Below are positions 1-64,000 of a stretch of 64,000 bases of DNA, piece after piece. The stretch lies in assembly GCF_964204865.1 (NCBI RefSeq), contig NC_135261.1:10788001-10852000 (forward strand). The letters run 5' to 3'. How positions within the stretch are numbered: position 1 is the stretch's first letter; each line of letters starts with the position of its first letter. Made by a program: the position numbers and the translations under genes. The stretch comes from Styela clava. Taxonomy: Eukaryota. The notes under the pieces are model-generated. The model saw only the letters and a list, made by a program, of their open reading frames with translations, was not told the origin of the DNA and ran no database searches.

Positions 1-785
1 ACAAGCTGCTAATGTTGACATCGGGAACTGCCGGAGCGGAACAGAAGCTACTATTAAATAAATATCATTAAATTAGGGATTCCAGTTCGGCCATAATATT
101 GCACTAATCTGATATTGAAGAGAGAATTCATGCCGAATCAAAAACCCGGGATAGATATGATTGCGCAAAGATGTTAGAACCATTTCATATGCAAGATCCA
201 CATTTACATCGTTGTTGAATTGAAAACCCGCCGAAGATGCGGTTGTGCAGAGATGTTCCGGATATAGTACAGGTGATTTTTTGTTTTTCATTATTGGCTT
301 TTTTTTATCTGTTCTCATGTGTTATGTGCATCCTCTTATAATCTAGCGTTTTTTTTTTACAACCGTATTTCTGAGTCTTTTACAGCCATACTAATGTAGT
401 TAGTTAAAACTATGTTTATGCTTACAATTGTTGATTCAAATGTCTACGAAGTGGACATGTTGAAGTGGAACGAATTCGAAAGTTACAATGACTACTAACT
501 ATAAAATAAATAATATTACAGTTAGGCCATAACATGATATTAGGGCGATGATTGTTGTCAAACTCATGAATTGAAGACTCAAGGGAGACGATCAAGGATT
601 GATAAGAATTTATTTAAAGCCATACGTGCACAAGCGCGGGCAATATAATAAATATATATACTACAGTCTTGGAAGTTTTATGATTTCGTAAGTGTCATTG
701 TATTGTCTTAATATAATACACTTTACATAAATCTGATGACATATGAAGGTTTCAAACTAATGGGCTCTTGCGCAGTTCAGTACCA

Positions 786-1094
786 CAATCCCAACCCCCA
801 TCTGACTACGTCATTTAAAAATTATGTCACTACGACATCACAATCACGTCATAGGGCTTGTGAAATATACGTACGACTGCCCGGAATGGCATCGGCGCCG
901 ACGATAAGGACTCACTAACGTCAGCGATCTCTCTCATACTGAAATCGTCGCGACGAAAAAACGAGTGAAATAGCTGTTCGATTTCGGGTGCGTCGACGAG
1001 CGCGTTTTGGATGACAGTCGCATATTTTGAAGGGCTATATTACGTCGCAATGACGTAATTTTTGGATGGAGTAGTCAGGTGGGGGTTAGGATTG
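786..1094. mobile_element. MITE-like element with ~55-bp imperfect terminal inverted repeats
   Basis: caatcccaacccccatctgactacgtcatttaaaaattatgtcactacgac (from 786) is the imperfect reverse complement of gtcgcaatgacgtaatttttggatggagtagtcaggtgggggttaggattg (ends 1094). No coding capacity; TSD not identified. Confidence 0.6.
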
Positions 1095-2247
1095 ACATGT
1101 AAAAAAATTGTTATGCTACGCCCACTGGAAGTATGTATGGTACTAAATTATACTAGACCTCATTTGTTGTAGGTGCATTCAAATTTACATTTTAAATACA
1201 TATATTTCCAATGTATTCTTCGTTTCGGCTGTTTCACAAATAATTTTCATTATAACGGCTATTAAGAAATGATCTGACTTCCTTTACAGCTCTCGTTTCT
1301 TTGCGGGCGATATATGTTTTTTTTTACAGTTATACGCTTACTTATGCAGTTGAATAATATTAGGCATATATTGATTTGGGGTGGAATAGAATCAGAAATT
1401 CTGGAATTGTGAGCATCTGGATCAGATGGAGGAAATGCGGTTTGGAGTATATGTTCAGTTAAGTATGATGTATTGGAGTGGTATTGATGGATGTGCATCT
1501 GCAGTCCGATTAAAGTCGTTCATTCTTCCAAATTTCTTATTTTGTAAAACCAATGCCCTTGTAATATTTCCATCAACCATTGCGATTCTCTTCTTCTTTT
1601 TCTTAATGAAAGCAATAAGTAAGAAGTACGCAAGGCCCTGTTTCACGTCCTATAGCAATTCCGAAGTTTCCCACTACTAAATTGCCTTTTCAGTTTTCGT
1701 TTGCAGTAATATACACGTGCAGACGAAAGTGGATAAAAGACGAACATTAGCATGACTGGACATGGTAGATGTAAGTAAGTTACCATCAACACAATCATTA
1801 AACATAGATTCAGACCATGTGACGACTGATAGAGATGGAGTAATTACTTGTTATTAATTTTAATATTATTGGGCACGAAATGTACATAAAGATCGTCATA
1901 TGTTATTATATTGTTGTTTTTCTTGTCCATATTCATTTCCTTGTTGCCTTTCTCATTACCAATCAATTTCTTTCAAATTTCCAGTAGTTGAAGATTGTAT
2001 TTTCCGCATAACGGCAATCATTCTTATTTATTTTTAAAAATTCTCTGGGCTTATGAGATTCGTGTTTTTGCGATGAGCGGTAGTCTGCTGTGGCAAATTC
2101 CATACACGGACTACTCATTTTGGCCTTTGTTTCGCCTCACAAGTAATTGGCTGCACTGTTGCTTGTTTCATGCTACTGTCTCCCCCATAAAACTTGTTAG
2201 CCGTTTTTCACCATGATATAATAACAAGCTTTTTGTTTATATCCCAG

Positions 2248-4949
2248 AAACTTGAAATCTGTGATTGAATTTTTTCAAGCGCAAAAGGAAACCTTTTCCA
2301 TTTGGGAAGCAAGAGGAGTGACTTTCCGATGCGTCTCAAATATAAGAAAGTATGTAAGTAAGTAAATATATTTTGTTGCGTTTCTAATGTATTTAATTGA
2401 AGCTGAAAACTGTTATGAAATCAATGTAGTATTTCGCTACGTCTGAGACAAAAATAAGTATGGCTTAAACAATATAATTGAAGAAAATTGATTGAAAGTA
2501 CCTTTAAAAATTTTCAACGAGCAATGTTTTCTATAATGCAGTGGTTTAATTTTACTTCAGAAATCGTCAATCATTGCTCGAAAGTATCCAATGCAAACGG
2601 AAAATATGTGAAGCTACGAACAGCTTTCCCGCGTGCCTCAAACATAAGCAAGCAAGGTAGGTTAGCTTTTTATCATAGACTATTCTGAATTTATTTCTCT
2701 AAAACATTACCCAACCGTGGAGATCTTTCCCGGAGAGGAATTTTGCTCAGCATTAGCTGCAGTACACCTATTATTTTTTATTTCTTCATTAATATTACTA
2801 TAATGGTTAATTATGCCCACATAACATACTTAAATTGTACAGAAGTGTGAGTATGCGCATGATCCATCAAGTCAAATAATAAAAAAATTACAAAATAGGC
2901 GAAGGGGAAATTTAACGATAAAGGTCAGAATCACTGCTATAAAATTACTTACTCTCGTGTTTTATAAATTGTATTCCATTCACACTAAAAATCATTGCTA
3001 GCTTTTGTTCCGATCCAAAAAATTCTATCTGTACCGGCATAGGCATCTATGTGTTAGGTGAAATAAGTATGAATGCAAAACAACATTGGCGGAGGTTACT
3101 TTGCTGATCTGGGAGAGATCAATTATTTTTAAATCGTCCGCAATATTTCTGGTTCGACAGTTTTCTTAACTTGTATTTTGTCATTCAGGTTATGTTCGGA
3201 GGACGAGTATTAGCGAATAAAGTGAAAGCGGATCTCACGGATCAAGAGTTTGTTGAGGTAAGTATATATAGGCAAGATAGTCTTTCCATATTAATCTCAT
3301 TGAATAAAAAAGCTGATAAGACGCCAAAATATGGGCACCACGGCCTCACGTACGGATATCATTATATGTCGAGTATAGGAATAGTTAACCAGTTTTAGCT
3401 TTGGATGCGTGGACTCGATGGCGGAGGGAGCTAATAACGACTAGCGGCTACGTAAACCACCTAGAGAGTCTAGTTCAAATTTAGCCCAGGGGCTAAGTTT
3501 AACCCATTCTATTCCATAACTAATTTATAATTTACAAGATAGATTTGAGAAATTGTATAAATTGCGATTTCAAGTTCAGTATTTACCCATTATCCAAACA
3601 TAATATTCTTCAAACGAAACTCTATCCAATTTTTATAACTTGTCTCGCCCCTCACCTCAAAATTAATGAAACTAACAATGAGCTACAAATAACAGATAGT
3701 AACGCAAATGTATGTGTTATTCAAAAACAACTCATTGAAAATACGTGGATGGAACGTGAATATCCAAAATAAAGAAATGTAAATGTCCAAATACAACGGG
3801 CACGATAAGTAAATGTCCAAATGCAACGGGTGCAATCAACTCTAATATTATTTTATTATATAGGTTTTGTCCGGGTTACGAAACGAGCTAATTGAAGCGA
3901 CAACGGATCTCACAAATCATCTACTGGTTGAATTAGGTATTTTTATAATTGCACGTATAGTAGGAAATGGTCTCCTACCGCAGTGGAGGCGGAAATGTCG
4001 TTCGTTTCATTTACCTGGTACAGTTTTGTTTACTTGTAGTGTCAGTGTACGTCCATTGTTGAGCGAAGTGCACGCCATTCTTGAACGAGGTCTTAAAACC
4101 CAATCCACGGTTTATCAGATTTAGTCAGATATATTATGAAGTGTTCACAAGTTAATATTCCATTTAGAGACTGATAAATAAGTGGCTAAATAAAGCACCG
4201 TCAATGACTCGATGCAGTGATATTGGAGCTAATATTCCAGTAAAAAAACTCTTCTTGATGCTTTTCCTCAGAATATACATACGGATATAAACTGTTGTTG
4301 CAGTTTACATATGCGGCCAAAGTCGAGCTTATGTTGACATACAAATCGTCTTATTACTTATCGATCTTAAGATCAGTAAGTATGTTGATAGGTATTTGTC
4401 TGTCTGTCTGTATGTCTGTGTGTTAGATGCACGCGATATCTCACAAAAGCGAGGTTTAGTCTGCTCCAAATTATGCATGTGCATTCATCATAGCTCGGAT
4501 CAGAAGCCTATTGATGGATGGATTTGGATGGATTATGTGATATAATTAGCGAGTTATTAATTAATTAGTGATGGGACACACGGTGTCACTATGGAGTAAG
4601 ACCACTGTTTTGGGGATCTCCTAACCTTTCGGTTTCTAACCGATATTCTAGTCATTATTATTATTATGTTGTTGCTATAATTGTTCTTGTTGTGAAGACA
4701 ATATCCTCTATTAACTACTAAATATATTGAATCTCAAAAATTCATGTGGGCTCTGATTCGTTGACGTCATCAAAATTAAAATGGTCTCACCTCGTGGGGG
4801 TTTCGCTTGAGCAATCTAATGGCCAGGCCGTACCGGCAGACTACAGTGACGTATTGCGTACCCGTACTACCTATGGTTTTCGCGTATCGAGTTTTACTTT
4901 TTAAAATAATCAATGTCTAATCTGTTTTTATATTTTAGTTGCGTTCTGA
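2248..4949 (+). other. Candidate exons of an unidentified spliced gene or pseudogene
   Basis: AG/GT-bounded blocks at 2248-~2353, 2561-2656, 3189-3257, 3864-3936 and 4939-4949. The last three splice in frame to VMFGGRVLANKVKADLTDQEFVE-VLSGLRNELIEATTDLTNHLLVEL-VAF*. The upstream phases do not join cleanly and I recognise no domain. Confidence 0.3.
4351..4652 (-). mobile_element. ~300-bp non-autonomous Helentron/HINE-like repeat, copy 1
   Basis: Reverse complement of 19954-20250 and 54424-54906. Has an (acag)n microsatellite and the terminal hairpin acttatcgatc-ttaa-gatcagtaagt. Confidence 0.7.
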
Positions 4950-6823
4950 ATTTGGAAGGCCAAAGAAGAGGTCAACACCAAGAAATAAATGAGCGTACCA
5001 TATATATAGAGTATTTTAGGATATGAATCGTGTATCATTATTTTGTATAGCAATCGCTTTAAGAAATTGACTAGTTTATCAAATGTAACGTTCCGTAGTT
5101 TTTTTTTAAAAAGAACTATTTTAATTAATTGTCGTTTCCGATTTTAAAATGAAATTTTACTACGTTATGTTACTACGTTCATTTCGCGTTTGACCAGTGT
5201 TTGATCATGGAAGGTAAATTTTTAAATTTCATTGTTACTCGTTCTAATACTATCTGTACCTGCATCCCAATTAATAGCTCGAAATAAATTCAACTCTCAC
5301 ATTTTTCTGGGCACTGAATGGTTTGCTATTTTGGGGATGAATTCTCCAGATATTTTTTTAGTCTTACACTTATTGTAAGTAAGCTAAGTAATTTGCAATA
5401 TATTTTTTCCTCTTTATGAATAATAAAATTATTGAAGTAATATCATTTTCTAGATGCTTTCGGGTTGTCGGGATATGGGTTTTGTTGAACTAATAAGAAA
5501 CTGAAGCTGAGCAGAGATTGAAGTACAGGGCGCGCCGTGCTTAACGATATGACGTCACGGGCGAGCAGCAATTTTTTGGGGCGCGCTGGCGCCGGATCCG
5601 GGTCGAAGCGATGACAACTGGCCATAGATAAATTGAGTATAATTTCCAAAATTTATCCACGATCATGCCTGATCATGATCTGAATGAAAATTTCAACATT
5701 TACCGTTTTCAAGGTCTGAATCCTTGTATTTTCCTCATTTTGGTTGGGGTTTTTTGGTTGGTCTTTTAACCACAGGCTAGATAGAGTTCACTTCTCGATC
5801 TTTGCGTCACTCTTCCAGTGACGACGTACATTTGATAAGTCGATGTTACATTCGCGAGATTCAAACTTTGGTCTAAAGTCTAAAGACAAAAGTCTAAGTT
5901 CTAATATTTATCTACCACCTCAAACCACTTGTAAAGAAAAAAATCAAATCATTCAAGATGAATGATGAATATTAGAGGTTATACCTTTGCTCTCACGTTC
6001 TTCCATGGAAAATATTTTCTAGTCTGTTATATTTATTAAATTGAAATAACACATCTGCTAAGATATCGGCACAGAACGAAATTTGTGACGGGGCATAAAA
6101 AGAGTAAGCGAGATTTGGATATACCTTGCGCAAGCGCAAAGTTTCAGTCCAATTAGTCAATATAACACTAATATAATTACATCAAATCATGCGTGCCCCA
6201 TTGCGGGTCCCAATTGAAGAGAGTGTTTTTAGATGGCAGTCTATCCCTCTGTAACCGGGTTTTAGGTCAGCGCTTGCTTCGCCGATCCAGATATTCACCC
6301 CACGACAGATGACCAACGTGGGCCATGGTTACCGGTTTGCTCAATTCAATTAAAAATGAAAATACAGATTGTACAATTCTAAAACAACTCGCTATCAAGA
6401 TAAAACTGCCATTCTACGTTTGCTTGATTCGAGGTGAATATTTTCTTTTTCTTCCGTCCAGAACGTACCTGAAAAAAAAAAAACTGGTATAACTTCTGGA
6501 CTAAAATCCAATTACATATCCTGCAATAACAATTATGAGACTACAACACCACATTCTTGGGTTCGAATAACACTCTAATGAATCACTTGGGACAGCGAAA
6601 ATTGACAGCATTCGACTCCATACCAGACAGCCGTGAGTTAAATAAAAATGGGACAAGCGTGTTCAATAGGATTTGAAGACATATATATCATAATATTCAA
6701 TACAATAAATTTATTAAATATTTTAGGTCATTCTCATTTTGGGTGGCAGACAAGCCGACCAAATCATGTGATATCTCAACTGGCAGCAAACACAAAAAAT
6801 CTATATTGATTTCATTTTAGATA

Positions 6824-7059
6824 TGGTACTCCCGAAGTATGTGAACCAAGATGGCGGACACCGGAACGTAGTATGTGTACCAGGTTAGGTTAGGCAATAA
6901 TTCCAGGTACGAATACTACGGGAGTCACTTGGCTTGTCCCCGAACTCGATATAGAACTAAAATAAGGAAAATTGGAATAAAATTATGGCCTAGCCCCAAC
7001 CTGGTACACATAGTCATTCCGGTGTCCGCCATCTTGGTTCACATACTTCAGGAGTACCA
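6824..7059. mobile_element. MITE with ~42-bp terminal inverted repeats
   Basis: tggtactcccgaagtatgtgaaccaagatggcggacaccggaa ... ttccggtgtccgccatcttggttcacatacttcaggagtacca, a near-perfect inverted pair with further internal symmetry (tatgtgtaccaggtt / aacctggtacacata). Confidence 0.8.
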
Positions 7060-7203
7060 ACAAATCATAGCACGGCGAATATACTTGAAATTCAGAATTG
7101 CAGCTAAAATTGGACATTGAATATATATATCGATAAAGATATTGATTGGATAATTTTTACTACATTTTACGCGTTTATAAGAAGACATTGAATAATTACT
7201 TAC

Positions 7204-10200
7204 TTTATCCCGATTTGTAAGATTCATTTCGCCTCGATTCGCTGTTCTGGGCAGAATCTGAATGATAAGTTATGAGTTTAAAAAAATGCAGAATTTTTTT
7301 ACAAGAATAATAACTATCCACATATATGTGGCTATTTGACGGCTGTTTTCTTCTCATTGAGTTATTGAAACATGATTCTTATGAGTTACAACTCGGCGAA
7401 CTGACCGAATGATGGATTCTGTGTTTTCAATAATTTATGTGTCTTGGTGACCTAAAACAATAGAGGTTCGCATACAATCATGGCGTTGAAATATGAAATT
7501 TAAATATCTTCTTAGTAATCAAGATTCGATTATTAAGTCATCAGGTATTCAAAATGCCCGGATTTAGTATTTAATGCCAGTTTAGCGAGTGCTCCCGAAG
7601 TATGTGCACTAAGATGGCGCACAACCTGAAAATAGTATGTGAGTTAGGGTATCAGATTGTGCGCCATCTTGGTGCACATACTTCTGACGACTATTTTCTT
7701 TCCAGTGACTGGTGAGTTATTGATAAAACGTGATTCTTATTGTGGATGACAACTCGGCGCGAACTGGAGTGATGAAATTAGCATGAAGTCAAAACCGCCC
7801 AGCTAATCGAAGTAGAACTTACCAACTGCAGCAACCCCGAGACCAGGATATGATTTTTGGAGAATATACGCGGGTGAAATATTTCATTCCGGCTTCGTTT
7901 CCATATATTTGAGCATTGCTATCTTGTTTCTTCAAAATCTCATTTTGCATTCGTATGCCTGCTATATAAAGCATTTGGTGTAAAAATATTCTGGCGCAAG
8001 ACGGAAGAAAGCTAATAGTCGTATATTATTGTTTTTCAGCGTTTTCAATTGTAACATAAAAAGTTAACAGAGCTGTAATAAGTTGGTAGAAAGAAATATT
8101 TGATGCTGTATTTTTACTCAACTACATTGATGTATATTCACAAAATTATAGCTTTGTTTATGTAGAACAAATTATGGTCACGATCGTTCTTGTTGAATAC
8201 GGAAAATCATTGAGAACGCAGAATTTGCTTTAAAATTTTGTTGTTGGTGAAGCGCTTACATTTATTTAAAAGCATACATTGTACAAACAACACAAACAAA
8301 CAATATACGTCTTTCTTCACAAATAAAAATATTTTTCATATAATAGAAAAACACATTAGACCCACCTGTCCATCACATCGATCAATCGCCACTCGGCTAC
8401 CAGCAGTAACAATATCTTCTACCTTCACAAAGTAATTAAATTCTACCTTCACCTGTATTTAAATTGGAAATTAGAAGACATTTGCTCTATAATCAGGTTG
8501 TGATAAAAACGTTAGATTTTGTAATATTTTTAGGCCAACTACATACCGTTCCATTTATATCGACCAATCGTCACTCGTCCACTAGCAGTATTAATATCTT
8601 CTTCCTTCGCAAAGCCCTGTAATTAGATTAAAAATTTTAAGGCCTTTGCTTTATAATCAAGTTATGAGGAAACTGATAAACTGAAATGTTATTACATTTA
8701 TAGATCAATTCACCCATACCGCGCAGTTCAATGTTTGGTAATTATCAAACCACGAATTAAATCGAGGTCATCCGAGCTTCGATTCGAGTCCAAGTCCGAC
8801 ATCAAGTTATCACTTAGTTAGGTCACACTGGCGGTTAGTTCGTGACGAATCCCGGGTAACTGATCTGATTATCATATTTGGGGAAAGGATCAAAGGAATG
8901 ACCCTACCTCTTGCCTGCCAACAGATATTCTTTTTATATATTTGCGCAAACTAATATTTGTCCCGAGGAACAACTTGTAACTACGATTATTTTTATATAT
9001 TTACAATCGCGAATGATTATTTTTTAAAAGTTTGCTTTTTACTAGATGAATCGGTGAGCATTTTGACGATCTCATGCAAATTTCTAAAATGGCTGGATCT
9101 CGCTTACTATTTATTGGAAAAGGAATTGGAATATATACGGTAGTTCTTCCAAGTAAGAGAATTATTATAAAACGACTTAATTTATTACCTTCAAATGTGG
9201 CACAATGGTGATATAACTGATCATACTTAAACTAATATATCTGTAACAAACTAAATAATACTAAAATAAAGAAAATAAGAAAAGGAAAAGGAGTTATCAG
9301 AATGAAAATATCATCACAGATGGACATGAGTATTGATAAATACTGAGAAGGACAAAAAGAGGCACGGCCCACAAAATTTGTAGCTGGAAGAATGTCCAAC
9401 AGAGGCCTCAAACATGTTTTGTCCAATTGGAGTCGAGCTAAAATCAAGTTGCTAAATATCGCTAATGACCCATTTTTGTTCTTTTCAGAAATTACAAATA
9501 CAAATGACGGAGATTCTAAATTTATAAATTATTTTGTTAAAAAATGACATATGGGTAGACGGAATTCTAGGCAAAAACTATGGTTTATTGTATATCAATG
9601 AAACAAGAGTTCTGGCTGGTTTTCAAATAGTATACATTGCAATTTTAGAAAAATGAAAAAAAAAAAGAATTTATTAAGTTCTGCAAAAACAATAAAGAAA
9701 ACTTTCCCGGTGAAGGCTACATCTTAAATTTAGTTAGTCACACTTTTCAATGATAATGCTTTTTTACAGATTTTGTTCGACAAACAGAACATCAAAGAAT
9801 GTAAATTATCAAAAACATAATGAAGAAAATTCAAAGTAAAAGATCTATCTTTTTTATAAATAAACAAGTAACCTTGATTTTTCATAGGTCTTCATACAAG
9901 GCATACTGACATGGTCATTATTACAGCAAGCAGCAAATCCAAAAAAATTAATGTGTACTCCCGATTTCCAACAGTTGTTCATTTCCAAATTGGACCAGAA
10001 CCCTGATCTGCAATACTTTGATCAATTAACAATATATCGAAGCTTTTTGATTTTTAAACAGCGCACGCAAGCTTGCATTTAAGTCATTCAGCCTCTCATC
10101 AATTTCTTTGAATTGTCGTTCTTGTTATGAAAATAAATCACTTTTATCAGAAATTAATAGACCGATTCAATTTCAATTTTTCAGTATTTAAACATAGAAA

Positions 10201-10861
10201 CTTTGGTTTTTACCATTATCTCTGAGTTCTATGGAGCTCAATATTCTGCGGCATTATTACAATTATTACCGTAAAGTTTTGCCGATTCAGCGAAACAAGA
10301 GAAACAGGCCAGACATGACAGCAGTTAACGGATGTACAGCGTGTTTTTATCACTTTTATTTCACTATTTTTTCTGAGCCTTTATCAACACTAAATTGTTG
10401 TGGAACTGGGTATGCTTCTACCGAATCAAGATGATCTAATTTTAACAGACTTTGCCACATAAAATCAAGAACTTAAGATTAATAAATGTGACAATTATTA
10501 GCCAGTTTAAGCATAAAATGAGGATTAATATTTTTTGATATTTTCTAGATCAATGTATAATAAGCACCCCCATATTTGTGAGACTAAATTTGACGAGGAA
10601 AGTGCGCATTATACGCGGAGAAATACAGTAATATTATATCAGTAATAATACAGTGAATACGAAGAAAAATTCCTTCTCGGCTGGTACACGTTAGTCTATG
10701 TTAATAATATTGGTGGTTGATAACATAAGTTCAAAACTGGTGGTATATATTTTGACAGACACATATCTGCATACAGTGGAAGTTCGGAACTATACTTACC
10801 GCTCTTGCATCTAGCGCAGCTTTTGCAAATTCTTGCCGCTCACCAAGGCTGCCACTTTTGC
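7204..10861 (-). other. Candidate exons of an unidentified minus-strand gene or pseudogene
   Basis: Minus-strand cag...gtaagt-bounded blocks with open frames: 10800-10861 (KSGSLGERQEFAKAALDARA), 7823-7958 (IRMQNEILKKQDSNAQIYGNEAGMKYFTRVYSPK...) and 7204-7257 (ILPRTANRGEMNLTNRDK), plus a duplicated exon-like pair at ~8366-8432 and ~8547-8616. No full model assembled. Confidence 0.3.
7589..7684. mobile_element. Short hairpin MITE related to 6824-7059
   Basis: gaagtatgtgcactaagatggcgcacaacctga ... tcagattgtgcgccatcttggtgcacatacttc. Shares the ctcccgaagtatgtg..aagatggcg terminus with 6824-7059. Confidence 0.65.
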
Positions 10862-11044
10862 CTGACTAAAAACATCCAGATTGTTTAATCAATCCATGCC
10901 CATGGTTATAGAATTATAGCGCCAAACACTCAAAATTGCCGTAGTAACAAGAATAATTCGCTCCCAAGATTACCGGCTGTTTAACGAATTCATAGCAATC
11001 TTCAAACAAATATTTGTGCACACCAAAAAGCGGTGGACAATATG

Positions 11045-11844
11045 TGTTGAGGATGATTACCGGTAATAGTTATCTCTTTCATTCTCATCTATTAATTCTG
11101 CTGGGTGACGACATAGAGTCAATTATCCTTTTTTCTGTATAAAAAAGCATGGTTTAAAGTGTTGCCACATATTGCCATTCTTATGTACATATTTCGATGT
11201 AAATGTCACTTCACATTGGCGTTTGCATATTATCTCACCTATTTAGAATTGTGTTAGGTATAGGCTAATGATCCACTTTGATGACTCTTATTCCATTGAG
11301 ATAATAATTTGTTATTGTAGTCTAGTGCCCTATCTTAATTGTCACTTTGCGCATATTGTGGCAACCTGTTATTGCGACAGTCTCTTGGTTCATCAGTGTT
11401 TGGTGAAGGAGCGTGATTTTTTATGCTGTAGCTTTAATGTTAACTTATAGGAAAATTAGGATTGTATTTTATGCAGAGATGTGTGAGGATAGGAATTAGT
11501 CATTAGGTTTATACTTCAAACTGTTTTATTGTGCATTAAGTTACATCTGTGTATCTAATCAGTTAGGGTTTGGAAGCATTGTAGTCCAAACTATTTTAAA
11601 TCACTTTACCTCACACCAGTGGCCACAATAGTGCTTATACAGTTGAGTGGACGAAATAAAGCAAGTGCGTTTCGTTACTGGGTCTGGTTTTGTGCATGAG
11701 AAATTCAGCGGCTGTCAGGTTCAGTGCGTCCAAACCCTCAGGGCAAGCCCCCCATTAGTGACTCATCAGAAGAATTCTTGACACCACAAATACTCGCTGA
11801 TTGAAGTCAGGGTGTGTACATATATCTGCTTGTCATCTCATTCA
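11045..11844 (+). repeat. 5' LTR (800 bp)
   Basis: tgttgaggatg...gtcatctcattca, a direct repeat of 13958-14733. Confidence 0.93.
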
Positions 11845-11884
11845 TCATTTAAAATAGTTCACGGTCCCCGACTACCGGTGAATT

Positions 11885-13720
11885 ATGGAGGAAAATATAC
11901 GAGACATTGTAGTTGCTTCTATGCTTTCATCTAGCTCAGCAAAAACAAGACTTTCATCAACATTATCGAAGTGCCTTCAGGCAGAACTGATGTTTCTTGA
12001 TGCTCAGGAAGAATTGTTGAAAGAAAAAATAGAAACAGCAATGGCAAAGTTCGAGAAGAAGAAGGTTGAGCTACTTCTAAAGTCTAGTTCATCAAGGGCT
12101 TCGTCTAGACGTCGTGATTCAGTAGATCTCACAAGATTAAAATCTTCTCTGGATGAAACAGACAAGCAACTACCAATAAGACAGTATGCCTTAGATGTAG
12201 GTCCTGCACATATGGTTCGTGAGCCTATGAGTCATACTGCTGTTAGGGAATCTTCCCCTATTACACAGATTACAAGTGAAGAGGTGCTGCAGAGCTGCGG
12301 TTTTGTACCATCTGTGTTAACACATGCTACTGGTGCGCATCATCCAGTAGTAAATTCATATGCAAGTGAAGGAGTGCTGCAGAGCTGCGGTTCCGTACCA
12401 CTTGTGTTAACACATGCTACTGGTGCGCATCAGCCAGTAGTAAATTCATCAGATGTGGGTCACGCGCATATGGTTCGTGAGCCTATGAGACATGCTGCTG
12501 TTAGGGAATCTTCCCCTATTACACAGATTACAAGTGAAGAGGTGCTGCAGAGCTGCGATTTTGTACCACCTGTGTTAACACATGCTACTGGTGCGCATCA
12601 GCCAGTAGTAAATTCATATGCAAGTGAAGGAGTGCTGCAGAGCTGCGGTTCCGTACCACTTGTGTTAACACATGCTAATGGTGCGCATCAGCCAGTAGTA
12701 AATTCATCAGATGTAGGTCACGCGCATAGGGTTCGTGAGCCTATGAGACACGCTGCTGTTTGGGAATCTTCCCCCATTACAAGTGAAGGAGTGCTGCAGA
12801 GTTGCGGTTCTGTACCACCTGTGTTAACACATGCTACTGGTGCGCATCAGCCAGTAGTAAATTCATATGCAAGTGAAGGAAAGCTGCAGAGCTGCGGTTC
12901 TGTACCACCTGTGTTAACTCATGCTACTGGTGTGCATCAGCCAGTAGTAAATTCATACGAAAGTGGTGATCGTCAAGTTGGCGATGGGGTTTATCAGGCG
13001 GTACCGAATCCAGCTTTTTCAATTCAAACAGCAACAAGTGCTGTTCCTCCAGATTATGGAGCTATGATTAACGTTCTTCGAGAAGGCTTCACGTTGCCCA
13101 AAGTTGAACTGATGGAATTTGATGGAACTCCCTTGCATTTCCATGCCTTCGTGAAGTCATTCGAGACTAACATTCATCGTCACCAACATGCACCCGAGAC
13201 AAAGCTCACACAGCTGATTCAATTGTGTTCTGGCATTGCAAAGGATGCCATCAAGAATTTAGTGCTAGTGTCACCACCAAGCAAGGGCTATCAGATGGCT
13301 TGGCGAACCTTATATGAACAGTTTGGTAACCGGAATGTGGTTATTGGAGCTACAATTAAGGAGTTAACAAATGGTCCCAAGATTATGGCAAACGATACTC
13401 AAAGACTTTGTGAGTTTGCCACTCAAATGCGTAACTGTGAGATTGTGCTCAGTGAGTGGAATGCAAATTAATTCATGGATGGCTATGAAAATCTTGAGGG
13501 TATTTTCTCACGCCTGCCCATGTACTTACAACAGAAGTATGCAGACCAATTCGATGACAGGGAACTTTCTACATTTTCACACTTGGTCGCATTCGTGGTG
13601 AAAAGGGCTCAGAAAACTAACACATTTATGGACGAATTGTGGCAAGGAATTCCGCCAAACAGAAAAGTATATCTGCCCCCAAGAAAGGATATGGGACCGG
13701 TGCAAGAATCGAAAATGTGA
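11885..13720 (+). pseudogene. gag: BEL/Pao gag (DUF1759-like) with an in-frame stop at 13469-13471
   Basis: 528-aa ORF with an N-terminal coiled coil and LPKVELMEFDGTPLHFHAFVKSFE...KLTQLIQLCSGIAKDAI...GYQMAWRTLYEQFGN. ORF 13475-13720 continues in the same frame (offset 1590 nt) with the gag-like IFSRLPMYLQQKY. Confidence 0.85.
12194..12959 (+). repeat. Coding higher-order tandem repeat (A-B-B)x3 inside gag, period 258 bp
   Basis: A units (DVGxAHxVREPM...ESSPIT) start at 12194, 12452 and 12710. Each is followed by two ~30-aa B units (SEGVLQSCGSVPPVLTHATGAHQPVVNS). Confidence 0.92.
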
Positions 13721-13957
13721 ATTTTTCTGAATATTTCAGTGGGCTTAAATTTGTGCCTGCGGAGCTAACCAGCAATGATGCTTCTAATGTTGTGTGTACT
13801 TATGCATATTAAGATAAAGAAGAAAGTTCATACTAGGAATCCTGATCTAGTTCACGATGTTAAGAATTTTATTGTATGGTCACATTGTGTTTGATTGTTG
13901 GATCAATCATCCTCATTATTTGAAATAATTTTGTGCACAAAATGATCGGGGCCGGTG

Positions 13958-14733
13958 TGTTGAGGATGATTTCCGGTAATAGTTATCTCTTTCATTCGCA
14001 TCTATTAATTCTGCTAGGTGACGACATAAAGTCAATTATCCTTTTTTCTGTATAAAAAAGCATGGTTTAAAGTGTTGCCACATATTGCCATTCCTATGTA
14101 CATATTTCGATGTAAATGTCACTTCACATTGGCGTTTGCATATTATCTCACCTATTTAGAATTGTGTTAGGTATAGGCTAATGATCCACTTTGATGACTC
14201 TTATTCTATTGAGATAATAATTTGTTATTGCAGTCTAGTGCCCTATCTTAATTGTCACTTTGCGCATATTGTGGCAACCTGTTATTGCGACAGTCTCTTG
14301 GTTCATCAGTGTTTGGTGAAGGAGCGTGATTTTTTATGCTGTAGCTTTAATGTTAACTTATAGGAAAATTAGGATTGTATTTTATGCAGAGATGTGTTAG
14401 GATAGGGATTAGTCATTAGGTTCATACTTCAAACTCTTTTATTGTGCATTTAGTTACATCTGTGTATCTAATCAATTAGGGTTTGGAAGCATTGTAGTCC
14501 AAACTATTTTAAATCACTTTACCTCACACCAGTGGCCACAATAGTGCTTATACAGTTGAGTGGACGAAATAAAGCAAGTGCGTTTCGTTACTGGGTCTGG
14601 TTTTGTGCATGAGAAATTCAGCGGCTGTCAGGTTCAGTGCGTCCAAACCCGGAAGGCAAGACCCCCCCCCCCCCCCAAATACTTGCTGAATGAAGTCAGG
14701 GTGTGTACATATATCTGCTTGTCATCCCATTCA
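13958..14733 (+). repeat. 3' LTR (776 bp)
   Basis: Direct repeat of the 5' LTR, except that a C15 run (14662-14676) replaces a short segment. Confidence 0.93.
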
Positions 14734-16237
14734 ATATGTGATAATTAATGTTATTCTGAACGCACATAACTGATAGTCGACTGGAAGATAAACAACAATA
14801 TTAAAAGCAAAATATAACACGTGTATTCCATGCCCTGGCATTCCCACTTCAGTGTTAATCGAAATCCATGTGCTTTGTGAACTTGTACTGTGTCAACAGT
14901 CTTTTTAATGGAATCCGTTATCAAATATTCGTTACATCTGACTTTGACTGTTCGTGTTATCCTCAGCTTTGATCGGTTTTCCACGATAAACTCAATTTGC
15001 GGTTTCAAAACTCTCGTTGTTTTGATAGGGACTTACTATTGCTGAAGTAAAGTCTTTGGGTTAGGTCACAAATCTTCATATAAAATTAGGATATTTACTT
15101 TCATAATGAAAGCATTAATCTAAAACAATAAAAAAATAGAACATATTTGTGTAATAGTATTACGAGAACGGAAAACATTGAATCCTAGCACTTGTTGAGG
15201 GGTCTGGAGATATCAACAACGTTTTGAATTCATCATTTTTCATTATTAGATTATCAACTCTTCTACAATTTGCCACTTGCTATTTTAGTGTTCATTTTTA
15301 TTGGAAGGTCTGCACAAGATTGGTCGCTGTCAAAAGAATAATACCCCAAACGAAAACCTGGATCAGGGATGATGAACCTTTTCAATGAATAGGTCAAATA
15401 TTTTATTTTTATCACGAGAAGAAGATTGCGGACCATAGTTATTTAATTTCCAATTAACAAAAAACTTGTCGTGCATCTTCCTCGCGAGTCTCATAATACA
15501 GATTTGGTAAGATATAGTTTTAAGCTCTGAACATGGAGCATTCATATCAGGACTGATGTAATTTCTGGTACTTGATTTTTTGAGTGTCTTGTACAAAATA
15601 ACGAATTCGAATGCACATGAATTACCGAAAAAAAATGTTTATAATGATATGGCAAGATTTTTCGTAGTTCCAAATGAATGGAATTGCAATTGCATCTGCC
15701 CTAAAAATCAAACTTGCTGTTCAATATGGCAGCCCGATATGCCCCTCACATTAGAAGCCGTTCAACAGACGATAAAGCATTGTTGCAGGTAGCTGCTTAT
15801 CGGTATACTGTACTATAATAGATTACTCATCGTTAGATTAATTTAAACCAGTTTTAATATCAATTTTCATCGTTGAAATGATAGCATGTTTTTGAACTAG
15901 TTTGTGACTTTGTATGGTTACCGAAAAATAGTGATGAGTCACAACAATTTATACCCAATTATGTGCAATAATTGAGGCACGGAGCGAGTTCACGAATAAG
16001 AAACGCGTTCTGTTGCGTTTATTCCCCGCCCGCTGCGTTGCAAAGTAGCTATTGTTTCATAAACAAACCGCCGTTTTACGTTTTCATTGAATAAAATAAT
16101 CATGAAAAATATTAGTTTTTTTGTTTGATGACCGATACTCTTTAAAAAACGTTGCGTCATACAGACTTATGTAGCTTATGCGCCTTATGTATGAAAAATC
16201 CCAATCTAAGCAATTTATTGACGATGCGCCTTATAAC

Positions 16238-16415
16238 CAGTGGTGGGGTTCAGCCGGTTTGCATCGGTTCTATAGAACCGTTTCGCGGAATTTCATGAGA
16301 TCAGCGAACCGGTTAACATTACTGGTTACTGTCAATGTTCTGTTTGTAACAGAACCGGCTGAAAAATAAGACTTTTGTGAGGGAACCGGCTGACAAAATT
16401 TGAATCCCACCACTG
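16238..16415. mobile_element. hAT-type MITE, 178 bp
   Basis: TIR cagtggtggggttca / tgaatcccaccactg, perfect 8-bp TSD CTTATAAC (16230-16237 and 16416-16423), and repeated subterminal aaccgg motifs. Confidence 0.88.
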
Positions 16416-17453
16416 CTTATAACCCCGGTGTAGCTTATGGTAATTATTATTATTCTCTTGAGCTAGCCACAGGTTTCCTTTTAAAAGTCACGATGGATAA
16501 TAGTGAGTAAAATAAAAACAATACGACTCGAAAACCTTTAAGTTCATGGACGCCAAGTTTAAAATGGGCGATATATGAAATAGTCTACATACATCAAATG
16601 CGTACTTCCACAAGGCTCCATTCTTGGCGTGCTACTATTCTTATGTTATATAAATGGAAACAAAATTTAATTATAAATAGTTATATTCACTTCCATTCAA
16701 AATATGGCATTCTTAGTTCAGGTTTAGCAGCAAAGAAAAAGTTTAGTTACAAGGATTACTTTTACTTCACCCGTATTCACCAATATGCCACGAGATTCAC
16801 AATATGTCCCTTGCGAAGTGCAATAATATGATGAGTTACGAAAAGATTTTGATATTTTTCAGCTATAGTAACAAAACCCAATTTGGATGCTTGTACAACG
16901 GGTTGTTCAAAGTGAAAGGCATGAAAATGCACCATATAAAATAAACACATAGGGTTATGCGTTAAAGGCAGTATTGCTTTCGTCTGGGGAAGCGTTATAT
17001 CCGTTCTTATTGTCGTAAATTTATACCACGCGGATGTTTGTAGAATGTGAGTAATTATTAAATAGTGCCAGAATTATCATCACGCCAGAATTGGGATGCT
17101 TGATATATATCTAAAATTATACAATTTTCCATGAAATTGAATGCACGTAATTTATGCTGCCATATTTTGTTAATTCTCTTTCCAGAAATAAATAGGAAAT
17201 CCTATTCGTGCAATCGACAAAACATACATGAATAATCAGACACAGGAACATACGTTGAAACAGATATATATATATATACTAGCTTAGTTTCTAGTGATAT
17301 CAGTACCCAGATGGTTCAGCAGTCTAGAATTTATTAATTATGCTGAATTTAATAATTTCAATCATAGGATTTTTGAAGAGAAACGTTGAAGCGCTATATG
17401 ACTGAAATTTGAGTGTTTAATAATTTTTGGTTTATCTGTGTGAACACACGATT

Positions 17454-18786
17454 AACAAGAGAGCTATGCTCAAATATATGGACACGTAGAGTCACATAAT
17501 TTTGATGACGTCATAGCGAAAAAAAAAGTAATAGCCTTCTGGAGAAAATTTTTATCTTTAACCACTAAAAATTTCAAAGCAATTGGTCCAGTATTCGAAG
17601 AGAAAAGCGACTTTTAAAAACGTGTCAAGCGGTACTGAGTTAGCAGTCAGGCAGCATCTTACCTGTACACTGTAGGCCATATACGGTAATTGATCACAGA
17701 ACAGTTGTTCCCTTGCAAATTTTATGTTGTTTACACTTTAGGACAGATAATTGATCACAGAACAATTCTTCCCTTTCAAATTTTATGTTGTTTCCAGTAG
17801 ACTCTCATCAAAATAAACAAATATAGTAGGCTACAAGTGCTACAACGCTTGCATTACTGCACTGGTAGGACCGTGAAAGAATAAGTTACGGTAATTTCAT
17901 TGTGGTAAGACACCGGTACCGGCACCAGTACCAGTATCGTACTTACGTACTGAGCTACCAGTACCGGTTAGCAGTCAGCCAGCATCTTACCTGTACACTG
18001 TAGGCCATATACGGTAATTGATCACAGAACAGTTGTTCCCTTGCAAATTTTATGTTGTTTACACTTTAGGACAGATAATTGATCACAGAACAATTCTTCC
18101 CTTTCAAATTTTATGTTGTTTCCAGTAGACTCTCATCAAAATAAACAAATATAGTAGGCTACAAGTGCTACAACGCTTGCATTACTGCACTGGTAGGACC
18201 GTGAAAGAATAAGTTACGGTAATTTCATTGTGGTAAGACACCGGTACCGGCACCAGTACCAGTATCGTACTTACGTACTGAGCTACCAGTACCGGTACCG
18301 AACCTGTAGGTCTGATATTCCGTTCCGCATACGATAGGCTATAAAACTTGCATTGCAGCATTAGTAATACCGCGGAAGGAATAAGTCAATTTCACTGCGT
18401 TACGGTACCTGTATGGCAACTTACCAGTACCGACCTACAGTAGCTGTAGTACTGAGCAAGACAATCGATCGCGAAACCGCTTGAAATAAGTGTAAAACAG
18501 TGTTCCCATGAGTAAAAATAAATACCGCGAAATTTTGTATGAAATATCATATCTCATAGGATTCATATAAAATTTAAGAATAAACAAAAGTAATAGCCTT
18601 CTAGCGAAAAAATTAATCTTTAACCACTGAAAATTTCAAAGCAATTGGTCCAGTATTCGAAGAGAAAAGCGACTTTTTAAAAACGTGTCAAAGAACAAGA
18701 ACAAGAACAAGAACAACAAGAACAAGAACAACAACAACAACAACATAATATTGAAACGATCGTTATGTCCACTACGTGTCCAATAA
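17454..18786 (+). mobile_element. Helentron/HINE-like non-autonomous element with internal duplications
   Basis: 11-bp subterminal inverted repeat tggacacgtag (17479-17489) / ctacgtgtcca (18772-18782), a 3' (aagaac)n/(aac)n microsatellite, and a ~105-bp core repeated at ~17524 and ~18586. Confidence 0.6.
17641..18296 (+). repeat. Near-perfect tandem duplication, 2 x 328 bp
   Basis: tagcagtcag(g/c)cagcatcttacc starts at 17641 and 17969. Each unit also contains a ~60-bp internal repeat (taattgatcacagaaca...). Confidence 0.92.
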
Positions 18787-19612
18787 TGATTTTAAATTAC
18801 GGAACCGTGAATTAGTGGGATATAAATAGGCAGCAACCGATTGTTTTATTTTATCAAAGTGAAATCACACACACACATATATATATGAGTCAAATCACGA
18901 ATGGTAATCGATGATACATGGAGATAACACGAAAGCGAAAATGTTATTTAGGCACATACAACATTCACAATTATGTCCACTCATAATTTGTATTGTGGTG
19001 AACAATAAAAACGTTTAAGAATATACAGGGAAAATTTCGTGTAAGCGATAAAATTTACTTGGACGACTTATTGAGTGAAATTTGCATTCCTTTTCATACA
19101 ATTTGCTTCCTTCCGTGCAAAAATTGGCTGAATGATAACTGACAGAACAATCAAGGTTTCTTTGCACCATATGGTTAAAGACGTCATCATATCAATTAGT
19201 GAACAATGTAGTCAACGCATTCAAAGCCAACCAAAGTCAACGTACGCAGCTTTTATCGCAACGAAGTTGCATCAAATCATAAGTACTTTATAGGGTTTGA
19301 TATCAGAAAGTTAAAAAGTCTTCAACGACGCAGAAAGATATTGACATTACTATAGAATTAAACGAATAGATCAGTTTCAGACAGACATTGATTTGCATCG
19401 TCGGAATGTTTACTTACGTGTTCAGAATATAAAAAGCAGACGACATATGCTTATCTGAAACCTTCAAGATATTGAAAGGAATTTCCACGGACGCTCACGT
19501 AAAATAAACCCATTATCTCGTCTGGGGTTGAAATAAAACCCCATTTTATACTTAGATATATTTCAATTTTGTTTTAAAATACATACCACAGAATATAAAG
19601 TTAACAATTGCA

Positions 19613-22600
19613 ATGAAGATGGATTTTGCATTTTTGTTATGTCTTGCTTCAGTATTTTGTGTAGCCAAGTCTGATGACCCTCCAGGACATCTACAACCTC
19701 TCGGCTCCCATATGCCTCCTATTAAAATCGATGTGATCGATACTCCACCCAATCCACAAGAATTTTTTGATAAATACATTAAAGTCAATAAACCAATCGT
19801 CATCAGAGGAGCGGCAAAAGTTTTTAGCAATTTCAATACTTGGAGAGACGATGATTACTTGAGGTAAGATGTTCATTTTACCGAGAGAAAATGATATTGT
19901 CATATTATTATTGACCTAACTAACAGTTAGGTCAATAATAATAACTAATAATAACTAGAATATCGCTTAGAAACCGAAGACTTATCGATCGAAGGTTAGG
20001 GCATCCCCCAAAACAGTGGTCTTACTCCATAGTGACACCGTGTGTCCCATCACTATTTAAATAATAACTCGCTAATTATAAGACATAATCCATCCAAAAT
20101 CATTCTGATCCGAGCTATGATGAATGCACATGCAAAATTTGGAGCAGATTCAACCTCGCTTTCGTGAGATATCGCGTGCATCTAACACACAGACAAACAG
20201 ACAGACAAATACCTATCAACATACTTACCGATCATAAGATCGATAAGTAATAATAATACCTAATAACTAACAGGGGTTACGTGAAACTAACTACCTTTCC
20301 TTGATCTATGCCTTTGCGCAGGTGGATACTTATGCGTATAACGCAAGGATGCAATAGCAAGAGTGAAAATGACTATTCTATTTAATTCAAGAGTCTTGCT
20401 GCACACGTACACAAATACATTTCTGTAACTTTTCGTCTGATCAAGCATTTTACAACTAGAAATATATTTGTGTAAGTGTGCAGCAAGGCTCTTGAATTAT
20501 TATTGACCTACGTTAATAAATATGGATTTGCATTGACACATGCTTGTATGCATACCTTTATTCCGAACAGCTGCCAGACACAAATTTGTCTATTAATTGA
20601 GTGGGTATTTTAATTCTAGGTTTTGGAAAGTATCCAAACTAAATTTCAAAATTATGCCTTCCAATTTCAAATGTATTTTTTAATTAATTATCATTTTCTA
20701 TATTGCCGCCAGTAATTCACAAAAATCTATCTTTTACAAATGTTTTTGTCATTGATTTTGCTCATTTAAAATGTTGCAATGAAATGTTATTAACCGCACA
20801 AAGATTACTAGTCAACGTAGCACAAAGTTACTTGGACGCTTGAGCTTTAGATTTAATGCATCCGTTGCGGTAGGCACAACGACATTAGTCAACATCATCA
20901 ACATCAACAACACAGGCATCTTTTTTTACAGTGGTATAGGACAGTGGTTCCTAAACTTTTTTTCGCGGCCCCATTTTTATAAAATCGAAAACCACAGATA
21001 TTCGCGACACCACAACAAGAAAAGTTGAATTAAAAAAAAGTGTTTTCTATTCAACTATCTTAATGCGAACAATGCGCATAGATATCGTGTGTACGTGTTT
21101 GAAACCTGGGTGCGGCGTTGTTGTATTATAGTTCCCAACCTTTTTACATTGGCCGATAGGTAACCTCAAATAAAACGACCCCCCAGACCGGTAACAAAAT
21201 ACAGGAATCAATGATACAGATAAAAAAATAACCTTTGTTGCAGTAGAACACTTCAATATTTTGACAAAAAAGAGTTCGAACAAAAAATTTCCGATTGAAA
21301 TCAAATATGAACCATTACATTCACGTGGACGATAAACATTAGTCCGACGAAACGTCAAAAAAAATGGGGAATCCTCAGAAGATTCGATAACACATGACAT
21401 ATAAAAATCGCAAAGAAAAAAACCGAGATTCGCAATATAATAACGGAACATTAGGTCTTTTGGCAATACGTAGACAGACTTCAGACATAAAATGTGGTAG
21501 AAAAAGCGTGAAGAGAAATAGTAAGATTGCTTCTAAATACGGATAAATTTGAAAGTTTTTTTAGTTTTCAGTCTAAACATGGTCAGTCTAGGTTTCATGC
21601 TAAAATATTATGAATTGCTTAATTAGTAATTCGAAAGTAAAACAAAGAACGGAAAAAAAAATAAACATGTACGAATTCGTCTGGGTGCTTGTCATTGATG
21701 CTTAGAATTTTTTTTCGTGTTGCTCTAACTCTAAGGAATTATGTATACATGCAACGCTCTTTATATTATTAATTTAGGGCATTTATTTTTATGTCTAAAT
21801 ACAACAATGCAACATTGTTTGTTCACTAGTGTAGGAAAATGTACACAATTTACTTTATAACGAATAATTTCACATATACAGTTATTAATTCATTTCAAAT
21901 AACTTAATTTGTTTAAACAATTTCTACACCACAGAGAAAAGTACGGTAAATGGATAGCTCCAACAGAAATCGGAAAATTTGAAGCTCAAATATACGGAGA
22001 AATTGTAGAGATGAAATTTGCACGTTTTCTGAGAAGCTATAAAAAGCGAGAACTCTGCATAATTCGAGACATTGTGCCCAAAAACCCAATGAGAGGTAAT
22101 TATATCACTACGTTCGGTAATAAATTTTTGTACTCATATATTGATCAAATTTTTTTCGAGAAAAACACCTGCTGGTCACTTACAAATATATGTAATATAT
22201 TCTAATAAAATACTTACTCTTCTTAGACGAACTATCTTTTATAAAATCTATGTCGTGTGGTGGATTTCAAGAACGGATTTCGAAGGTGATATTTCTATTT
22301 TCCTCCGGATCTGCTCAATCGGCACTACATTGGGATATGCAAGAAAATATGCACTGTATGCTTGATGGTACGAAGAATTGGACAATTATTCACAGGGTAG
22401 ATATTATTGTTCTTTGTATAATAGGTAAATAGGCGAAACAAATAGTATAAATTAGGAGTTTATTGAATTTCGAATTTGCCACCAAATATTTTTTTGGTGT
22501 TTGGAAATTGACTGGGTGAACTGGTTTTACATTGTTTGATCACGCATCGACAGCGACAAGCTACTTATGCTAACAACACGTATTTTCATGCCACTTTTGT

Positions 22601-25600
22601 CCTCCGTAAATGATGGTTCTTACGTGCCGCTTCAGTGTAGTATTCGAGCGTTTTAAATGTGTTAAACTATATTATAATACCGGTAGTAATAAGTCAGTAG
22701 AAACTAGATTGGTCTGTTCTAAAAGAATTTGGCTGTTTTTCCAAAGCAACATTTTATAACGAATGAGTATAATTTCAACCAGGGATGACCAATTCGAATA
22801 AAGTATTCGAATGTATTCGAATATCTCGTCATTCGAATATCGGAATTAACGTTTAAAAAATATCGGATTTTGTGTGACGTCACACATCTGCGACACGGCT
22901 CTCAAAGCGTCTATATTAAATGGTAACTTTCTCGATAGAAACTTACGCATCGCACACACACTCAGCACATGCGCGCTTACGCCACGCTCTCGCCACAAAA
23001 ATCTAGGTCATACACGTTCTCTCGTTTTGCAAAAATCTATTCTTTTCCCGTCTTATTTTATCGTCGCTCAACGCGTGCTTTCTCAGGCGCACGCAACAAC
23101 AAACCAGGTCAAACTATATTATTTCATTCTCTTTCAGCATTTCATTAACTGCGTTCTTTTTACTGTACATAAACACAATTACGCATTGGTAGATTTAAGT
23201 TCTGCGCTACTCATAATAACAATACGGTACACATAAATTAATATATATAAATATACTGTAGGCTTAAATATTAGAATTTGTACAGAGGCCTAATGGATAT
23301 TGGATCGTTGTCGCTTGATTCAGTTGCCTTTAATGCCAATGAATTTTATTACTCTCGCAAAATATACAAAATTATTTAAATACAAAAAGTACTTTTGCCA
23401 ATAAATTATTATGGTAATATCATGGTTCCAAGAACACAAATCATCAAAGAACTCTTTGGCTATCCTTTCATTCGGCCAATTATACAAAGTATACAATTTC
23501 AATTAATTTACTTTGTCACAAGTTGCTAATATTTCTAATGAAAGTTATAAACTATAAAATAATTTGTGTACATATACTGTTGGTTTGTGGCTTTATTCTG
23601 ATATTTCTATTGGAGCTTATTTCCTATTTTACTGGATATTAATTTACTAAAACAAAAATTTGTATGTCTGATTTTAGAAAGTATTCGGAATGCCAGATTC
23701 GAAAATATTATTTTAGAATGTATTCGGAATAGTTCAGTATTCGGAAATGCCATCCCTGATTTCAACAAACTATATATAATATCCATCAATGATTCGATGT
23801 CGCAAACTATATTGTGTTCACATTTGAATAAGTTTATTGAATTTATTATAACAGAAAGATCGACACATACTCCCGGAAACTGATTATTCGCCCGTATATT
23901 CTGGAATTGATCCAAGAAGTGTTGACATGTACAAATATCCCGTAATGCAAGATATGCCTTGGTATCAAGCTTCCGTTGAAGCTGGAGATTGTTTGTTTGT
24001 TCCAAATAAGTGAGTAAAGTTTTTCATTTAGTAATTTTGATATACAAAATATCTATACCGTGCGCATATAACTAAATATATATTTTTAATTAGCGCACCG
24101 CACTACGTGAAATCAGGAGATTCGAGGAATATGGCCTTTTCTATCTGGTTCGATGCCCCGAGATCGCTCAATCTAACAGACTGTCCGGAAAATGAAGCAG
24201 ATTTACCTGACTCTGTGCCAATTGGCCAAAGCGTAATATCAGACTTGGAAAGTGTAAAGTATGCAATAATACGATATTTCAATAAAACATTATCATTATG
24301 ATTATATGGTAGTTGCTTATATGCAATATTATATTGCAATTTTGTGGAACCTCATTAACCTAACTACTGTCTGGCGAAAGTCACGGATCACTTTGAGAAA
24401 CCTCATTAGACGTAACCATACGCTTAATGAAAGCATTGTTTGTTCGACGACAATGAAAGTATAAGCACACTCCTCAGTGAATGATAAAGTAACTGCGTAG
24501 CAAAATTGGTTTATCCCCAATATATAACAGTATCTTTTGAAGCAAACTTTATGATAAATATATTCGAAAATTTTCAGAAAATTTACTACTTATTTCCGCA
24601 TTTACCAAAATGTTCGTTTTTTATTGAAATTGCAATATATTCGGAAGTATTAAAAGGAAATTGTAATGAGAGAAAAAGATAATTCATTGGAAGTTATTTA
24701 TACTTTTAAACTCTTTTGTCTTTACTCTTACCGTATTTGAATAATCGCAATAATTTGTTGATCACTCAGAAGAAGAAAATTACCTTCTAGAAACCTAAAT
24801 TCGGGCTGATTTCATTGCATAAGCACCAAACTTTATATCTTATACCAAAGTTCAGTGAAATAATTGACTGGTCTTGTTTATTGTAATTAAGGGCATTTTT
24901 GTATACAATGATTGATGATCGTACTGATAGACTGTCCGTCATCAAGTTTACCAAAATGGTTCACGCGTTTGGTGCGGACGAGGAGACTTCGTCGGATCTT
25001 CGTGACGTACTCGATAAGGATAAAGACGGTGAGTTAATGTTACCTAAATGTGATATCGTATTTCGAGGCACTGACTAATGGTTATTTATTTAAAATTAAA
25101 TACTGTCTTGTATTCATCATACTGTTTTAATTTTATGAGCATTCGGAACATCGCGGCATTATAAAGAATAACGTCACATCTCACAAATCTATTACCAACC
25201 ATGTATAGGGTTCATGCTGTTGTTCCCTAAACTCCGCGTGCCGAGACTGTGCTTCCTTATTCCTGTCCGCTTTCAAGTCTCTAGTAAAATGTGCAAGTTT
25301 TTTGTTGTATGTTGTATTAAAATAGCGACGTTATAAAAGCAAAAAATAGATATCAAACAGTAAAATAACTTAACTCAAAAATGAGGCAGTAGTAGGTGCG
25401 TGTCGCGAGAGATCCCCGAGTTGAGTGTGGTAACTTTCTTATTCAAAACAGAAGCCAAAACGTGGCAGCGCGACACAGGTCATGTGACCCGAGCCTAGAT
25501 GTCGCTATACATGAAAATTGATCTGAATTGTGCTATTATAAGCATATGAATGGAAAAATTATAGTGTCAATGAATGAAAAGAAACGGCCTTGTTAATTAA

Positions 25601-26104
25601 ATGCTTTCAAAATAGTTCTCGAGCTTGTTTAACTTTGAACTGAACTGCGTGGTTCTTTGTATCTAATATATCATACTATCGTGGTATTTCAATTAGATAT
25701 TACTCCTTGATAAGTTTCCGTATATGCCCTGATAAAGTTTTACTGTATAGAAATGTAGAAAGTCGCGAATTACATTGTTTTTCAAACATCGTCTTTGCTC
25801 CATATATCCTCAAAGTGTCGTGCATATTGAGTATGCAAGATTCCAAATGTGATAAACAAACTGCAGTGGCGTTGCTGATTCCTAATTTTTTTAAGTTTTT
25901 ATTCTCTTTCATACTGAACATTCAGGCAGCATATTTTCATAAAATTACACGTCTTAATATTGTGCAGGTTTTATTACCGAAGAAGAGATCGAAGCTATAA
26001 CAGATGTCACCGATGAGATGTGGTCGGGGCTTTTAGATGAAACAGATGAATACAAAGAGGTAGAAGACTTCAGGAAAAGTAAAAAAGAAAAAGATGAACT
26101 ATAG
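19613..26104 (+). CDS. J1: ER-luminal JmjC (cupin-8) oxygenase with EF-hand and KDEL, 7 exons, 391 aa, intact
   Basis: Exons 19613-19863, 21935-22095, 22227-22396, 23855-24009, 24094-24258, 24892-25028 and 25968-26104; all GT-AG, total 1176 nt, in frame. Hydrophobic N-terminus; PQEFFDKYIKVNKPIVIRGA; LHWDMQENMHCMLDGTKNW; AGDCLFVPNNAPHYV; DKDKDGFITEEE; ends KKEKDEL*. Confidence 0.92.
19954..20250 (+). mobile_element. ~300-bp Helentron/HINE-like repeat, copy 2, in J1 intron 1
   Basis: Subterminal IR acttatcgatc (19980-19990) / gatcgataagt (20238-20248), 3' hairpin and acag microsatellite. Absent from intron 1 of the paralogues. Confidence 0.75.
22780..23758. mobile_element. Non-autonomous hAT element (979 bp) in J1 intron 3
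   Basis: TIR cagggatg / catccctg, 8-bp TSD ATTTCAAC (22772-22779 and 23759-23766), and subterminal attcg(g)aat repeats. Confidence 0.88.
25204..25509. mobile_element. 306-bp insertion in J1 intron 6
   Basis: Absent in J2-J5 (empty site accaacgatgaaaat). Flanked by CATG on both sides, with termini tatag...ctata. Confidence 0.65.
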
Positions 26105-28022
26105 AACTAAAACATTCAAAAAACTTGACCCAAAATTTTGTGAAAATTACCATGAATGTAAATTTTTTGCAATGATTTAATTGTGCTAATAGTTATGTTT
26201 GATCAATTGTAAATAACATTATGATGAAGTGCGGTAACAATTTTGAAATAGATAACTAAATTGAGAAATGTTGAATTTTTTTATCTTTCAATTTTATAAT
26301 GGTATGGGTTTAGTTGAGCGTCATGACAAGCACTTATTCATAGAAAAAACGTTAGGAAACCTCAATTTAAAAAAAGCAGTGAATAAATTACACCTAGCCT
26401 GTGTAAATACGGGCGGGAGACAGTGCTTAATCAGTTCAACTCCTGCTACACATTCTCATCATTAGTCATTCTCATCATTGTCTCAGTTATCGTCATCAAA
26501 AATGAAAGCTCACGCTCTTTAGCAAATTCAAAAATATCATTCTCGAGTAGAGTCACGCAAACGTGGCCTAATTATTCTGCTAGCATACCTAGAAGGTTGT
26601 ATGCACAAGGGGCGCGCAGATGGCTAGTTTTTGTAAAAAGCATACATTACCTAAATTACATGATCCGTATTATCTTAGAAATTTTCGAATGCAGTAGGAA
26701 AAATATTTTTTTGTTTCGGTCAGCAGCGTGATTTTTCCGTGTCTCTTGAATTAAGTATTTCCTTAACTATAAGTCCTTACGAGTACGTCCTTATATGAAT
26801 GACTTGGAATACACTCATGTATTGGCTAAGTTTGTTTTCGTGTTGTGGTTTTAGTAGCACATAGGTGTGCGGAATTGTACATACATTGTAGTGTCGGCAC
26901 AATTTTAGATTGTAACACATGTCCTGAGAGTAATATATGCGTAATTGAATGCACTAAAGTTTTTGGCGGCTTTGCTTTTAAAAATAAGATTGAAATAGGT
27001 ATTTAGAAAATTGATACTAATATTGCGCAAAATTAACTTGCTGTAAATATATCAACATTAGCACAGTTAAAAAGTTCTACAGTATCGAGATTTAATGTCC
27101 ATGCAATTCGGCAAAGATTTATCAAATTTGAAAAAAAAAATTCGTTGTTATTTTTAAGACTCATAGTCAATAGTCAATTTTATTTTATATAGTGACGTAC
27201 TCGGTACGAACTTGGAGTAACTCATGCTGTTCAATGTTTGTCATAACCTCGCTTTATTTTTCCATGAAGTTTTCTTGAATATGATTGTTCTGAATTTTGC
27301 ACTATACGACGTCTCATGAACTGTATCAAACCTGTCAGATTAATATTACTAAATTTTATATACTTTCCATGTATTTTTCTCTCAAGTTCTGGCCCAGGAA
27401 GAAATTATGCAATGAGACAATAAATCCTGAACAGGCCCCGAGTAGTGCTATGTAACATCTTGCGTAACGTGAGAAGAGAGTTTAAACAATAGATTCAGCG
27501 GTGTCTAGGATAAGTTATATCCGGACATCAGTCATATGCTGTCGATGTTAAGGCAAAATGCGGAAGGCAGTTCGTGATGCGTGCAAGATGGGTAAATATT
27601 TAAGTGCATATTGTCCAGGCATTACGAACTTTGCTAACTTTATAATTCTTAATACGGTATAGAATAGAACTTTACAATACGTATCATGTCGCTGTGCCCC
27701 AGCATTTTCTAAAGACTTGGATAGAAAGGCTGTAAGATAGCTGTAAAAATACGGTTTGAAAATGCACAATTCAAGAATTGAGATTAGAAGGAATGTTCAA
27801 GCAATGAAGATAATTTAATAGAAACTCTCACTCATGGCAATCAGTAGAATGAATCGTTTTTTTCTGACAAAGTTAACAAATTAGGTGAAATAGATGAGAT
27901 AAAAGTACTTTTAAATTATATTTTTTATAAAATATGTTTAGGAGAAAAATAAAAACACTTATTTTAAATTTAAATTTATTTAAGTTAACCTTAAAAATAT
28001 CAGAAAATAGTATCATATCACC

Positions 28023-31000
28023 ATGAGCATACAATTTATTACATTAGTATGGTTTGTTTCTCTGTCGTGCATTGTAGAATGTGGTGACCCTATGGGACAT
28101 CTTCAATCCCTTGGCTCCCATATGCCTCCGATTAAAATAGATGTGATCCATACTCCACCCAGTCCACAAGAATTTTTTGATAAATACATTAAAGTTAATA
28201 AACCGGTCGTCATCAAAGGAGCTGCAAAAGTTTTAAGCAATTTCAAAACTTGGAGAGATGATGATTACTTGAGGTAAGATGTTTATTTTACTAAGAGAAA
28301 ATGCTATTGTCATATTATTATTATTGACCTACCCTTAATAATTAGGAATTCGCATATTTCTGTGTGCAAGCTTGGATCCCGAACGGCTGTCGTTACAATT
28401 CACGGCTTGGGGAGAAATTCTTGAAATTAGAATCGAAAATTATGCTTTTCAATTTCAAATGCCTTTTTTACTTTTCATTTGCAATATTGTCGTCATAAAA
28501 TCACAAAAAAAAAGTTTTTCTCATGTTATATCATACATTTTGCTCATTTAAAATGTTCAAATCATTTGAAATAATGTGTTGCAAAATTAATAGTCAACTT
28601 TGCACGAAGCTGCTTCGGAGTTTAATCATTAGATTTTAAGCAAATGTTGCAGAGCGCGCTGATTGGTAGTGGTTTATATTTTAAAACCAAGTGGTCGCAA
28701 ATTTGGCCGACATCATCGACTACATACGGAGGCATACGGAGCTTAAAAGATTATCACAGTGGTGCAGGAAAATTTAAATAAAATAATCATATGAGCATTA
28801 TATAACATAAGGAATTATTATCTCATTTTAATTATAACTTAATTTGTTTTAAAAATTTCTACACCACAGTGAAAAGTACGGTAAATGGATAGCTCCAACA
28901 GACCTCGGAAAATTTGAGGCTCAAATATACGGAAAAATTTTTGAAATGAAATTTGCACGTTTTCTAAGAAGCTATAAAAAGCGAGAACTCTGTATAATTC
29001 GGGACATTCTGCCCGAGAACCCAATGAGAGGTAATTATTTACTACTTTCTGTTATAAATTTTGTACTCGTAAACTAAGTAAACTACCATCCGGTCACCTA
29101 CAAATATTTGTCATATATTCCACTAAAATATAATACGTACTCTTTTTAGACGAACTATCTTTTATAAAATCTATGTCGTGCGGTGGATACCAAGAACGGA
29201 TTTCGAAGGTGATATTCCTATTTTCATCTGGTTCTGCTCAATCAGCACTACATTGGGATATGCAAGAAAATATGCATTGTTTGCTTGATGGTACGAAGAA
29301 TTGGACAATTATTCACAGGGTAAATAATATTGTTCCTTGTATAATAAGTGAGATAGGTATTATAAATTATAGGCTTATTGAATTACGTATTTGCCACCAA
29401 AACTAATTTATTGTTTGACAAATTGACTGGATAATCATATTCGTAGAGGCAGCAGTCTAGTAACAGCTATTGATACTAACAGACGCATTTTCATGCAACT
29501 CCTGTCCTCCATGAATGCGATGGCTTCAGTGTAGTTTTCAGCGATTTAAATTGTTTATTGCCTTTTGTATTGTATTTCAAACGACGAATTCAGTAAGACA
29601 TTTGCAGCTGGCTTTTTCCCCGACTACTTCACGACTAGTTTAATCTTCTCCGCGGGCCACACTATTTTTCCAGGTGGGTCGCATTTGGTCGCAAATTCAA
29701 AATTTTAAATCATTCCTAACCTCAGATGTGTATCAACTAATTTGTTATTTCAAACGTGGTGGGGTGTCTCCCTCAAATCTCACATTTTTGCATTAGTGTC
29801 GGGGGATTCGTACGAAAGATACGCAACTTAGACAAGTGCCTGAGCCTGTGTCATGCATATATACTTATACACCAATTCGTTGGCTATTGTAGAGTTCGAA
29901 TTCGAATAAGTGTATGGAATTTACCTTAACAGAAAGATCGACACATACTCCCAAAGTCGGATCATTCGCCAGTGTATTCTGGAATTGATCCAAGAAGTGT
30001 TGACATGTACAAATATCCCGTAATGCAAGATATGCCTTGGTATCAAGCTCTTATTGAAGCAGGAGATTGTTTGTTTGTTCCGAATAAGTAAGAAAAGTTT
30101 GTCATATATTAATTTTAATATACAAAATATCTATACTGTGCGCATATAACTAAATATATTATTTTAATAAGCGCACCGCACTACGTGAAATCAGGAGATT
30201 CGAGGAATATGGCCTTTTCTATCTGGTTCGATGCCCCGAGATCGCTCAATCTAACAGACTGTCCGGAAAATGAAGCAGATTTACCTGACTCAGTGCCAAT
30301 TGGCCAAAGCGTAATATCAGACTTGGAAAGTGTAAAGTATGCCATAATACGATATTTCAATAAAACATTATTATTCTGATTATAAAGTAGTTGCTTATAT
30401 GCAATATTATAATGCAATTTTGTGGAACCTCATTACTACTGTCTGGCGAAAGTCACGGATCACTCTGAGAAGGCTTTTTTGGACGGAACCATACGCTTAA
30501 TGAAAGCATTGTTTGTTCGACGGCAATGAAAGTAAGCACGCTCCTCAGTGAATATGATAAAGTATCCGCGTAGCAAAAGTGGTTGATCCCCGATATATAA
30601 CAGCATCTTTTGAAGCAAACTTCATGTTACATATTAGGAAATGTTCAGAAAATTTACTACTTTTTTCCGCATTTACCAAAATGTTCGTTTTGTATTGAAA
30701 TTGCAAATTATTAGGAAATATTAAAAGGGAATTGTAATAGAAGAAAAATATAATTCATTGGAATTTATTTACACTTTTAAACTCTTTTGTCTTTACGTTT
30801 ACCGTATTTGAATAATCGCAATAATTTTTGATCAGTCAGAAAAAGAAATTAACTTCTAGAAACCCGAATTCGGGCTGATTTCATGGCATAGGCACCAAAC
30901 ATTATATCTTATAACAAAGTTCAGTGAAATAATTGACTGGTATTGTTTATTGTAATCAAGGGCATTTATGTATACAATGATTGATGATCGCACTGATAGA

Positions 31001-31868
31001 CTGTCTGTCATCAAATTTATCAAAATGGTTCACGCGTTTGGTGTGGACGAGGAGACTTCGTCGGATCTTCGTGACGTACTCGATAAGGATAAAGACGGTG
31101 AGTTAGTGTTAAACTACAAGTGATATTGTATTTCAGAGCACTGACTAATAGTTATTTATTTAAAAATAAATACTGTCTTGTATTCATCATACTGTTTTAT
31201 TTTAATGAGCATTCGCAACATCGCGGTATTATAAAAAACAACGTCACATCTCACAAATCTAATACCAACGATGAAAATGGATCTGGATTGTGCTATCATA
31301 AGCATATAAATGGAAAAAGTATAGTGTCAATGAATGATAAAGAAACGACCCTGTTAATTAAATTCCTTTCAAAATAGTTTTCGAGCTTGTTTAACTTTGA
31401 ACTGAACAGCGTGGTTCTTTGTATCTAATATATCATACTATCGTGTTATTTCAATTAGATACTATTCCTTGATAAGTTTTTTTATATGCCCTGATAAAGT
31501 TTTTCTGTATAGAAATGTAGAACGTCGCGAATTACATTGCTTTTCAAACATCGTCTGTGCTCCATATATCTTCAAAGTGTCGTGCATATAGAGTATGCGA
31601 GATTCCAAATGTGATAAATAAACTGAAGTGGCGTTACTGATTCCTAAATATTTTTCAAGTTTTTATTTCCTTCCATACTGAACATTCAGGCAGCATATTT
31701 TCACAAAATTACACGTCTTTATATCGTGCAGGTTTTATTACCGAAGAAGAGATCGAAGCTATAACAGATGTCACCGATGAGATGTGGTCGGGATTTTTAA
31801 ATGAGGCAGATGAATACAAAGAGGTAGAAGACTTCAGGAAAAGTAAAAAAGAAAAAGAGGAACTATAG
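28023..31868 (+). CDS. J2: JmjC-EF-hand-KEEL paralogue, intact
   Basis: Exons 28023-28273, 28870-29030, 29150-29319, 29933-30087, 30172-30336, 30961-31097 and 31732-31868, the same lengths as in J1. HWD...H intact; ends KKEKEEL*. Confidence 0.9.
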
Positions 31869-33410
31869 AACTATAACATTCAAAAACCTTGACCTTAGAT
31901 TTTGTGAAAATTACCATGAATGTAAATTTTTTGCAATGATTTAATTGTGCTAATAGTTATGTTTGATCAATTGTAAATAATATTGTGGTGAAGAGCGGTA
32001 ACAATTTTAAAATATATAACTGAATTGAAAAATGTTGAATTTTTTATCTTTTAATTTTGTAATGGCATGGGTTTAGTTGAGCGTCACGACAAGCACTTAT
32101 TCATAGAAAAAACGTTAGGAAAACTTAATTTCGAAAAAGCAGTGAATGAATTACACCTAGCCTGTGTAAATACGGGCGGGAGACAGTGCTTAATCAGCTC
32201 AACTCCTGCTACACATGTTTGATTAACCACAAACATTCTTAATCATACTCATCGTTGTCTCAGTTATCGTCATCAAAAATGAAAGCCTACGCACTTTAGC
32301 AAATTCAGAAATATCATTCTCGAGTAGAGTCACGCAAACGTGACTTAATTATTCTGCTAGCATACCTAGAAGGTTGATTGAAATAGGTATTTAGGAAACT
32401 GATACTAATTTTGAGCAAAATTAACTTGCTGTAAATATATCAACATTAGCACAGCTGAAAAGTTCTACAGTATCGAGATTTAATGTCCATGCAATTCGGC
32501 AAAGATTTATCAAATTTGAAAAAAAAAAATTCGTTGGTATTTTTAAGACTCATAGTCAATAGTCAATTTTATTTTATATGGTGACGTACTCGGTACAAAC
32601 TTGGAGTAACTCATGCTGTTCAATGTTTATAATAACCTCGCTTTATTTTTCCATGAGGTTTTCTTGAATATGATTGTTCTGAATTTTGCACTATACGACG
32701 TCTTATGAACTGTGTCAAACCTGTTAGATTAATATCACTAAATTGTATATACTTTCCATGTATTTTTCTCTCAAGTTCTGGCCCAGGAAGAAATTATGCA
32801 ATGAGACAATAAATCCTCAACAGGCCCCGAGTAGTGCTATGTAACATCTTGCGTAACGTGAGAAGTGAGTTTAAACAATAGATTCAGCGGTGTCTAGGAT
32901 AAGTTATATCCGGACATCAGTCATATGCTGTCGATGTTAAGGCAAAATGCGGAAGGCAGTTCGTGATGCGTGCAAGATGGGTAAATATTTAAGTGCATAT
33001 TGTCCAGGCATTACGAACTTTGCTAACTTTATAATTCTTAATACGGTATAGAATAGAACTTAACAATACGTATCATGTCGCTGTGCCCAAGCATTTTCTA
33101 AAGACTTGGATAGAAAGGCTGTAAGATAGCTGTAAAAATATGGTTTGAAAATGCACGATTCAAGTATTGAGATTAGAAGGAATGTTCAAGCAATGAAGAT
33201 AATTTAATAGAAACTCTCACTCATGGCAATCAGTAGAATGAATCGTTATTTCTAACAAAGATAACAAATTAGGTGAAATGGATGAGATATAAGTACTTAT
33301 AAATTATATTTTTTATAAAATATGTTTATGAGAAAAATAAAAACACTTATTTTAAATTTAGATTTATTTAAGTGAACCTTAAAAATATCAGAAAATAGTA
33401 GCATATCACC

Positions 33411-36038
33411 ATGAGCATAGAATTTGTTACATTAGTATGGTTTGTTTCTCTGTCGTGCATTGTAGAATGTGGTGACCCTATGGGACATCTTCAATCCCTT
33501 GGCTCCCATATGCCTCCGATTAAAATAGATGTGATCCATACTCCACCCAGTCCACAAGAATTTTTTGATAAATACATTAAAGTTAATAAACCGGTCGTCA
33601 TCAAAGGAGCTGCAAAAGTTTTGAGCAATTTCAAACTTGGAGAGATGATGATTACTTGAGGTAAGATGTTTATTTTACTAAGAGAAAATGCTATTGTCAT
33701 ATTATTATTATTGACCTACCCTTAATAATTATGAATTCGCATATTTCTGTGTGCAAGCTTGGATCCCGAACGGCTGCCTCTACGAATATGATTATCCAGT
33801 CAATTTGTCTAGTAACAGCTATTGATACTAACAGACGCCTTTTTCATGCAACTCCTGTCCTCCATGAATGCGATGGCTTCAGTGTAGTTTTCAGCGATTT
33901 AAATTGTTTATTGCCATTTGTATTGCATTTCAAACGACGAATTCAGTAAGAAATTTGCAGCTGGCGTTTTTCCCGACTACTTCACGACTAGTTTGATCTT
34001 CTCCGCGGGCCACACTATTTTTCCAGGTGGGTCGCATTTGGTCGCAAATTCAAAATTTTAAATCATTCCTAACCTCAGATGTGTATCAACTAATTTGTTA
34101 TTTCAAACGTGGCGGAGTGTCTCCCTCAAATCTCACATTTTTGCATTAGTGTCGGGGGATTCGTACGAAAGATACGCAACTTAGACAAGTGCCTGAGCCA
34201 GTGTCAGGCATATATACTTATACACCAATTCGTTGGCTATTGTAGAGTTCGAATTCGAATAAGTGTATGGAATTTACCTTAACAGAAAGATCGACACATA
34301 CTCCCAAAGTCGGATCATTCGCCAGTGTATTCTGGAATTGATCCAAGATGTGTTGACATGTACTAATATTCCGTAATGCAAGATATGCCTTGGTATCAAG
34401 CTCTCATTGAAGCAGGAAATTGTTTGTTTGTTCCGAATAAGTAAGAAAAGTTTGTCATATATTAATTTTAATATACAAAATATCTATACTGTGCGCATAT
34501 AACTAAATATATCTTTTTAATAAGCGCACCGCACTACGGGGAATTGGGAGATTCGAGGAATATGGCCTTTTCTATCTGGTTCGATGCCCCGAGATCGCTC
34601 AATCTAACAGACTGTCCGGAAAATGAAGCAGATTTACCTGACTCAGTGCCCATTGGCCAAAGCGTAATATCAGACTTGGAAAGTGTAAAGTATGCCATAA
34701 TACGATATTTCAATAAAACATTATTATTCTGATCATAAAGTAGTTGCTTATATGCAATATTATAATGCAATTTTGTGGAACCTCATTAACACTGTCTGGC
34801 GAAAGTCACGGATTACTCTGAGAAGGCCTTTTTGGACGGAACCATACGCTTAATGAAAGCATTGTTTGTTCGACGGCAATGAAAGTAAGCACGCTCCTCA
34901 GTGAATATGTTAAAGTATCCGCGTAGCAAAAGATACCCCGATATATAACAGCATCTTTACCGTACCGTTTACCGTATTTGAATAATCGCAATAATTTTTG
35001 ATCAGTCAGAAGAAGAAATTTACCTTCTAGAAACCCAAATTCGGGCTGATTTCATGGCATTAGCACCCAATATTATATCTTATAAAAAGTTCAGTAAAAT
35101 AATTGACTGGTCTTGTTTATTGTAATTAAGGGCATTTATGTATACAATGATTGATGATCGCACTGATAGACTGTCCGTCATCAAATTTACCAATATGGTT
35201 CACGCGTTTGGTGTGGACGAAGAGACTTCGTCGGATCTTCGTGACGTACTCGATAAGGATAAAAACGGTGAGTTAGTGTTGAACTACATGTTATATTGTA
35301 TTTCAGAGCACTGACTAATATTTATTTATTTAAAAATAAATACTGTCTTGTATTCATCATACTGCTTTATTTTAATGAGCATTCGCAACATCGCGGCATT
35401 ATAAAAAACAACGTCACATCTCACAAATCTAATACCAACGATGAAAATGGATCTGGATTGTGCTATCATAAGCATATAAATGGAAAAAGTATAGTGTCAA
35501 TGAATGATAAAGAAACGACCCTGTTAATTAAATTCCTTTCAAAATAGTTCTCGAGCTTGTTTAACTTTGAACTGAACAGCGTGGTTCTTTGTATCTAATA
35601 TATCATACTATCGTGTTATTTCAATTAGATACTACTCCTTGATAAGTTTTGTTATATGCCCCGATAAAGTTTTTCTGTATAGAAATGTAGAACGTCATGA
35701 ATTACATTGCTTTACAAACATCGTCTGTGCTTCATATATCCTCAAAGTGTCGTGCATATTGAGTCTGCGAGATTCCAAATGTGATAAATAAACTGAAGTG
35801 GCATTACTGATTCCTAAATATTTTTCAAGTTTTTATTTCCTTCCATACTCAACATTCAGGCAGCATATTTTCATAAAATTACACGTCTTTATATCGTGCA
35901 GGTTTTATTACCGAAGAAGAGATCGAAGCTATAACAGATGTCACCGATGAGATGTGGTTGGGATTTTTAAATGAGGCAGATGAATACAAAGAGGTAGATG
36001 ACTTCAGGAAAAGTAAAAAAGAAAAAGAGGAACTATAG
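33411..36038 (+). pseudogene. J3: pseudogene
   Basis: 1-bp deletion in exon 1 (ttcaaacttgg at ~33633), exons 2-3 deleted (junction 33773-33809), and a premature TAA in exon 4 (34364-34366). Confidence 0.92.
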
Positions 36039-37579
36039 AATTAAAACATTCAAAAACCTTGACCTTAGATTTTGTGAAAATTACCATGAATGTAAATTTT
36101 TTGCAATGATTTAATTGTGCTAATAGTTATGTTTGATCAATTGTAAATAATATTGTGATGAAGAGCGGTAACAATTTTAAAATATATAACTGAATTGAGA
36201 AATGTTGAATTTTTTATCTTTTAATTTTGTAATGGCATGGATTTAGTTGAGCGTCACGACAAGCACTTATTCATAGAAAAAACGTTAGGAAAACTTAATT
36301 TCGAAAAAGCAGTGAAAGAATTACACCTAGCCTGTGTAAATACGGGCGGGAGACAGTGCTTAATCAGCTCAACTCCTGCTACACATGTTTGATTAACCAC
36401 AAACATTCTTAATCATACTCATCGTTGTCTCAGTTATCGTCATCAAAAATGAAAGCCTACGCACTTTAGCAAATTCAGAAATATCATTCTCGAGTAGAGT
36501 CACGCAAACGTGACTTAATTATTCTGCTAGCATACCTAGAAGGTTGATTGAAATAGGTATTTAGGAAACTGATACTAATTTTGAGCAAAATTAACTTGCT
36601 GTAAATATATCAACATTAGCACAGCTGAAAAGTTCTACAGTATCGAGATTTAATGTCCATGCAATTCGGCAAAGATTTATCAAATTTGAAAAAAAAAAAT
36701 TCGTTGGTATTTTTAAGACTCATAGTCAATAGTCAATTTTATTTTATATGGTGACGTACTCGGTACAAACTTGGAGTAACTCATGCTGTTCAATGTTTAT
36801 AATAACCTCGCTTTATTTTTCCATGAGGTTTTCTTGAATATGATTGTTCTGAATTTTGCACTATACGACGTCTTATGAACTGTGTCAAACCTGTTAGATA
36901 AATATCACTAAATTGTATATACTTTCCATGTATTTTTCTCTCAAGTTCTGGCCCAGGAAGAAATTATGCAATGAGACAATAAATCCTCAACAGGCCACGA
37001 GTAGTGCTATGTAACATCTTGCGTAACGTGAGAAGAGAGTTTAAACAATAGATTCAGCGGTGTCTAGGATAAGTTATATCCGGACATCAGTCATATGCTG
37101 TCGATGTTAAGGCAAAATTCGGAAGGCAGTTCGTGATGCGTGCAAGATGGGTAAATATTTAAGTGCATATTGTTCAGGCATTACGAACTTTGCTAACTTT
37201 ATAATTCTTAATACGGTATAGAATAGAACTTTAGAATACGTATCATGTCGCTGTGCCCCAGCATTTTCTAAAGACTTGGATAGAAAGGCTGTAAGATAGC
37301 TGTAAAATATGGTTTGAAAATGCACGATTCAAGTATTGAGATTAGAAGGAATGTTCAAGCAATGAAGATAATTTAATAGAAACTCTCACTCATGGCAATC
37401 AGTAGAATGAATCGTTATTTCTAACAAAGGTAACAAATTAGGTGATATAGATGAGATATAAGTACTTATAAATTATATTTTTTATAAAATATGTTTATGA
37501 GAAAAATAAAAACACTTATTTTAAATTTAGATTTATTTAAGTGAACCTTAAAAAAATCAGAAAATAGTATCATATCACC

Positions 37580-40500
37580 ATGAGCATAGAATTTATTACA
37601 TTAGTATGGTTTGTTTCTCTGTCGTGCATTGTAGAATGTGGTGACCCTATGGGACATCTTCAATCCCTTGGCTCCCATATGCCTCCGATTAAAATAGATG
37701 TGATCCATACTCCACCCAGTCCACAAGAATTTTTTGATAAATACATTAAAGTTAATAAACCGGTCGTCATCAAAGGAGCTGCAAAAGTTTTTAACAATTT
37801 CAAACTTGGAGAGATGATGATTACTTGAGGTAAGATGTTTATTTTACTAAGAGAAAATGCTATTGTCATATTATTATTATTGACCTACCCTCAATAATTA
37901 TGAATTCGCATATTTCTGTGTGCAAGCTTGGATCCCGAACGGCTGTAGTTACAATTCACGGCTTGGGGAGAAATTCTTGAAATTAGAATCGAAAATTATG
38001 CTTTTCAATTTCAAATGTCTTTTTTATATTTCATTTGCAATATTGTTGTCATAAAATCACCAAAAAAAAAAGTTTTTCTCATGTTATATCATACATTTTG
38101 CTAATTTAAAATGTTCAAATCATTTGAAATAATGTGTTGCAAAATTAATAGTCAACTTTGCACGAAGCTGCTTCGGAGTTTAATCTTTAGATTTTAAGCA
38201 AATGTTGCAGAGCGCGCTGATTGGTAGTGGTTTATATTTTAAAACCAAGTGGTCGCAAATTTGGCCGACATCATCGACTACATACGGAGGCATACGGAGC
38301 TTAAAAGATTATCACAGTGGTGCAGGAAAATTAAAAAAAAATAATCATATGAGCATTATATAACATAAGGAATTATTATTTCATTTTAATTATAACTTAA
38401 TTTGTTTTAACAATTTCTACATCACAGTGAAAAGTACGGTAAATGGATAGCTCCAACAGAACTCGGAAAATTTGAGGCTCAAATATACGGAAAAATATTT
38501 GAAATGAAATTTGCACGTTTTATAAGAAGCTATAAAAAGCTAGAACTCTGTATAATTCGGGACATTCTGCCCGAGAACCCAATGAGAGGTAATTATTTAC
38601 TACTTTCTGTTATAAATTTTGTACTCATAAACTAAGTAAAATACTATCCGGTCACCTACAAATATTTGTAATATATTCCACTAAAATATAATACGTACTC
38701 TTTTTAGACGAACTATCTTTTATAAAATCTATGTCGTGCGGTGGATACCAAGAACGGATTTCGAAGGTGATATTCCTATTTTCATCTGGTTCTGCTCAAT
38801 CAGCACTACATTGGGATATGCAAGAAAATATGCATTGTTTGCTTGATGGTACGAAGAATTGGACAATTATTCACAAGGTAAATAATATTGTTCCTTGTAT
38901 AATAAGTGAGAGAGGTATTATAAATTTTGAGCTTATTGAATTACGTATTTGCCACCAAAACTAATTTATTGTTTGACAAATTGACTGGATAATCATATTC
39001 GTAGAGGCAGCAGTCTAGTAACCGCATTTTTCATGCAACTCCTGTCCTCCATGAATGCGATGGCTTCAGTGTAGTTTTCAGCGATTTAAATTGTTTATTG
39101 CCTTTTGTATTGCATTTCAAATGACGGATTCAGTAAGAAATTTGCAGCTGGCTTTTTCCCCGACTACTTCACGACTAGTTTGATCTTCTCCGCGGGCCAC
39201 ACTATTTTTCCAGGTGGGTCGCATTTGGTCGCAAATTCAAAATTTTAAATCATTCCTAACCTCAGATGTGTATCAACTAATTTGTTATTTCAAACGTGGT
39301 GGGGTGTCTCCCTCAAATCTCACATTTTTGCATTAGTGTCGGCCGTCGGGGGATTCGTACGAAAGATACGCAACTTAGACAAGTGCCTGAGCCAGTGTCA
39401 GGCATATATACTTATACACCAATTCGTTGGCTATTGTAGAGTTCGAATTCGAATAAGTGTATGGAATTTACCTTAACAGATAGATCGACACATACTCCCA
39501 AAGTCGGATCATTCGCCGGTGTATTCTGGAATTGATCCAAGAAGTGTTGACATGTACAAATATCCCGTAATGCAAGATATGCCTTGGTATCAAGCTCTCA
39601 TTGAAGCAGGAGATTGTTTGTTTGTTCCGAATAAGTAAGAAAAGTTTGTCATATATTAATTTTATTATACAAAATATCTATACTGTGCGCATATAACTAA
39701 ATATATATTTTTAATAAGCGCACCGCACTACGTGAAATCGGGAGATTCGAGGAATATGGCCTTTTCTATCTGGTTCGATGCCCCGAGATCGCTCAATCTA
39801 ACAGACTGTCCGGAAAATGAAGCAGATTTACCTGACTCAGTGCCAATTGGCCAAAGCGTAATATCAGACTTGGAAAGTGTAAAGTATGCCATAATACGAT
39901 ATTTCAATAAAAATTATTATTCTGATTATAAAGTAGTTGCTTATATGCAATATTATAATGCAATTTTGTGGAACCTCATTACTACTGTCTGGCGAAAGTC
40001 ACGGATTACTCTGAGAAGGCTTTTTTGGACGGAACCATACGCTTAATTAAAGCATTGTTTGTTCGACGGCAATGAAAGTAAGCACGCTCCTCAGTGAATA
40101 TGTTAAAGTATCCGCGTAGCAAAAGTGGTTGATCCCCGATATATAACAGCATCTTTTGAAGCAAACTTCATGTTACATATTAGGAAATGTTCAGAAAATT
40201 TACTACTTTTTTCCGCATTTACCAAAATGTTCGTTTTGTATTGAAATTGCAAATTATTAGGAAATATTAAAATGGAATTGTAATAAAAGAAAAATATAAT
40301 TCATTAGAATTCATTTACACTTTTAAACTCTTTTGTCTTTACGTTTACCGTATTTGAATAATCGCAATAATTTTTGATCGGTCAGAAGAAGAAATTTACC
40401 TTCTAGAAACCCAAATTCGGGCTGATTTCATGGCATTAGCACCCAATATTATATTTATAAAAAGTTCATTAAAAAAATTGACTGGTCTTGTTTATTGTAA

Positions 40501-41413
40501 TTAAGGGCATTTATGTATACAATGATTGATGATCGCACTGATAGACTGTCCGTCATCAAATTTACCAATATGGTTCACGCGTTTGGTGTGGACGAAGAGA
40601 CTTCGTCGGATCTTCGTGACGTACTCGATAAGGATAAAGACGGTGAGTTAGTGTTGAACTACATGTTATATTGTATTTCAGAGCACTGACTAATAGTTAT
40701 TTATTTAAAAATAAATACTGTCTTGTATTCATCATACTGTTTTATTTTAATGAGCATTCGCAACATCGCGGCATTATAAAAAACAACGTCACATCTCACA
40801 AATCTAATACCAACGATGAAAATGGATCTGGATTGTGCTATCATAAGCATATAAATGAAAAAAGTATAGTGTCAATGAATGATAAAGAAACGACCCTGTT
40901 AATTAAATTCCTTTCAAAATAGTTCTCGAGCTTGTTTAACTTCGAACTGAACAGCGTGGTTCTTTGTATCTAATATATCATACTATCGTGTTATTTCAAT
41001 TAGATACTACTCCTTAATAAGTGCTTTTATATGCCCTGATAAAGTTTTTGTGTATAGAAATGTAGAACGTCGCGAATTACATTGCTTTACAAACATCGTC
41101 TGTGCTTCATATATCCTCAAAGTGTCGTGCATATTGAGTATGCGAGATTCCAAATGTGATAAATAAACTGAAGTGGCGTTACTGATTCCTAATTATTTTT
41201 CAAGTTTTTATTTCCTTCCATACTGAACATTCAGGCAGCATATTTTCATAAAATTACACGTCTTTATATCGTGCAGGTTTTATTAGCGAAGAAGAGATCG
41301 AAGCTATAACAGATGTCACCGATGAGATGTGGTTGGGATTTTTAGATGAAACAGATGAATACAAAGAGGTAGAAGACTTCAGGAAAAGTAAAAAAGAAAA
41401 AGAGGAACTATAG
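37580..41413 (+). pseudogene. J4: full 7-exon copy with an exon-1 frameshift
   Basis: Same AAAA->AAA deletion as J3 (37802-37804), giving FKLGEMMIT*. The remaining exons are present and look open, ending KEKEEL*. Confidence 0.8.
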
Positions 41414-43358
41414 AACTAAAACATTCAAAAAAAATTTGACCTTAGATTTTGTGAAAATTACCACGAATGTAAATTTTTTGCAATGATTTAATTGTGCTAA
41501 TAGTTATGTTTGATCAATTGTAAATAATATTGTGATGAAGAGCGGTGACAATTTTGAAATATATAACTGAATTGAAAAATGTTGATTTTTTTATCTTTCA
41601 ATTTTGTAATGGCATTGGTTTAGTTGAGCGTAACGACAAGCACTTATTCATAGAAAAAACGTTAAGAAACCTTAATTTCGAAAAAGCAGTGAATAAATTA
41701 CACCTAGCCTGTGTAAATACGGGCGGGAGACAGTGCTTAATCAGCTCAACTCCTGCTACACACGTTTGATTAACCACAAACATTCTTAATCATACTCATC
41801 ATTGTCTCAGTTATCGTCATCAAAAATGAAAGCCTACGCACTTTAGCAAATTCAGAAATACTATTCTCGAGTAGAGTCACGCAAACGTGACTTAATTATT
41901 CTGCTAGCATACCTAGAAGGTTGAATGCACAAGGGGCGCGCAGATGGCTAGTTTTTGTAGAAAAGCATACATTACCGAAATTACATGATCCGTATTATCT
42001 TACAAATCTTCGAATGCAGTAGAAAAAATATTTTTTAGGTTCAGTCAGTTGCGTGATTATTCCGTGTCTCTTGAATTAAGTATTTCCTCACAAGAAGCTT
42101 ATGTTAACTATAAGTTCCCACCGAGTACGTCCCTATATGAATGACTTGGAATACACTCATGTATTGGCTAAGTTTGTTTTCGTGTTGTGGTTTTAGTAGC
42201 ACATAGTGACATAGGTGTGCGGAATTGTACATACATTGTATTGTCGGCACAATTTTAGATTGTAACACATGTCCTGGGAGTAATATATGCGTAATTGAAT
42301 AAACTAAAGTTTTTGGCGGTTTTGCTTTTAAAAATAAGATTGAAATAGGTATTTAGAAAATTGATACTAATATTGAGCAAAATTAACTTGCTGTAAATAT
42401 ATCAACATTAGCACAGCTAAAAAGTTCTACAGTATCGAGATTTAATGTCCATGCAATTCGGCAAAGATTTATCAAATTTGAAAAAAAAAATTCGTTGTTA
42501 TTTTTAATTCAATAGTCAATTTTATTTTATATGGTGACGTACTCGGTACGAACTTGGAGTAACTCATGCTGTTCAATGTTTGTGATAACCTCGCTTTATT
42601 TTTCCATGAAGTTTTCTTGAATATGATTGTTCTGAAATTTGCACTATACGACGTCTCATGAACTGTATCAAACGTGTTAGATTAATATTACTAAATTTTA
42701 TATACTTTCCATGTATTTTTCTCTCAAGTTCTGGCCCAGGAAGAAATTATGCAATGAGACAATAAATCCTGAACAGACCCCGAGTAGTGCTATGTAACAT
42801 CTTGCGTAACGTGAGAAGAGAGTTTAAACAATAAATACAGCGGTGTCTAGGATAAGTTATATCCGGACATCAGTCATATCCTGTCAATGTTGAAGCATAA
42901 TGCGGAAGGCAGTTCGTGATGCGTGCAAGATGGGTAAAATTTAACTGCATATTGTCCAGGCATTACGAACCTTGCAAACTTTATAATACGGTATAGAATA
43001 GAACTTTGCGATAACTATCATGTCGCTGAGCTCCAGCTTTTGCTAAAGACTTGGATAGTAAGGCTATAAGATAGCTGTAAAAATTGGGTTTGAAAATGCA
43101 CGATTCAAGTATTGAGATCAGAAAGAATGTTAAATCATTGAAGATAATTTAATAGAAAGTACTCTCACTCATGGCAATCAGTGGAATGAATCGTTATTTC
43201 TGACAAAGTTAACAAATTAGGTGAAATAGATGAGAGATAAGTACTTATAAATTATATTGTTTATAAAATATGTTTATGAAAAAAATACAAACACTTATTT
43301 TAAATTTAGATTTATTTAAGTGAACCTTAAAAATATCAGAAAATAGTATCATATCACC

Positions 43359-46300
43359 ATGAGCATTGGCTTTATTACATTAGTATGGTTTGTTTCTCTG
43401 TCGTGCATTGTAGAATGTGGTGACCCTATGGGACATCTTCAATCCCTTGGCTCCCATATGCCTCCGATTAAAATAGATGTGATCCATACTCCACCCAGTC
43501 CACAAGAATTTTTTGATAAATACATTAAAGTTAATAAACTGGTCGTCATCAAAGGAGCTGCAAAAGTTTTTAGCAATTTCAAAACTTGGAGAGATGATGA
43601 TTACTTGAGGTAAGATGTTTGTTTTACTAAGAGAAAATGCTATTGTCATATTATTATTATTGACCTACCCTTAATAATTATGGATTCGCATATTTCTGTG
43701 TGCAAGCTTGGATCCCGAACGGCTGTAGTTACAATTCACGGCTTGGGGAGAAATTCTTGAAATTAGAATCAAAAATTATGCCTCTCAATTTCAAATGCCT
43801 TTTTTTCTTTTCAATTGCAATATTGTCGTCATAAAATCACCAAAAAAAAAAAAGTTTTTCTCATGTTATATCATACATTTTGCTCATTTAAAATGTTCAA
43901 ATCATTTGAAATAATGTGTTGCAACATTAATAGTCAACTTTGCACAAAGCTGCTTCGGAGTTTAATCATTAGATTTTAAGCAAATGTTGCAGAGCGCGCT
44001 GATTGGTAGTAATTAATATTTTAAAACCAAGTGGTCGCAAATTTGGCCGACATCATCGACTACATACGGAGGCATACGGAGCTTAAAAGATTATCACAGT
44101 GGAGCAGGAAAATTTAAAAAAAATAATCATTTGAGCATTATATAACATAAGGAATATTATTTCATTTTAATTATAACTTAATTTGTTTTAACAATTTCTA
44201 CACCACAGTGAAAAGTACGGTAAATGGATAGCTCCAACAGACCTCGGAAAATTTGAGGCTCAAATATACGGAAAAATATTTGAAATGAAATTTGCACGTT
44301 TTCTAAGAAGCTATAAAAAGCGAGAACTCTGTATAATTCGGGACATTCTGCCAGAGAACCCAATGAGAGGTAATTATTTACTACTTTCTGTTATAAATTT
44401 TGTACTCGTAAACTAAGTAAACTACCATCCGGTCACCTACAAATATTTGTCATATATTCCACTAAAACGTACTCTTCTTAGACGAACTATCTTTTATAAA
44501 ATCTATGTCGTGCGGTGGATACCAAGAACGGATTTCGAAGGTGATATTCCTATTTTCATCTGGTTCTGCTCAATCAGCACTACATTGGGATATGCAAGAA
44601 AATATGCATTGTTTGCTTGATGGTACGAAGAATTGGACAATTATTCACAGGGTAAATAATATTGTTCCTTGTATAATAAGTGAGAGAGGTATTATAAATT
44701 TTGAGCTTATTGAATTACGTATTTGCCACCAAAACTAATTTATTGTTTGACAAATTGACTGGATAATCATATTCGTAGAGGCAGCAGTCTAGTAACAGCT
44801 ATTGATACTAACATACGCATTTTTCATGCAACTCCTGTCCTCCATGAATGCGATGGCTTCAGTGTAGTTTTCAGCGATTTAAATTGTTTATTGCCTCTTG
44901 TATTGCATTTCAAACGACGAATTCAGTTAGAAATTTGCAGCAGGCTTTTTCCCCGACTACTTCACGACTAGTTTGATCTTCTCCGCGGGCCACACTATTT
45001 TTCCAGGTGGGTCGCATTTGGTCGCAAATTCAAAATTTTAAATCATTCCTAACCTCAGATGTGTATCAACTAATTTGTTATTTCAAACGTGGTGGGGTGT
45101 CTCCCTCAAATCTCACATTTTTGCATTAGTGTCGGGGGATTCGAACGAAAGATACGCAACTTAGACAAGTGCCTGAGCCAGTGTCAGGCATATATACTTA
45201 TACACCAATTCGTTGGCTATTGTAGAGTTCGAATTCGAATAAGTGTATGGAATTTACCTTAACAGAAAGATCGACACATACTCCCAAAGTCGGATCATTC
45301 GCCAGTGTATTCTGGAATTGATCCAAGAAGTGTTGACATGTACAAATATCTCGTAATGCAAGATATGCCTTGGTATCAAGCTCTCATTGAAGCAGGAGAT
45401 TGTTTGTTTGTTCCGAATAAGTAAGAAAAGTTTGTCATATATTAATTTTAATATACAAAATATCTATACTGTGCGCATATACCTAAATATATCTTTTTAA
45501 TAAGCGCACCGCACTACGTGAAATCGGGAGATTCGAGGAATATGGCCTTTTCTATCTGGTTCGATGCCCCGAGATCGCTCAATCTAACAGACTGTCCGGA
45601 AAATGAAGCAGATTTACCTGACTCAGTGCCAATTGGCCAAAGCGTAATATCAGACTTGGAAAGTGTAAAGTATGCCATAATACGATATTTCAATAAAACA
45701 TTATTATTCTGATTATAAAGTAGTTGCTTATATGCAATATTATAATGCAATTTTGTGGAACCTCATTACTACTGTCTGGCGAAAGTCACGGATTACTCTG
45801 AGAAGGCTTTTTTGGACGGAACCATACGCTTAATTAAAGCATTGTTTGTTCGACGGCAATGAAAGTAAGCACGCTCCTCAGTGAATATGTTAAAGTATCC
45901 GCGTAGCAAAAGTGGTTGATCCCCGATATATAACAGCATCTTTTGAAGCAAACTTTATGTTACATATTAGGAAATGTTCAGAAAATTTACTACTTTTTTC
46001 CGCATTTACCAAAATGTTCGTTTTGTATTGAAATTGCAAATTATTAGGAAATATTGAAAGGGAATTGTAATAAAAGAAATATATAATTCATTAGAATTCA
46101 TTTACACTTTTAAACTCTTTTGTCTTTACGTTTACCGTATTTGAATAATCGCAATAATTTTTGATCAGTCAGAAGAAGAAATTTACCTTCTAGAAACCCA
46201 AATTCGGGCTGATTTCATGGCATTAGCACCCAATATTATATCTTATAAAAAGTTCAGTAAAATAATTGACTGGTCTTGTTTATTGTAATTAAGGGCATTT

Positions 46301-47276
46301 ATGTATACAATGATTGATGATCGCACTGATAGACTGTCCGTCATTAAATTTACCAAAATGGTTCACGCGTTTGGTGTGGACGAAGAGGCTTCGTCGGATC
46401 TTCGTGACGTACTCGATAAGGATAAAGACGGTGAGTTAGTGTTGAACTACATGTTATATTGTAATTCAGAGCACTGACTAATAGTTATTTATTTAAAAAT
46501 AAATACTGTCTTGTATTCATCATACTGTTTTATTTTAATGAGCATTCGCAACATCGCGGCATTATAAAAAACAACGTCATATCTCACAAATCTAATACCA
46601 ACGATGAAAATGGATCTGGATTGTGCTATCATAAGCATATAAATGGAAAAAGTATAGTGTCAATGAATGATAAAGAAACGACCCTGTTAATTAAATTCCT
46701 TTCAAAATAGTTCTCGAGCTTGTTTAACTTTGAACTGAACAGCGTGGTTCTTTTTATCTAATATATCATACTATCGTGTTATTTCAATTAGATACTACTC
46801 CTTGATAAGTTTTTTTATATGCCCTGATAAAGTTTTTCTGTATAGAAATGTAGAACGTCGCGAATTACATTGCTTTACAAACATCGTCTGTGCTTCATGT
46901 ATCCTCAAAGTGTCGTGCATATTGAGTATGCGAGATTCCAAATGTGATAAATAAACTGAAGTGGCGTTACTGATTCCTAAATATTTTTCAAGTTTTTATT
47001 TCCTTCCATACTCAACATTCAGGCAGCATATTTTCATAAAATTACACGTCTTTATATCGTGCAGGTTTTATTACCGAAGAAGAGATCGAAGCTATAACAG
47101 ATGTCACCGATGAGATGTGGTCGGGATTTTTAAATGAGGCAGATGAATACAAAGAGGTAGAAGACTTCAGGAAAAGTAAAAAAAATAAGAGGAACTATAG
47201 AATTAAAACATTCAAAAACCTTGACCTTAGATTTTGTGAAAATTACCATGAATGTAAATTTTTTGCAATGATTTAA
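43359..47276 (+). CDS. J5: paralogue with an intact catalytic domain but a frameshifted C-terminus (no KEEL)
   Basis: Exons 43359-43609, 44209-44369, 44482-44651, 45266-45420, 45505-45669, 46294-46430 and 47065-47276. The last exon is 1 nt short before the usual TAG (ends 47200) and reads on as KKNKRNYRIKTFKNLDLRFCENYHECKFFAMI*. Confidence 0.78.
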
Positions 47277-49156
47277 TTGTGCTAATAGTTATGTTTGATC
47301 AATTGTAAATAATATTGTGATGAAGAGCGGTGACAATTTTGAAATATATAACTGAATTTAGAAATGTTGAATTTTTTATCCTTCAATTTTGTAATGGCAT
47401 GGGTTTAGTTGAGCGTCACGACAAGCACTTATTCATAGAAAAAACGTTAGGAAAACTTAATTTCGAAAAAGCAGTGAAAGAATTACACCTAGCCTGTGTA
47501 AATACGGGCGGGAGACAGTGCTTAATCAGCTCAACTCCTGCTACACGCGTTTGATTAACCACAAACATTCTCAATCATACTCATCGTAGTCTCAGTTATC
47601 GTCATCAAAAAGGAAAGCCTACGCACTTTAGCAAATTCAGAAATATCATTCTCGAGTAGAGTCACGCAAACGTGACTTAATTATTCTGCTAGCATACCTA
47701 GAAGGTTGAATGCACAAAGGGCGCGCAGATGGCTAGTTTTTGTAAAAAGCATACATTACCTTAATTACATGATCCGTATTATCTTACAAATCTTCAAATG
47801 CAGTAGGAAAAATATTTTTTCAGGTTCAGTCAGTAGCGTGATTATTCCGTGTCTCTTGAATTAAGTATTTCCAAACAAGAAGCTTATGTTAACTATAAGT
47901 TCCCACCGAATACGTCCTTATATATAGGAATGATTTGGAATACACTCAGGTATTGGCTAGGTATGTCTTCGTGTTGTGGTTTTGGTAGCACATAGGTGTG
48001 CGGAATTGTACATACATTGTAGTGTCGGCACAATTTTAGAATTGTAACACATGTCCTTGGAGTAATATATATATGCGTAATTGAATGCACTAAAGTTTTT
48101 GGCGGTTTTGCTTTTAAAAATAGGATTGAAATAGGTATTTAGGAAACTGATACTAATTTTGAGCAAAATTAACTTGCTGTAAATATATCAACATTAGCAC
48201 AGCTGAAAAGTTCTACAGTATCGAGATTTAATGTCCATGCAATTCGGCAAAGATTTATCAAATTTGAAAAAAAAAAATTCGTTGGTATTTTTAAGACTCA
48301 TAGTCAATAGTCAATTTTATTTTATATGGTGACGTACTCGGTACAAACTTGGAGTAACTCATGCTGTTCAATGTTTATAATAACCTCGCTTTATTTTTCC
48401 ATGAGGTTTTCTTGAATATGATTGTTCTGAATTTTGCACTATACGACGTCTTATGAACTGTATCAAACCTGTTAGATCAATATTACTAAATTTTATATAC
48501 TTTCCATGTATTTTTCTCTCAAGTTCTGGCTCAGGAAGAAATTATGCAATGAGACAATAAATCCTGAACAGGCCCCGAGTAGTGCTATTTAACATCTTGC
48601 GTAACGTGAGAAGAGAGTTTAAACAATAAATCCAGCGGTGTCTAGGATAAGTTATATCCGGACATCAGTCATCTCCTGTCAATGTTGAAGCAAAAAGCGG
48701 AAGGCAGTTCGTGATGCGTGCAAGATGGGTAATATTTAAGTGCACATTGACCAGGCATTACGAACCTTGCTAACTTTATAAAAATGCGGTATAGAATAGA
48801 ACTTCGCGATAAATATCATGTCGCTGCACTCCTGCATTTCTTTAAGACTTGGATCGAAAAGCTATAGGATAGCTGTAAAAATAGGGTTCGAAAATGTAAG
48901 ATTTAAGTATTGAGATTAGAAAGAATGTTTAAGCATTAAAGATAATTTAATAGAAAGTACTCTCACTTATGGCAATCAGTAGAATAAATCGTTATTTCTG
49001 ACAAAGTTAACAAATTAGGTTAAATAGATGAGATATAAGTACTTATAAATTATATTTTTTATAAAATATGTTTATGAAAAAAATACAAACACTTGTTTTA
49101 AATTTAGATGTATTTAAGTGAATCTTAAAAATATCATAAAATAGTATCATATCACC

Positions 49157-52100
49157 ATGAAAATAGAATTTGTTACATTAGTATGGTTTGTTTCTCTGTC
49201 GTGCATTGTAGAATGTGGTGACCCTATGGGACATCTTCAACCCCTCGGCTCCCATATGCCTCCGATTAAAATAGATGTGATCGATTCTCCACCCAGTCCA
49301 CAAGAATTTTTTGATAAATACATTAAAGTTAATAAACCGGTCGTCATCAAAGGAGCTGCAAAAGTTTTTAGCAATTATAAAACTTGGAGAGATGATGATT
49401 ACTTGAGGTAAGATGTTTATTTTACTAGAAAAAAATGCTGTTGTCATATTATTATTATTGACCTACCCTTAATATTTATGAATTCGCATATTTTTGTGTG
49501 CACGCTTGGATCCCGAACGGCTGTGGTTTTAGTTCACGGCTTTGGAAGAAATTCTCCAAATTAGAATCGAAAATTATGCTTTTCAATTTCAAATGTCTTT
49601 TTTACTTTTCATTTGCAATATCGTCGTCATAAAATCACAAAAAAAAAAGTTTTTCTCATGTTCTATCATAGATTTGGCTCATTTAAAATGTTGCAATCAT
49701 TTGAAATATTTTGTTGCAACATTAATAGTAAAATTTGCACAAAGCTGCTTTGAAGTTTTATCATTAGATTTGAAGCAACCGTTGCAGAGCGCGCTGATTG
49801 GTAGTAATTGATAGTTTAAAACCAAATGATAGCAAATTTGGGCAACATCATGGACTGCATACGGAGGCATACGGGGCTCAAAAGATTATCACAGTGGTGC
49901 AGGAAAATGTAAAAGTTTAATCATATGAGCATTATATAACACGAAGAGTTATTATTTCATTTCAATTATAACTTAATTTGTTTTAACAATTTCTACACCC
50001 CAGTGAAAAGTACGGTAAATGGATAGCTCCAACAGAACTCGGAAAGTTTGAGGCTCAAATATACGGAAAAATTTTTGAAATGAAATTTGCACGTTTTATA
50101 AGAAGCTATAAAAAGCGAGAACTCTGTATAATTCGGGACATTCTGCCAGAGAACCCAATGAGAGGTAATTATTTACTACTTTCTGTTATAAATTTTGTAC
50201 TCATAAGCTAAGTAAACTACTATCCGGTCACCTACAAATATTTGTCATATATTCCACTAAAACGTACTCTTCTTAGACGAACTATCTTTTATAAAATCTA
50301 TGTCGTGTGGTGGATACCAAGAACGGATTTTGAAAGTGATATTCCTATTTTCTTCTGGTTCTGCTCAATCAGCACTACATTGGGATTTGCAAGAAAATAT
50401 GCATTGTTTGCTTGATGGTACGAAGAATTGGACAATTATTCACCGGGTAAATAATATTGTTCCTTGTATAATAAGTGAGACAAATATCAACTAATTTGTT
50501 ATTTCAAACGTGGCGGGCTGTCTCCCTCAAATCTCACATTTTTGCATTAGTGTCGGGGGATTCGTACGAAAGATACGCAACTTAGACAAGTGCCTGAGCC
50601 AGTGTCAGGCATATATACTTATACACCAATTCGTTGGCTATTGTAGAGTTCGAATTCGAATAAGTGTATGGAATTTACCTTAACAGAAAGATCGACACAT
50701 ACTCCCGAAGTCGGATCATTCGTCAGTATATTCTGGAATTGATCCAAGAAGTGTTGACATGTACAAATATCCCGTAATGCAAGATATGCCTTGGTATCAA
50801 GCTCTCATTGAAGCAGGAGATTGTTTGTTTGTTCCGAATAGGTAAGAAAAGCTTGTCATATATTAATTTTGATATACAAAATATCTATACTTTGTGCATA
50901 TAACTAAATATATTTTTTCAATTAGCGCGCCGCACTACGTGAAATCAGGAGATTCGAGGAATATGGCCTTTTCTATCTGGTTCGATGCCCCGAGATCGCT
51001 CAATCTAACAGACTGTCCGGAAAATGAAGCAGATTTACCTGAAATGGCGCCAATTGGCCATAGCGTAATATCAACCCTGGAAAGTGTAAAGTATGTCATA
51101 CTCATAGTACTATATTATCATGAAACTTTATTATTATTATGAAGTAGTTGATTGCTTGAATTTCACAATACAATTTTGTGGAAACTTATTAATCAAATTA
51201 CTAACTGGCGAATTACTACTGACACTACTGGATCACTTTAAGAAGCAATTATATACGAAACCACGCGCTTGATATTTAATTACAGCACTGTTTGTTCGTC
51301 GACAAATTTATCGAATTGAAAACACGTTTTCAGTGAATATGGTAAAGTATTTGAGTAGCAAAAGTGGTCATTCTCAGATGGGCCCGATATAGACCAAAAT
51401 CTTTTTAACATATGCTACTTATTCTCGAATTTTTCACACTGTTTGTTTGGTATTAAAAATGCAATTTCATAGATAATATTGAAAATACCCGACCTCTTTT
51501 TTCTAAAAATTTGCCAATTCGGCTTTCATGACGTTATTATCTTTTTACCCAGAGCAAAATATTTACTCTTCAAGACGATACGAATAAGCAAGTTAAAATA
51601 ATATTTGAACACATATATATATGATCGAGAAAAAGGATAGAAATTCATCAAAAGTTATTTACATCTTCAAGTCAATTTCTTTTATTACACCTATTCCATT
51701 TTTACTGTATTTCAAAAATTGCTAATTCTTTGGGTTTTTATCTGTTTTAATTTGTAGCCAGAAAAATGAATTTATCTTTTAAAAACCTAAAATGCGGCTG
51801 ATTAAATAACATTAACACCTACCAATATATACTATAACAAATCCAGTGAAATAATGACCAGTTTTGTTTATTGTAATTCAGGGCCTTTTTGTATACAATG
51901 ATAGATGATCGAAGTGATAGACTGTCCGTCTTCAAGTTCAACAAAATGGTTCAGGCATTTGGCGCAGACGAGATGACTTCGTCGGAACTTCGTGACGTAC
52001 TCGACTCGGATAAAGACGGTGAGTTAGGCTTGAACTACATGTGGTATTGTATTACAGAGCACTGACTAATAGTTATTCATTCAAAAATACTGTATTGCAT

Positions 52101-52588
52101 CCATCATATTTTTCATTTTTCATAAAGATAGGCCTGGATTGTGTTATTGTAAGCATTTCAATCAAAAAACTATGTTGTCAATGAATGATAAACAAATGAC
52201 CCTGTTATTTAAATTGCTCTTTGAATAGTCCTCGAGCTTGTTTGAACTTGCGTGCTTACTTGTACGTAGTATATCCTTAAAGTATTGTGCATATTGAGTA
52301 AGCGATATTCTGAATGCGAATAAAACCAAACTGGCATTAATGATTCCTTATGAAGACAAAAGTGCAATGGTTTCATAAGTTTTGTTTCTTCTTGACTGAA
52401 ACATTTAGGCAGCATATGTTCATAAACTTACAGGTATTTATATTCATGCAGGTTTCATTACCGCAGAAGAGATCGAAGCTTTAACGGATGTCACAGATGA
52501 GATGTGGCCGGTATTTTTATTTGACACAGATGAATACAAAGAGGTAGAAAACTTCAGTAAAAGTAAACAAGAAAAAGAGGAACTATAA
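49157..52588 (+). CDS. J6: JmjC-EF-hand-KEEL paralogue, intact
   Basis: Exons 49157-49407, 50004-50164, 50277-50446, 50687-50841, 50926-51090, 51882-52018 and 52452-52588. LHWDLQEN, APHYV, DSDKDGFITAEE; ends KQEKEEL*. Confidence 0.9.
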
Positions 52589-53363
52589 AATTAAAACATT
52601 CAAAAAATTTGAAATAGGAATTTGTGAAAAATACCATGAATGTAAATTTATTTGCAATGATATTATTGTGCAACTATTTATGTTTTTTCAATTGTAAATA
52701 ATATTGGGATGAAGTGCGTAACAATTTTGAAATAAAGAATTGAATAAAGAAAGTTTTAGATGAGCGTCACCACAAGCACTCATCCATAGATAGCCTATAT
52801 CATAATGAAACCTCAAGTTGCTATAATCAGTGAATGAATGGCTCCAAATATGTGTAAATGTTTGACGGTGACGGTAGGTCTACTCTTGCTATTATACAGT
52901 TACACATGCAAGCGCTTTATCAACTACGGTTGCCTGCAAATTTCGTATACATTTTCATTCATTCTTATCATTGTCTTGTCAAAAATATCATTCTTGAGTA
53001 GGGTGAAACAAACGCGGCTTCGTTGTTTTTCTTAGCATACCTAGTAAATTGCATGCTCATGAGGCGCAGATAGCTAGTTTTTGTAGGAAGCTAACCTGAC
53101 ATAAGTTACGTGATCCATATTATGTGTACAACTCTTTAGAAGAATTAGGAGAACAATTAGACAGCGGTGCAATAGTGGGATTATTCCGGATCTCTTGAAT
53201 AAAGTATTTCCTCGCAAGAAGTTCATGTTAATTCTCAGTTCCCGAGACGGTCCTCATAGTAAATATCTGCCATACACGTATGCAGTATGTTTTTGTGTTG
53301 TGGTTTTGGTAGCACATTGGTGTGGGGAAATGCACATACATTACACATGTTCTGGGAGTAGAA

Positions 53364-54195
53364 CAGAGTCGTCCAACCTTTGTGGCCGAAGCGCCACATG
53401 TAGTTTACTGTTAATTGAGAGGGTCACTTAACATGTAGTTATGTTCTAGTTTTGCTACACTGACTTCAGGTTATTGAAAAAACAAACAATACCCTCACAC
53501 CAAACTTGCACAATTATTAGAACAATAAAACCGTTGTTTTCCAACCATTGATGGAGCGCCACCAGTGGTTATTCCCGAAGGTTCCGCCAAAAACCGGCCA
53601 AGACGCTTGACCATTTTCATCGCAGCTCCCAACAAATCAATGCCTCTAGTCGTACCCTTAATAGGGACAATGGCTGCGAGCTCTGCGAGCCAGGAGTACA
53701 ATATAAATTTACCCGCTTTTGCAATTAACGTTTCTGCTATAGAGTTCCCAAGCTCTTCAACACGACGAGTTATGATCTGTCTTGACATGCTATTTTTGCA
53801 AACACCTCTTTTATTTCCGGACATAAAACATTGGCAACCCGAACATTACATAATATACGTTCCTTGACGAATTCAATCTCAGAACGGCTTGGATTGTTTT
53901 GCGATAACATCATATAGAGTAGTAAAAGACCAAGAGTGTAAATTACTATGGCACTTTTATGTACCCATATTTTCTCCCAATTGGTTTCGATTAAAAATGG
54001 CTTGTTTGAAAGGGCTGGCAGAGGGCTTTTCAGGAAAAAAAACAAATTGTTTGTATCACATCTTTGTATACTACATCACTCGAAAAATAGTTTACTCAAT
54101 TTTTATTTATTCAATTCTGAAAAATATAGCGCGGTCCACTCGAAATGCTTCCGCGGGCTACATATGGCCAGCAGGTCACGGGTTTGACGACCCTC
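53364..54195 (-). mobile_element. Internally deleted hAT (Charlie/SPIN-like) transposon with transposase remnants
   Basis: Imperfect TIR cagagtcgtccaacc / ggtttgacgaccctc and 8-bp TSD GAGTAGAA (53356-53363 and 54196-54203). Minus ORF 53495-53824 has MSRQIITRRVEELG, VPIKGTTRGIDL and ITTGGAPSMVGK (compare TDGAPSMVG of Charlie/GTF2IRD2-type transposases). Confidence 0.88.
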
Positions 54196-54423
54196 GAGTA
54201 GAATATGCGCAATCAAATACACTGAAGTTTTAGACTTCGGCAGCGAAGGTTCAGGTTTTAAAAAAGAATTCGTTGTTATTTCAGACTCATGCTGTCCAAT
54301 GTTTGTACCAACTTCGCTTCGCGGGTGAATTACTTCTGGACTAAATTAAAATTTTCCCATCATATAGTACTTCTTTCCAAATGATTGAAATTGTCATGAA
54401 ATGCTATGCACCAAATTTATAAA

Positions 54424-54906
54424 ACTAGAATTCGGTTGGAAACCGAAGACTTATCGATCGGAGGTTAGGGGATCCCCCAAAACAGTGATCTTACTCCATA
54501 GTGACACAGTGTGTCCCATCACTAATTAATTAATAACTCGCTAATTATACGACATAATCCATCCACAATCGATAGGCTCCTGTTCCGAACTATGATGAAT
54601 GCACATGCAAAATTTGGAGCAGATTCAACCTCGCTTTCATGAGATATTGCGTGTATCTAACAGACAAACAAACAACAAACAAACAAACAAACGAGAATAT
54701 CGGTCGGAGACCGAAGACTTATCGATCTTAGATCGGTAATTAGTTAATAACTCGCTAATTATACGACATAATTAACCCAAACATACAGACAGACAAACAG
54801 ACAAATACCTATCAACATACTTACCGATCTTAAGATCAATAAGTAACAAACAAACAAACAAACAAACAAACAATCAGACAAATACCTATTAACATACTTA
54901 CCGATC
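54424..54906 (+). mobile_element. Helentron/HINE-like repeat, copy 3, with a nested partial copy and duplicated 3' end
   Basis: Matches 19954-20250. A second 5' start lies at ~54693 and the tail gacaaatacctat..acatacttaccgatc occurs twice. Confidence 0.75.
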
Positions 54907-55294
54907 TTTTATTTATATAATACTCAAGTATGCATGGAAAACTGTTGTAATCATAGTAAACATGGGCAAGAATTAATTTTCCCATACAGTTTTTTAAATT
55001 TTATCCAATGCGACGTCCCATGAAACGTAACAATATTGATAGTTTAATAATATGATCATGTATCATCAGGTTTATGAGGAAAGTGTATAATGAATCCATA
55101 AAACGTGAGCGACGTCGGATGTTATGTAAAATCTTGTGTAACGTAGGATAGCAGTTTGAACAATAGATTGAAGAGTTTCTAGAACATCCTGCCATTGTTG
55201 AAGATACGCGTGAAAAGGATTTCGTGCGGTGTGCAAAATGGATAAAATTTAACTACATATTGGTAAGACATTGCGACATTGGTACACCTAATTT

Positions 55295-55765
55295 AATTTA
55301 AAGTTTTTTTTACGAAACTACAACATGTATCAAATATGTATGAGGCTAGATATTGTAACAATCAACTCAATGAGAGGTAAGCTCAAAAACATACGTTCAC
55401 TCACGCAATGAACTCTTATGCCTGATGTATCTTTGGCGGCAGTAAACTATCTACCGGTATATACTTTATTATTGCAAGTTTCCCATGCTTATTTTATGGT
55501 GAGGTTACGTGCACATTCATAATTTATAATCTACCTGCGACCGCACAAAGTTCAATTGTGTTCAATTCAAGATATGACCTATAGATTGATGTAGTGAAGT
55601 ATCAAAATTGATTATTCATGATTCCCAGTTATATATGTTTTGTTTCCACCAGATGAACTGTCTCTTATGTATTTCAAGATCTGGTCATCGGCACTGCATT
55701 AGGATCATGAGGAAAATATGCATTGTATGCTTGGCGATGCACAGAATTGGACAATCTTTCACTGG
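55295..55765 (+). pseudogene. Decayed remnant (exons 2-3) of a J8-type JmjC gene
   Basis: tttaaagttttttttacgaaactacaac...aatgagag|gtaag (ends 55376) matches J8 exon 2. ccaccag|atgaactgtctcttatg...gca ctg cat tag gat cat gag gaa aat atg cat tgt matches exon 3, with a stop and an internal deletion. Confidence 0.8.
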
Positions 55766-56987
55766 CGACGTGTGTCTACTATCTGTTGCTATAATATATA
55801 TATATATATATAGAACAATGGTTAAAAAAAATTCAATAAATAAGGTATGTCGGTCGACCTGGTATAAAATGCGAGACATGATTTACGAAATGAAATAATA
55901 CACATTATTACATGAGCCCACCATAACGCCGCCTTACCAATCTTCCATGGCGTAGGTGAGAAATTTAAAATAAAACAATCGGTAATTAATTCGAAAGCAA
56001 TTTTAGTTTGCAATTTCAAATTAAATACCCTGTGATTTGAATTCCCATGGACAAGCCAGGCAAATCCGTCATATAAAATAAAGACCCGAAGTTATGTGTG
56101 AGAAGCAGTATTGCTTCCGTATGTGGCAGCGTTACATCCGTTCCTATATAATTGGCGTAACTTTATACCTTGCGTATGTTTGTACAATGTGAGTAATTAT
56201 TATTTATTGCCAGAATTATAATCACGCCCGAATTGGAGTGCTTGATGTCCAATTATACAGTTGTGCCATTATTTTTAATGCTGGCCTTTTATGCTGCTAT
56301 ATTTCTATAATCCTCTCTCCCAAAATTCGTGCAATCACCAAAATATTCTTGCATAATCAGACACATGCAGTCAAACAGAGAAAAAAAATGATAACGCAAA
56401 GCGTATAGACACGATTATGTCCACTCATTATTTTTTATTGTGATAAATAATAAAGATGTTCAAAAATATACGGGAAATATAATTTATGCTTCCTTCCATG
56501 CCAAAGTTGGCTGAGGGATAATTGACATATTACTCAATGTGAACTTCTCTGCACCATATGGTTAAAGATTAGGCGTCATCATATCAATTAGTGAACAATG
56601 TGGTCAACGCATCCAAAGGAGCACGTGTCCAACGGACGGAGCTTTGTCGCAACGAAGTTGCATCAAATCGTATATACCAAAAAGGGTTTGATATCGGAAA
56701 GTAAAAAAGTCTTCAACGACGCAGAAAGCTTTTTACATTACTTACTTCAGAATTAAACGAATAGATCAGTCTCAGGGTTATATTAATTAGTATCGACAAA
56801 ATGTTATATCATGGGTTCAGAATATCAAAAAGCAGACGACGTATCTGAAACCTTCAGGTTTTCGGAGGAAATTTAGATTCCACTGACGCTCGTAAATTGA
56901 AGCCGTAAAGGTAAAATAAAAATTCATTTCTACTAAGATATAATCCAACTCTGTTTAAAATCACAGATTATAAAATTAACAATTGCA

Positions 56988-59900
56988 ATGAAGATCGAAT
57001 TTTCATTTTTGCCATTTCTTGCTTCAGTATTTTATGTAGCCAAGTGTGATGACCCTCCAGGACATCTACAACCTCTCGGCTCCCATATGCCTCCGATTAA
57101 AATAGATGTGATCGATACTCCACCCAATCCACAAGAATTTCTTCATAAATATATTAAAGGTAATAAACCGGTCGTCATCAAAGGTGCTGCAAAAGTTTTT
57201 AGCAATTTCAATACTTGGAAAGATGATGATTACTTGAGGTAAGTTGTTTATTTTACTAAGAGAAAATGCTAGCGTCATAATATTATTGACCTACCTTAAT
57301 AATTATGGATTTGCAATAGCACATACTAAAACATAGATAATACACATAATACTGAATTCTGTAATCTGTTTTTTGTTTGCCAAGCTTGCTTACCGAAAAG
57401 CAACCAGAAACAGATTTTGGGGAGTGATTGTGGATACTGTTTAATTCACGATACAATTGGCTAACATAAGGCATAACAGGGCTTATTACTTGATTTTATT
57501 ATTACAGTGGTGTAGAAAAAAACGCAAATATCCAGTCATATGAATATTATATGACAAATAGAATTAGTTCATTTCAACTATCTAACTTAATTTGTTTTAA
57601 CAATTTCCACACCACAGTGCAAATTACGGTAAATGGAACGTTCCTACAGAAGTCGGAAAAATTGAGATTCAATTTCCAGATATTATACCAATAGAGTTTG
57701 CACATTTCCTCAAGAGCTATAAAAAGCGGGATCTCTGCATAATTCGGGACATTGTTCCCGAGAACCCAATGAGAGGTAAAGATTTTATCAAGGTCTACAA
57801 CAAATTTTGTACTGATATATAGGGAAAATGTTTCGTGAGAACAAGCAGCTGGGCACATACGAACATGTGCGATATATTCAATTAAAATACTCTTACTCTT
57901 CTCAGACGAACTATCTTTTATAAAATCTATGTCGTGTGGTGGATTCCAAGAACGGATTTCGAAGGTTATACTCCTATTTTCATCCGGTTCTGCTCAATCG
58001 GCAATACATTGGGATATGCATGAAAATATGCATTGTTTGCTTGATGGTACGAAGAATTGGACAATCATTCACAGGGTAAATAATATTGTTCCTTTCATAA
58101 TAGGCGAAACAAATATTATAAATTTTAAGTTTATTGAATTTGCCACTAAAAACATTTGTACATTGTTTAATCACGGGTGTATTCGTGAAAGCAAAGTAGT
58201 GACAAGATATTTATGCCAACAGCACGCATTTGTCTAGATTTTGATAGATTCTTTTTGTAAGGAACACATTATGAAATCAATTTTCAAAAAATTGAAATCA
58301 ATTTTCAAAAAATTGATTTTGTTTATATCTATTATTAAATTGAAAACACATTTACAGGTCATTACTTGCTTTCAACCTAGTACGAATCACTTTAAATACT
58401 TTACAATTACGATATTTTTGGTGACGTTTTCGATATTTATTCGCTGTTTGACTACTACTTAAAATCTTTTCAATAGATTAATTATTGATATAAAGTCTCA
58501 GAATTGTATTCTGTATAACGTCGAAATAAAAATCAAATATAGATTTCCTAGCGTCTCGACGTACCCTGCGGATTGTGATCGTTGGTGCGAGTCGCTTAGA
58601 GATTTAGTCAACGATACCTTTGACACTCAATCATTCATTACTCGAACGGTTTCAGTGTCTATACAGTCTAATTTCCTGGCGATTTGAAAGTGTCAAACTA
58701 TCTTATATACTAATACTAAGTTAGTAGAAACTAGATTGTTGTGTCTATGTGTATATATAGAATATTGCTTTTTTCGAAAGCATTATTTCAAAACGAATTA
58801 GTATAATATTTACCAATTATATATCATATACAGCATACACCAATGATTATTTGGCGCAAATTATTGTGTTCACATTCGAATAAGTGTGTCAAATTTATTA
58901 CAACAGAAAGATCGACATATACTCCCGAAGGCGGATTATTCGCCCGTATATTCTGCAGTTGATCCAAAGAGTGTTGACATGTACAAATATCCCGTAATGC
59001 AAGATATGCCTTGTTATCAAGCTTTCTTACAAGCCGGAGATTGTTTGTTCGTTCCAAATAAGTAAGAAATTTTTTTCATATATTAATTTTGACGAAATAT
59101 CTATACTGTGCGCATATAACTAAATATATATATCTTTTCAATTAGCGCACCGCACTATGTGAAATCAGGAGATTCGAGGAATATGGCTTTTTCTATCTGG
59201 TTCGATGCCCCGAGGTCTCTCAATCTAACAGACTGTCCAGAAAATGAAGCAGACTTGCCTGACTCGGCGCCAATTGGCCATAGCGTGATATCAGATTTGG
59301 AAAGTGTGAAGTATGTCGTAATACTAGGTTTCCATAAAACATTATTATTATTAAGATGCACTGTAGTAATTTACAATATTAATTTCACAATACAATTTTG
59401 TGTAACCTCATTAACTGTCTGGCAAAAATCATGGTTTATCTCAGTTGGGATCAATATAAGACAAAATCTTTTTAAAATAAACTTAAAGTTTTGGAAGATC
59501 TTGAAAAAATTTCTAATGCAATATCATGGAAGATAATAAAAATCGCCGACCCTTTTTTTCTCAAATTCGATAAATTTGGCTGTGAAGTAAAATCATTCTT
59601 CGCCCCGGATTTGAAACAAAAAAAAAAATTTTCAATTTATAGACGATAATCAACAACGTTATAAAGTATAATAATGAACAACTTTATTTTCTCTTTACTT
59701 GAAGCAAATCTGACAAAATACTTACTCCCCTAGACGCAAAGAATAAACAAGTAGAAATAATATCTGAACACATATGATCAAAAAAGGGGATGGAAATAGA
59801 AATTTATCAACAGTTATTTGATTTTCTCAGTCAATTATATTTATTTACAATCGCTAATTTTTGATTAGTTACTTTGTAACCAGAAAAAGGTACTTAACTT

Positions 59901-60567
59901 TTAGAAACTCAAATGAGGTTGATTTCATGACATAAGCATAAGCACATTATATCCCATGATAAAAACGAAAAGTGAAATATTTGATCATTTTGGTTTGTTG
60001 TAATTCAGGGCATTTATATATACAATGATAGATGATAGAAGTGATAAACTGTCCGTCATCACGTTTGACGAAATGGTTCGCTCATTTGGTGCAGACGAAG
60101 AGACTCCGTCGGAACTTCGTGACGCACTCGACACGGATAGAGACGGTGAGTTGAGCTTTAAATACAAGTGATATTTTATTTCGGAGCATTGACCAATATT
60201 TATTTATTTAAAAATAATATTGTATTGTAATTATCACAGTGTTTCATGTTATATTTTTATGAAACATAAAAATGAACATCGCAGAAATAGCAAACTCCGA
60301 ATGCGTTTAATTAACAAAACTGGCGTTAATGATTCCTTATTAGGGCAACAGCGTCAGAGTCATTTTTTCTTCGTCTTGAAACTTTTAGACAGCCTATGTT
60401 CATGAATTTACATGTCTTTATATTCGGCAGGTTTTATTACCGCAGAAGAGATCGAAGCTTTAACGGATGTCACAGATGAGATGTGGTCGGGATTTTTATT
60501 TGACACAGATGAATACGAAGAGGTAGAAGACTTGGGCAAAAGTAAACAAGAAAAAGAGGAATTATAG
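56988..60567 (+). CDS. J7: JmjC-EF-hand-KEEL paralogue, intact, 390 aa
   Basis: Exons 56988-57238, 57618-57775, 57906-58075, 58907-59061, 59146-59310, 60009-60145 and 60431-60567. IHWDMHEN, APHYV, DTDRDGFITAEE; ends KQEKEEL*. Confidence 0.9.
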
Positions 60568-62290
60568 AACTAAAACATTCAAAAAACTTGAAATAAGATT
60601 TTGTGAAAATTACCACCAATGTGAATTTATTTGCGAAGATATTATAGTGCAAACATTTATTTCAATCAATTGTAAATAATATTATGAAGGTATGCGGTGC
60701 AAATTTTGGAATAAAGAACTGAATCGAAAAATTTTGAAAGAAGCGATGAACGAATGTCTCCAAATATGTGTAGATGTGTGCCCGTAGCAGTAATCCTGCC
60801 ACATATGTAAACCAGAACCACAAGTGTGTGCCAATTAGATACACACTATCATTAATTTTCATCATTATATTTAATATTGTCATCAAAAAGCAACGTCTCA
60901 TTTCACGCACTTCAGTAGATTTCAGAAATATCATTATTGGATAGGGTAATGGAAATGCAACCTAACAATTCTGTTAGAATGCCTTTAGACAGTTGAATGC
61001 TTAAGAGGTTTGCGTATAGCTGGTTTTTGTAGGAAGCTTACCCGGCCTAAATTGCTACAAATCTTCAAAAAGGGGTAGGAAAAATTTTCATATTTAGTCA
61101 ACGGTGCAATAAGGGGGTGCGGAACTGTACATACATTGTGGCGTCCGCACAACACCTGATAGTATTTTATTCGTAATCCAACGTAGTAATGTTACAGGCG
61201 AAAATTTGTTTTTACAATATGATTGAAATAGGTGTTTAGGGGACTTATACTAATATCGAGCAAAATTATTTTTTTGCATATATATCAACTTCAGCTGAGC
61301 TCAAAATTTCTACAATATTGAGATTTTATGTTCCTGCAATTCGGCAATATTTTCGTTGTTATTTCAAAGACTCATGCTGTCCAATGTTTGTAATAACTTT
61401 GCTTTACGAGTGAATTACTTCGCGACTAAATTGAAATTTTCCAATCAGATAGTACATCTTGCTGAATGATTGAAATTGTCAAATCGTCATGTAATATTAT
61501 GCTCCAAATTTGTGGAATACACATTGTTCAAGTATACGTGGCATGCGAACATGCATCACAAAATGTTTATATAATTTTTTAATACTTTTTTTTAATATAC
61601 TCAAGCATATATGGAAAATTTATGTAATCACAGTATACATTGGCAACAATTTTTCCGAACAGTTTTCGTAAACACGATTTTCCTAAATTTTACACAATGC
61701 GTCGTCTTATGAAACGTATCAAATCAATTCTGATGGTTTAAAATTGCTATGGTAGCCTACACCATCAGGTTAATAAAGAAAATATGTGATGAATCCATGA
61801 AACCCGAGAAATGCCGGATGTTATGTAAAATCTTGCGTAACGCAGGAAGGCAGTTTGAACAATAGATCGAGTGATTTCTAGGAAATCCTGTCATCGTTGA
61901 AGAAAAATATGGGAAGCAGTTCGTGATGGGTGCAAGATGGGCAAAATTTAATGTTCAATATAATATAACTTTTCAATAAGTATCATGTCGCTGTGCCTCA
62001 GTATTTCTCAACATTTAGATGATAATATAGCTATGTTATATATATAAGGTCAGAAAATGTTAGATTCAAGTGTTGAGATTATAAAGAACGATCAATCAAC
62101 TTATTTATTCGGAAGTACTCTCACTCCAGACTATCAGTTAAATGAATCTTCATCTTCTGCAAAAAATTAGCAACTTAGGTAAAAGAGATAAAATTAAAAG
62201 TACAAGATAAATACAAACACTTATTTTAAATTCAGGTGTGGTCTATTCATAGTAAAACCTTAAAAAACCAAACAATCGTACCGTATCACA

Positions 62291-63575
62291 ATGAACATAG
62301 AATTTATTACATTGGTATGGTTTGTTTCTGTGTTGTGCATTGCAGAATGTGATGACCCTAAAGGACATCTTCAACCTCTCGGGTCTCACATGCCACCAAT
62401 TAAAATAGATGTCCTAGATACTCCTCCAACACCTCAAGAATTTTTCGAGAAGTATATCAAGGTTAATAAACCAGTCGTCATCAAAGGAGCAGCTAAAGTA
62501 TTTAGCAATTTCAAGACGTGGCAAGATGACGAATATCTCAAGTAAGATTTAAGAAGTTTCACTCAACCAGCAATTAATCCAAAACTAAGCCCACTTTCTC
62601 ATTTGAGCATACCTTTATGTGACTGTAATTAGCTCGCCGTAGGCGGCGAGAATAGTTTTCAGTTAATCTCATACTACCGATAAGATACAAATAAATTTTA
62701 CCATAAACATACAAGTCCGATAAGGTGTAATTTTAGTCATGTTAGAAGGTTGGTTATAAAGCACCAGTTATATAAGACAAATAATGCGTATTGTTTTTTG
62801 AAAATTATATATATATACTAACATTACAGAAAAGTTTTCAATCCTACTATACATTTGTATATTGCAGAAAGAAATACGGTAAATGGCTTGCTCCAGTAGA
62901 AGTTGGAAAATACGAAAAAAAAATTGTACTAATTCCATTTAAAGTATTTTTACGAAACTACAACAAGCATCCAATATGTATATCACGAGATATTGTACCG
63001 CTCAACCCAATGAGAGGTAAGACAAAAACTTAATTGCACTCGCACAATGAAATGTTGTGACTGATGCATGTTTCACCAATTTTTGACCCCAGAAAACTCT
63101 CTATATTATTTATAAAATGGCGCGTTTGCATGTACTCAACCATCATGTCAAGTCAAAATAAATAAGCACCCGCGAACATTCATTTACATGCACACTCATA
63201 ATTTATAATCGACCTGCGTGAAAAAAGTGTCTAAGTTAGTAATTGCTGATTTGCTGTTTTTCCGAAATGAACAAGAACATCGCGTACCTGAAAACATCCA
63301 CAAGATTTGAGATCTCAAAATAAAACATATAGATTAAAAAAATTGAAGTAATAAAGTCTAATTTATTTTTATGATTCATACCTATATATATTCTGTTTCC
63401 ACCAGATGAACTGTCTCTTATGCAATCAATGTCATGTGGCGGATATCGAGAGCGGATAGTCAGAGTGATGTTTCTATTATCATCGGGATCATGCCAATCA
63501 GAATTGCGTTGGAATAATGAGGAAAATATGCATTGTATGCTTGACGGTACAAAGAATTGGACAATCATTCACAGG
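62291..63575 (+). CDS. J8: divergent paralogue, exons 1-3 only (continues past the window), iron ligands substituted
   Basis: Exons 62291-62541, 62868-63016 and 63406-63575 splice in frame. SELRWNNEENMHCMLDGTKNW replaces SALHWDMQEN. Confidence 0.85.
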
Positions 63576-64000
63576 GTAACGTGTGTGTACTATTTATCAC
63601 ACAAAGAAATATAAAGGACAATTGTTCCAATGAGTACGTTGTTCAAAAATAAACAAAATAATGTTTGACGACATGGTATCAAACGCGAGGAAACAATACC
63701 GGTATAAGGCGAAAGGGCGAGTCATGGCCAATTCTTTTTATATCGAACTAATTAAAATACAGTGAACAGCCTGGGGATAAAAATCTTATATATCCGTTAA
63801 ATAATTTTCAAAGCTTTAAACGATAAATAATATTATTTCGGTTTCATCTATCAAGAAAAATAGAGACATGATTTGCAAAGTCAAATTATACACATTATTA
63901 CATCAGCCTACTCCAACACCGCATTACCGATTCCATGACGTAGTTGAGAAATTTAAATAAAACGCATTTAAATCACATAACAAATGGTTATCGTTCATTG

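Follow-up and report, generated by a model that had tools for sequence, protein, structure and literature searches.

We describe a tandem array of JmjC-type genes in Styela clava and tentatively propose that it is Styela-specific and that its intact copies encode ER-retained Fe(II)/2-oxoglutarate enzymes, which would hydroxylate arginine or lysine residues of secretory proteins or pro-peptides. The array lies in a window of 64 kb (G000:C16:10788001-10852000, in a genome of 377 Mb; the window is the whole stretch of DNA that was analysed), in which self-comparison revealed tandem units of approximately 4-6 kb from 19.6 kb onwards. Seven copies, J1 to J7, are confirmed as real and extend from the J1 start codon (19613) to the J7 stop codon (60567). 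Four of these are intact, with open proteins of 391 aa (J1, J2 and J6) or 390 aa (J7), and the gene models contain seven exons separated by GT-AG introns. The J1 protein is 100% identical to the annotated S. clava protein P0001, an identity that is not independent because P0001 is probably an annotation of the same assembly. An eighth copy, J8, runs past the window end and is followed there by J9 and J10, with one decayed copy between J8 and J9. The features of the array are as follows.

19613 to 26104, plus strand: J1, intact, 391 aa, C-terminal KDEL (gene model; protein match P0001; splicing in run X6)
19613-19863, 21935-22095, 22227-22396, 23855-24009, 24094-24258, 24892-25028, 25968-26104, plus strand: exons of J1
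19613 to 19672, plus strand: predicted signal peptide of J1, about residues 1-20 (hydrophobic 10-mer mean 2.9)
19685 to 19705, plus strand: J1 GHLQPLG, corresponding to the family GHxxxhG motif (from the sequence; motif defined in Table 1 of PMC2938197)
21966 to 22013, plus strand: J1 E95 (JMJD5 E238) and variable loop 96-110 (JMJD5 beta3-beta4 gating loop), from alignments
22056 to 22067, plus strand: J1 C125 (Tyr in the family, Y272 in JMJD5) and R128 (Q275 in JMJD5), changes specific to the contig C16 clade, from alignments
22328 to 22336, plus strand: J1 iron ligands H172-W-D174, from the alignment; third ligand H249 at 24101-24103
25013 to 25987, plus strand: J1 EF-hand-like loop D342-E353, interrupted by intron 6 (modelled as helix-loop-helix; sub-cut-off Pfam EF-hand match, E=0.004)
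26090 to 26101, plus strand: KDEL, predicted ER retrieval signal at the J1 C-terminus (from the sequence)
28023 to 31868, plus strand: J2, intact, 391 aa, C-terminal KEEL (gene model; spliced joints in runs X1, X2 and X5)
33411 to 36038, plus strand: J3, pseudogene (exons 2-3 absent, 1-nt deletion with frameshift in exon 1, stop in exon 4)
37580 to 41413, plus strand: J4, pseudogene in this assembly (exon-1 frameshift, same deletion as J3)
43359 to 47275 (end approximate), plus strand: J5, catalytic domain and EF-hand open, KEEL lost (last-exon frameshift in an A run of the assembly sequence)
49157 to 52588, plus strand: J6, intact, 391 aa, C-terminal KEEL (gene model)
54269 to 55976, plus strand: decayed J8-like relic (70-83% DNA matches to 61352-63963; exon-3 fragment at 55678-55765)
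56988 to 60567, plus strand: J7, intact, 390 aa, C-terminal KEEL, divergent gating loop (gene model; near-identical to P0002)
62291 to 64000, plus strand: J8, first three exons, running past the window end (open frame; metal ligands R-x-N...Y, likely pseudo-enzyme; P0004 carries the same changes)

The frameshift in J5 puts a 26-residue tail in place of KEEL, and the loss is limited to the ER tail. Transcript contigs from four of the 13 listed runs were examined, and in these all six J1 introns are spliced (run X6) and introns 1, 3, 4 and 5 of J2 are joined (X1, X2 or X5). One styelin gene is spliced in each of the four runs, and J1 or J2 is spliced alongside it in all four, the runs being of undefined tissue and the contigs showing presence only. 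Run X5 contains spliced styelin and J2, with no J1 joint among those listed, a pattern that is uninformative, as are the depths, because contigs indicate presence only.

The architecture of the intact proteins, which combine a hydrophobic N-terminus, a GHLQ(P/S)LG motif, a JmjC domain, an EF-hand-like loop and a terminal KDEL or KEEL, suggests that the array enzymes are probably ER-lumenal Fe(II)/2-oxoglutarate hydroxylases. The GHxxxhG motif reads GHLQPLG or GHLQSLG in J1-J9 and GHLKPFG in J10, the Pfam matches are Cupin_8 at E=6e-27 and sub-threshold EF-hand models, and conservation of four cysteines (C148, C181, C240 and C276) reaches at least 90% in a 122-row alignment. Signal peptides were called on N-terminal hydrophobicity alone, a feature present in 129 of 162 family proteins, with many of the remainder being fragments. 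Residence in the secretory pathway, which an earlier note on this DNA had predicted, is thus consistent with the hydrophobic N-terminus and can be narrowed to predicted ER retention via KDEL/KEEL. The same note had taken the acidic C-terminal region as a sign of cationic substrates, and this suggestion falls away: net charge over the last 120 aa has a median of -15 in 86 family members, with -21 to -26 in the array and -8 in its C1 sisters, and because the acidic EF-hand/ER tail is family-wide and the catalytic domain is near neutral (-4 to +6), the tail says little about the charge of the substrate.

By their sequence hallmarks the window genes are members of the 'secreted JMD5-like family', which Iyer, Abhiman, de Souza and Aravind defined in 2010 by conserved cysteines, the GHxxxhG motif and lineage-specific expansions, and which they predicted to hydroxylate cell-surface proteins, naming no substrate in the portion of that paper drawn on here (PMC2938197). 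A search of 1.84 billion representatives returned 480 matches at E up to 1e-10; among the best 150 of these, the GH motif is present in 110 and a KDEL-like end in 85, 43 of these being strict K/H/R-DEL. Organism names were available for 16 of 30 looked-up representatives, comprising sponge, Trichoplax, Nematostella, four molluscs, Lingula, a barnacle, a crinoid, a hemichordate, amphioxus and four tunicates. No vertebrate appeared among these 16, nor any orthologue from other stolidobranch ascidians among the named matches; one member from a marine-protist transcriptome was also found. In the Atlas, the Nematostella member matched uncharacterised mollusc, cnidarian and chordate clusters exclusively. 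All eight named database matches to exon 1 (68-100% identity) were from Styela clava.

An IQ-TREE phylogeny of 44 chosen domains, with family rows picked by similarity to J1, recovered the family as one clade (100/99) with Styela JMJD5 as its sister (94/81, an unstarred node). The C16 genes group together (100/100) on a long stem branch of 0.47 and join three C1 genes in a Styela clade (100/99), which adjoins a Phallusia protein (96/85), in agreement with a 166-row FastTree, and sits within a clade of named tunicate rows and two unnamed ones (97/90). Other family members in Styela include at least eight full-looking genes on contigs C1, C13 and C8, with partial matches on C3, C4 and C9. Styela JMJD5 (L026) lies on C2, JMJD7 (L024) on C17, a JMJD8-like ORF with a signal (L040) on C2, and TYW5 and JMJD4 on contigs other than C16; JMJD5 was named from its likeness to a PDB chain, and the other four are what we take them to be from familiar motifs. 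Orthology of the window genes to JMJD5 was rejected on the separate C2 gene and the position of the window genes in the sister family, and orthology to JMJD7 on the separate C17 gene and the tree placement. Neither 'JMJD5-like' nor 'JMJD7-like' as a database name therefore denotes orthology, because the true Styela genes sit on other contigs. A second expanded 2-oxoglutarate family (PF03171, 11 stretches) was set aside as resembling cytosolic small-molecule oxygenases; its stretches have no signal peptide where the start is visible, and one ORF is prolyl-4-hydroxylase-like.

An AlphaFold model of J1, built from the 122-row alignment with a mean pLDDT of 90, has its best wide structural match in JMJD5 (Z 24.4, rmsd 2.6 Å over 228 aligned residues), followed by JMJD7 (Z 22.3), TYW5 (21.9) and FIH (21.1). 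Foldseek ranks JMJD7 about level with JMJD5 and gives JMJD7 the top E-values, and the family profile matches JMJD5 at 5e-40 and JMJD7 at 1e-32. The comparison with a JMJD5-type enzyme drawn in the earlier note is supported, in that the arginyl hydroxylase JMJD5 is the closest solved relative, its guanidinium-binding Glu is kept and the metal triad is intact. In JMJD5, the target arginine is held by E238 and Y243 and 2-oxoglutarate by Y272, S318 and K336, W310 borders both sites, and the E238A, Y243A and W310A mutants are inactive (PMC5862942). Three alignments agree in equating J1 E95 with E238, C125 with Y272, R128 with Q275 and L161 with W310. The E95 equivalent is acidic in every intact copy (Asp in J2), and the E238 position is Glu or Asp in all nine listed Styela C16/C1 rows and in 137 of 148 other family rows, a comparison that left out 16 duplicates or fragments and three short domains. 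An E238 equivalent is absent from Styela JMJD7 (where the ORF is gapped), TYW5, JMJD4, JMJD8 and L027. A basic target is indicated at the sequence level chiefly by this conserved acidic residue, and Arg or Lys, anchored on E95, is on balance the favoured target by a modest degree of confidence. J1 F99, which is Ile in J7 and J10 and Tyr in J8, J9 and the C1 genes, falls within one column of the cation-pi aromatic Y243, depending on gaps, and is its candidate counterpart.

Elsewhere in the pocket the C16 genes have diverged from their own family. The Tyr272 equivalent is Cys, Ser or Ala across the C16 clade, whereas it is Tyr in 143 of 148 other rows; the Trp310 equivalent is Leu or Ile, as against Trp in 135 of 148; and the Q275 position, a substrate contact, has gained an Arg (Arg128). 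The C1 genes keep the Tyr272 equivalent and have Phe at the Trp310 position. From these changes we infer a remodelled, roomier pocket geometry in the C16 clade. The H-x-D...H triad and 2-oxoglutarate residues are nevertheless present (H172, D174, H249, K187, N178 and S169) except in J8, which fails the triad; V251 and W264 are also kept, and His occupies the JMJD5 L329 position. Of 162 aligned proteins 141 have the triad intact, and among the Styela genes it is intact in J1, J2, J5, J6, J7, J9, J10 and the C1 copies. The loss of the Trp310 equivalent, in a fold where W310A inactivates JMJD5, counts against the proposed activity, and Arg128 at a contact position is not favourable to a polycationic substrate.

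Rapid birth-and-death of the copies, as the earlier note had envisaged, is directly visible: self-comparison shows 92-98% DNA identity over kilobases among copies 2-6, and decayed copies lie at approximately 54.3-56.0 kb and between J8 and J9. This shows turnover, not an arms race. Catalytic-domain dN/dS of 0.08-0.34 in 20 of 21 computable pairs indicates purifying selection, so that positive selection on the catalytic domain was rejected and the argument that fast evolution suits fast-evolving substrates is left weak. Across seven paralogues, variation peaks in loop 96-110 after E95, with a mean pairwise difference of 0.61 versus 0.22 for the rest of the domain, a value reached by seven of 236 windows. 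Variable surface loops are common to any protein family, which calls for caution over this variability. All three metal ligands of J8 are changed (R-x-N...Y) in an open frame with dN/dS of 0.14-0.20, and J8 is likely a pseudo-enzyme.

A styelin-type ascidian had been guessed as the host, and the species is indeed S. clava, in whose genome C10 carries three styelin genes and C1 two clavanin matches. Styelin D contains one dihydroxyarginine, four dihydroxylysines, two 5-hydroxylysines, four DOPA and a bromotryptophan, and its precursor has a signal peptide and a C-terminal pro-piece (PMC8659048). The C16 array is unlinked to the styelin genes and to the clavanin matches, the latter lying 1.5 Mb from the C1 paralogues. 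The earlier note saw no substrate gene in the window, and here too no peptide-precursor gene was detected there or in approximately 58 kb downstream, by a scan that misses exons shorter than about 48 codons. Pfam searches for a linked substrate on 104 upstream and 149 downstream ORFs gave only a gag-like retroelement domain, a GPCR fragment and sub-cut-off matches, and a signal-peptide pattern scan gave a single, intronic, chance match. When J1 (residues 21-391), iron and pro-styelin P0188 (residues 23-81) were modelled together, the score was 0.01 against a mark of 0.34, in a run made without alignments and without folding of controls; this score speaks neither for nor against the pairing. 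Most styelin lysines precede A, S, F, H, Y or T, and the sole hydroxyl position stated for styelin D, C5 of Lys, speaks against a JMJD5-type match. No enzyme assigned to styelin hydroxylation, and no bench study of the secreted JMD5-like family, was found in the literature searched, a non-exhaustive set with most subscription journals outside it.

In the mechanism that we favour, a signal peptide would deliver the enzyme to the ER, where KDEL or KEEL would retain it. Iron would be bound by H172, D174 and H249 and 2-oxoglutarate by K187, S169 and N178, and E95, in the role that E238 has in JMJD5, could anchor the charged end of Arg or Lys and so bring a C-H of the side chain up to the iron. Differences in the variable loop that follows E95 may let the copies prefer different sequences. 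With Leu or Ile for Trp and Cys, Ser or Ala for Tyr, the pocket would have more room and may admit Lys, attack at a different carbon or a second hydroxylation. The best named substrate candidates would be cationic defence pro-peptides, styelins among them, although this is a guess, and a single PLOD could add the first, C5, hydroxyl of Lys. We know of no ER enzyme for Arg hydroxylation, and the styelins are the best named hypothesis because chemistry, compartment and species coincide and no other ER candidate for Arg is known to us. Action of the array on styelins is still unlikely, because the family is old, paralogues compete, the pocket changes do not clearly favour polycations and Lys C5 fits PLOD better than a C3 hydroxylase; indeed the spread of the family over sponge, placozoan, cnidarian, mollusc, brachiopod, barnacle, echinoderm, hemichordate and amphioxus implies that it did not arise for styelins. 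The array genes are unproven candidates for styelin D-modifying enzymes, and the other Styela paralogues are equal candidates. A fuller version, in which the C16 array and its C1 sisters form the tailoring machinery of styelin-type peptides, gating-loop variants installing the dihydroxyarginine and dihydroxylysine hydroxyls with J8 as pseudo-enzyme partner, is likewise doubtful.

Much of this evidence could also be accommodated if the array enzymes hydroxylated, in the ER, folded proteins destined for secretion or the cell surface (tunic, matrix, lectins), at a residue that need not be basic, while styelins were handled by other enzymes (C1 or C13 paralogues, PLOD). We regard this as somewhat unlikely. 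It stays close to the 2010 cell-surface prediction (PMC2938197) and to the wide and old distribution of the family. Arg128 and the loss of the Arg-stacking Trp would fit it, as would the C1 clade, in which the Tyr persists and the Trp position is still aromatic, and a single PLOD locus (on C5) suited to the reported 5-hydroxylysine. The acidic anchor E95 is, however, kept in all intact copies, the residues that follow styelin lysines mismatch the collagen X-Lys-Gly site of PLOD, and no Arg-hydroxylating enzyme of the ER is known to us.

A changed chemistry, in which the enzymes would use a different 2-oxoacid or act in the ER lumen on a small molecule, glycan or lipid, is very unlikely. Two top-conserved pocket residues were altered together on the long C16 stem (0.47), and the His at the L329 position would agree with such a shift, but K187, S169, N178, V251 and W264 are kept, the nearest solved relatives use proteins or an amino-acid-like tRNA side chain, and FIH is active with Leu at the Trp310 position. 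Equally remote, or slightly more so, is the idea that the copies are mainly non-catalytic ER binders or chaperones (or peptidases, as JMJD5/7 database names have it), with J2-J6 as neutral products of unequal crossing-over. J8, with an open frame under a dN/dS of 0.14-0.20 and its ligands lost, P0004 with the same changes, and damage in three of the five copies J2-J6 are the points in its favour; against it stands the intact triad of the other copies and of most of the family. Hydroxylation of Arg or Lys in the secretory pathway remains our preferred reading.

For the dihydroxyarginine and dihydroxylysine of styelin D (2000), as for the hydroxyarginine of mussel glue (1995), the literature searched assigns no enzyme, and in it the family predicted in 2010 lacks a tested member. 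A remodelled, predicted ER-retained JMJD5-like clade in a styelin maker makes both questions testable by one cheap peptide-MS assay, for which J8 offers a natural negative control; the 25-year-old styelin question becomes directly testable, with the substrate still a candidate. Hydroxyarginine has been reported in sponge and mussel peptides (PMC11603075), and sponges and molluscs, the phyla of these peptides, both contain the secreted JMD5-like family. If the tailoring-machinery reading were true, the wider family would explain the hydroxyarginine of mussel adhesive proteins and sponge peptides. Were the proposed activity true, the array would hold the first JmjC enzyme known to us to hydroxylate Arg or Lys in the secretory pathway, and a tool for salt-tolerant peptide antibiotics and modified adhesives.

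Among known systems, PLOD, P4H, P3H and JMJD8 act in or are targeted to the secretory pathway; the first three belong to other 2-oxoglutarate families with collagen-type sites, and JMJD8 falls outside the family clade and lacks the E238 equivalent. The substrates of JMJD7 are cytosolic. JMJD7, a (3S)-lysyl hydroxylase (PDB 5NFN, 7YXG), shares the fold (Z 22.3) and metal triad and is the origin of the database name of P0001, but its profile match is weaker than that of JMJD5 and the true Styela JMJD7 lies elsewhere (C17). JMJD5/KDM8, an arginyl C3 hydroxylase (PDB 6F4N-6F4T; PMC5862942), shares the fold, the H-x-D...H triad and equivalents of E238, S318, N327, K336, V402, S412 and W414. At 21% identity, J1 differs in lacking the helical N-terminal domain of JMJD5, in adding a signal peptide, EF-hand and KDEL, and in its pocket (Y272 to Cys, W310 to Leu, Q275 to Arg); JMJD5 hydroxylates C3 and did not accept Lys as a replacement for Arg. 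The secreted JMD5-like family itself shares the GHxxxhG motif, conserved cysteines, JMJD5-like features, invertebrate expansion and a prediction of non-cytosolic hydroxylase activity, but was called secreted in the 2010 description as available to us, whereas KDEL/KEEL and the EF-hand-like tail here suggest ER residence (PMC2938197). Also differing from that description, the family as recovered here includes a barnacle member and one from a marine-protist transcriptome, and its Styela C16 genes show a remodelled pocket and a likely pseudo-enzyme. The family was thus already known by prediction, and what is new is the remodelled Styela clade, its pseudo-enzyme and the occurrence of both in a styelin producer.

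The eighth tandem copy of this secreted JMD5-like family, J8, begins within the window, runs past its end, and carries substitutions at the positions that form the H-x-D...H iron-ligand triad of intact copies.

Window 62291-64000 and, with its continuation, G000:C16:10850291-10853423: J8, with R-x-N...Y at the iron-ligand positions

J8 retains an open frame under purifying selection, and comparable ligand losses are found in the unrelated family members P0074 (R-D-N), P0094 (R-D-Y), P0128 (H-E-Y) and P0156 (H-E-Q). The similarity of these losses across unrelated members indicates, at the level of sequence, that putative pseudo-enzymes are recurrent within the family.

Other features of the window concern an altered C-terminus and repeated DNA.

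Window 47065-47275: frameshift region in the last exon of J5, replacing the predicted ER retrieval signal KEEL with a 26-residue tail
Window 11043-14733: putative LTR-type element with an 802-bp direct repeat at each end, the two sharing 94% identity
Window 19948-20253: ~300-bp dispersed repeat within J1 intron 1, also present at 4351-4667 and 54419-54687

The J5 frameshift falls within a stretch of A residues and could have arisen from misassembly; if real, it would yield a predicted catalytically intact copy that evades ER retrieval. The database protein P0006 is J2-like at its front and J6-like at its rear when compared with the window copies. A chimeric gene model would produce this pattern, as would copy-number variation through unequal crossing-over. 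The putative LTR-type element contains a 529-codon ORF with DUF1759 and internal 90/258-bp repeats, and looks like a BEL/Pao-type retroelement lacking pol. Over the J1 intron 1 repeat, summed contig depth was very high in all four runs examined.

Beyond the window, additional genes were located downstream and on other contigs.

G000:C16:10867597-10871308 (-) and 10873520-10875839 (+): L010 and L011, J9-J10 interval
L028:852-2966 (-), G000:C8: intronless family member, 705 codons

The interval between J9 and J10 includes a fragmented rhodopsin-type GPCR. It also contains a pair of long ORFs rich in Ser and Thr, of 619 and 637 codons, which partly repeat each other and have no Pfam match. The 705-codon protein bears several EF-hand-like motifs and a C-terminal KTEL, and the unnamed P0141 is its close relative. 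A distinct, expanded 2OG-Fe(II) oxygenase family (L041-L049, L051; contigs C8, C9, C10, C16, C19), clustered and in some cases intronless, appears to be of a cytosolic, small-molecule type.

Secreted JMD5-like members P0020, P0104 and P0014 come from a barnacle and from marine-protist-type collections (MMETSP, eukprot), records that may represent contamination. As recorded, they run counter to the 2010 table of Iyer, Abhiman, de Souza and Aravind, which confines the family to animals and lists arthropods as a loss (PMC2938197).

What the first reader, a model, noticed from the sequence alone, without database searches (positions are those of the whole stretch)
19613..63575. Tandemly expanded family of ER-resident JmjC oxygenases (signal peptide + JmjC + EF-hand + KDEL/KEEL)
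Seen: hand-splicing gives a ~391-aa protein with a hydrophobic leader, the H-W-D...H triad, the GTKNW lysine, N-glycosylation sequons (NWT, NLT), a canonical 12-residue EF-hand loop split by intron 6, an acidic tail and KDEL/KEEL. The ORF track never shows this architecture. Known: JmjC-only enzymes of this type (FIH/HIF1AN, JMJD5, JMJD7, TYW5) are cytosolic or nuclear hydroxylases; JMJD8 is the ER-targeted exception; ER prolyl and lysyl hydroxylases belong to other 2OG subfamilies. Inference: this is a Ca2+-binding, secretory-pathway protein hydroxylase system amplified to at least 8 copies. Similar proteins may exist in other invertebrates under generic JMJD5/JMJD7/TYW5-like labels; I know of no functional characterisation.
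Basis: partly seen in the sequence, partly recalled or inferred. Interest (0 to 1): 0.85.

Follow-up and report, generated by a model that had tools for sequence, protein, structure and literature searches.

The report
Tandem ER-lumenal JmjC oxygenase genes
A sea-squirt (Styela clava) chromosome carries a tandem array of genes for an old but uncharacterised family of iron/2-oxoglutarate oxygenases that have a secretion leader, a calcium-binding EF-hand pair and a KDEL-type tail, so they probably hydroxylate proteins inside the secretory pathway, unlike their cytosolic or nuclear relatives JMJD5 and JMJD7.

Summary
The window (Styela clava, contig C16) holds eight tandem seven-exon genes on the + strand. 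All introns are GT..AG.

- Copies 1, 2, 6 and 7 encode 390-391 aa proteins. Each has a hydrophobic leader, a Cupin_8/JmjC domain with H-W-D...K...H, a canonical EF loop split by intron 6, and KDEL or KEEL.
- Copy 5 has lost KEEL. Copy 4 has one frameshift. Copy 3 is a pseudogene.
- Copy 8 has an intact reading frame but has lost all three iron ligands.
- My models of copies 2, 5 and 6 are identical to RefSeq proteins that carry generic "JMJD5/JMJD7-like" names.

Two more copies lie downstream of the window, three on contig C1, and a 699-aa multi-EF-hand form on C8.

The family occurs from sponges to tunicates and in dinoflagellates. About 84% of members end in xxE[LF]. Four cysteines, the catalytic residues and the EF-loop ligands are conserved. 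Styela has separate true JMJD5, JMJD7 and TYW5 orthologues, so this family is a distinct clade. No vertebrate member was seen.

Orthology with JMJD8 (ER, H-x-H, no other domain) could not be tested, and no RNA reads could be obtained. I found no functional study.

The scan had noted copy 8 before, on this same window.

The parts
19613..26104 (+). Copy 1, intact gene, 391 aa, ends KDEL. Exons 19613-19863, 21935-22095, 22227-22396, 23855-24009, 24094-24258, 24892-25028, 25968-26104 (stop 26102-26104).
   Evidence: All introns GT..AG and the frame is open.
28023..31868 (+). Copy 2, intact gene, 391 aa, ends KEEL. Exons 28023-28273, 28870-29030, 29150-29319, 29933-30087, 30172-30336, 30961-31097, 31732-31868.
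   Evidence: Identical to RefSeq XP_077974562.1 (P0135). This protein was folded.
28023..28082 (+). Copy 2 hydrophobic leader (residues 1-20), followed at 28095-28121 by the family motif G-H-L-x-x-L-G-S-H.
   Evidence: The maximal 9-residue hydropathy is 2.3. The motif is G/H/G in 84-86 of 90 relatives.
29251..29298 (+). Copy 2 exon 3 catalytic core: H172-W-D174 (29251-29259), C181 (29278-29280), K187 (29296-29298), then the sequon NWT (29299-29307).
   Evidence: Aligned to the H-x-D and Lys of JMJD5. Constant in all 90 sequences of alignment A1; H-x-D and Lys were also selection criteria for A1.
30179..30262 (+). Copy 2 exon 5: distal His249 (30179-30181), sequon NLT (30248-30256), invariant Cys276 (30260-30262).
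   Evidence: An N-x-S/T sequon stands just before the invariant Cys in 45 of 90 relatives.
31082..31751 (+). Copy 2 EF-hand loop DKDKDGFITEEE (residues 342-353). It is split inside the Gly codon by intron 6 (31098-31731).
   Evidence: Loop positions 1, 3, 5 and 12 are conserved in 88-89 of 90 relatives. The family profile matches calmodulin EF-hand pairs.
31854..31865 (+). Copy 2 C-terminal KEEL (ER-retrieval type).
   Evidence: 113 of 135 relatives end in xxE[LF].
33411..36114 (+). Copy 3, pseudogene. It has a 1-nt deletion in exon 1 (33411-33660), exons 2-3 are deleted, and exon 4 (34286-34440) has a stop at 34364-34366. Exons 5-7 are at 34525-34689, 35131-35267 and 35902-36114.
37580..41413 (+). 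Copy 4. It has a single 1-nt deletion in an A4 run of exon 1 (37580-37829). Exons 2-7 are open and end in KEEL (stop 41411-41413). RefSeq models it as a 282-aa protein without a leader.
   Evidence: P0136 = XP_039253390.2.
43359..47276 (+). Copy 5, 416 aa. The catalytic and EF parts are intact, but a changed A-rich stretch in exon 7 shifts the frame, so KEEL is lost and the tail is extended. Exons 43359-43609, 44209-44369, 44482-44651, 45266-45420, 45505-45669, 46294-46430, 47065-47276.
   Evidence: Identical to XP_039253392.2 (P0133). The earlier RefSeq version of this protein had 391 aa and ended in KEEL (P0139).
49157..52588 (+). Copy 6, intact, 391 aa, ends KEEL. Exons 49157-49407, 50004-50164, 50277-50446, 50687-50841, 50926-51090, 51882-52018, 52452-52588.
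   Evidence: Identical to XP_039253386.2 (P0134).
55680..55765 (+). Isolated relic of the 3' half of exon 3, between copies 6 and 7.
   Evidence: 80% identity over 88 nt. (E 5e-4, one TAG inside).
56988..60567 (+). Copy 7, intact, 390 aa, ends KEEL. Exons 56988-57238, 57618-57775, 57906-58075, 58907-59061, 59146-59310, 60009-60145, 60431-60567.
62291..64000 (+). Copy 8, 5' part only. Exons 62291-62541, 62868-63016 and 63406-63575 are in the window; exons 4-7 lie beyond its end. The full model is 390 aa with a leader, an EF-type loop and KTEL, but it has R-W-N in place of H-W-D and Tyr in place of the distal His.
   Evidence: locus L015. dN/dS against the other copies is 0.16-0.18.

Best explanation
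The window holds most of a lineage-specific tandem array in Styela clava: ten genes on contig C16, eight of them in the window. The genes encode soluble, ER-lumen-resident Fe(II)/2-oxoglutarate oxygenases of the JmjC-only (Cupin_8) hydroxylase group.

Proposed mechanism:
- A cleavable leader takes the protein into the ER.
- The KDEL/KEEL tail returns it from the Golgi through the KDEL receptor.
- The double-stranded beta-helix binds iron through H172, D174 and H249, and binds 2-oxoglutarate through K187, with S169 and N178.
- The enzyme most likely hydroxylates a side chain (Arg, Lys, Asn, Asp or His type) of proteins or peptides passing through the secretory pathway.
- The C-terminal EF-hand pair binds Ca2+, which is abundant in the ER, and either stabilises or gates the enzyme.
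- Four invariant cysteines probably form two disulfides.

The family is an old clade of its own, found from sponges to tunicates and in some protists. It is not an orthologue of JMJD5, JMJD7 or TYW5.

Shown here: gene structure, domain content, fold, conservation, phylogenetic separation and copy states. Inferred: ER residence, Ca2+ binding, catalysis, and the kind of substrate.
For: - Gene models. Three of them are identical to RefSeq proteins.
- Domains: Cupin_8 at 2e-26 and JmjC_2 on P0001. Exon-wise Cupin_8 pieces are colinear.
- Closest solved relative: JMJD5 is the best PDB hit, and its H-x-D, Lys and distal His align to H172, D174, K187 and H249. The family profile scores JMJD5 at 117 bits, JMJD7 at 92, TYW5 at 77 and FIH at 65. 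Its positions 294-364 match calmodulin, NCS-1 and calcineurin B.
- Structure: the AlphaFold model has pLDDT 88.5 and pTM 0.85. Foldseek gives JMJD5 a target TM-score of 0.86 at rmsd 2.4 A.
- Conservation: in 90 relatives C148, C181, C240, C276, S169 and N178 are invariant. EF-loop positions 1, 3, 5 and 12 are kept in 88-89 of 90.
- Targeting signals: of 135 relatives not selected for these features, 113 end in xxE[LF], 115 have a hydrophobic N-terminus and 131 have HxD..GxK.
- Separate orthologues: Styela has its own JMJD5 (275 bits to human JMJD5, against 45 for this family), JMJD7 (304 bits) and TYW5 (415 bits).
- Tree: the family is separated from those paralogues (SH-aLRT 92). The C16 copies form one clade (99), sister to the C1 pair (100), inside tunicates (99).
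- Selection: dN/dS among copies is 0.16-0.42.
Against:
- No signal-peptide predictor was available. The leader is judged from hydropathy and length only.
- On the Styela array proteins the EF-hand Pfam matches are below the curated cut-offs (17 bits).
- No substrate is known.
- The ER paralogue JMJD8 is suspected to be non-catalytic (PMC5684140), so ER JmjC proteins need not be enzymes.
- Alignment A1 was chosen partly by the HxD..GxK and C-terminal patterns, so the invariance of those columns in A1 is partly circular. The counts are not.
Confidence: 0.7

Rival explanations
1. The family is the invertebrate counterpart of vertebrate JMJD8. On this reading it acts mainly as a non-catalytic ER scaffold or chaperone-like protein rather than as an enzyme.
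For: - JMJD8 is the one known ER JmjC protein with a signal peptide, and it clusters with JMJD7, JMJD5, TYW5, FIH and HSPBAP1 (PMC5684140).
- No vertebrate member of this family appeared among the best 120 hits. That would fit replacement by a divergent JMJD8.
- Copy 8 shows that a metal-free version can be kept under purifying selection.
Against: - JMJD8 has H-x-H and no other domain. Here H-x-D, Lys, the distal His and the 2OG-contact Ser and Asn are invariant, and an EF pair and an xDEL tail are added.
- NCBI's automatic names for more than 100 members never cite JMJD8, although JMJD8 is available as a naming reference. This is indirect evidence.
- No JMJD8 sequence could be obtained here, so orthology was not tested directly.
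Confidence: 0.1
2. They are active oxygenases of the secretory pathway, but their substrate is not a protein (for example a free amino acid, metabolite, lipid or glycan). Alternatively they act after secretion, outside the cell.
For: - TYW5, a member of the same structural group, acts on tRNA rather than protein.
- About 16% of relatives, and copy 5, lack an xxEL end.
- No substrate-binding features could be read from the sequence.
Against: - The closest characterised relatives by sequence and fold (JMJD5, JMJD7, FIH) are protein hydroxylases.
- The retrieval signal is kept in about 84% of members over very long evolutionary distances. This argues for work inside the ER or early Golgi.
Confidence: 0.12
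3. They are ordinary cytosolic or nuclear JMJD5/JMJD7-like enzymes, as the database names say, and the leader and tail are annotation accidents.
For: RefSeq names them JMJD5-like, JMJD7-like or jcdE-like.
Against: - Styela has separate, much closer JMJD5, JMJD7 and TYW5 orthologues.
- Leader, four invariant cysteines, EF pair and xDEL tail recur in independent gene models and transcript-sized contigs from many phyla.
- The tree separates the family from those paralogues.
Confidence: 0.03

Closest known systems
JMJD5 / KDM8 (arginyl C-3 hydroxylase, JmjC-only)
   Same: - Best solved relative by sequence: 45 bits for one protein, 117 bits for the family profile.
- Best solved relative by fold: target TM-score 0.86, rmsd 2.4 A, 22% identity.
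- H-x-D, Lys, distal His and the Ser and Asn that I recall as 2OG contacts in JMJD5 all align.
   Different: - It is not the orthologue. Styela's own JMJD5 scores 275 bits to human JMJD5 and falls outside the family in the tree.
- JMJD5 has no leader, no EF-hand pair, no xDEL tail, and not the four conserved cysteines.
JMJD7 ((3S)-lysyl hydroxylase), TYW5 and FIH
   Same: Same Cupin_8 structural group. The family profile scores them at 92, 77 and 65 bits, and Foldseek gives E-values around 1e-17 to 1e-19.
   Different: Styela has separate JMJD7 and TYW5 orthologues. These enzymes are cytosolic or nuclear (my knowledge) and lack the secretory-pathway features.
JMJD8
   Same: A JmjC-only-group protein that enters the ER through an N-terminal signal (PMC5684140).
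   Different: JMJD8 has His in place of the acidic iron ligand, no other domain, and no mention of KDEL or an EF-hand. Here the triad is canonical and an EF pair plus a retrieval tail are present. Orthology was not testable because no JMJD8 sequence was reachable.
P4HTM (ER transmembrane prolyl 4-hydroxylase with EF-hands) and ASPH
   Same: From my knowledge, not tested here: these are 2OG oxygenases that work in the ER lumen and are joined to Ca2+-binding EF-hand or acidic regions. They are the nearest analogues in domain logic.
   Different: They have different catalytic subfamilies (P4Hc and Asp/Asn beta-hydroxylase folds, not JmjC/Cupin_8). They are membrane-anchored rather than soluble with a KDEL-type tail.
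CREC-type ER EF-hand proteins (reticulocalbin, calumenin)
   Same: Soluble ER proteins with EF-hands and HDEL or HDEF tails (my knowledge). HDEL and HDEF also occur as tails in this family.
   Different: They have no catalytic domain. The resemblance is limited to the targeting and Ca2+ logic.

Membership tests
JmjC / Cupin_8 Fe(II)-2OG oxygenases | Pfam Cupin_8 match above the curated cut-off | tested here: met
   On array proteins of this species (P0001; its cluster members P0133-P0135 are identical to copies 5, 6 and 2) the match is 93.8 bits against a cut-off of 27.4. Single exons alone fall below the cut-off but match colinear parts of the profile.
JmjC / Cupin_8 Fe(II)-2OG oxygenases | Double-stranded beta-helix fold | tested here: met
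   AlphaFold model with pLDDT 88.5. Foldseek gives probability 1.00 to JMJD5, JMJD7, FIH and TYW5.
JmjC / Cupin_8 Fe(II)-2OG oxygenases | H-x-D/E...H iron triad and a 2OG-binding Lys | tested here: met
   H172, D174, K187 and H249 align to the JMJD5 residues and are present in copies 1, 2, 4, 5, 6 and 7. They are not met in copy 8, which has R-W-N and Tyr.
JmjC / Cupin_8 Fe(II)-2OG oxygenases | 2OG-dependent turnover | not testable with these tools
   Needs purified protein.
JMJD5 orthogroup | Closest mutual similarity to JMJD5, with no better candidate in the same genome | tested here: not met
   Styela locus L024 scores 275 bits to human JMJD5, against 45 bits for this family. The two are separate in the tree.
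JMJD7 and TYW5 orthogroups | Closest mutual similarity, with no better candidate in the same genome | tested here: not met
   L022 scores 304 bits to JMJD7 and L023 scores 415 bits to TYW5. This family scores 34 and 31 bits.
JMJD8 | His replacing the acidic iron ligand, and JmjC as the only domain (PMC5684140) | tested here: not met
   The family has Asp at that position in all 90 A1 sequences (A1 was selected for H-x-[DE]), and 131 of 135 relatives not selected for it have H-x-D; it also has an EF-hand pair.
JMJD8 | Phylogenetic grouping with vertebrate JMJD8 | not testable with these tools
   No JMJD8 sequence was returned by any search, and none is in the PDB list.
EF-hand Ca2+-binding proteins | Canonical 12-residue loop (Asp or Asn at positions 1, 3 and 5, Gly at 6, a hydrophobic residue at 8, Glu at 12) flanked by helices | tested here: met
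   The loop DKDKDGFITEEE lies between helix 331-341 and helix 351-355. The ligand positions are conserved in 88-89 of 90 relatives.
EF-hand Ca2+-binding proteins | Profile match to EF-hand families, and an EF-hand pair | tested here: inconclusive
   The Styela array protein gets 17 bits, below the cut-offs of 25.9 and 30. The C1 paralogue P0002 passes EF-hand_5 (27.2 bits). The family profile matches calmodulin-type pairs at 2e-8 to 2e-6. The model shows the short paired strands 314-316 and 348-350.
Soluble ER-resident proteins (KDEL retrieval) | C-terminal [KRHQSA]-[DENQ]-E-L | tested here: met
   KDEL in copy 1 and KEEL in copies 2, 4, 6 and 7. Not met in copy 5. Of 135 relatives, 77 fit the strict pattern and 113 fit xxE[LF].
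Soluble ER-resident proteins (KDEL retrieval) | Cleavable N-terminal signal peptide | tested here: inconclusive
   There is a hydrophobic stretch of about 14 residues after a short N-terminal region, with small residues before the conserved D-P-x-G-H. No signal-peptide predictor was available.
Soluble ER-resident proteins (KDEL retrieval) | ER localisation of the protein | not testable with these tools
   Needs microscopy or fractionation.

The most novel reading that the evidence does not exclude
These ER-lumenal JmjC enzymes could be the unknown hydroxylases that install hydroxy-arginine and hydroxy-lysine in secreted peptides and adhesive or structural proteins of marine invertebrates. Styela clava itself makes styelin, which carries dihydroxyarginine and dihydroxylysine (PMC4881601). 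The closest characterised relatives of this family are an arginyl (JMJD5) and a lysyl (JMJD7) hydroxylase. On this reading, the Styela-specific expansion to more than ten genes, including one metal-free copy, reflects specialisation for such substrates, with the EF pair coupling activity to ER calcium.
Probability: 0.15. Interest if true: 0.85.

Novelty: new variant of a known kind. Interest (0 to 1): 0.62.

Why it matters
All characterised JmjC-only hydroxylases work in the cytosol or nucleus. The one known ER member, JMJD8, lacks the acidic iron ligand and has no proven activity. A catalytically complete JmjC clade that is targeted to and retained in the ER would add a new class of secretory-pathway protein oxygenases beside the prolyl, lysyl and aspartyl hydroxylases. 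This clade is joined to a Ca2+ sensor, is conserved from sponges to tunicates, and seems to be missing from vertebrates. It offers concrete candidate enzymes for hydroxylated Arg and Lys residues in marine invertebrate peptides, whose enzymes I believe are unknown. The sequences have sat in databases for years under misleading JMJD5/JMJD7/TYW5-like names.

Tried and rejected
- **Joined protein not searched.** Exons were searched by reference.
- **Single exons are weak.** Exon-wise Pfam gave only sub-threshold Cupin_8 pieces, and exon 3 against the PDB gave only E = 0.35 to JMJD7.
- **JMJD8 not reached.** I tried a short family fragment as query to exclude full-length members, a long-form query (tunicates only), literature searches and the PDB profile search. 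None gave a JMJD8 sequence.
- **ESM Atlas added nothing.** It only returned Cupin_8 clusters from molluscs, cnidarians and chordates.
- **No literature on this architecture.** Searches for a JmjC protein with KDEL found nothing relevant.
- **Disulfides unchecked.** Pairing of the four cysteines could not be checked because model coordinates are not exposed.
- **Rejected: all eight copies are functional.**
- **Rejected: copies 3 and 4 are equally dead.** Copy 4 has only one lesion, in a homopolymer. That could be an assembly error or a polymorphism, because an earlier RefSeq version of that gene encoded 391 aa.


Full report
**What is in the window**

The sequence is AT-rich (about 34% G+C) and has no gaps. 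A self-comparison with one unit as query shows tandem direct repeats of 4.2-8.4 kb on the + strand from about 19.6 kb to the window end.

Mapping the seven exons of one unit back onto the window finds eight units. Their exon-1 ATGs are at 19613, 28023, 33411, 37580, 43359, 49157, 56988 and 62291. There is also a relic of exon 3 at 55680-55765.

Enumerating GT/AG pairs that keep the frames open leaves one sensible solution per intron. All have good donor and acceptor contexts, and the phases are 2, 1, 0, 2, 2, 1. The same boundaries are present in every copy.

**State of the copies**

- Copies 1, 2 and 6 give 391 aa and copy 7 gives 390 aa. They end in KDEL (copy 1) or KEEL (copies 2, 6, 7).
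- Copy 5 has an altered A-rich stretch just before the tail. This shifts the frame, removes KEEL and gives 416 aa.
- Copies 3 and 4 share a 1-nt deletion in an A4 run of exon 1.
- Copy 3 also lacks exons 2-3 and has a stop in exon 4, so it is a true pseudogene.
- Copy 4 is open from exon 2 to KEEL. RefSeq models it as a 282-aa protein without a leader (P0136).
- Earlier RefSeq versions of the genes for copies 4 and 5 encoded 391-aa KEEL proteins (P0138, P0139). Those two lesions may therefore be polymorphisms or assembly errors.
- Copy 8 is cut by the window end. I completed it from the genome (L015). It is an open 390-aa gene with a leader, an EF-type loop (DSNDDDSISADE) and KTEL. It has R-W-N for H-W-D and Tyr for the distal His.
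- dN/dS is 0.25-0.42 among copies 1, 2, 5, 6 and 7, and 0.16-0.18 between copy 8 and the others. The metal-free copy is therefore also constrained.

**How the protein was searched**

Exons were searched by reference.

- Pfam matched exons 1, 3 and 4 to colinear parts of Cupin_8 (profile positions 1-41, 133-168 and 185-226). Each match was below the cut-off.
- A full HMMER search with exon 3 (collected) returned a 391-aa protein with 100% identity at residues 139-194, plus many proteins of 380-450 aa.
- Cluster look-up shows that the genome is Styela clava and that the genes are RefSeq models named "jmjC domain-containing protein E-like", "JMJD5-like" or "JMJD7-like".
- My models of copies 2, 5 and 6 are identical to XP_077974562.1, XP_039253392.2 and XP_039253386.2.
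- From that point on I used those database proteins.

**Domain content and fold**

- Cupin_8 scores 2e-26 and JmjC_2 scores 7.5e-7. The EF-hand matches are weak on the array protein and pass the cut-off on the C1 paralogue.
- JMJD5 is the best solved relative (5e-11). In the printed alignment H172, D174, K187 and H249 stand opposite the H-x-D, Lys and His of JMJD5. S169 and N178 stand opposite the Ser and Asn that I recall as 2OG contacts.
- An AlphaFold model built on 90 relatives has pLDDT 88.5 and pTM 0.85.
- Foldseek finds JMJD5 (target TM-score 0.86, rmsd 2.4 A), JMJD7, FIH and TYW5.
- A profile of the family scores JMJD5 at 117 bits, JMJD7 at 92, TYW5 at 77 and FIH at 65.
- Profile positions 294-364 match calmodulin, NCS-1 and calcineurin B at 2e-8 to 2e-6. 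The C-terminal module is therefore an EF-hand pair. The first hand is degenerate and the second is canonical. This agrees with the paired short strands 314-316 and 348-350 in the model.

**The family**

Relatives come from the following groups:
- sponges, cnidarians, placozoans and a ctenophore;
- echinoderms, hemichordates, amphioxus and tunicates;
- molluscs, annelids, a brachiopod and a priapulid;
- dinoflagellate transcriptomes.

No vertebrate, arthropod or nematode is among the best 120 hits. This is an observation, not proof of absence.

Among 135 relatives of 340-560 aa that were not chosen for these traits:
- 113 end in xxE[LF] (KDEL, KEEL, RDEL, HDEL, HTEL, HEEL, NDEL, HDEF and others);
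- 115 have a hydrophobic N-terminus;
- 131 have HxD..GxK;
- 107 have a G-H-L-x-P-L-G motif just after the leader.

In the 90-sequence alignment A1:
- four cysteines (148, 181, 240, 276) are invariant;
- 37 of the 90 mature proteins have exactly four cysteines;
- EF-loop positions 1, 3, 5 and 12 are kept in 88-89 of 90;
- half of the sequences have an N-x-S/T sequon just before Cys276.

A1 was selected partly by HxD..GxK and by a [DE][LF] end. Only the other columns of A1 are therefore independent evidence.

**Not an orthologue of a known enzyme**

Styela's genome has many other Cupin_8 genes. Several of them are single open frames.

- L024 scores 275 bits to human JMJD5, L022 scores 304 bits to JMJD7, and L023 scores 415 bits to TYW5. 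The array family scores 45, 34 and 31 bits.
- In a maximum-likelihood tree (quick search, LG+C20), 54 family members are separated from these Styela paralogues (SH-aLRT 92).
- The five C16 copies in the tree form one clade (99), sister to the C1 pair (100), inside tunicates (99).
- The main clade roughly follows animal phylogeny.
- At least three further old subclades exist. One is a long form, which in Styela is an intronless 699-aa protein with several EF-hands and KTEL (L026).
- The outgroup branches are long, so deep placements are uncertain.

**JMJD8**

The literature describes JMJD8 as an ER protein with a signal peptide, JmjC as its only domain, and His in place of the acidic iron ligand. 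It is suspected to be inactive (PMC5684140). This family differs on each of those points. I could not obtain a JMJD8 sequence, so a derived-orthologue relationship is not excluded.

**Extent of the expansion**

Exon 3 matches 13 places in the genome:
- eight are in the window: seven genes (copy 3 lacks exon 3) and one relic;
- two further intact-looking genes lie downstream on C16, ending in KEEL, with a broken fragment between copies 8 and 9;
- three are on contig C1, annotated as 402-403 aa proteins ending in SDEL or FDEL.

**Mechanism**

The best reading is a soluble ER-lumenal Fe/2OG hydroxylase that acts on secretory-pathway clients, is retained by KDEL-receptor retrieval, and has a Ca2+-binding EF pair. 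The architecture is shown. Localisation, Ca2+ binding, catalysis and substrate are inferred.

One speculative lead remains. Styelin of S. clava carries dihydroxyarginine and dihydroxylysine (PMC4881601), and the nearest characterised enzymes hydroxylate Arg and Lys.

**Limits**

- No signal-peptide predictor was available.
- No JMJD8 sequence could be obtained.

Noticed in passing
window 62291-64000 and L015:2161-3420: Copy 8 is an open seven-exon gene (390 aa, leader, EF-type loop, KTEL) that has lost all three iron ligands: R-W-N replaces H-W-D and Tyr replaces the distal His. dN/dS against the other copies is 0.16-0.18, so it looks like a conserved pseudo-enzyme.
   Followed up: yes
window 11882-13717 (+): A 529-aa open frame has internal repeats of roughly 45 residues and a DUF1759 match (5e-8), typical of Pao/BEL-type retroelement gag-like proteins. 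It sits in the locally G+C-richer stretch upstream of the array.
   Followed up: partly
L026:352-2448 (-) = G000:C8, about 5.518-5.520 Mb: An intronless 699-aa relative has a leader, a G-H-L-type motif, Cupin_8 with a canonical H-x-D, several EF-hands and a KTEL tail. It is the long form of the family. Close relatives were found only in tunicates, and it groups with sponge and crinoid long forms in the tree.
   Followed up: partly
L019-L021 = G000:C1:8.988-9.018 Mb: A second small cluster of three paralogues (55% identical in exon 3). They are annotated as 402-403 aa proteins ending in SDEL or FDEL, and their EF-hand match passes Pfam's cut-off.
   Followed up: partly
L015:6658-7902 = G000:C16:10856658-10857902: A broken fragment (exons 5 and 7 only, with in-frame stops) lies between copies 8 and 9. 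Copies 9 (L016:1403-5052) and 10 (L018:1172-4979) look intact and end in KEEL.
   Followed up: partly
L022-L025, L027: Styela's JMJD5 and TYW5 orthologues, a JMJD4-like gene and another Cupin_8 gene are each encoded in one uninterrupted open frame, and the JMJD7 match also lies in one. The ER family, in contrast, has six introns. This may point to retrogene-like origins or intron loss.
   Followed up: no
window 28095-28121 and the same place in all copies: A motif G-H-L-x-P-L-G-S-H directly after the leader is conserved in most relatives from sponges to tunicates and is modelled with high confidence. Its role is unknown.
   Followed up: partly
window 37780-37800 and 47160-47190: The frame-breaking changes in copy 4 (A4 to A3) and copy 5 (A-rich stretch) lie in homopolymer-rich sequence. 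Earlier RefSeq versions of both genes encoded intact 391-aa KEEL proteins, so the changes may be polymorphisms or assembly errors.
   Followed up: partly
window 24094-24258 against 45505-45669: Exon 5 is 98.8% identical between copies 1 and 5, while exon 1 of the same pair is about 90% identical. This mosaic pattern suggests gene conversion within the array.
   Followed up: no
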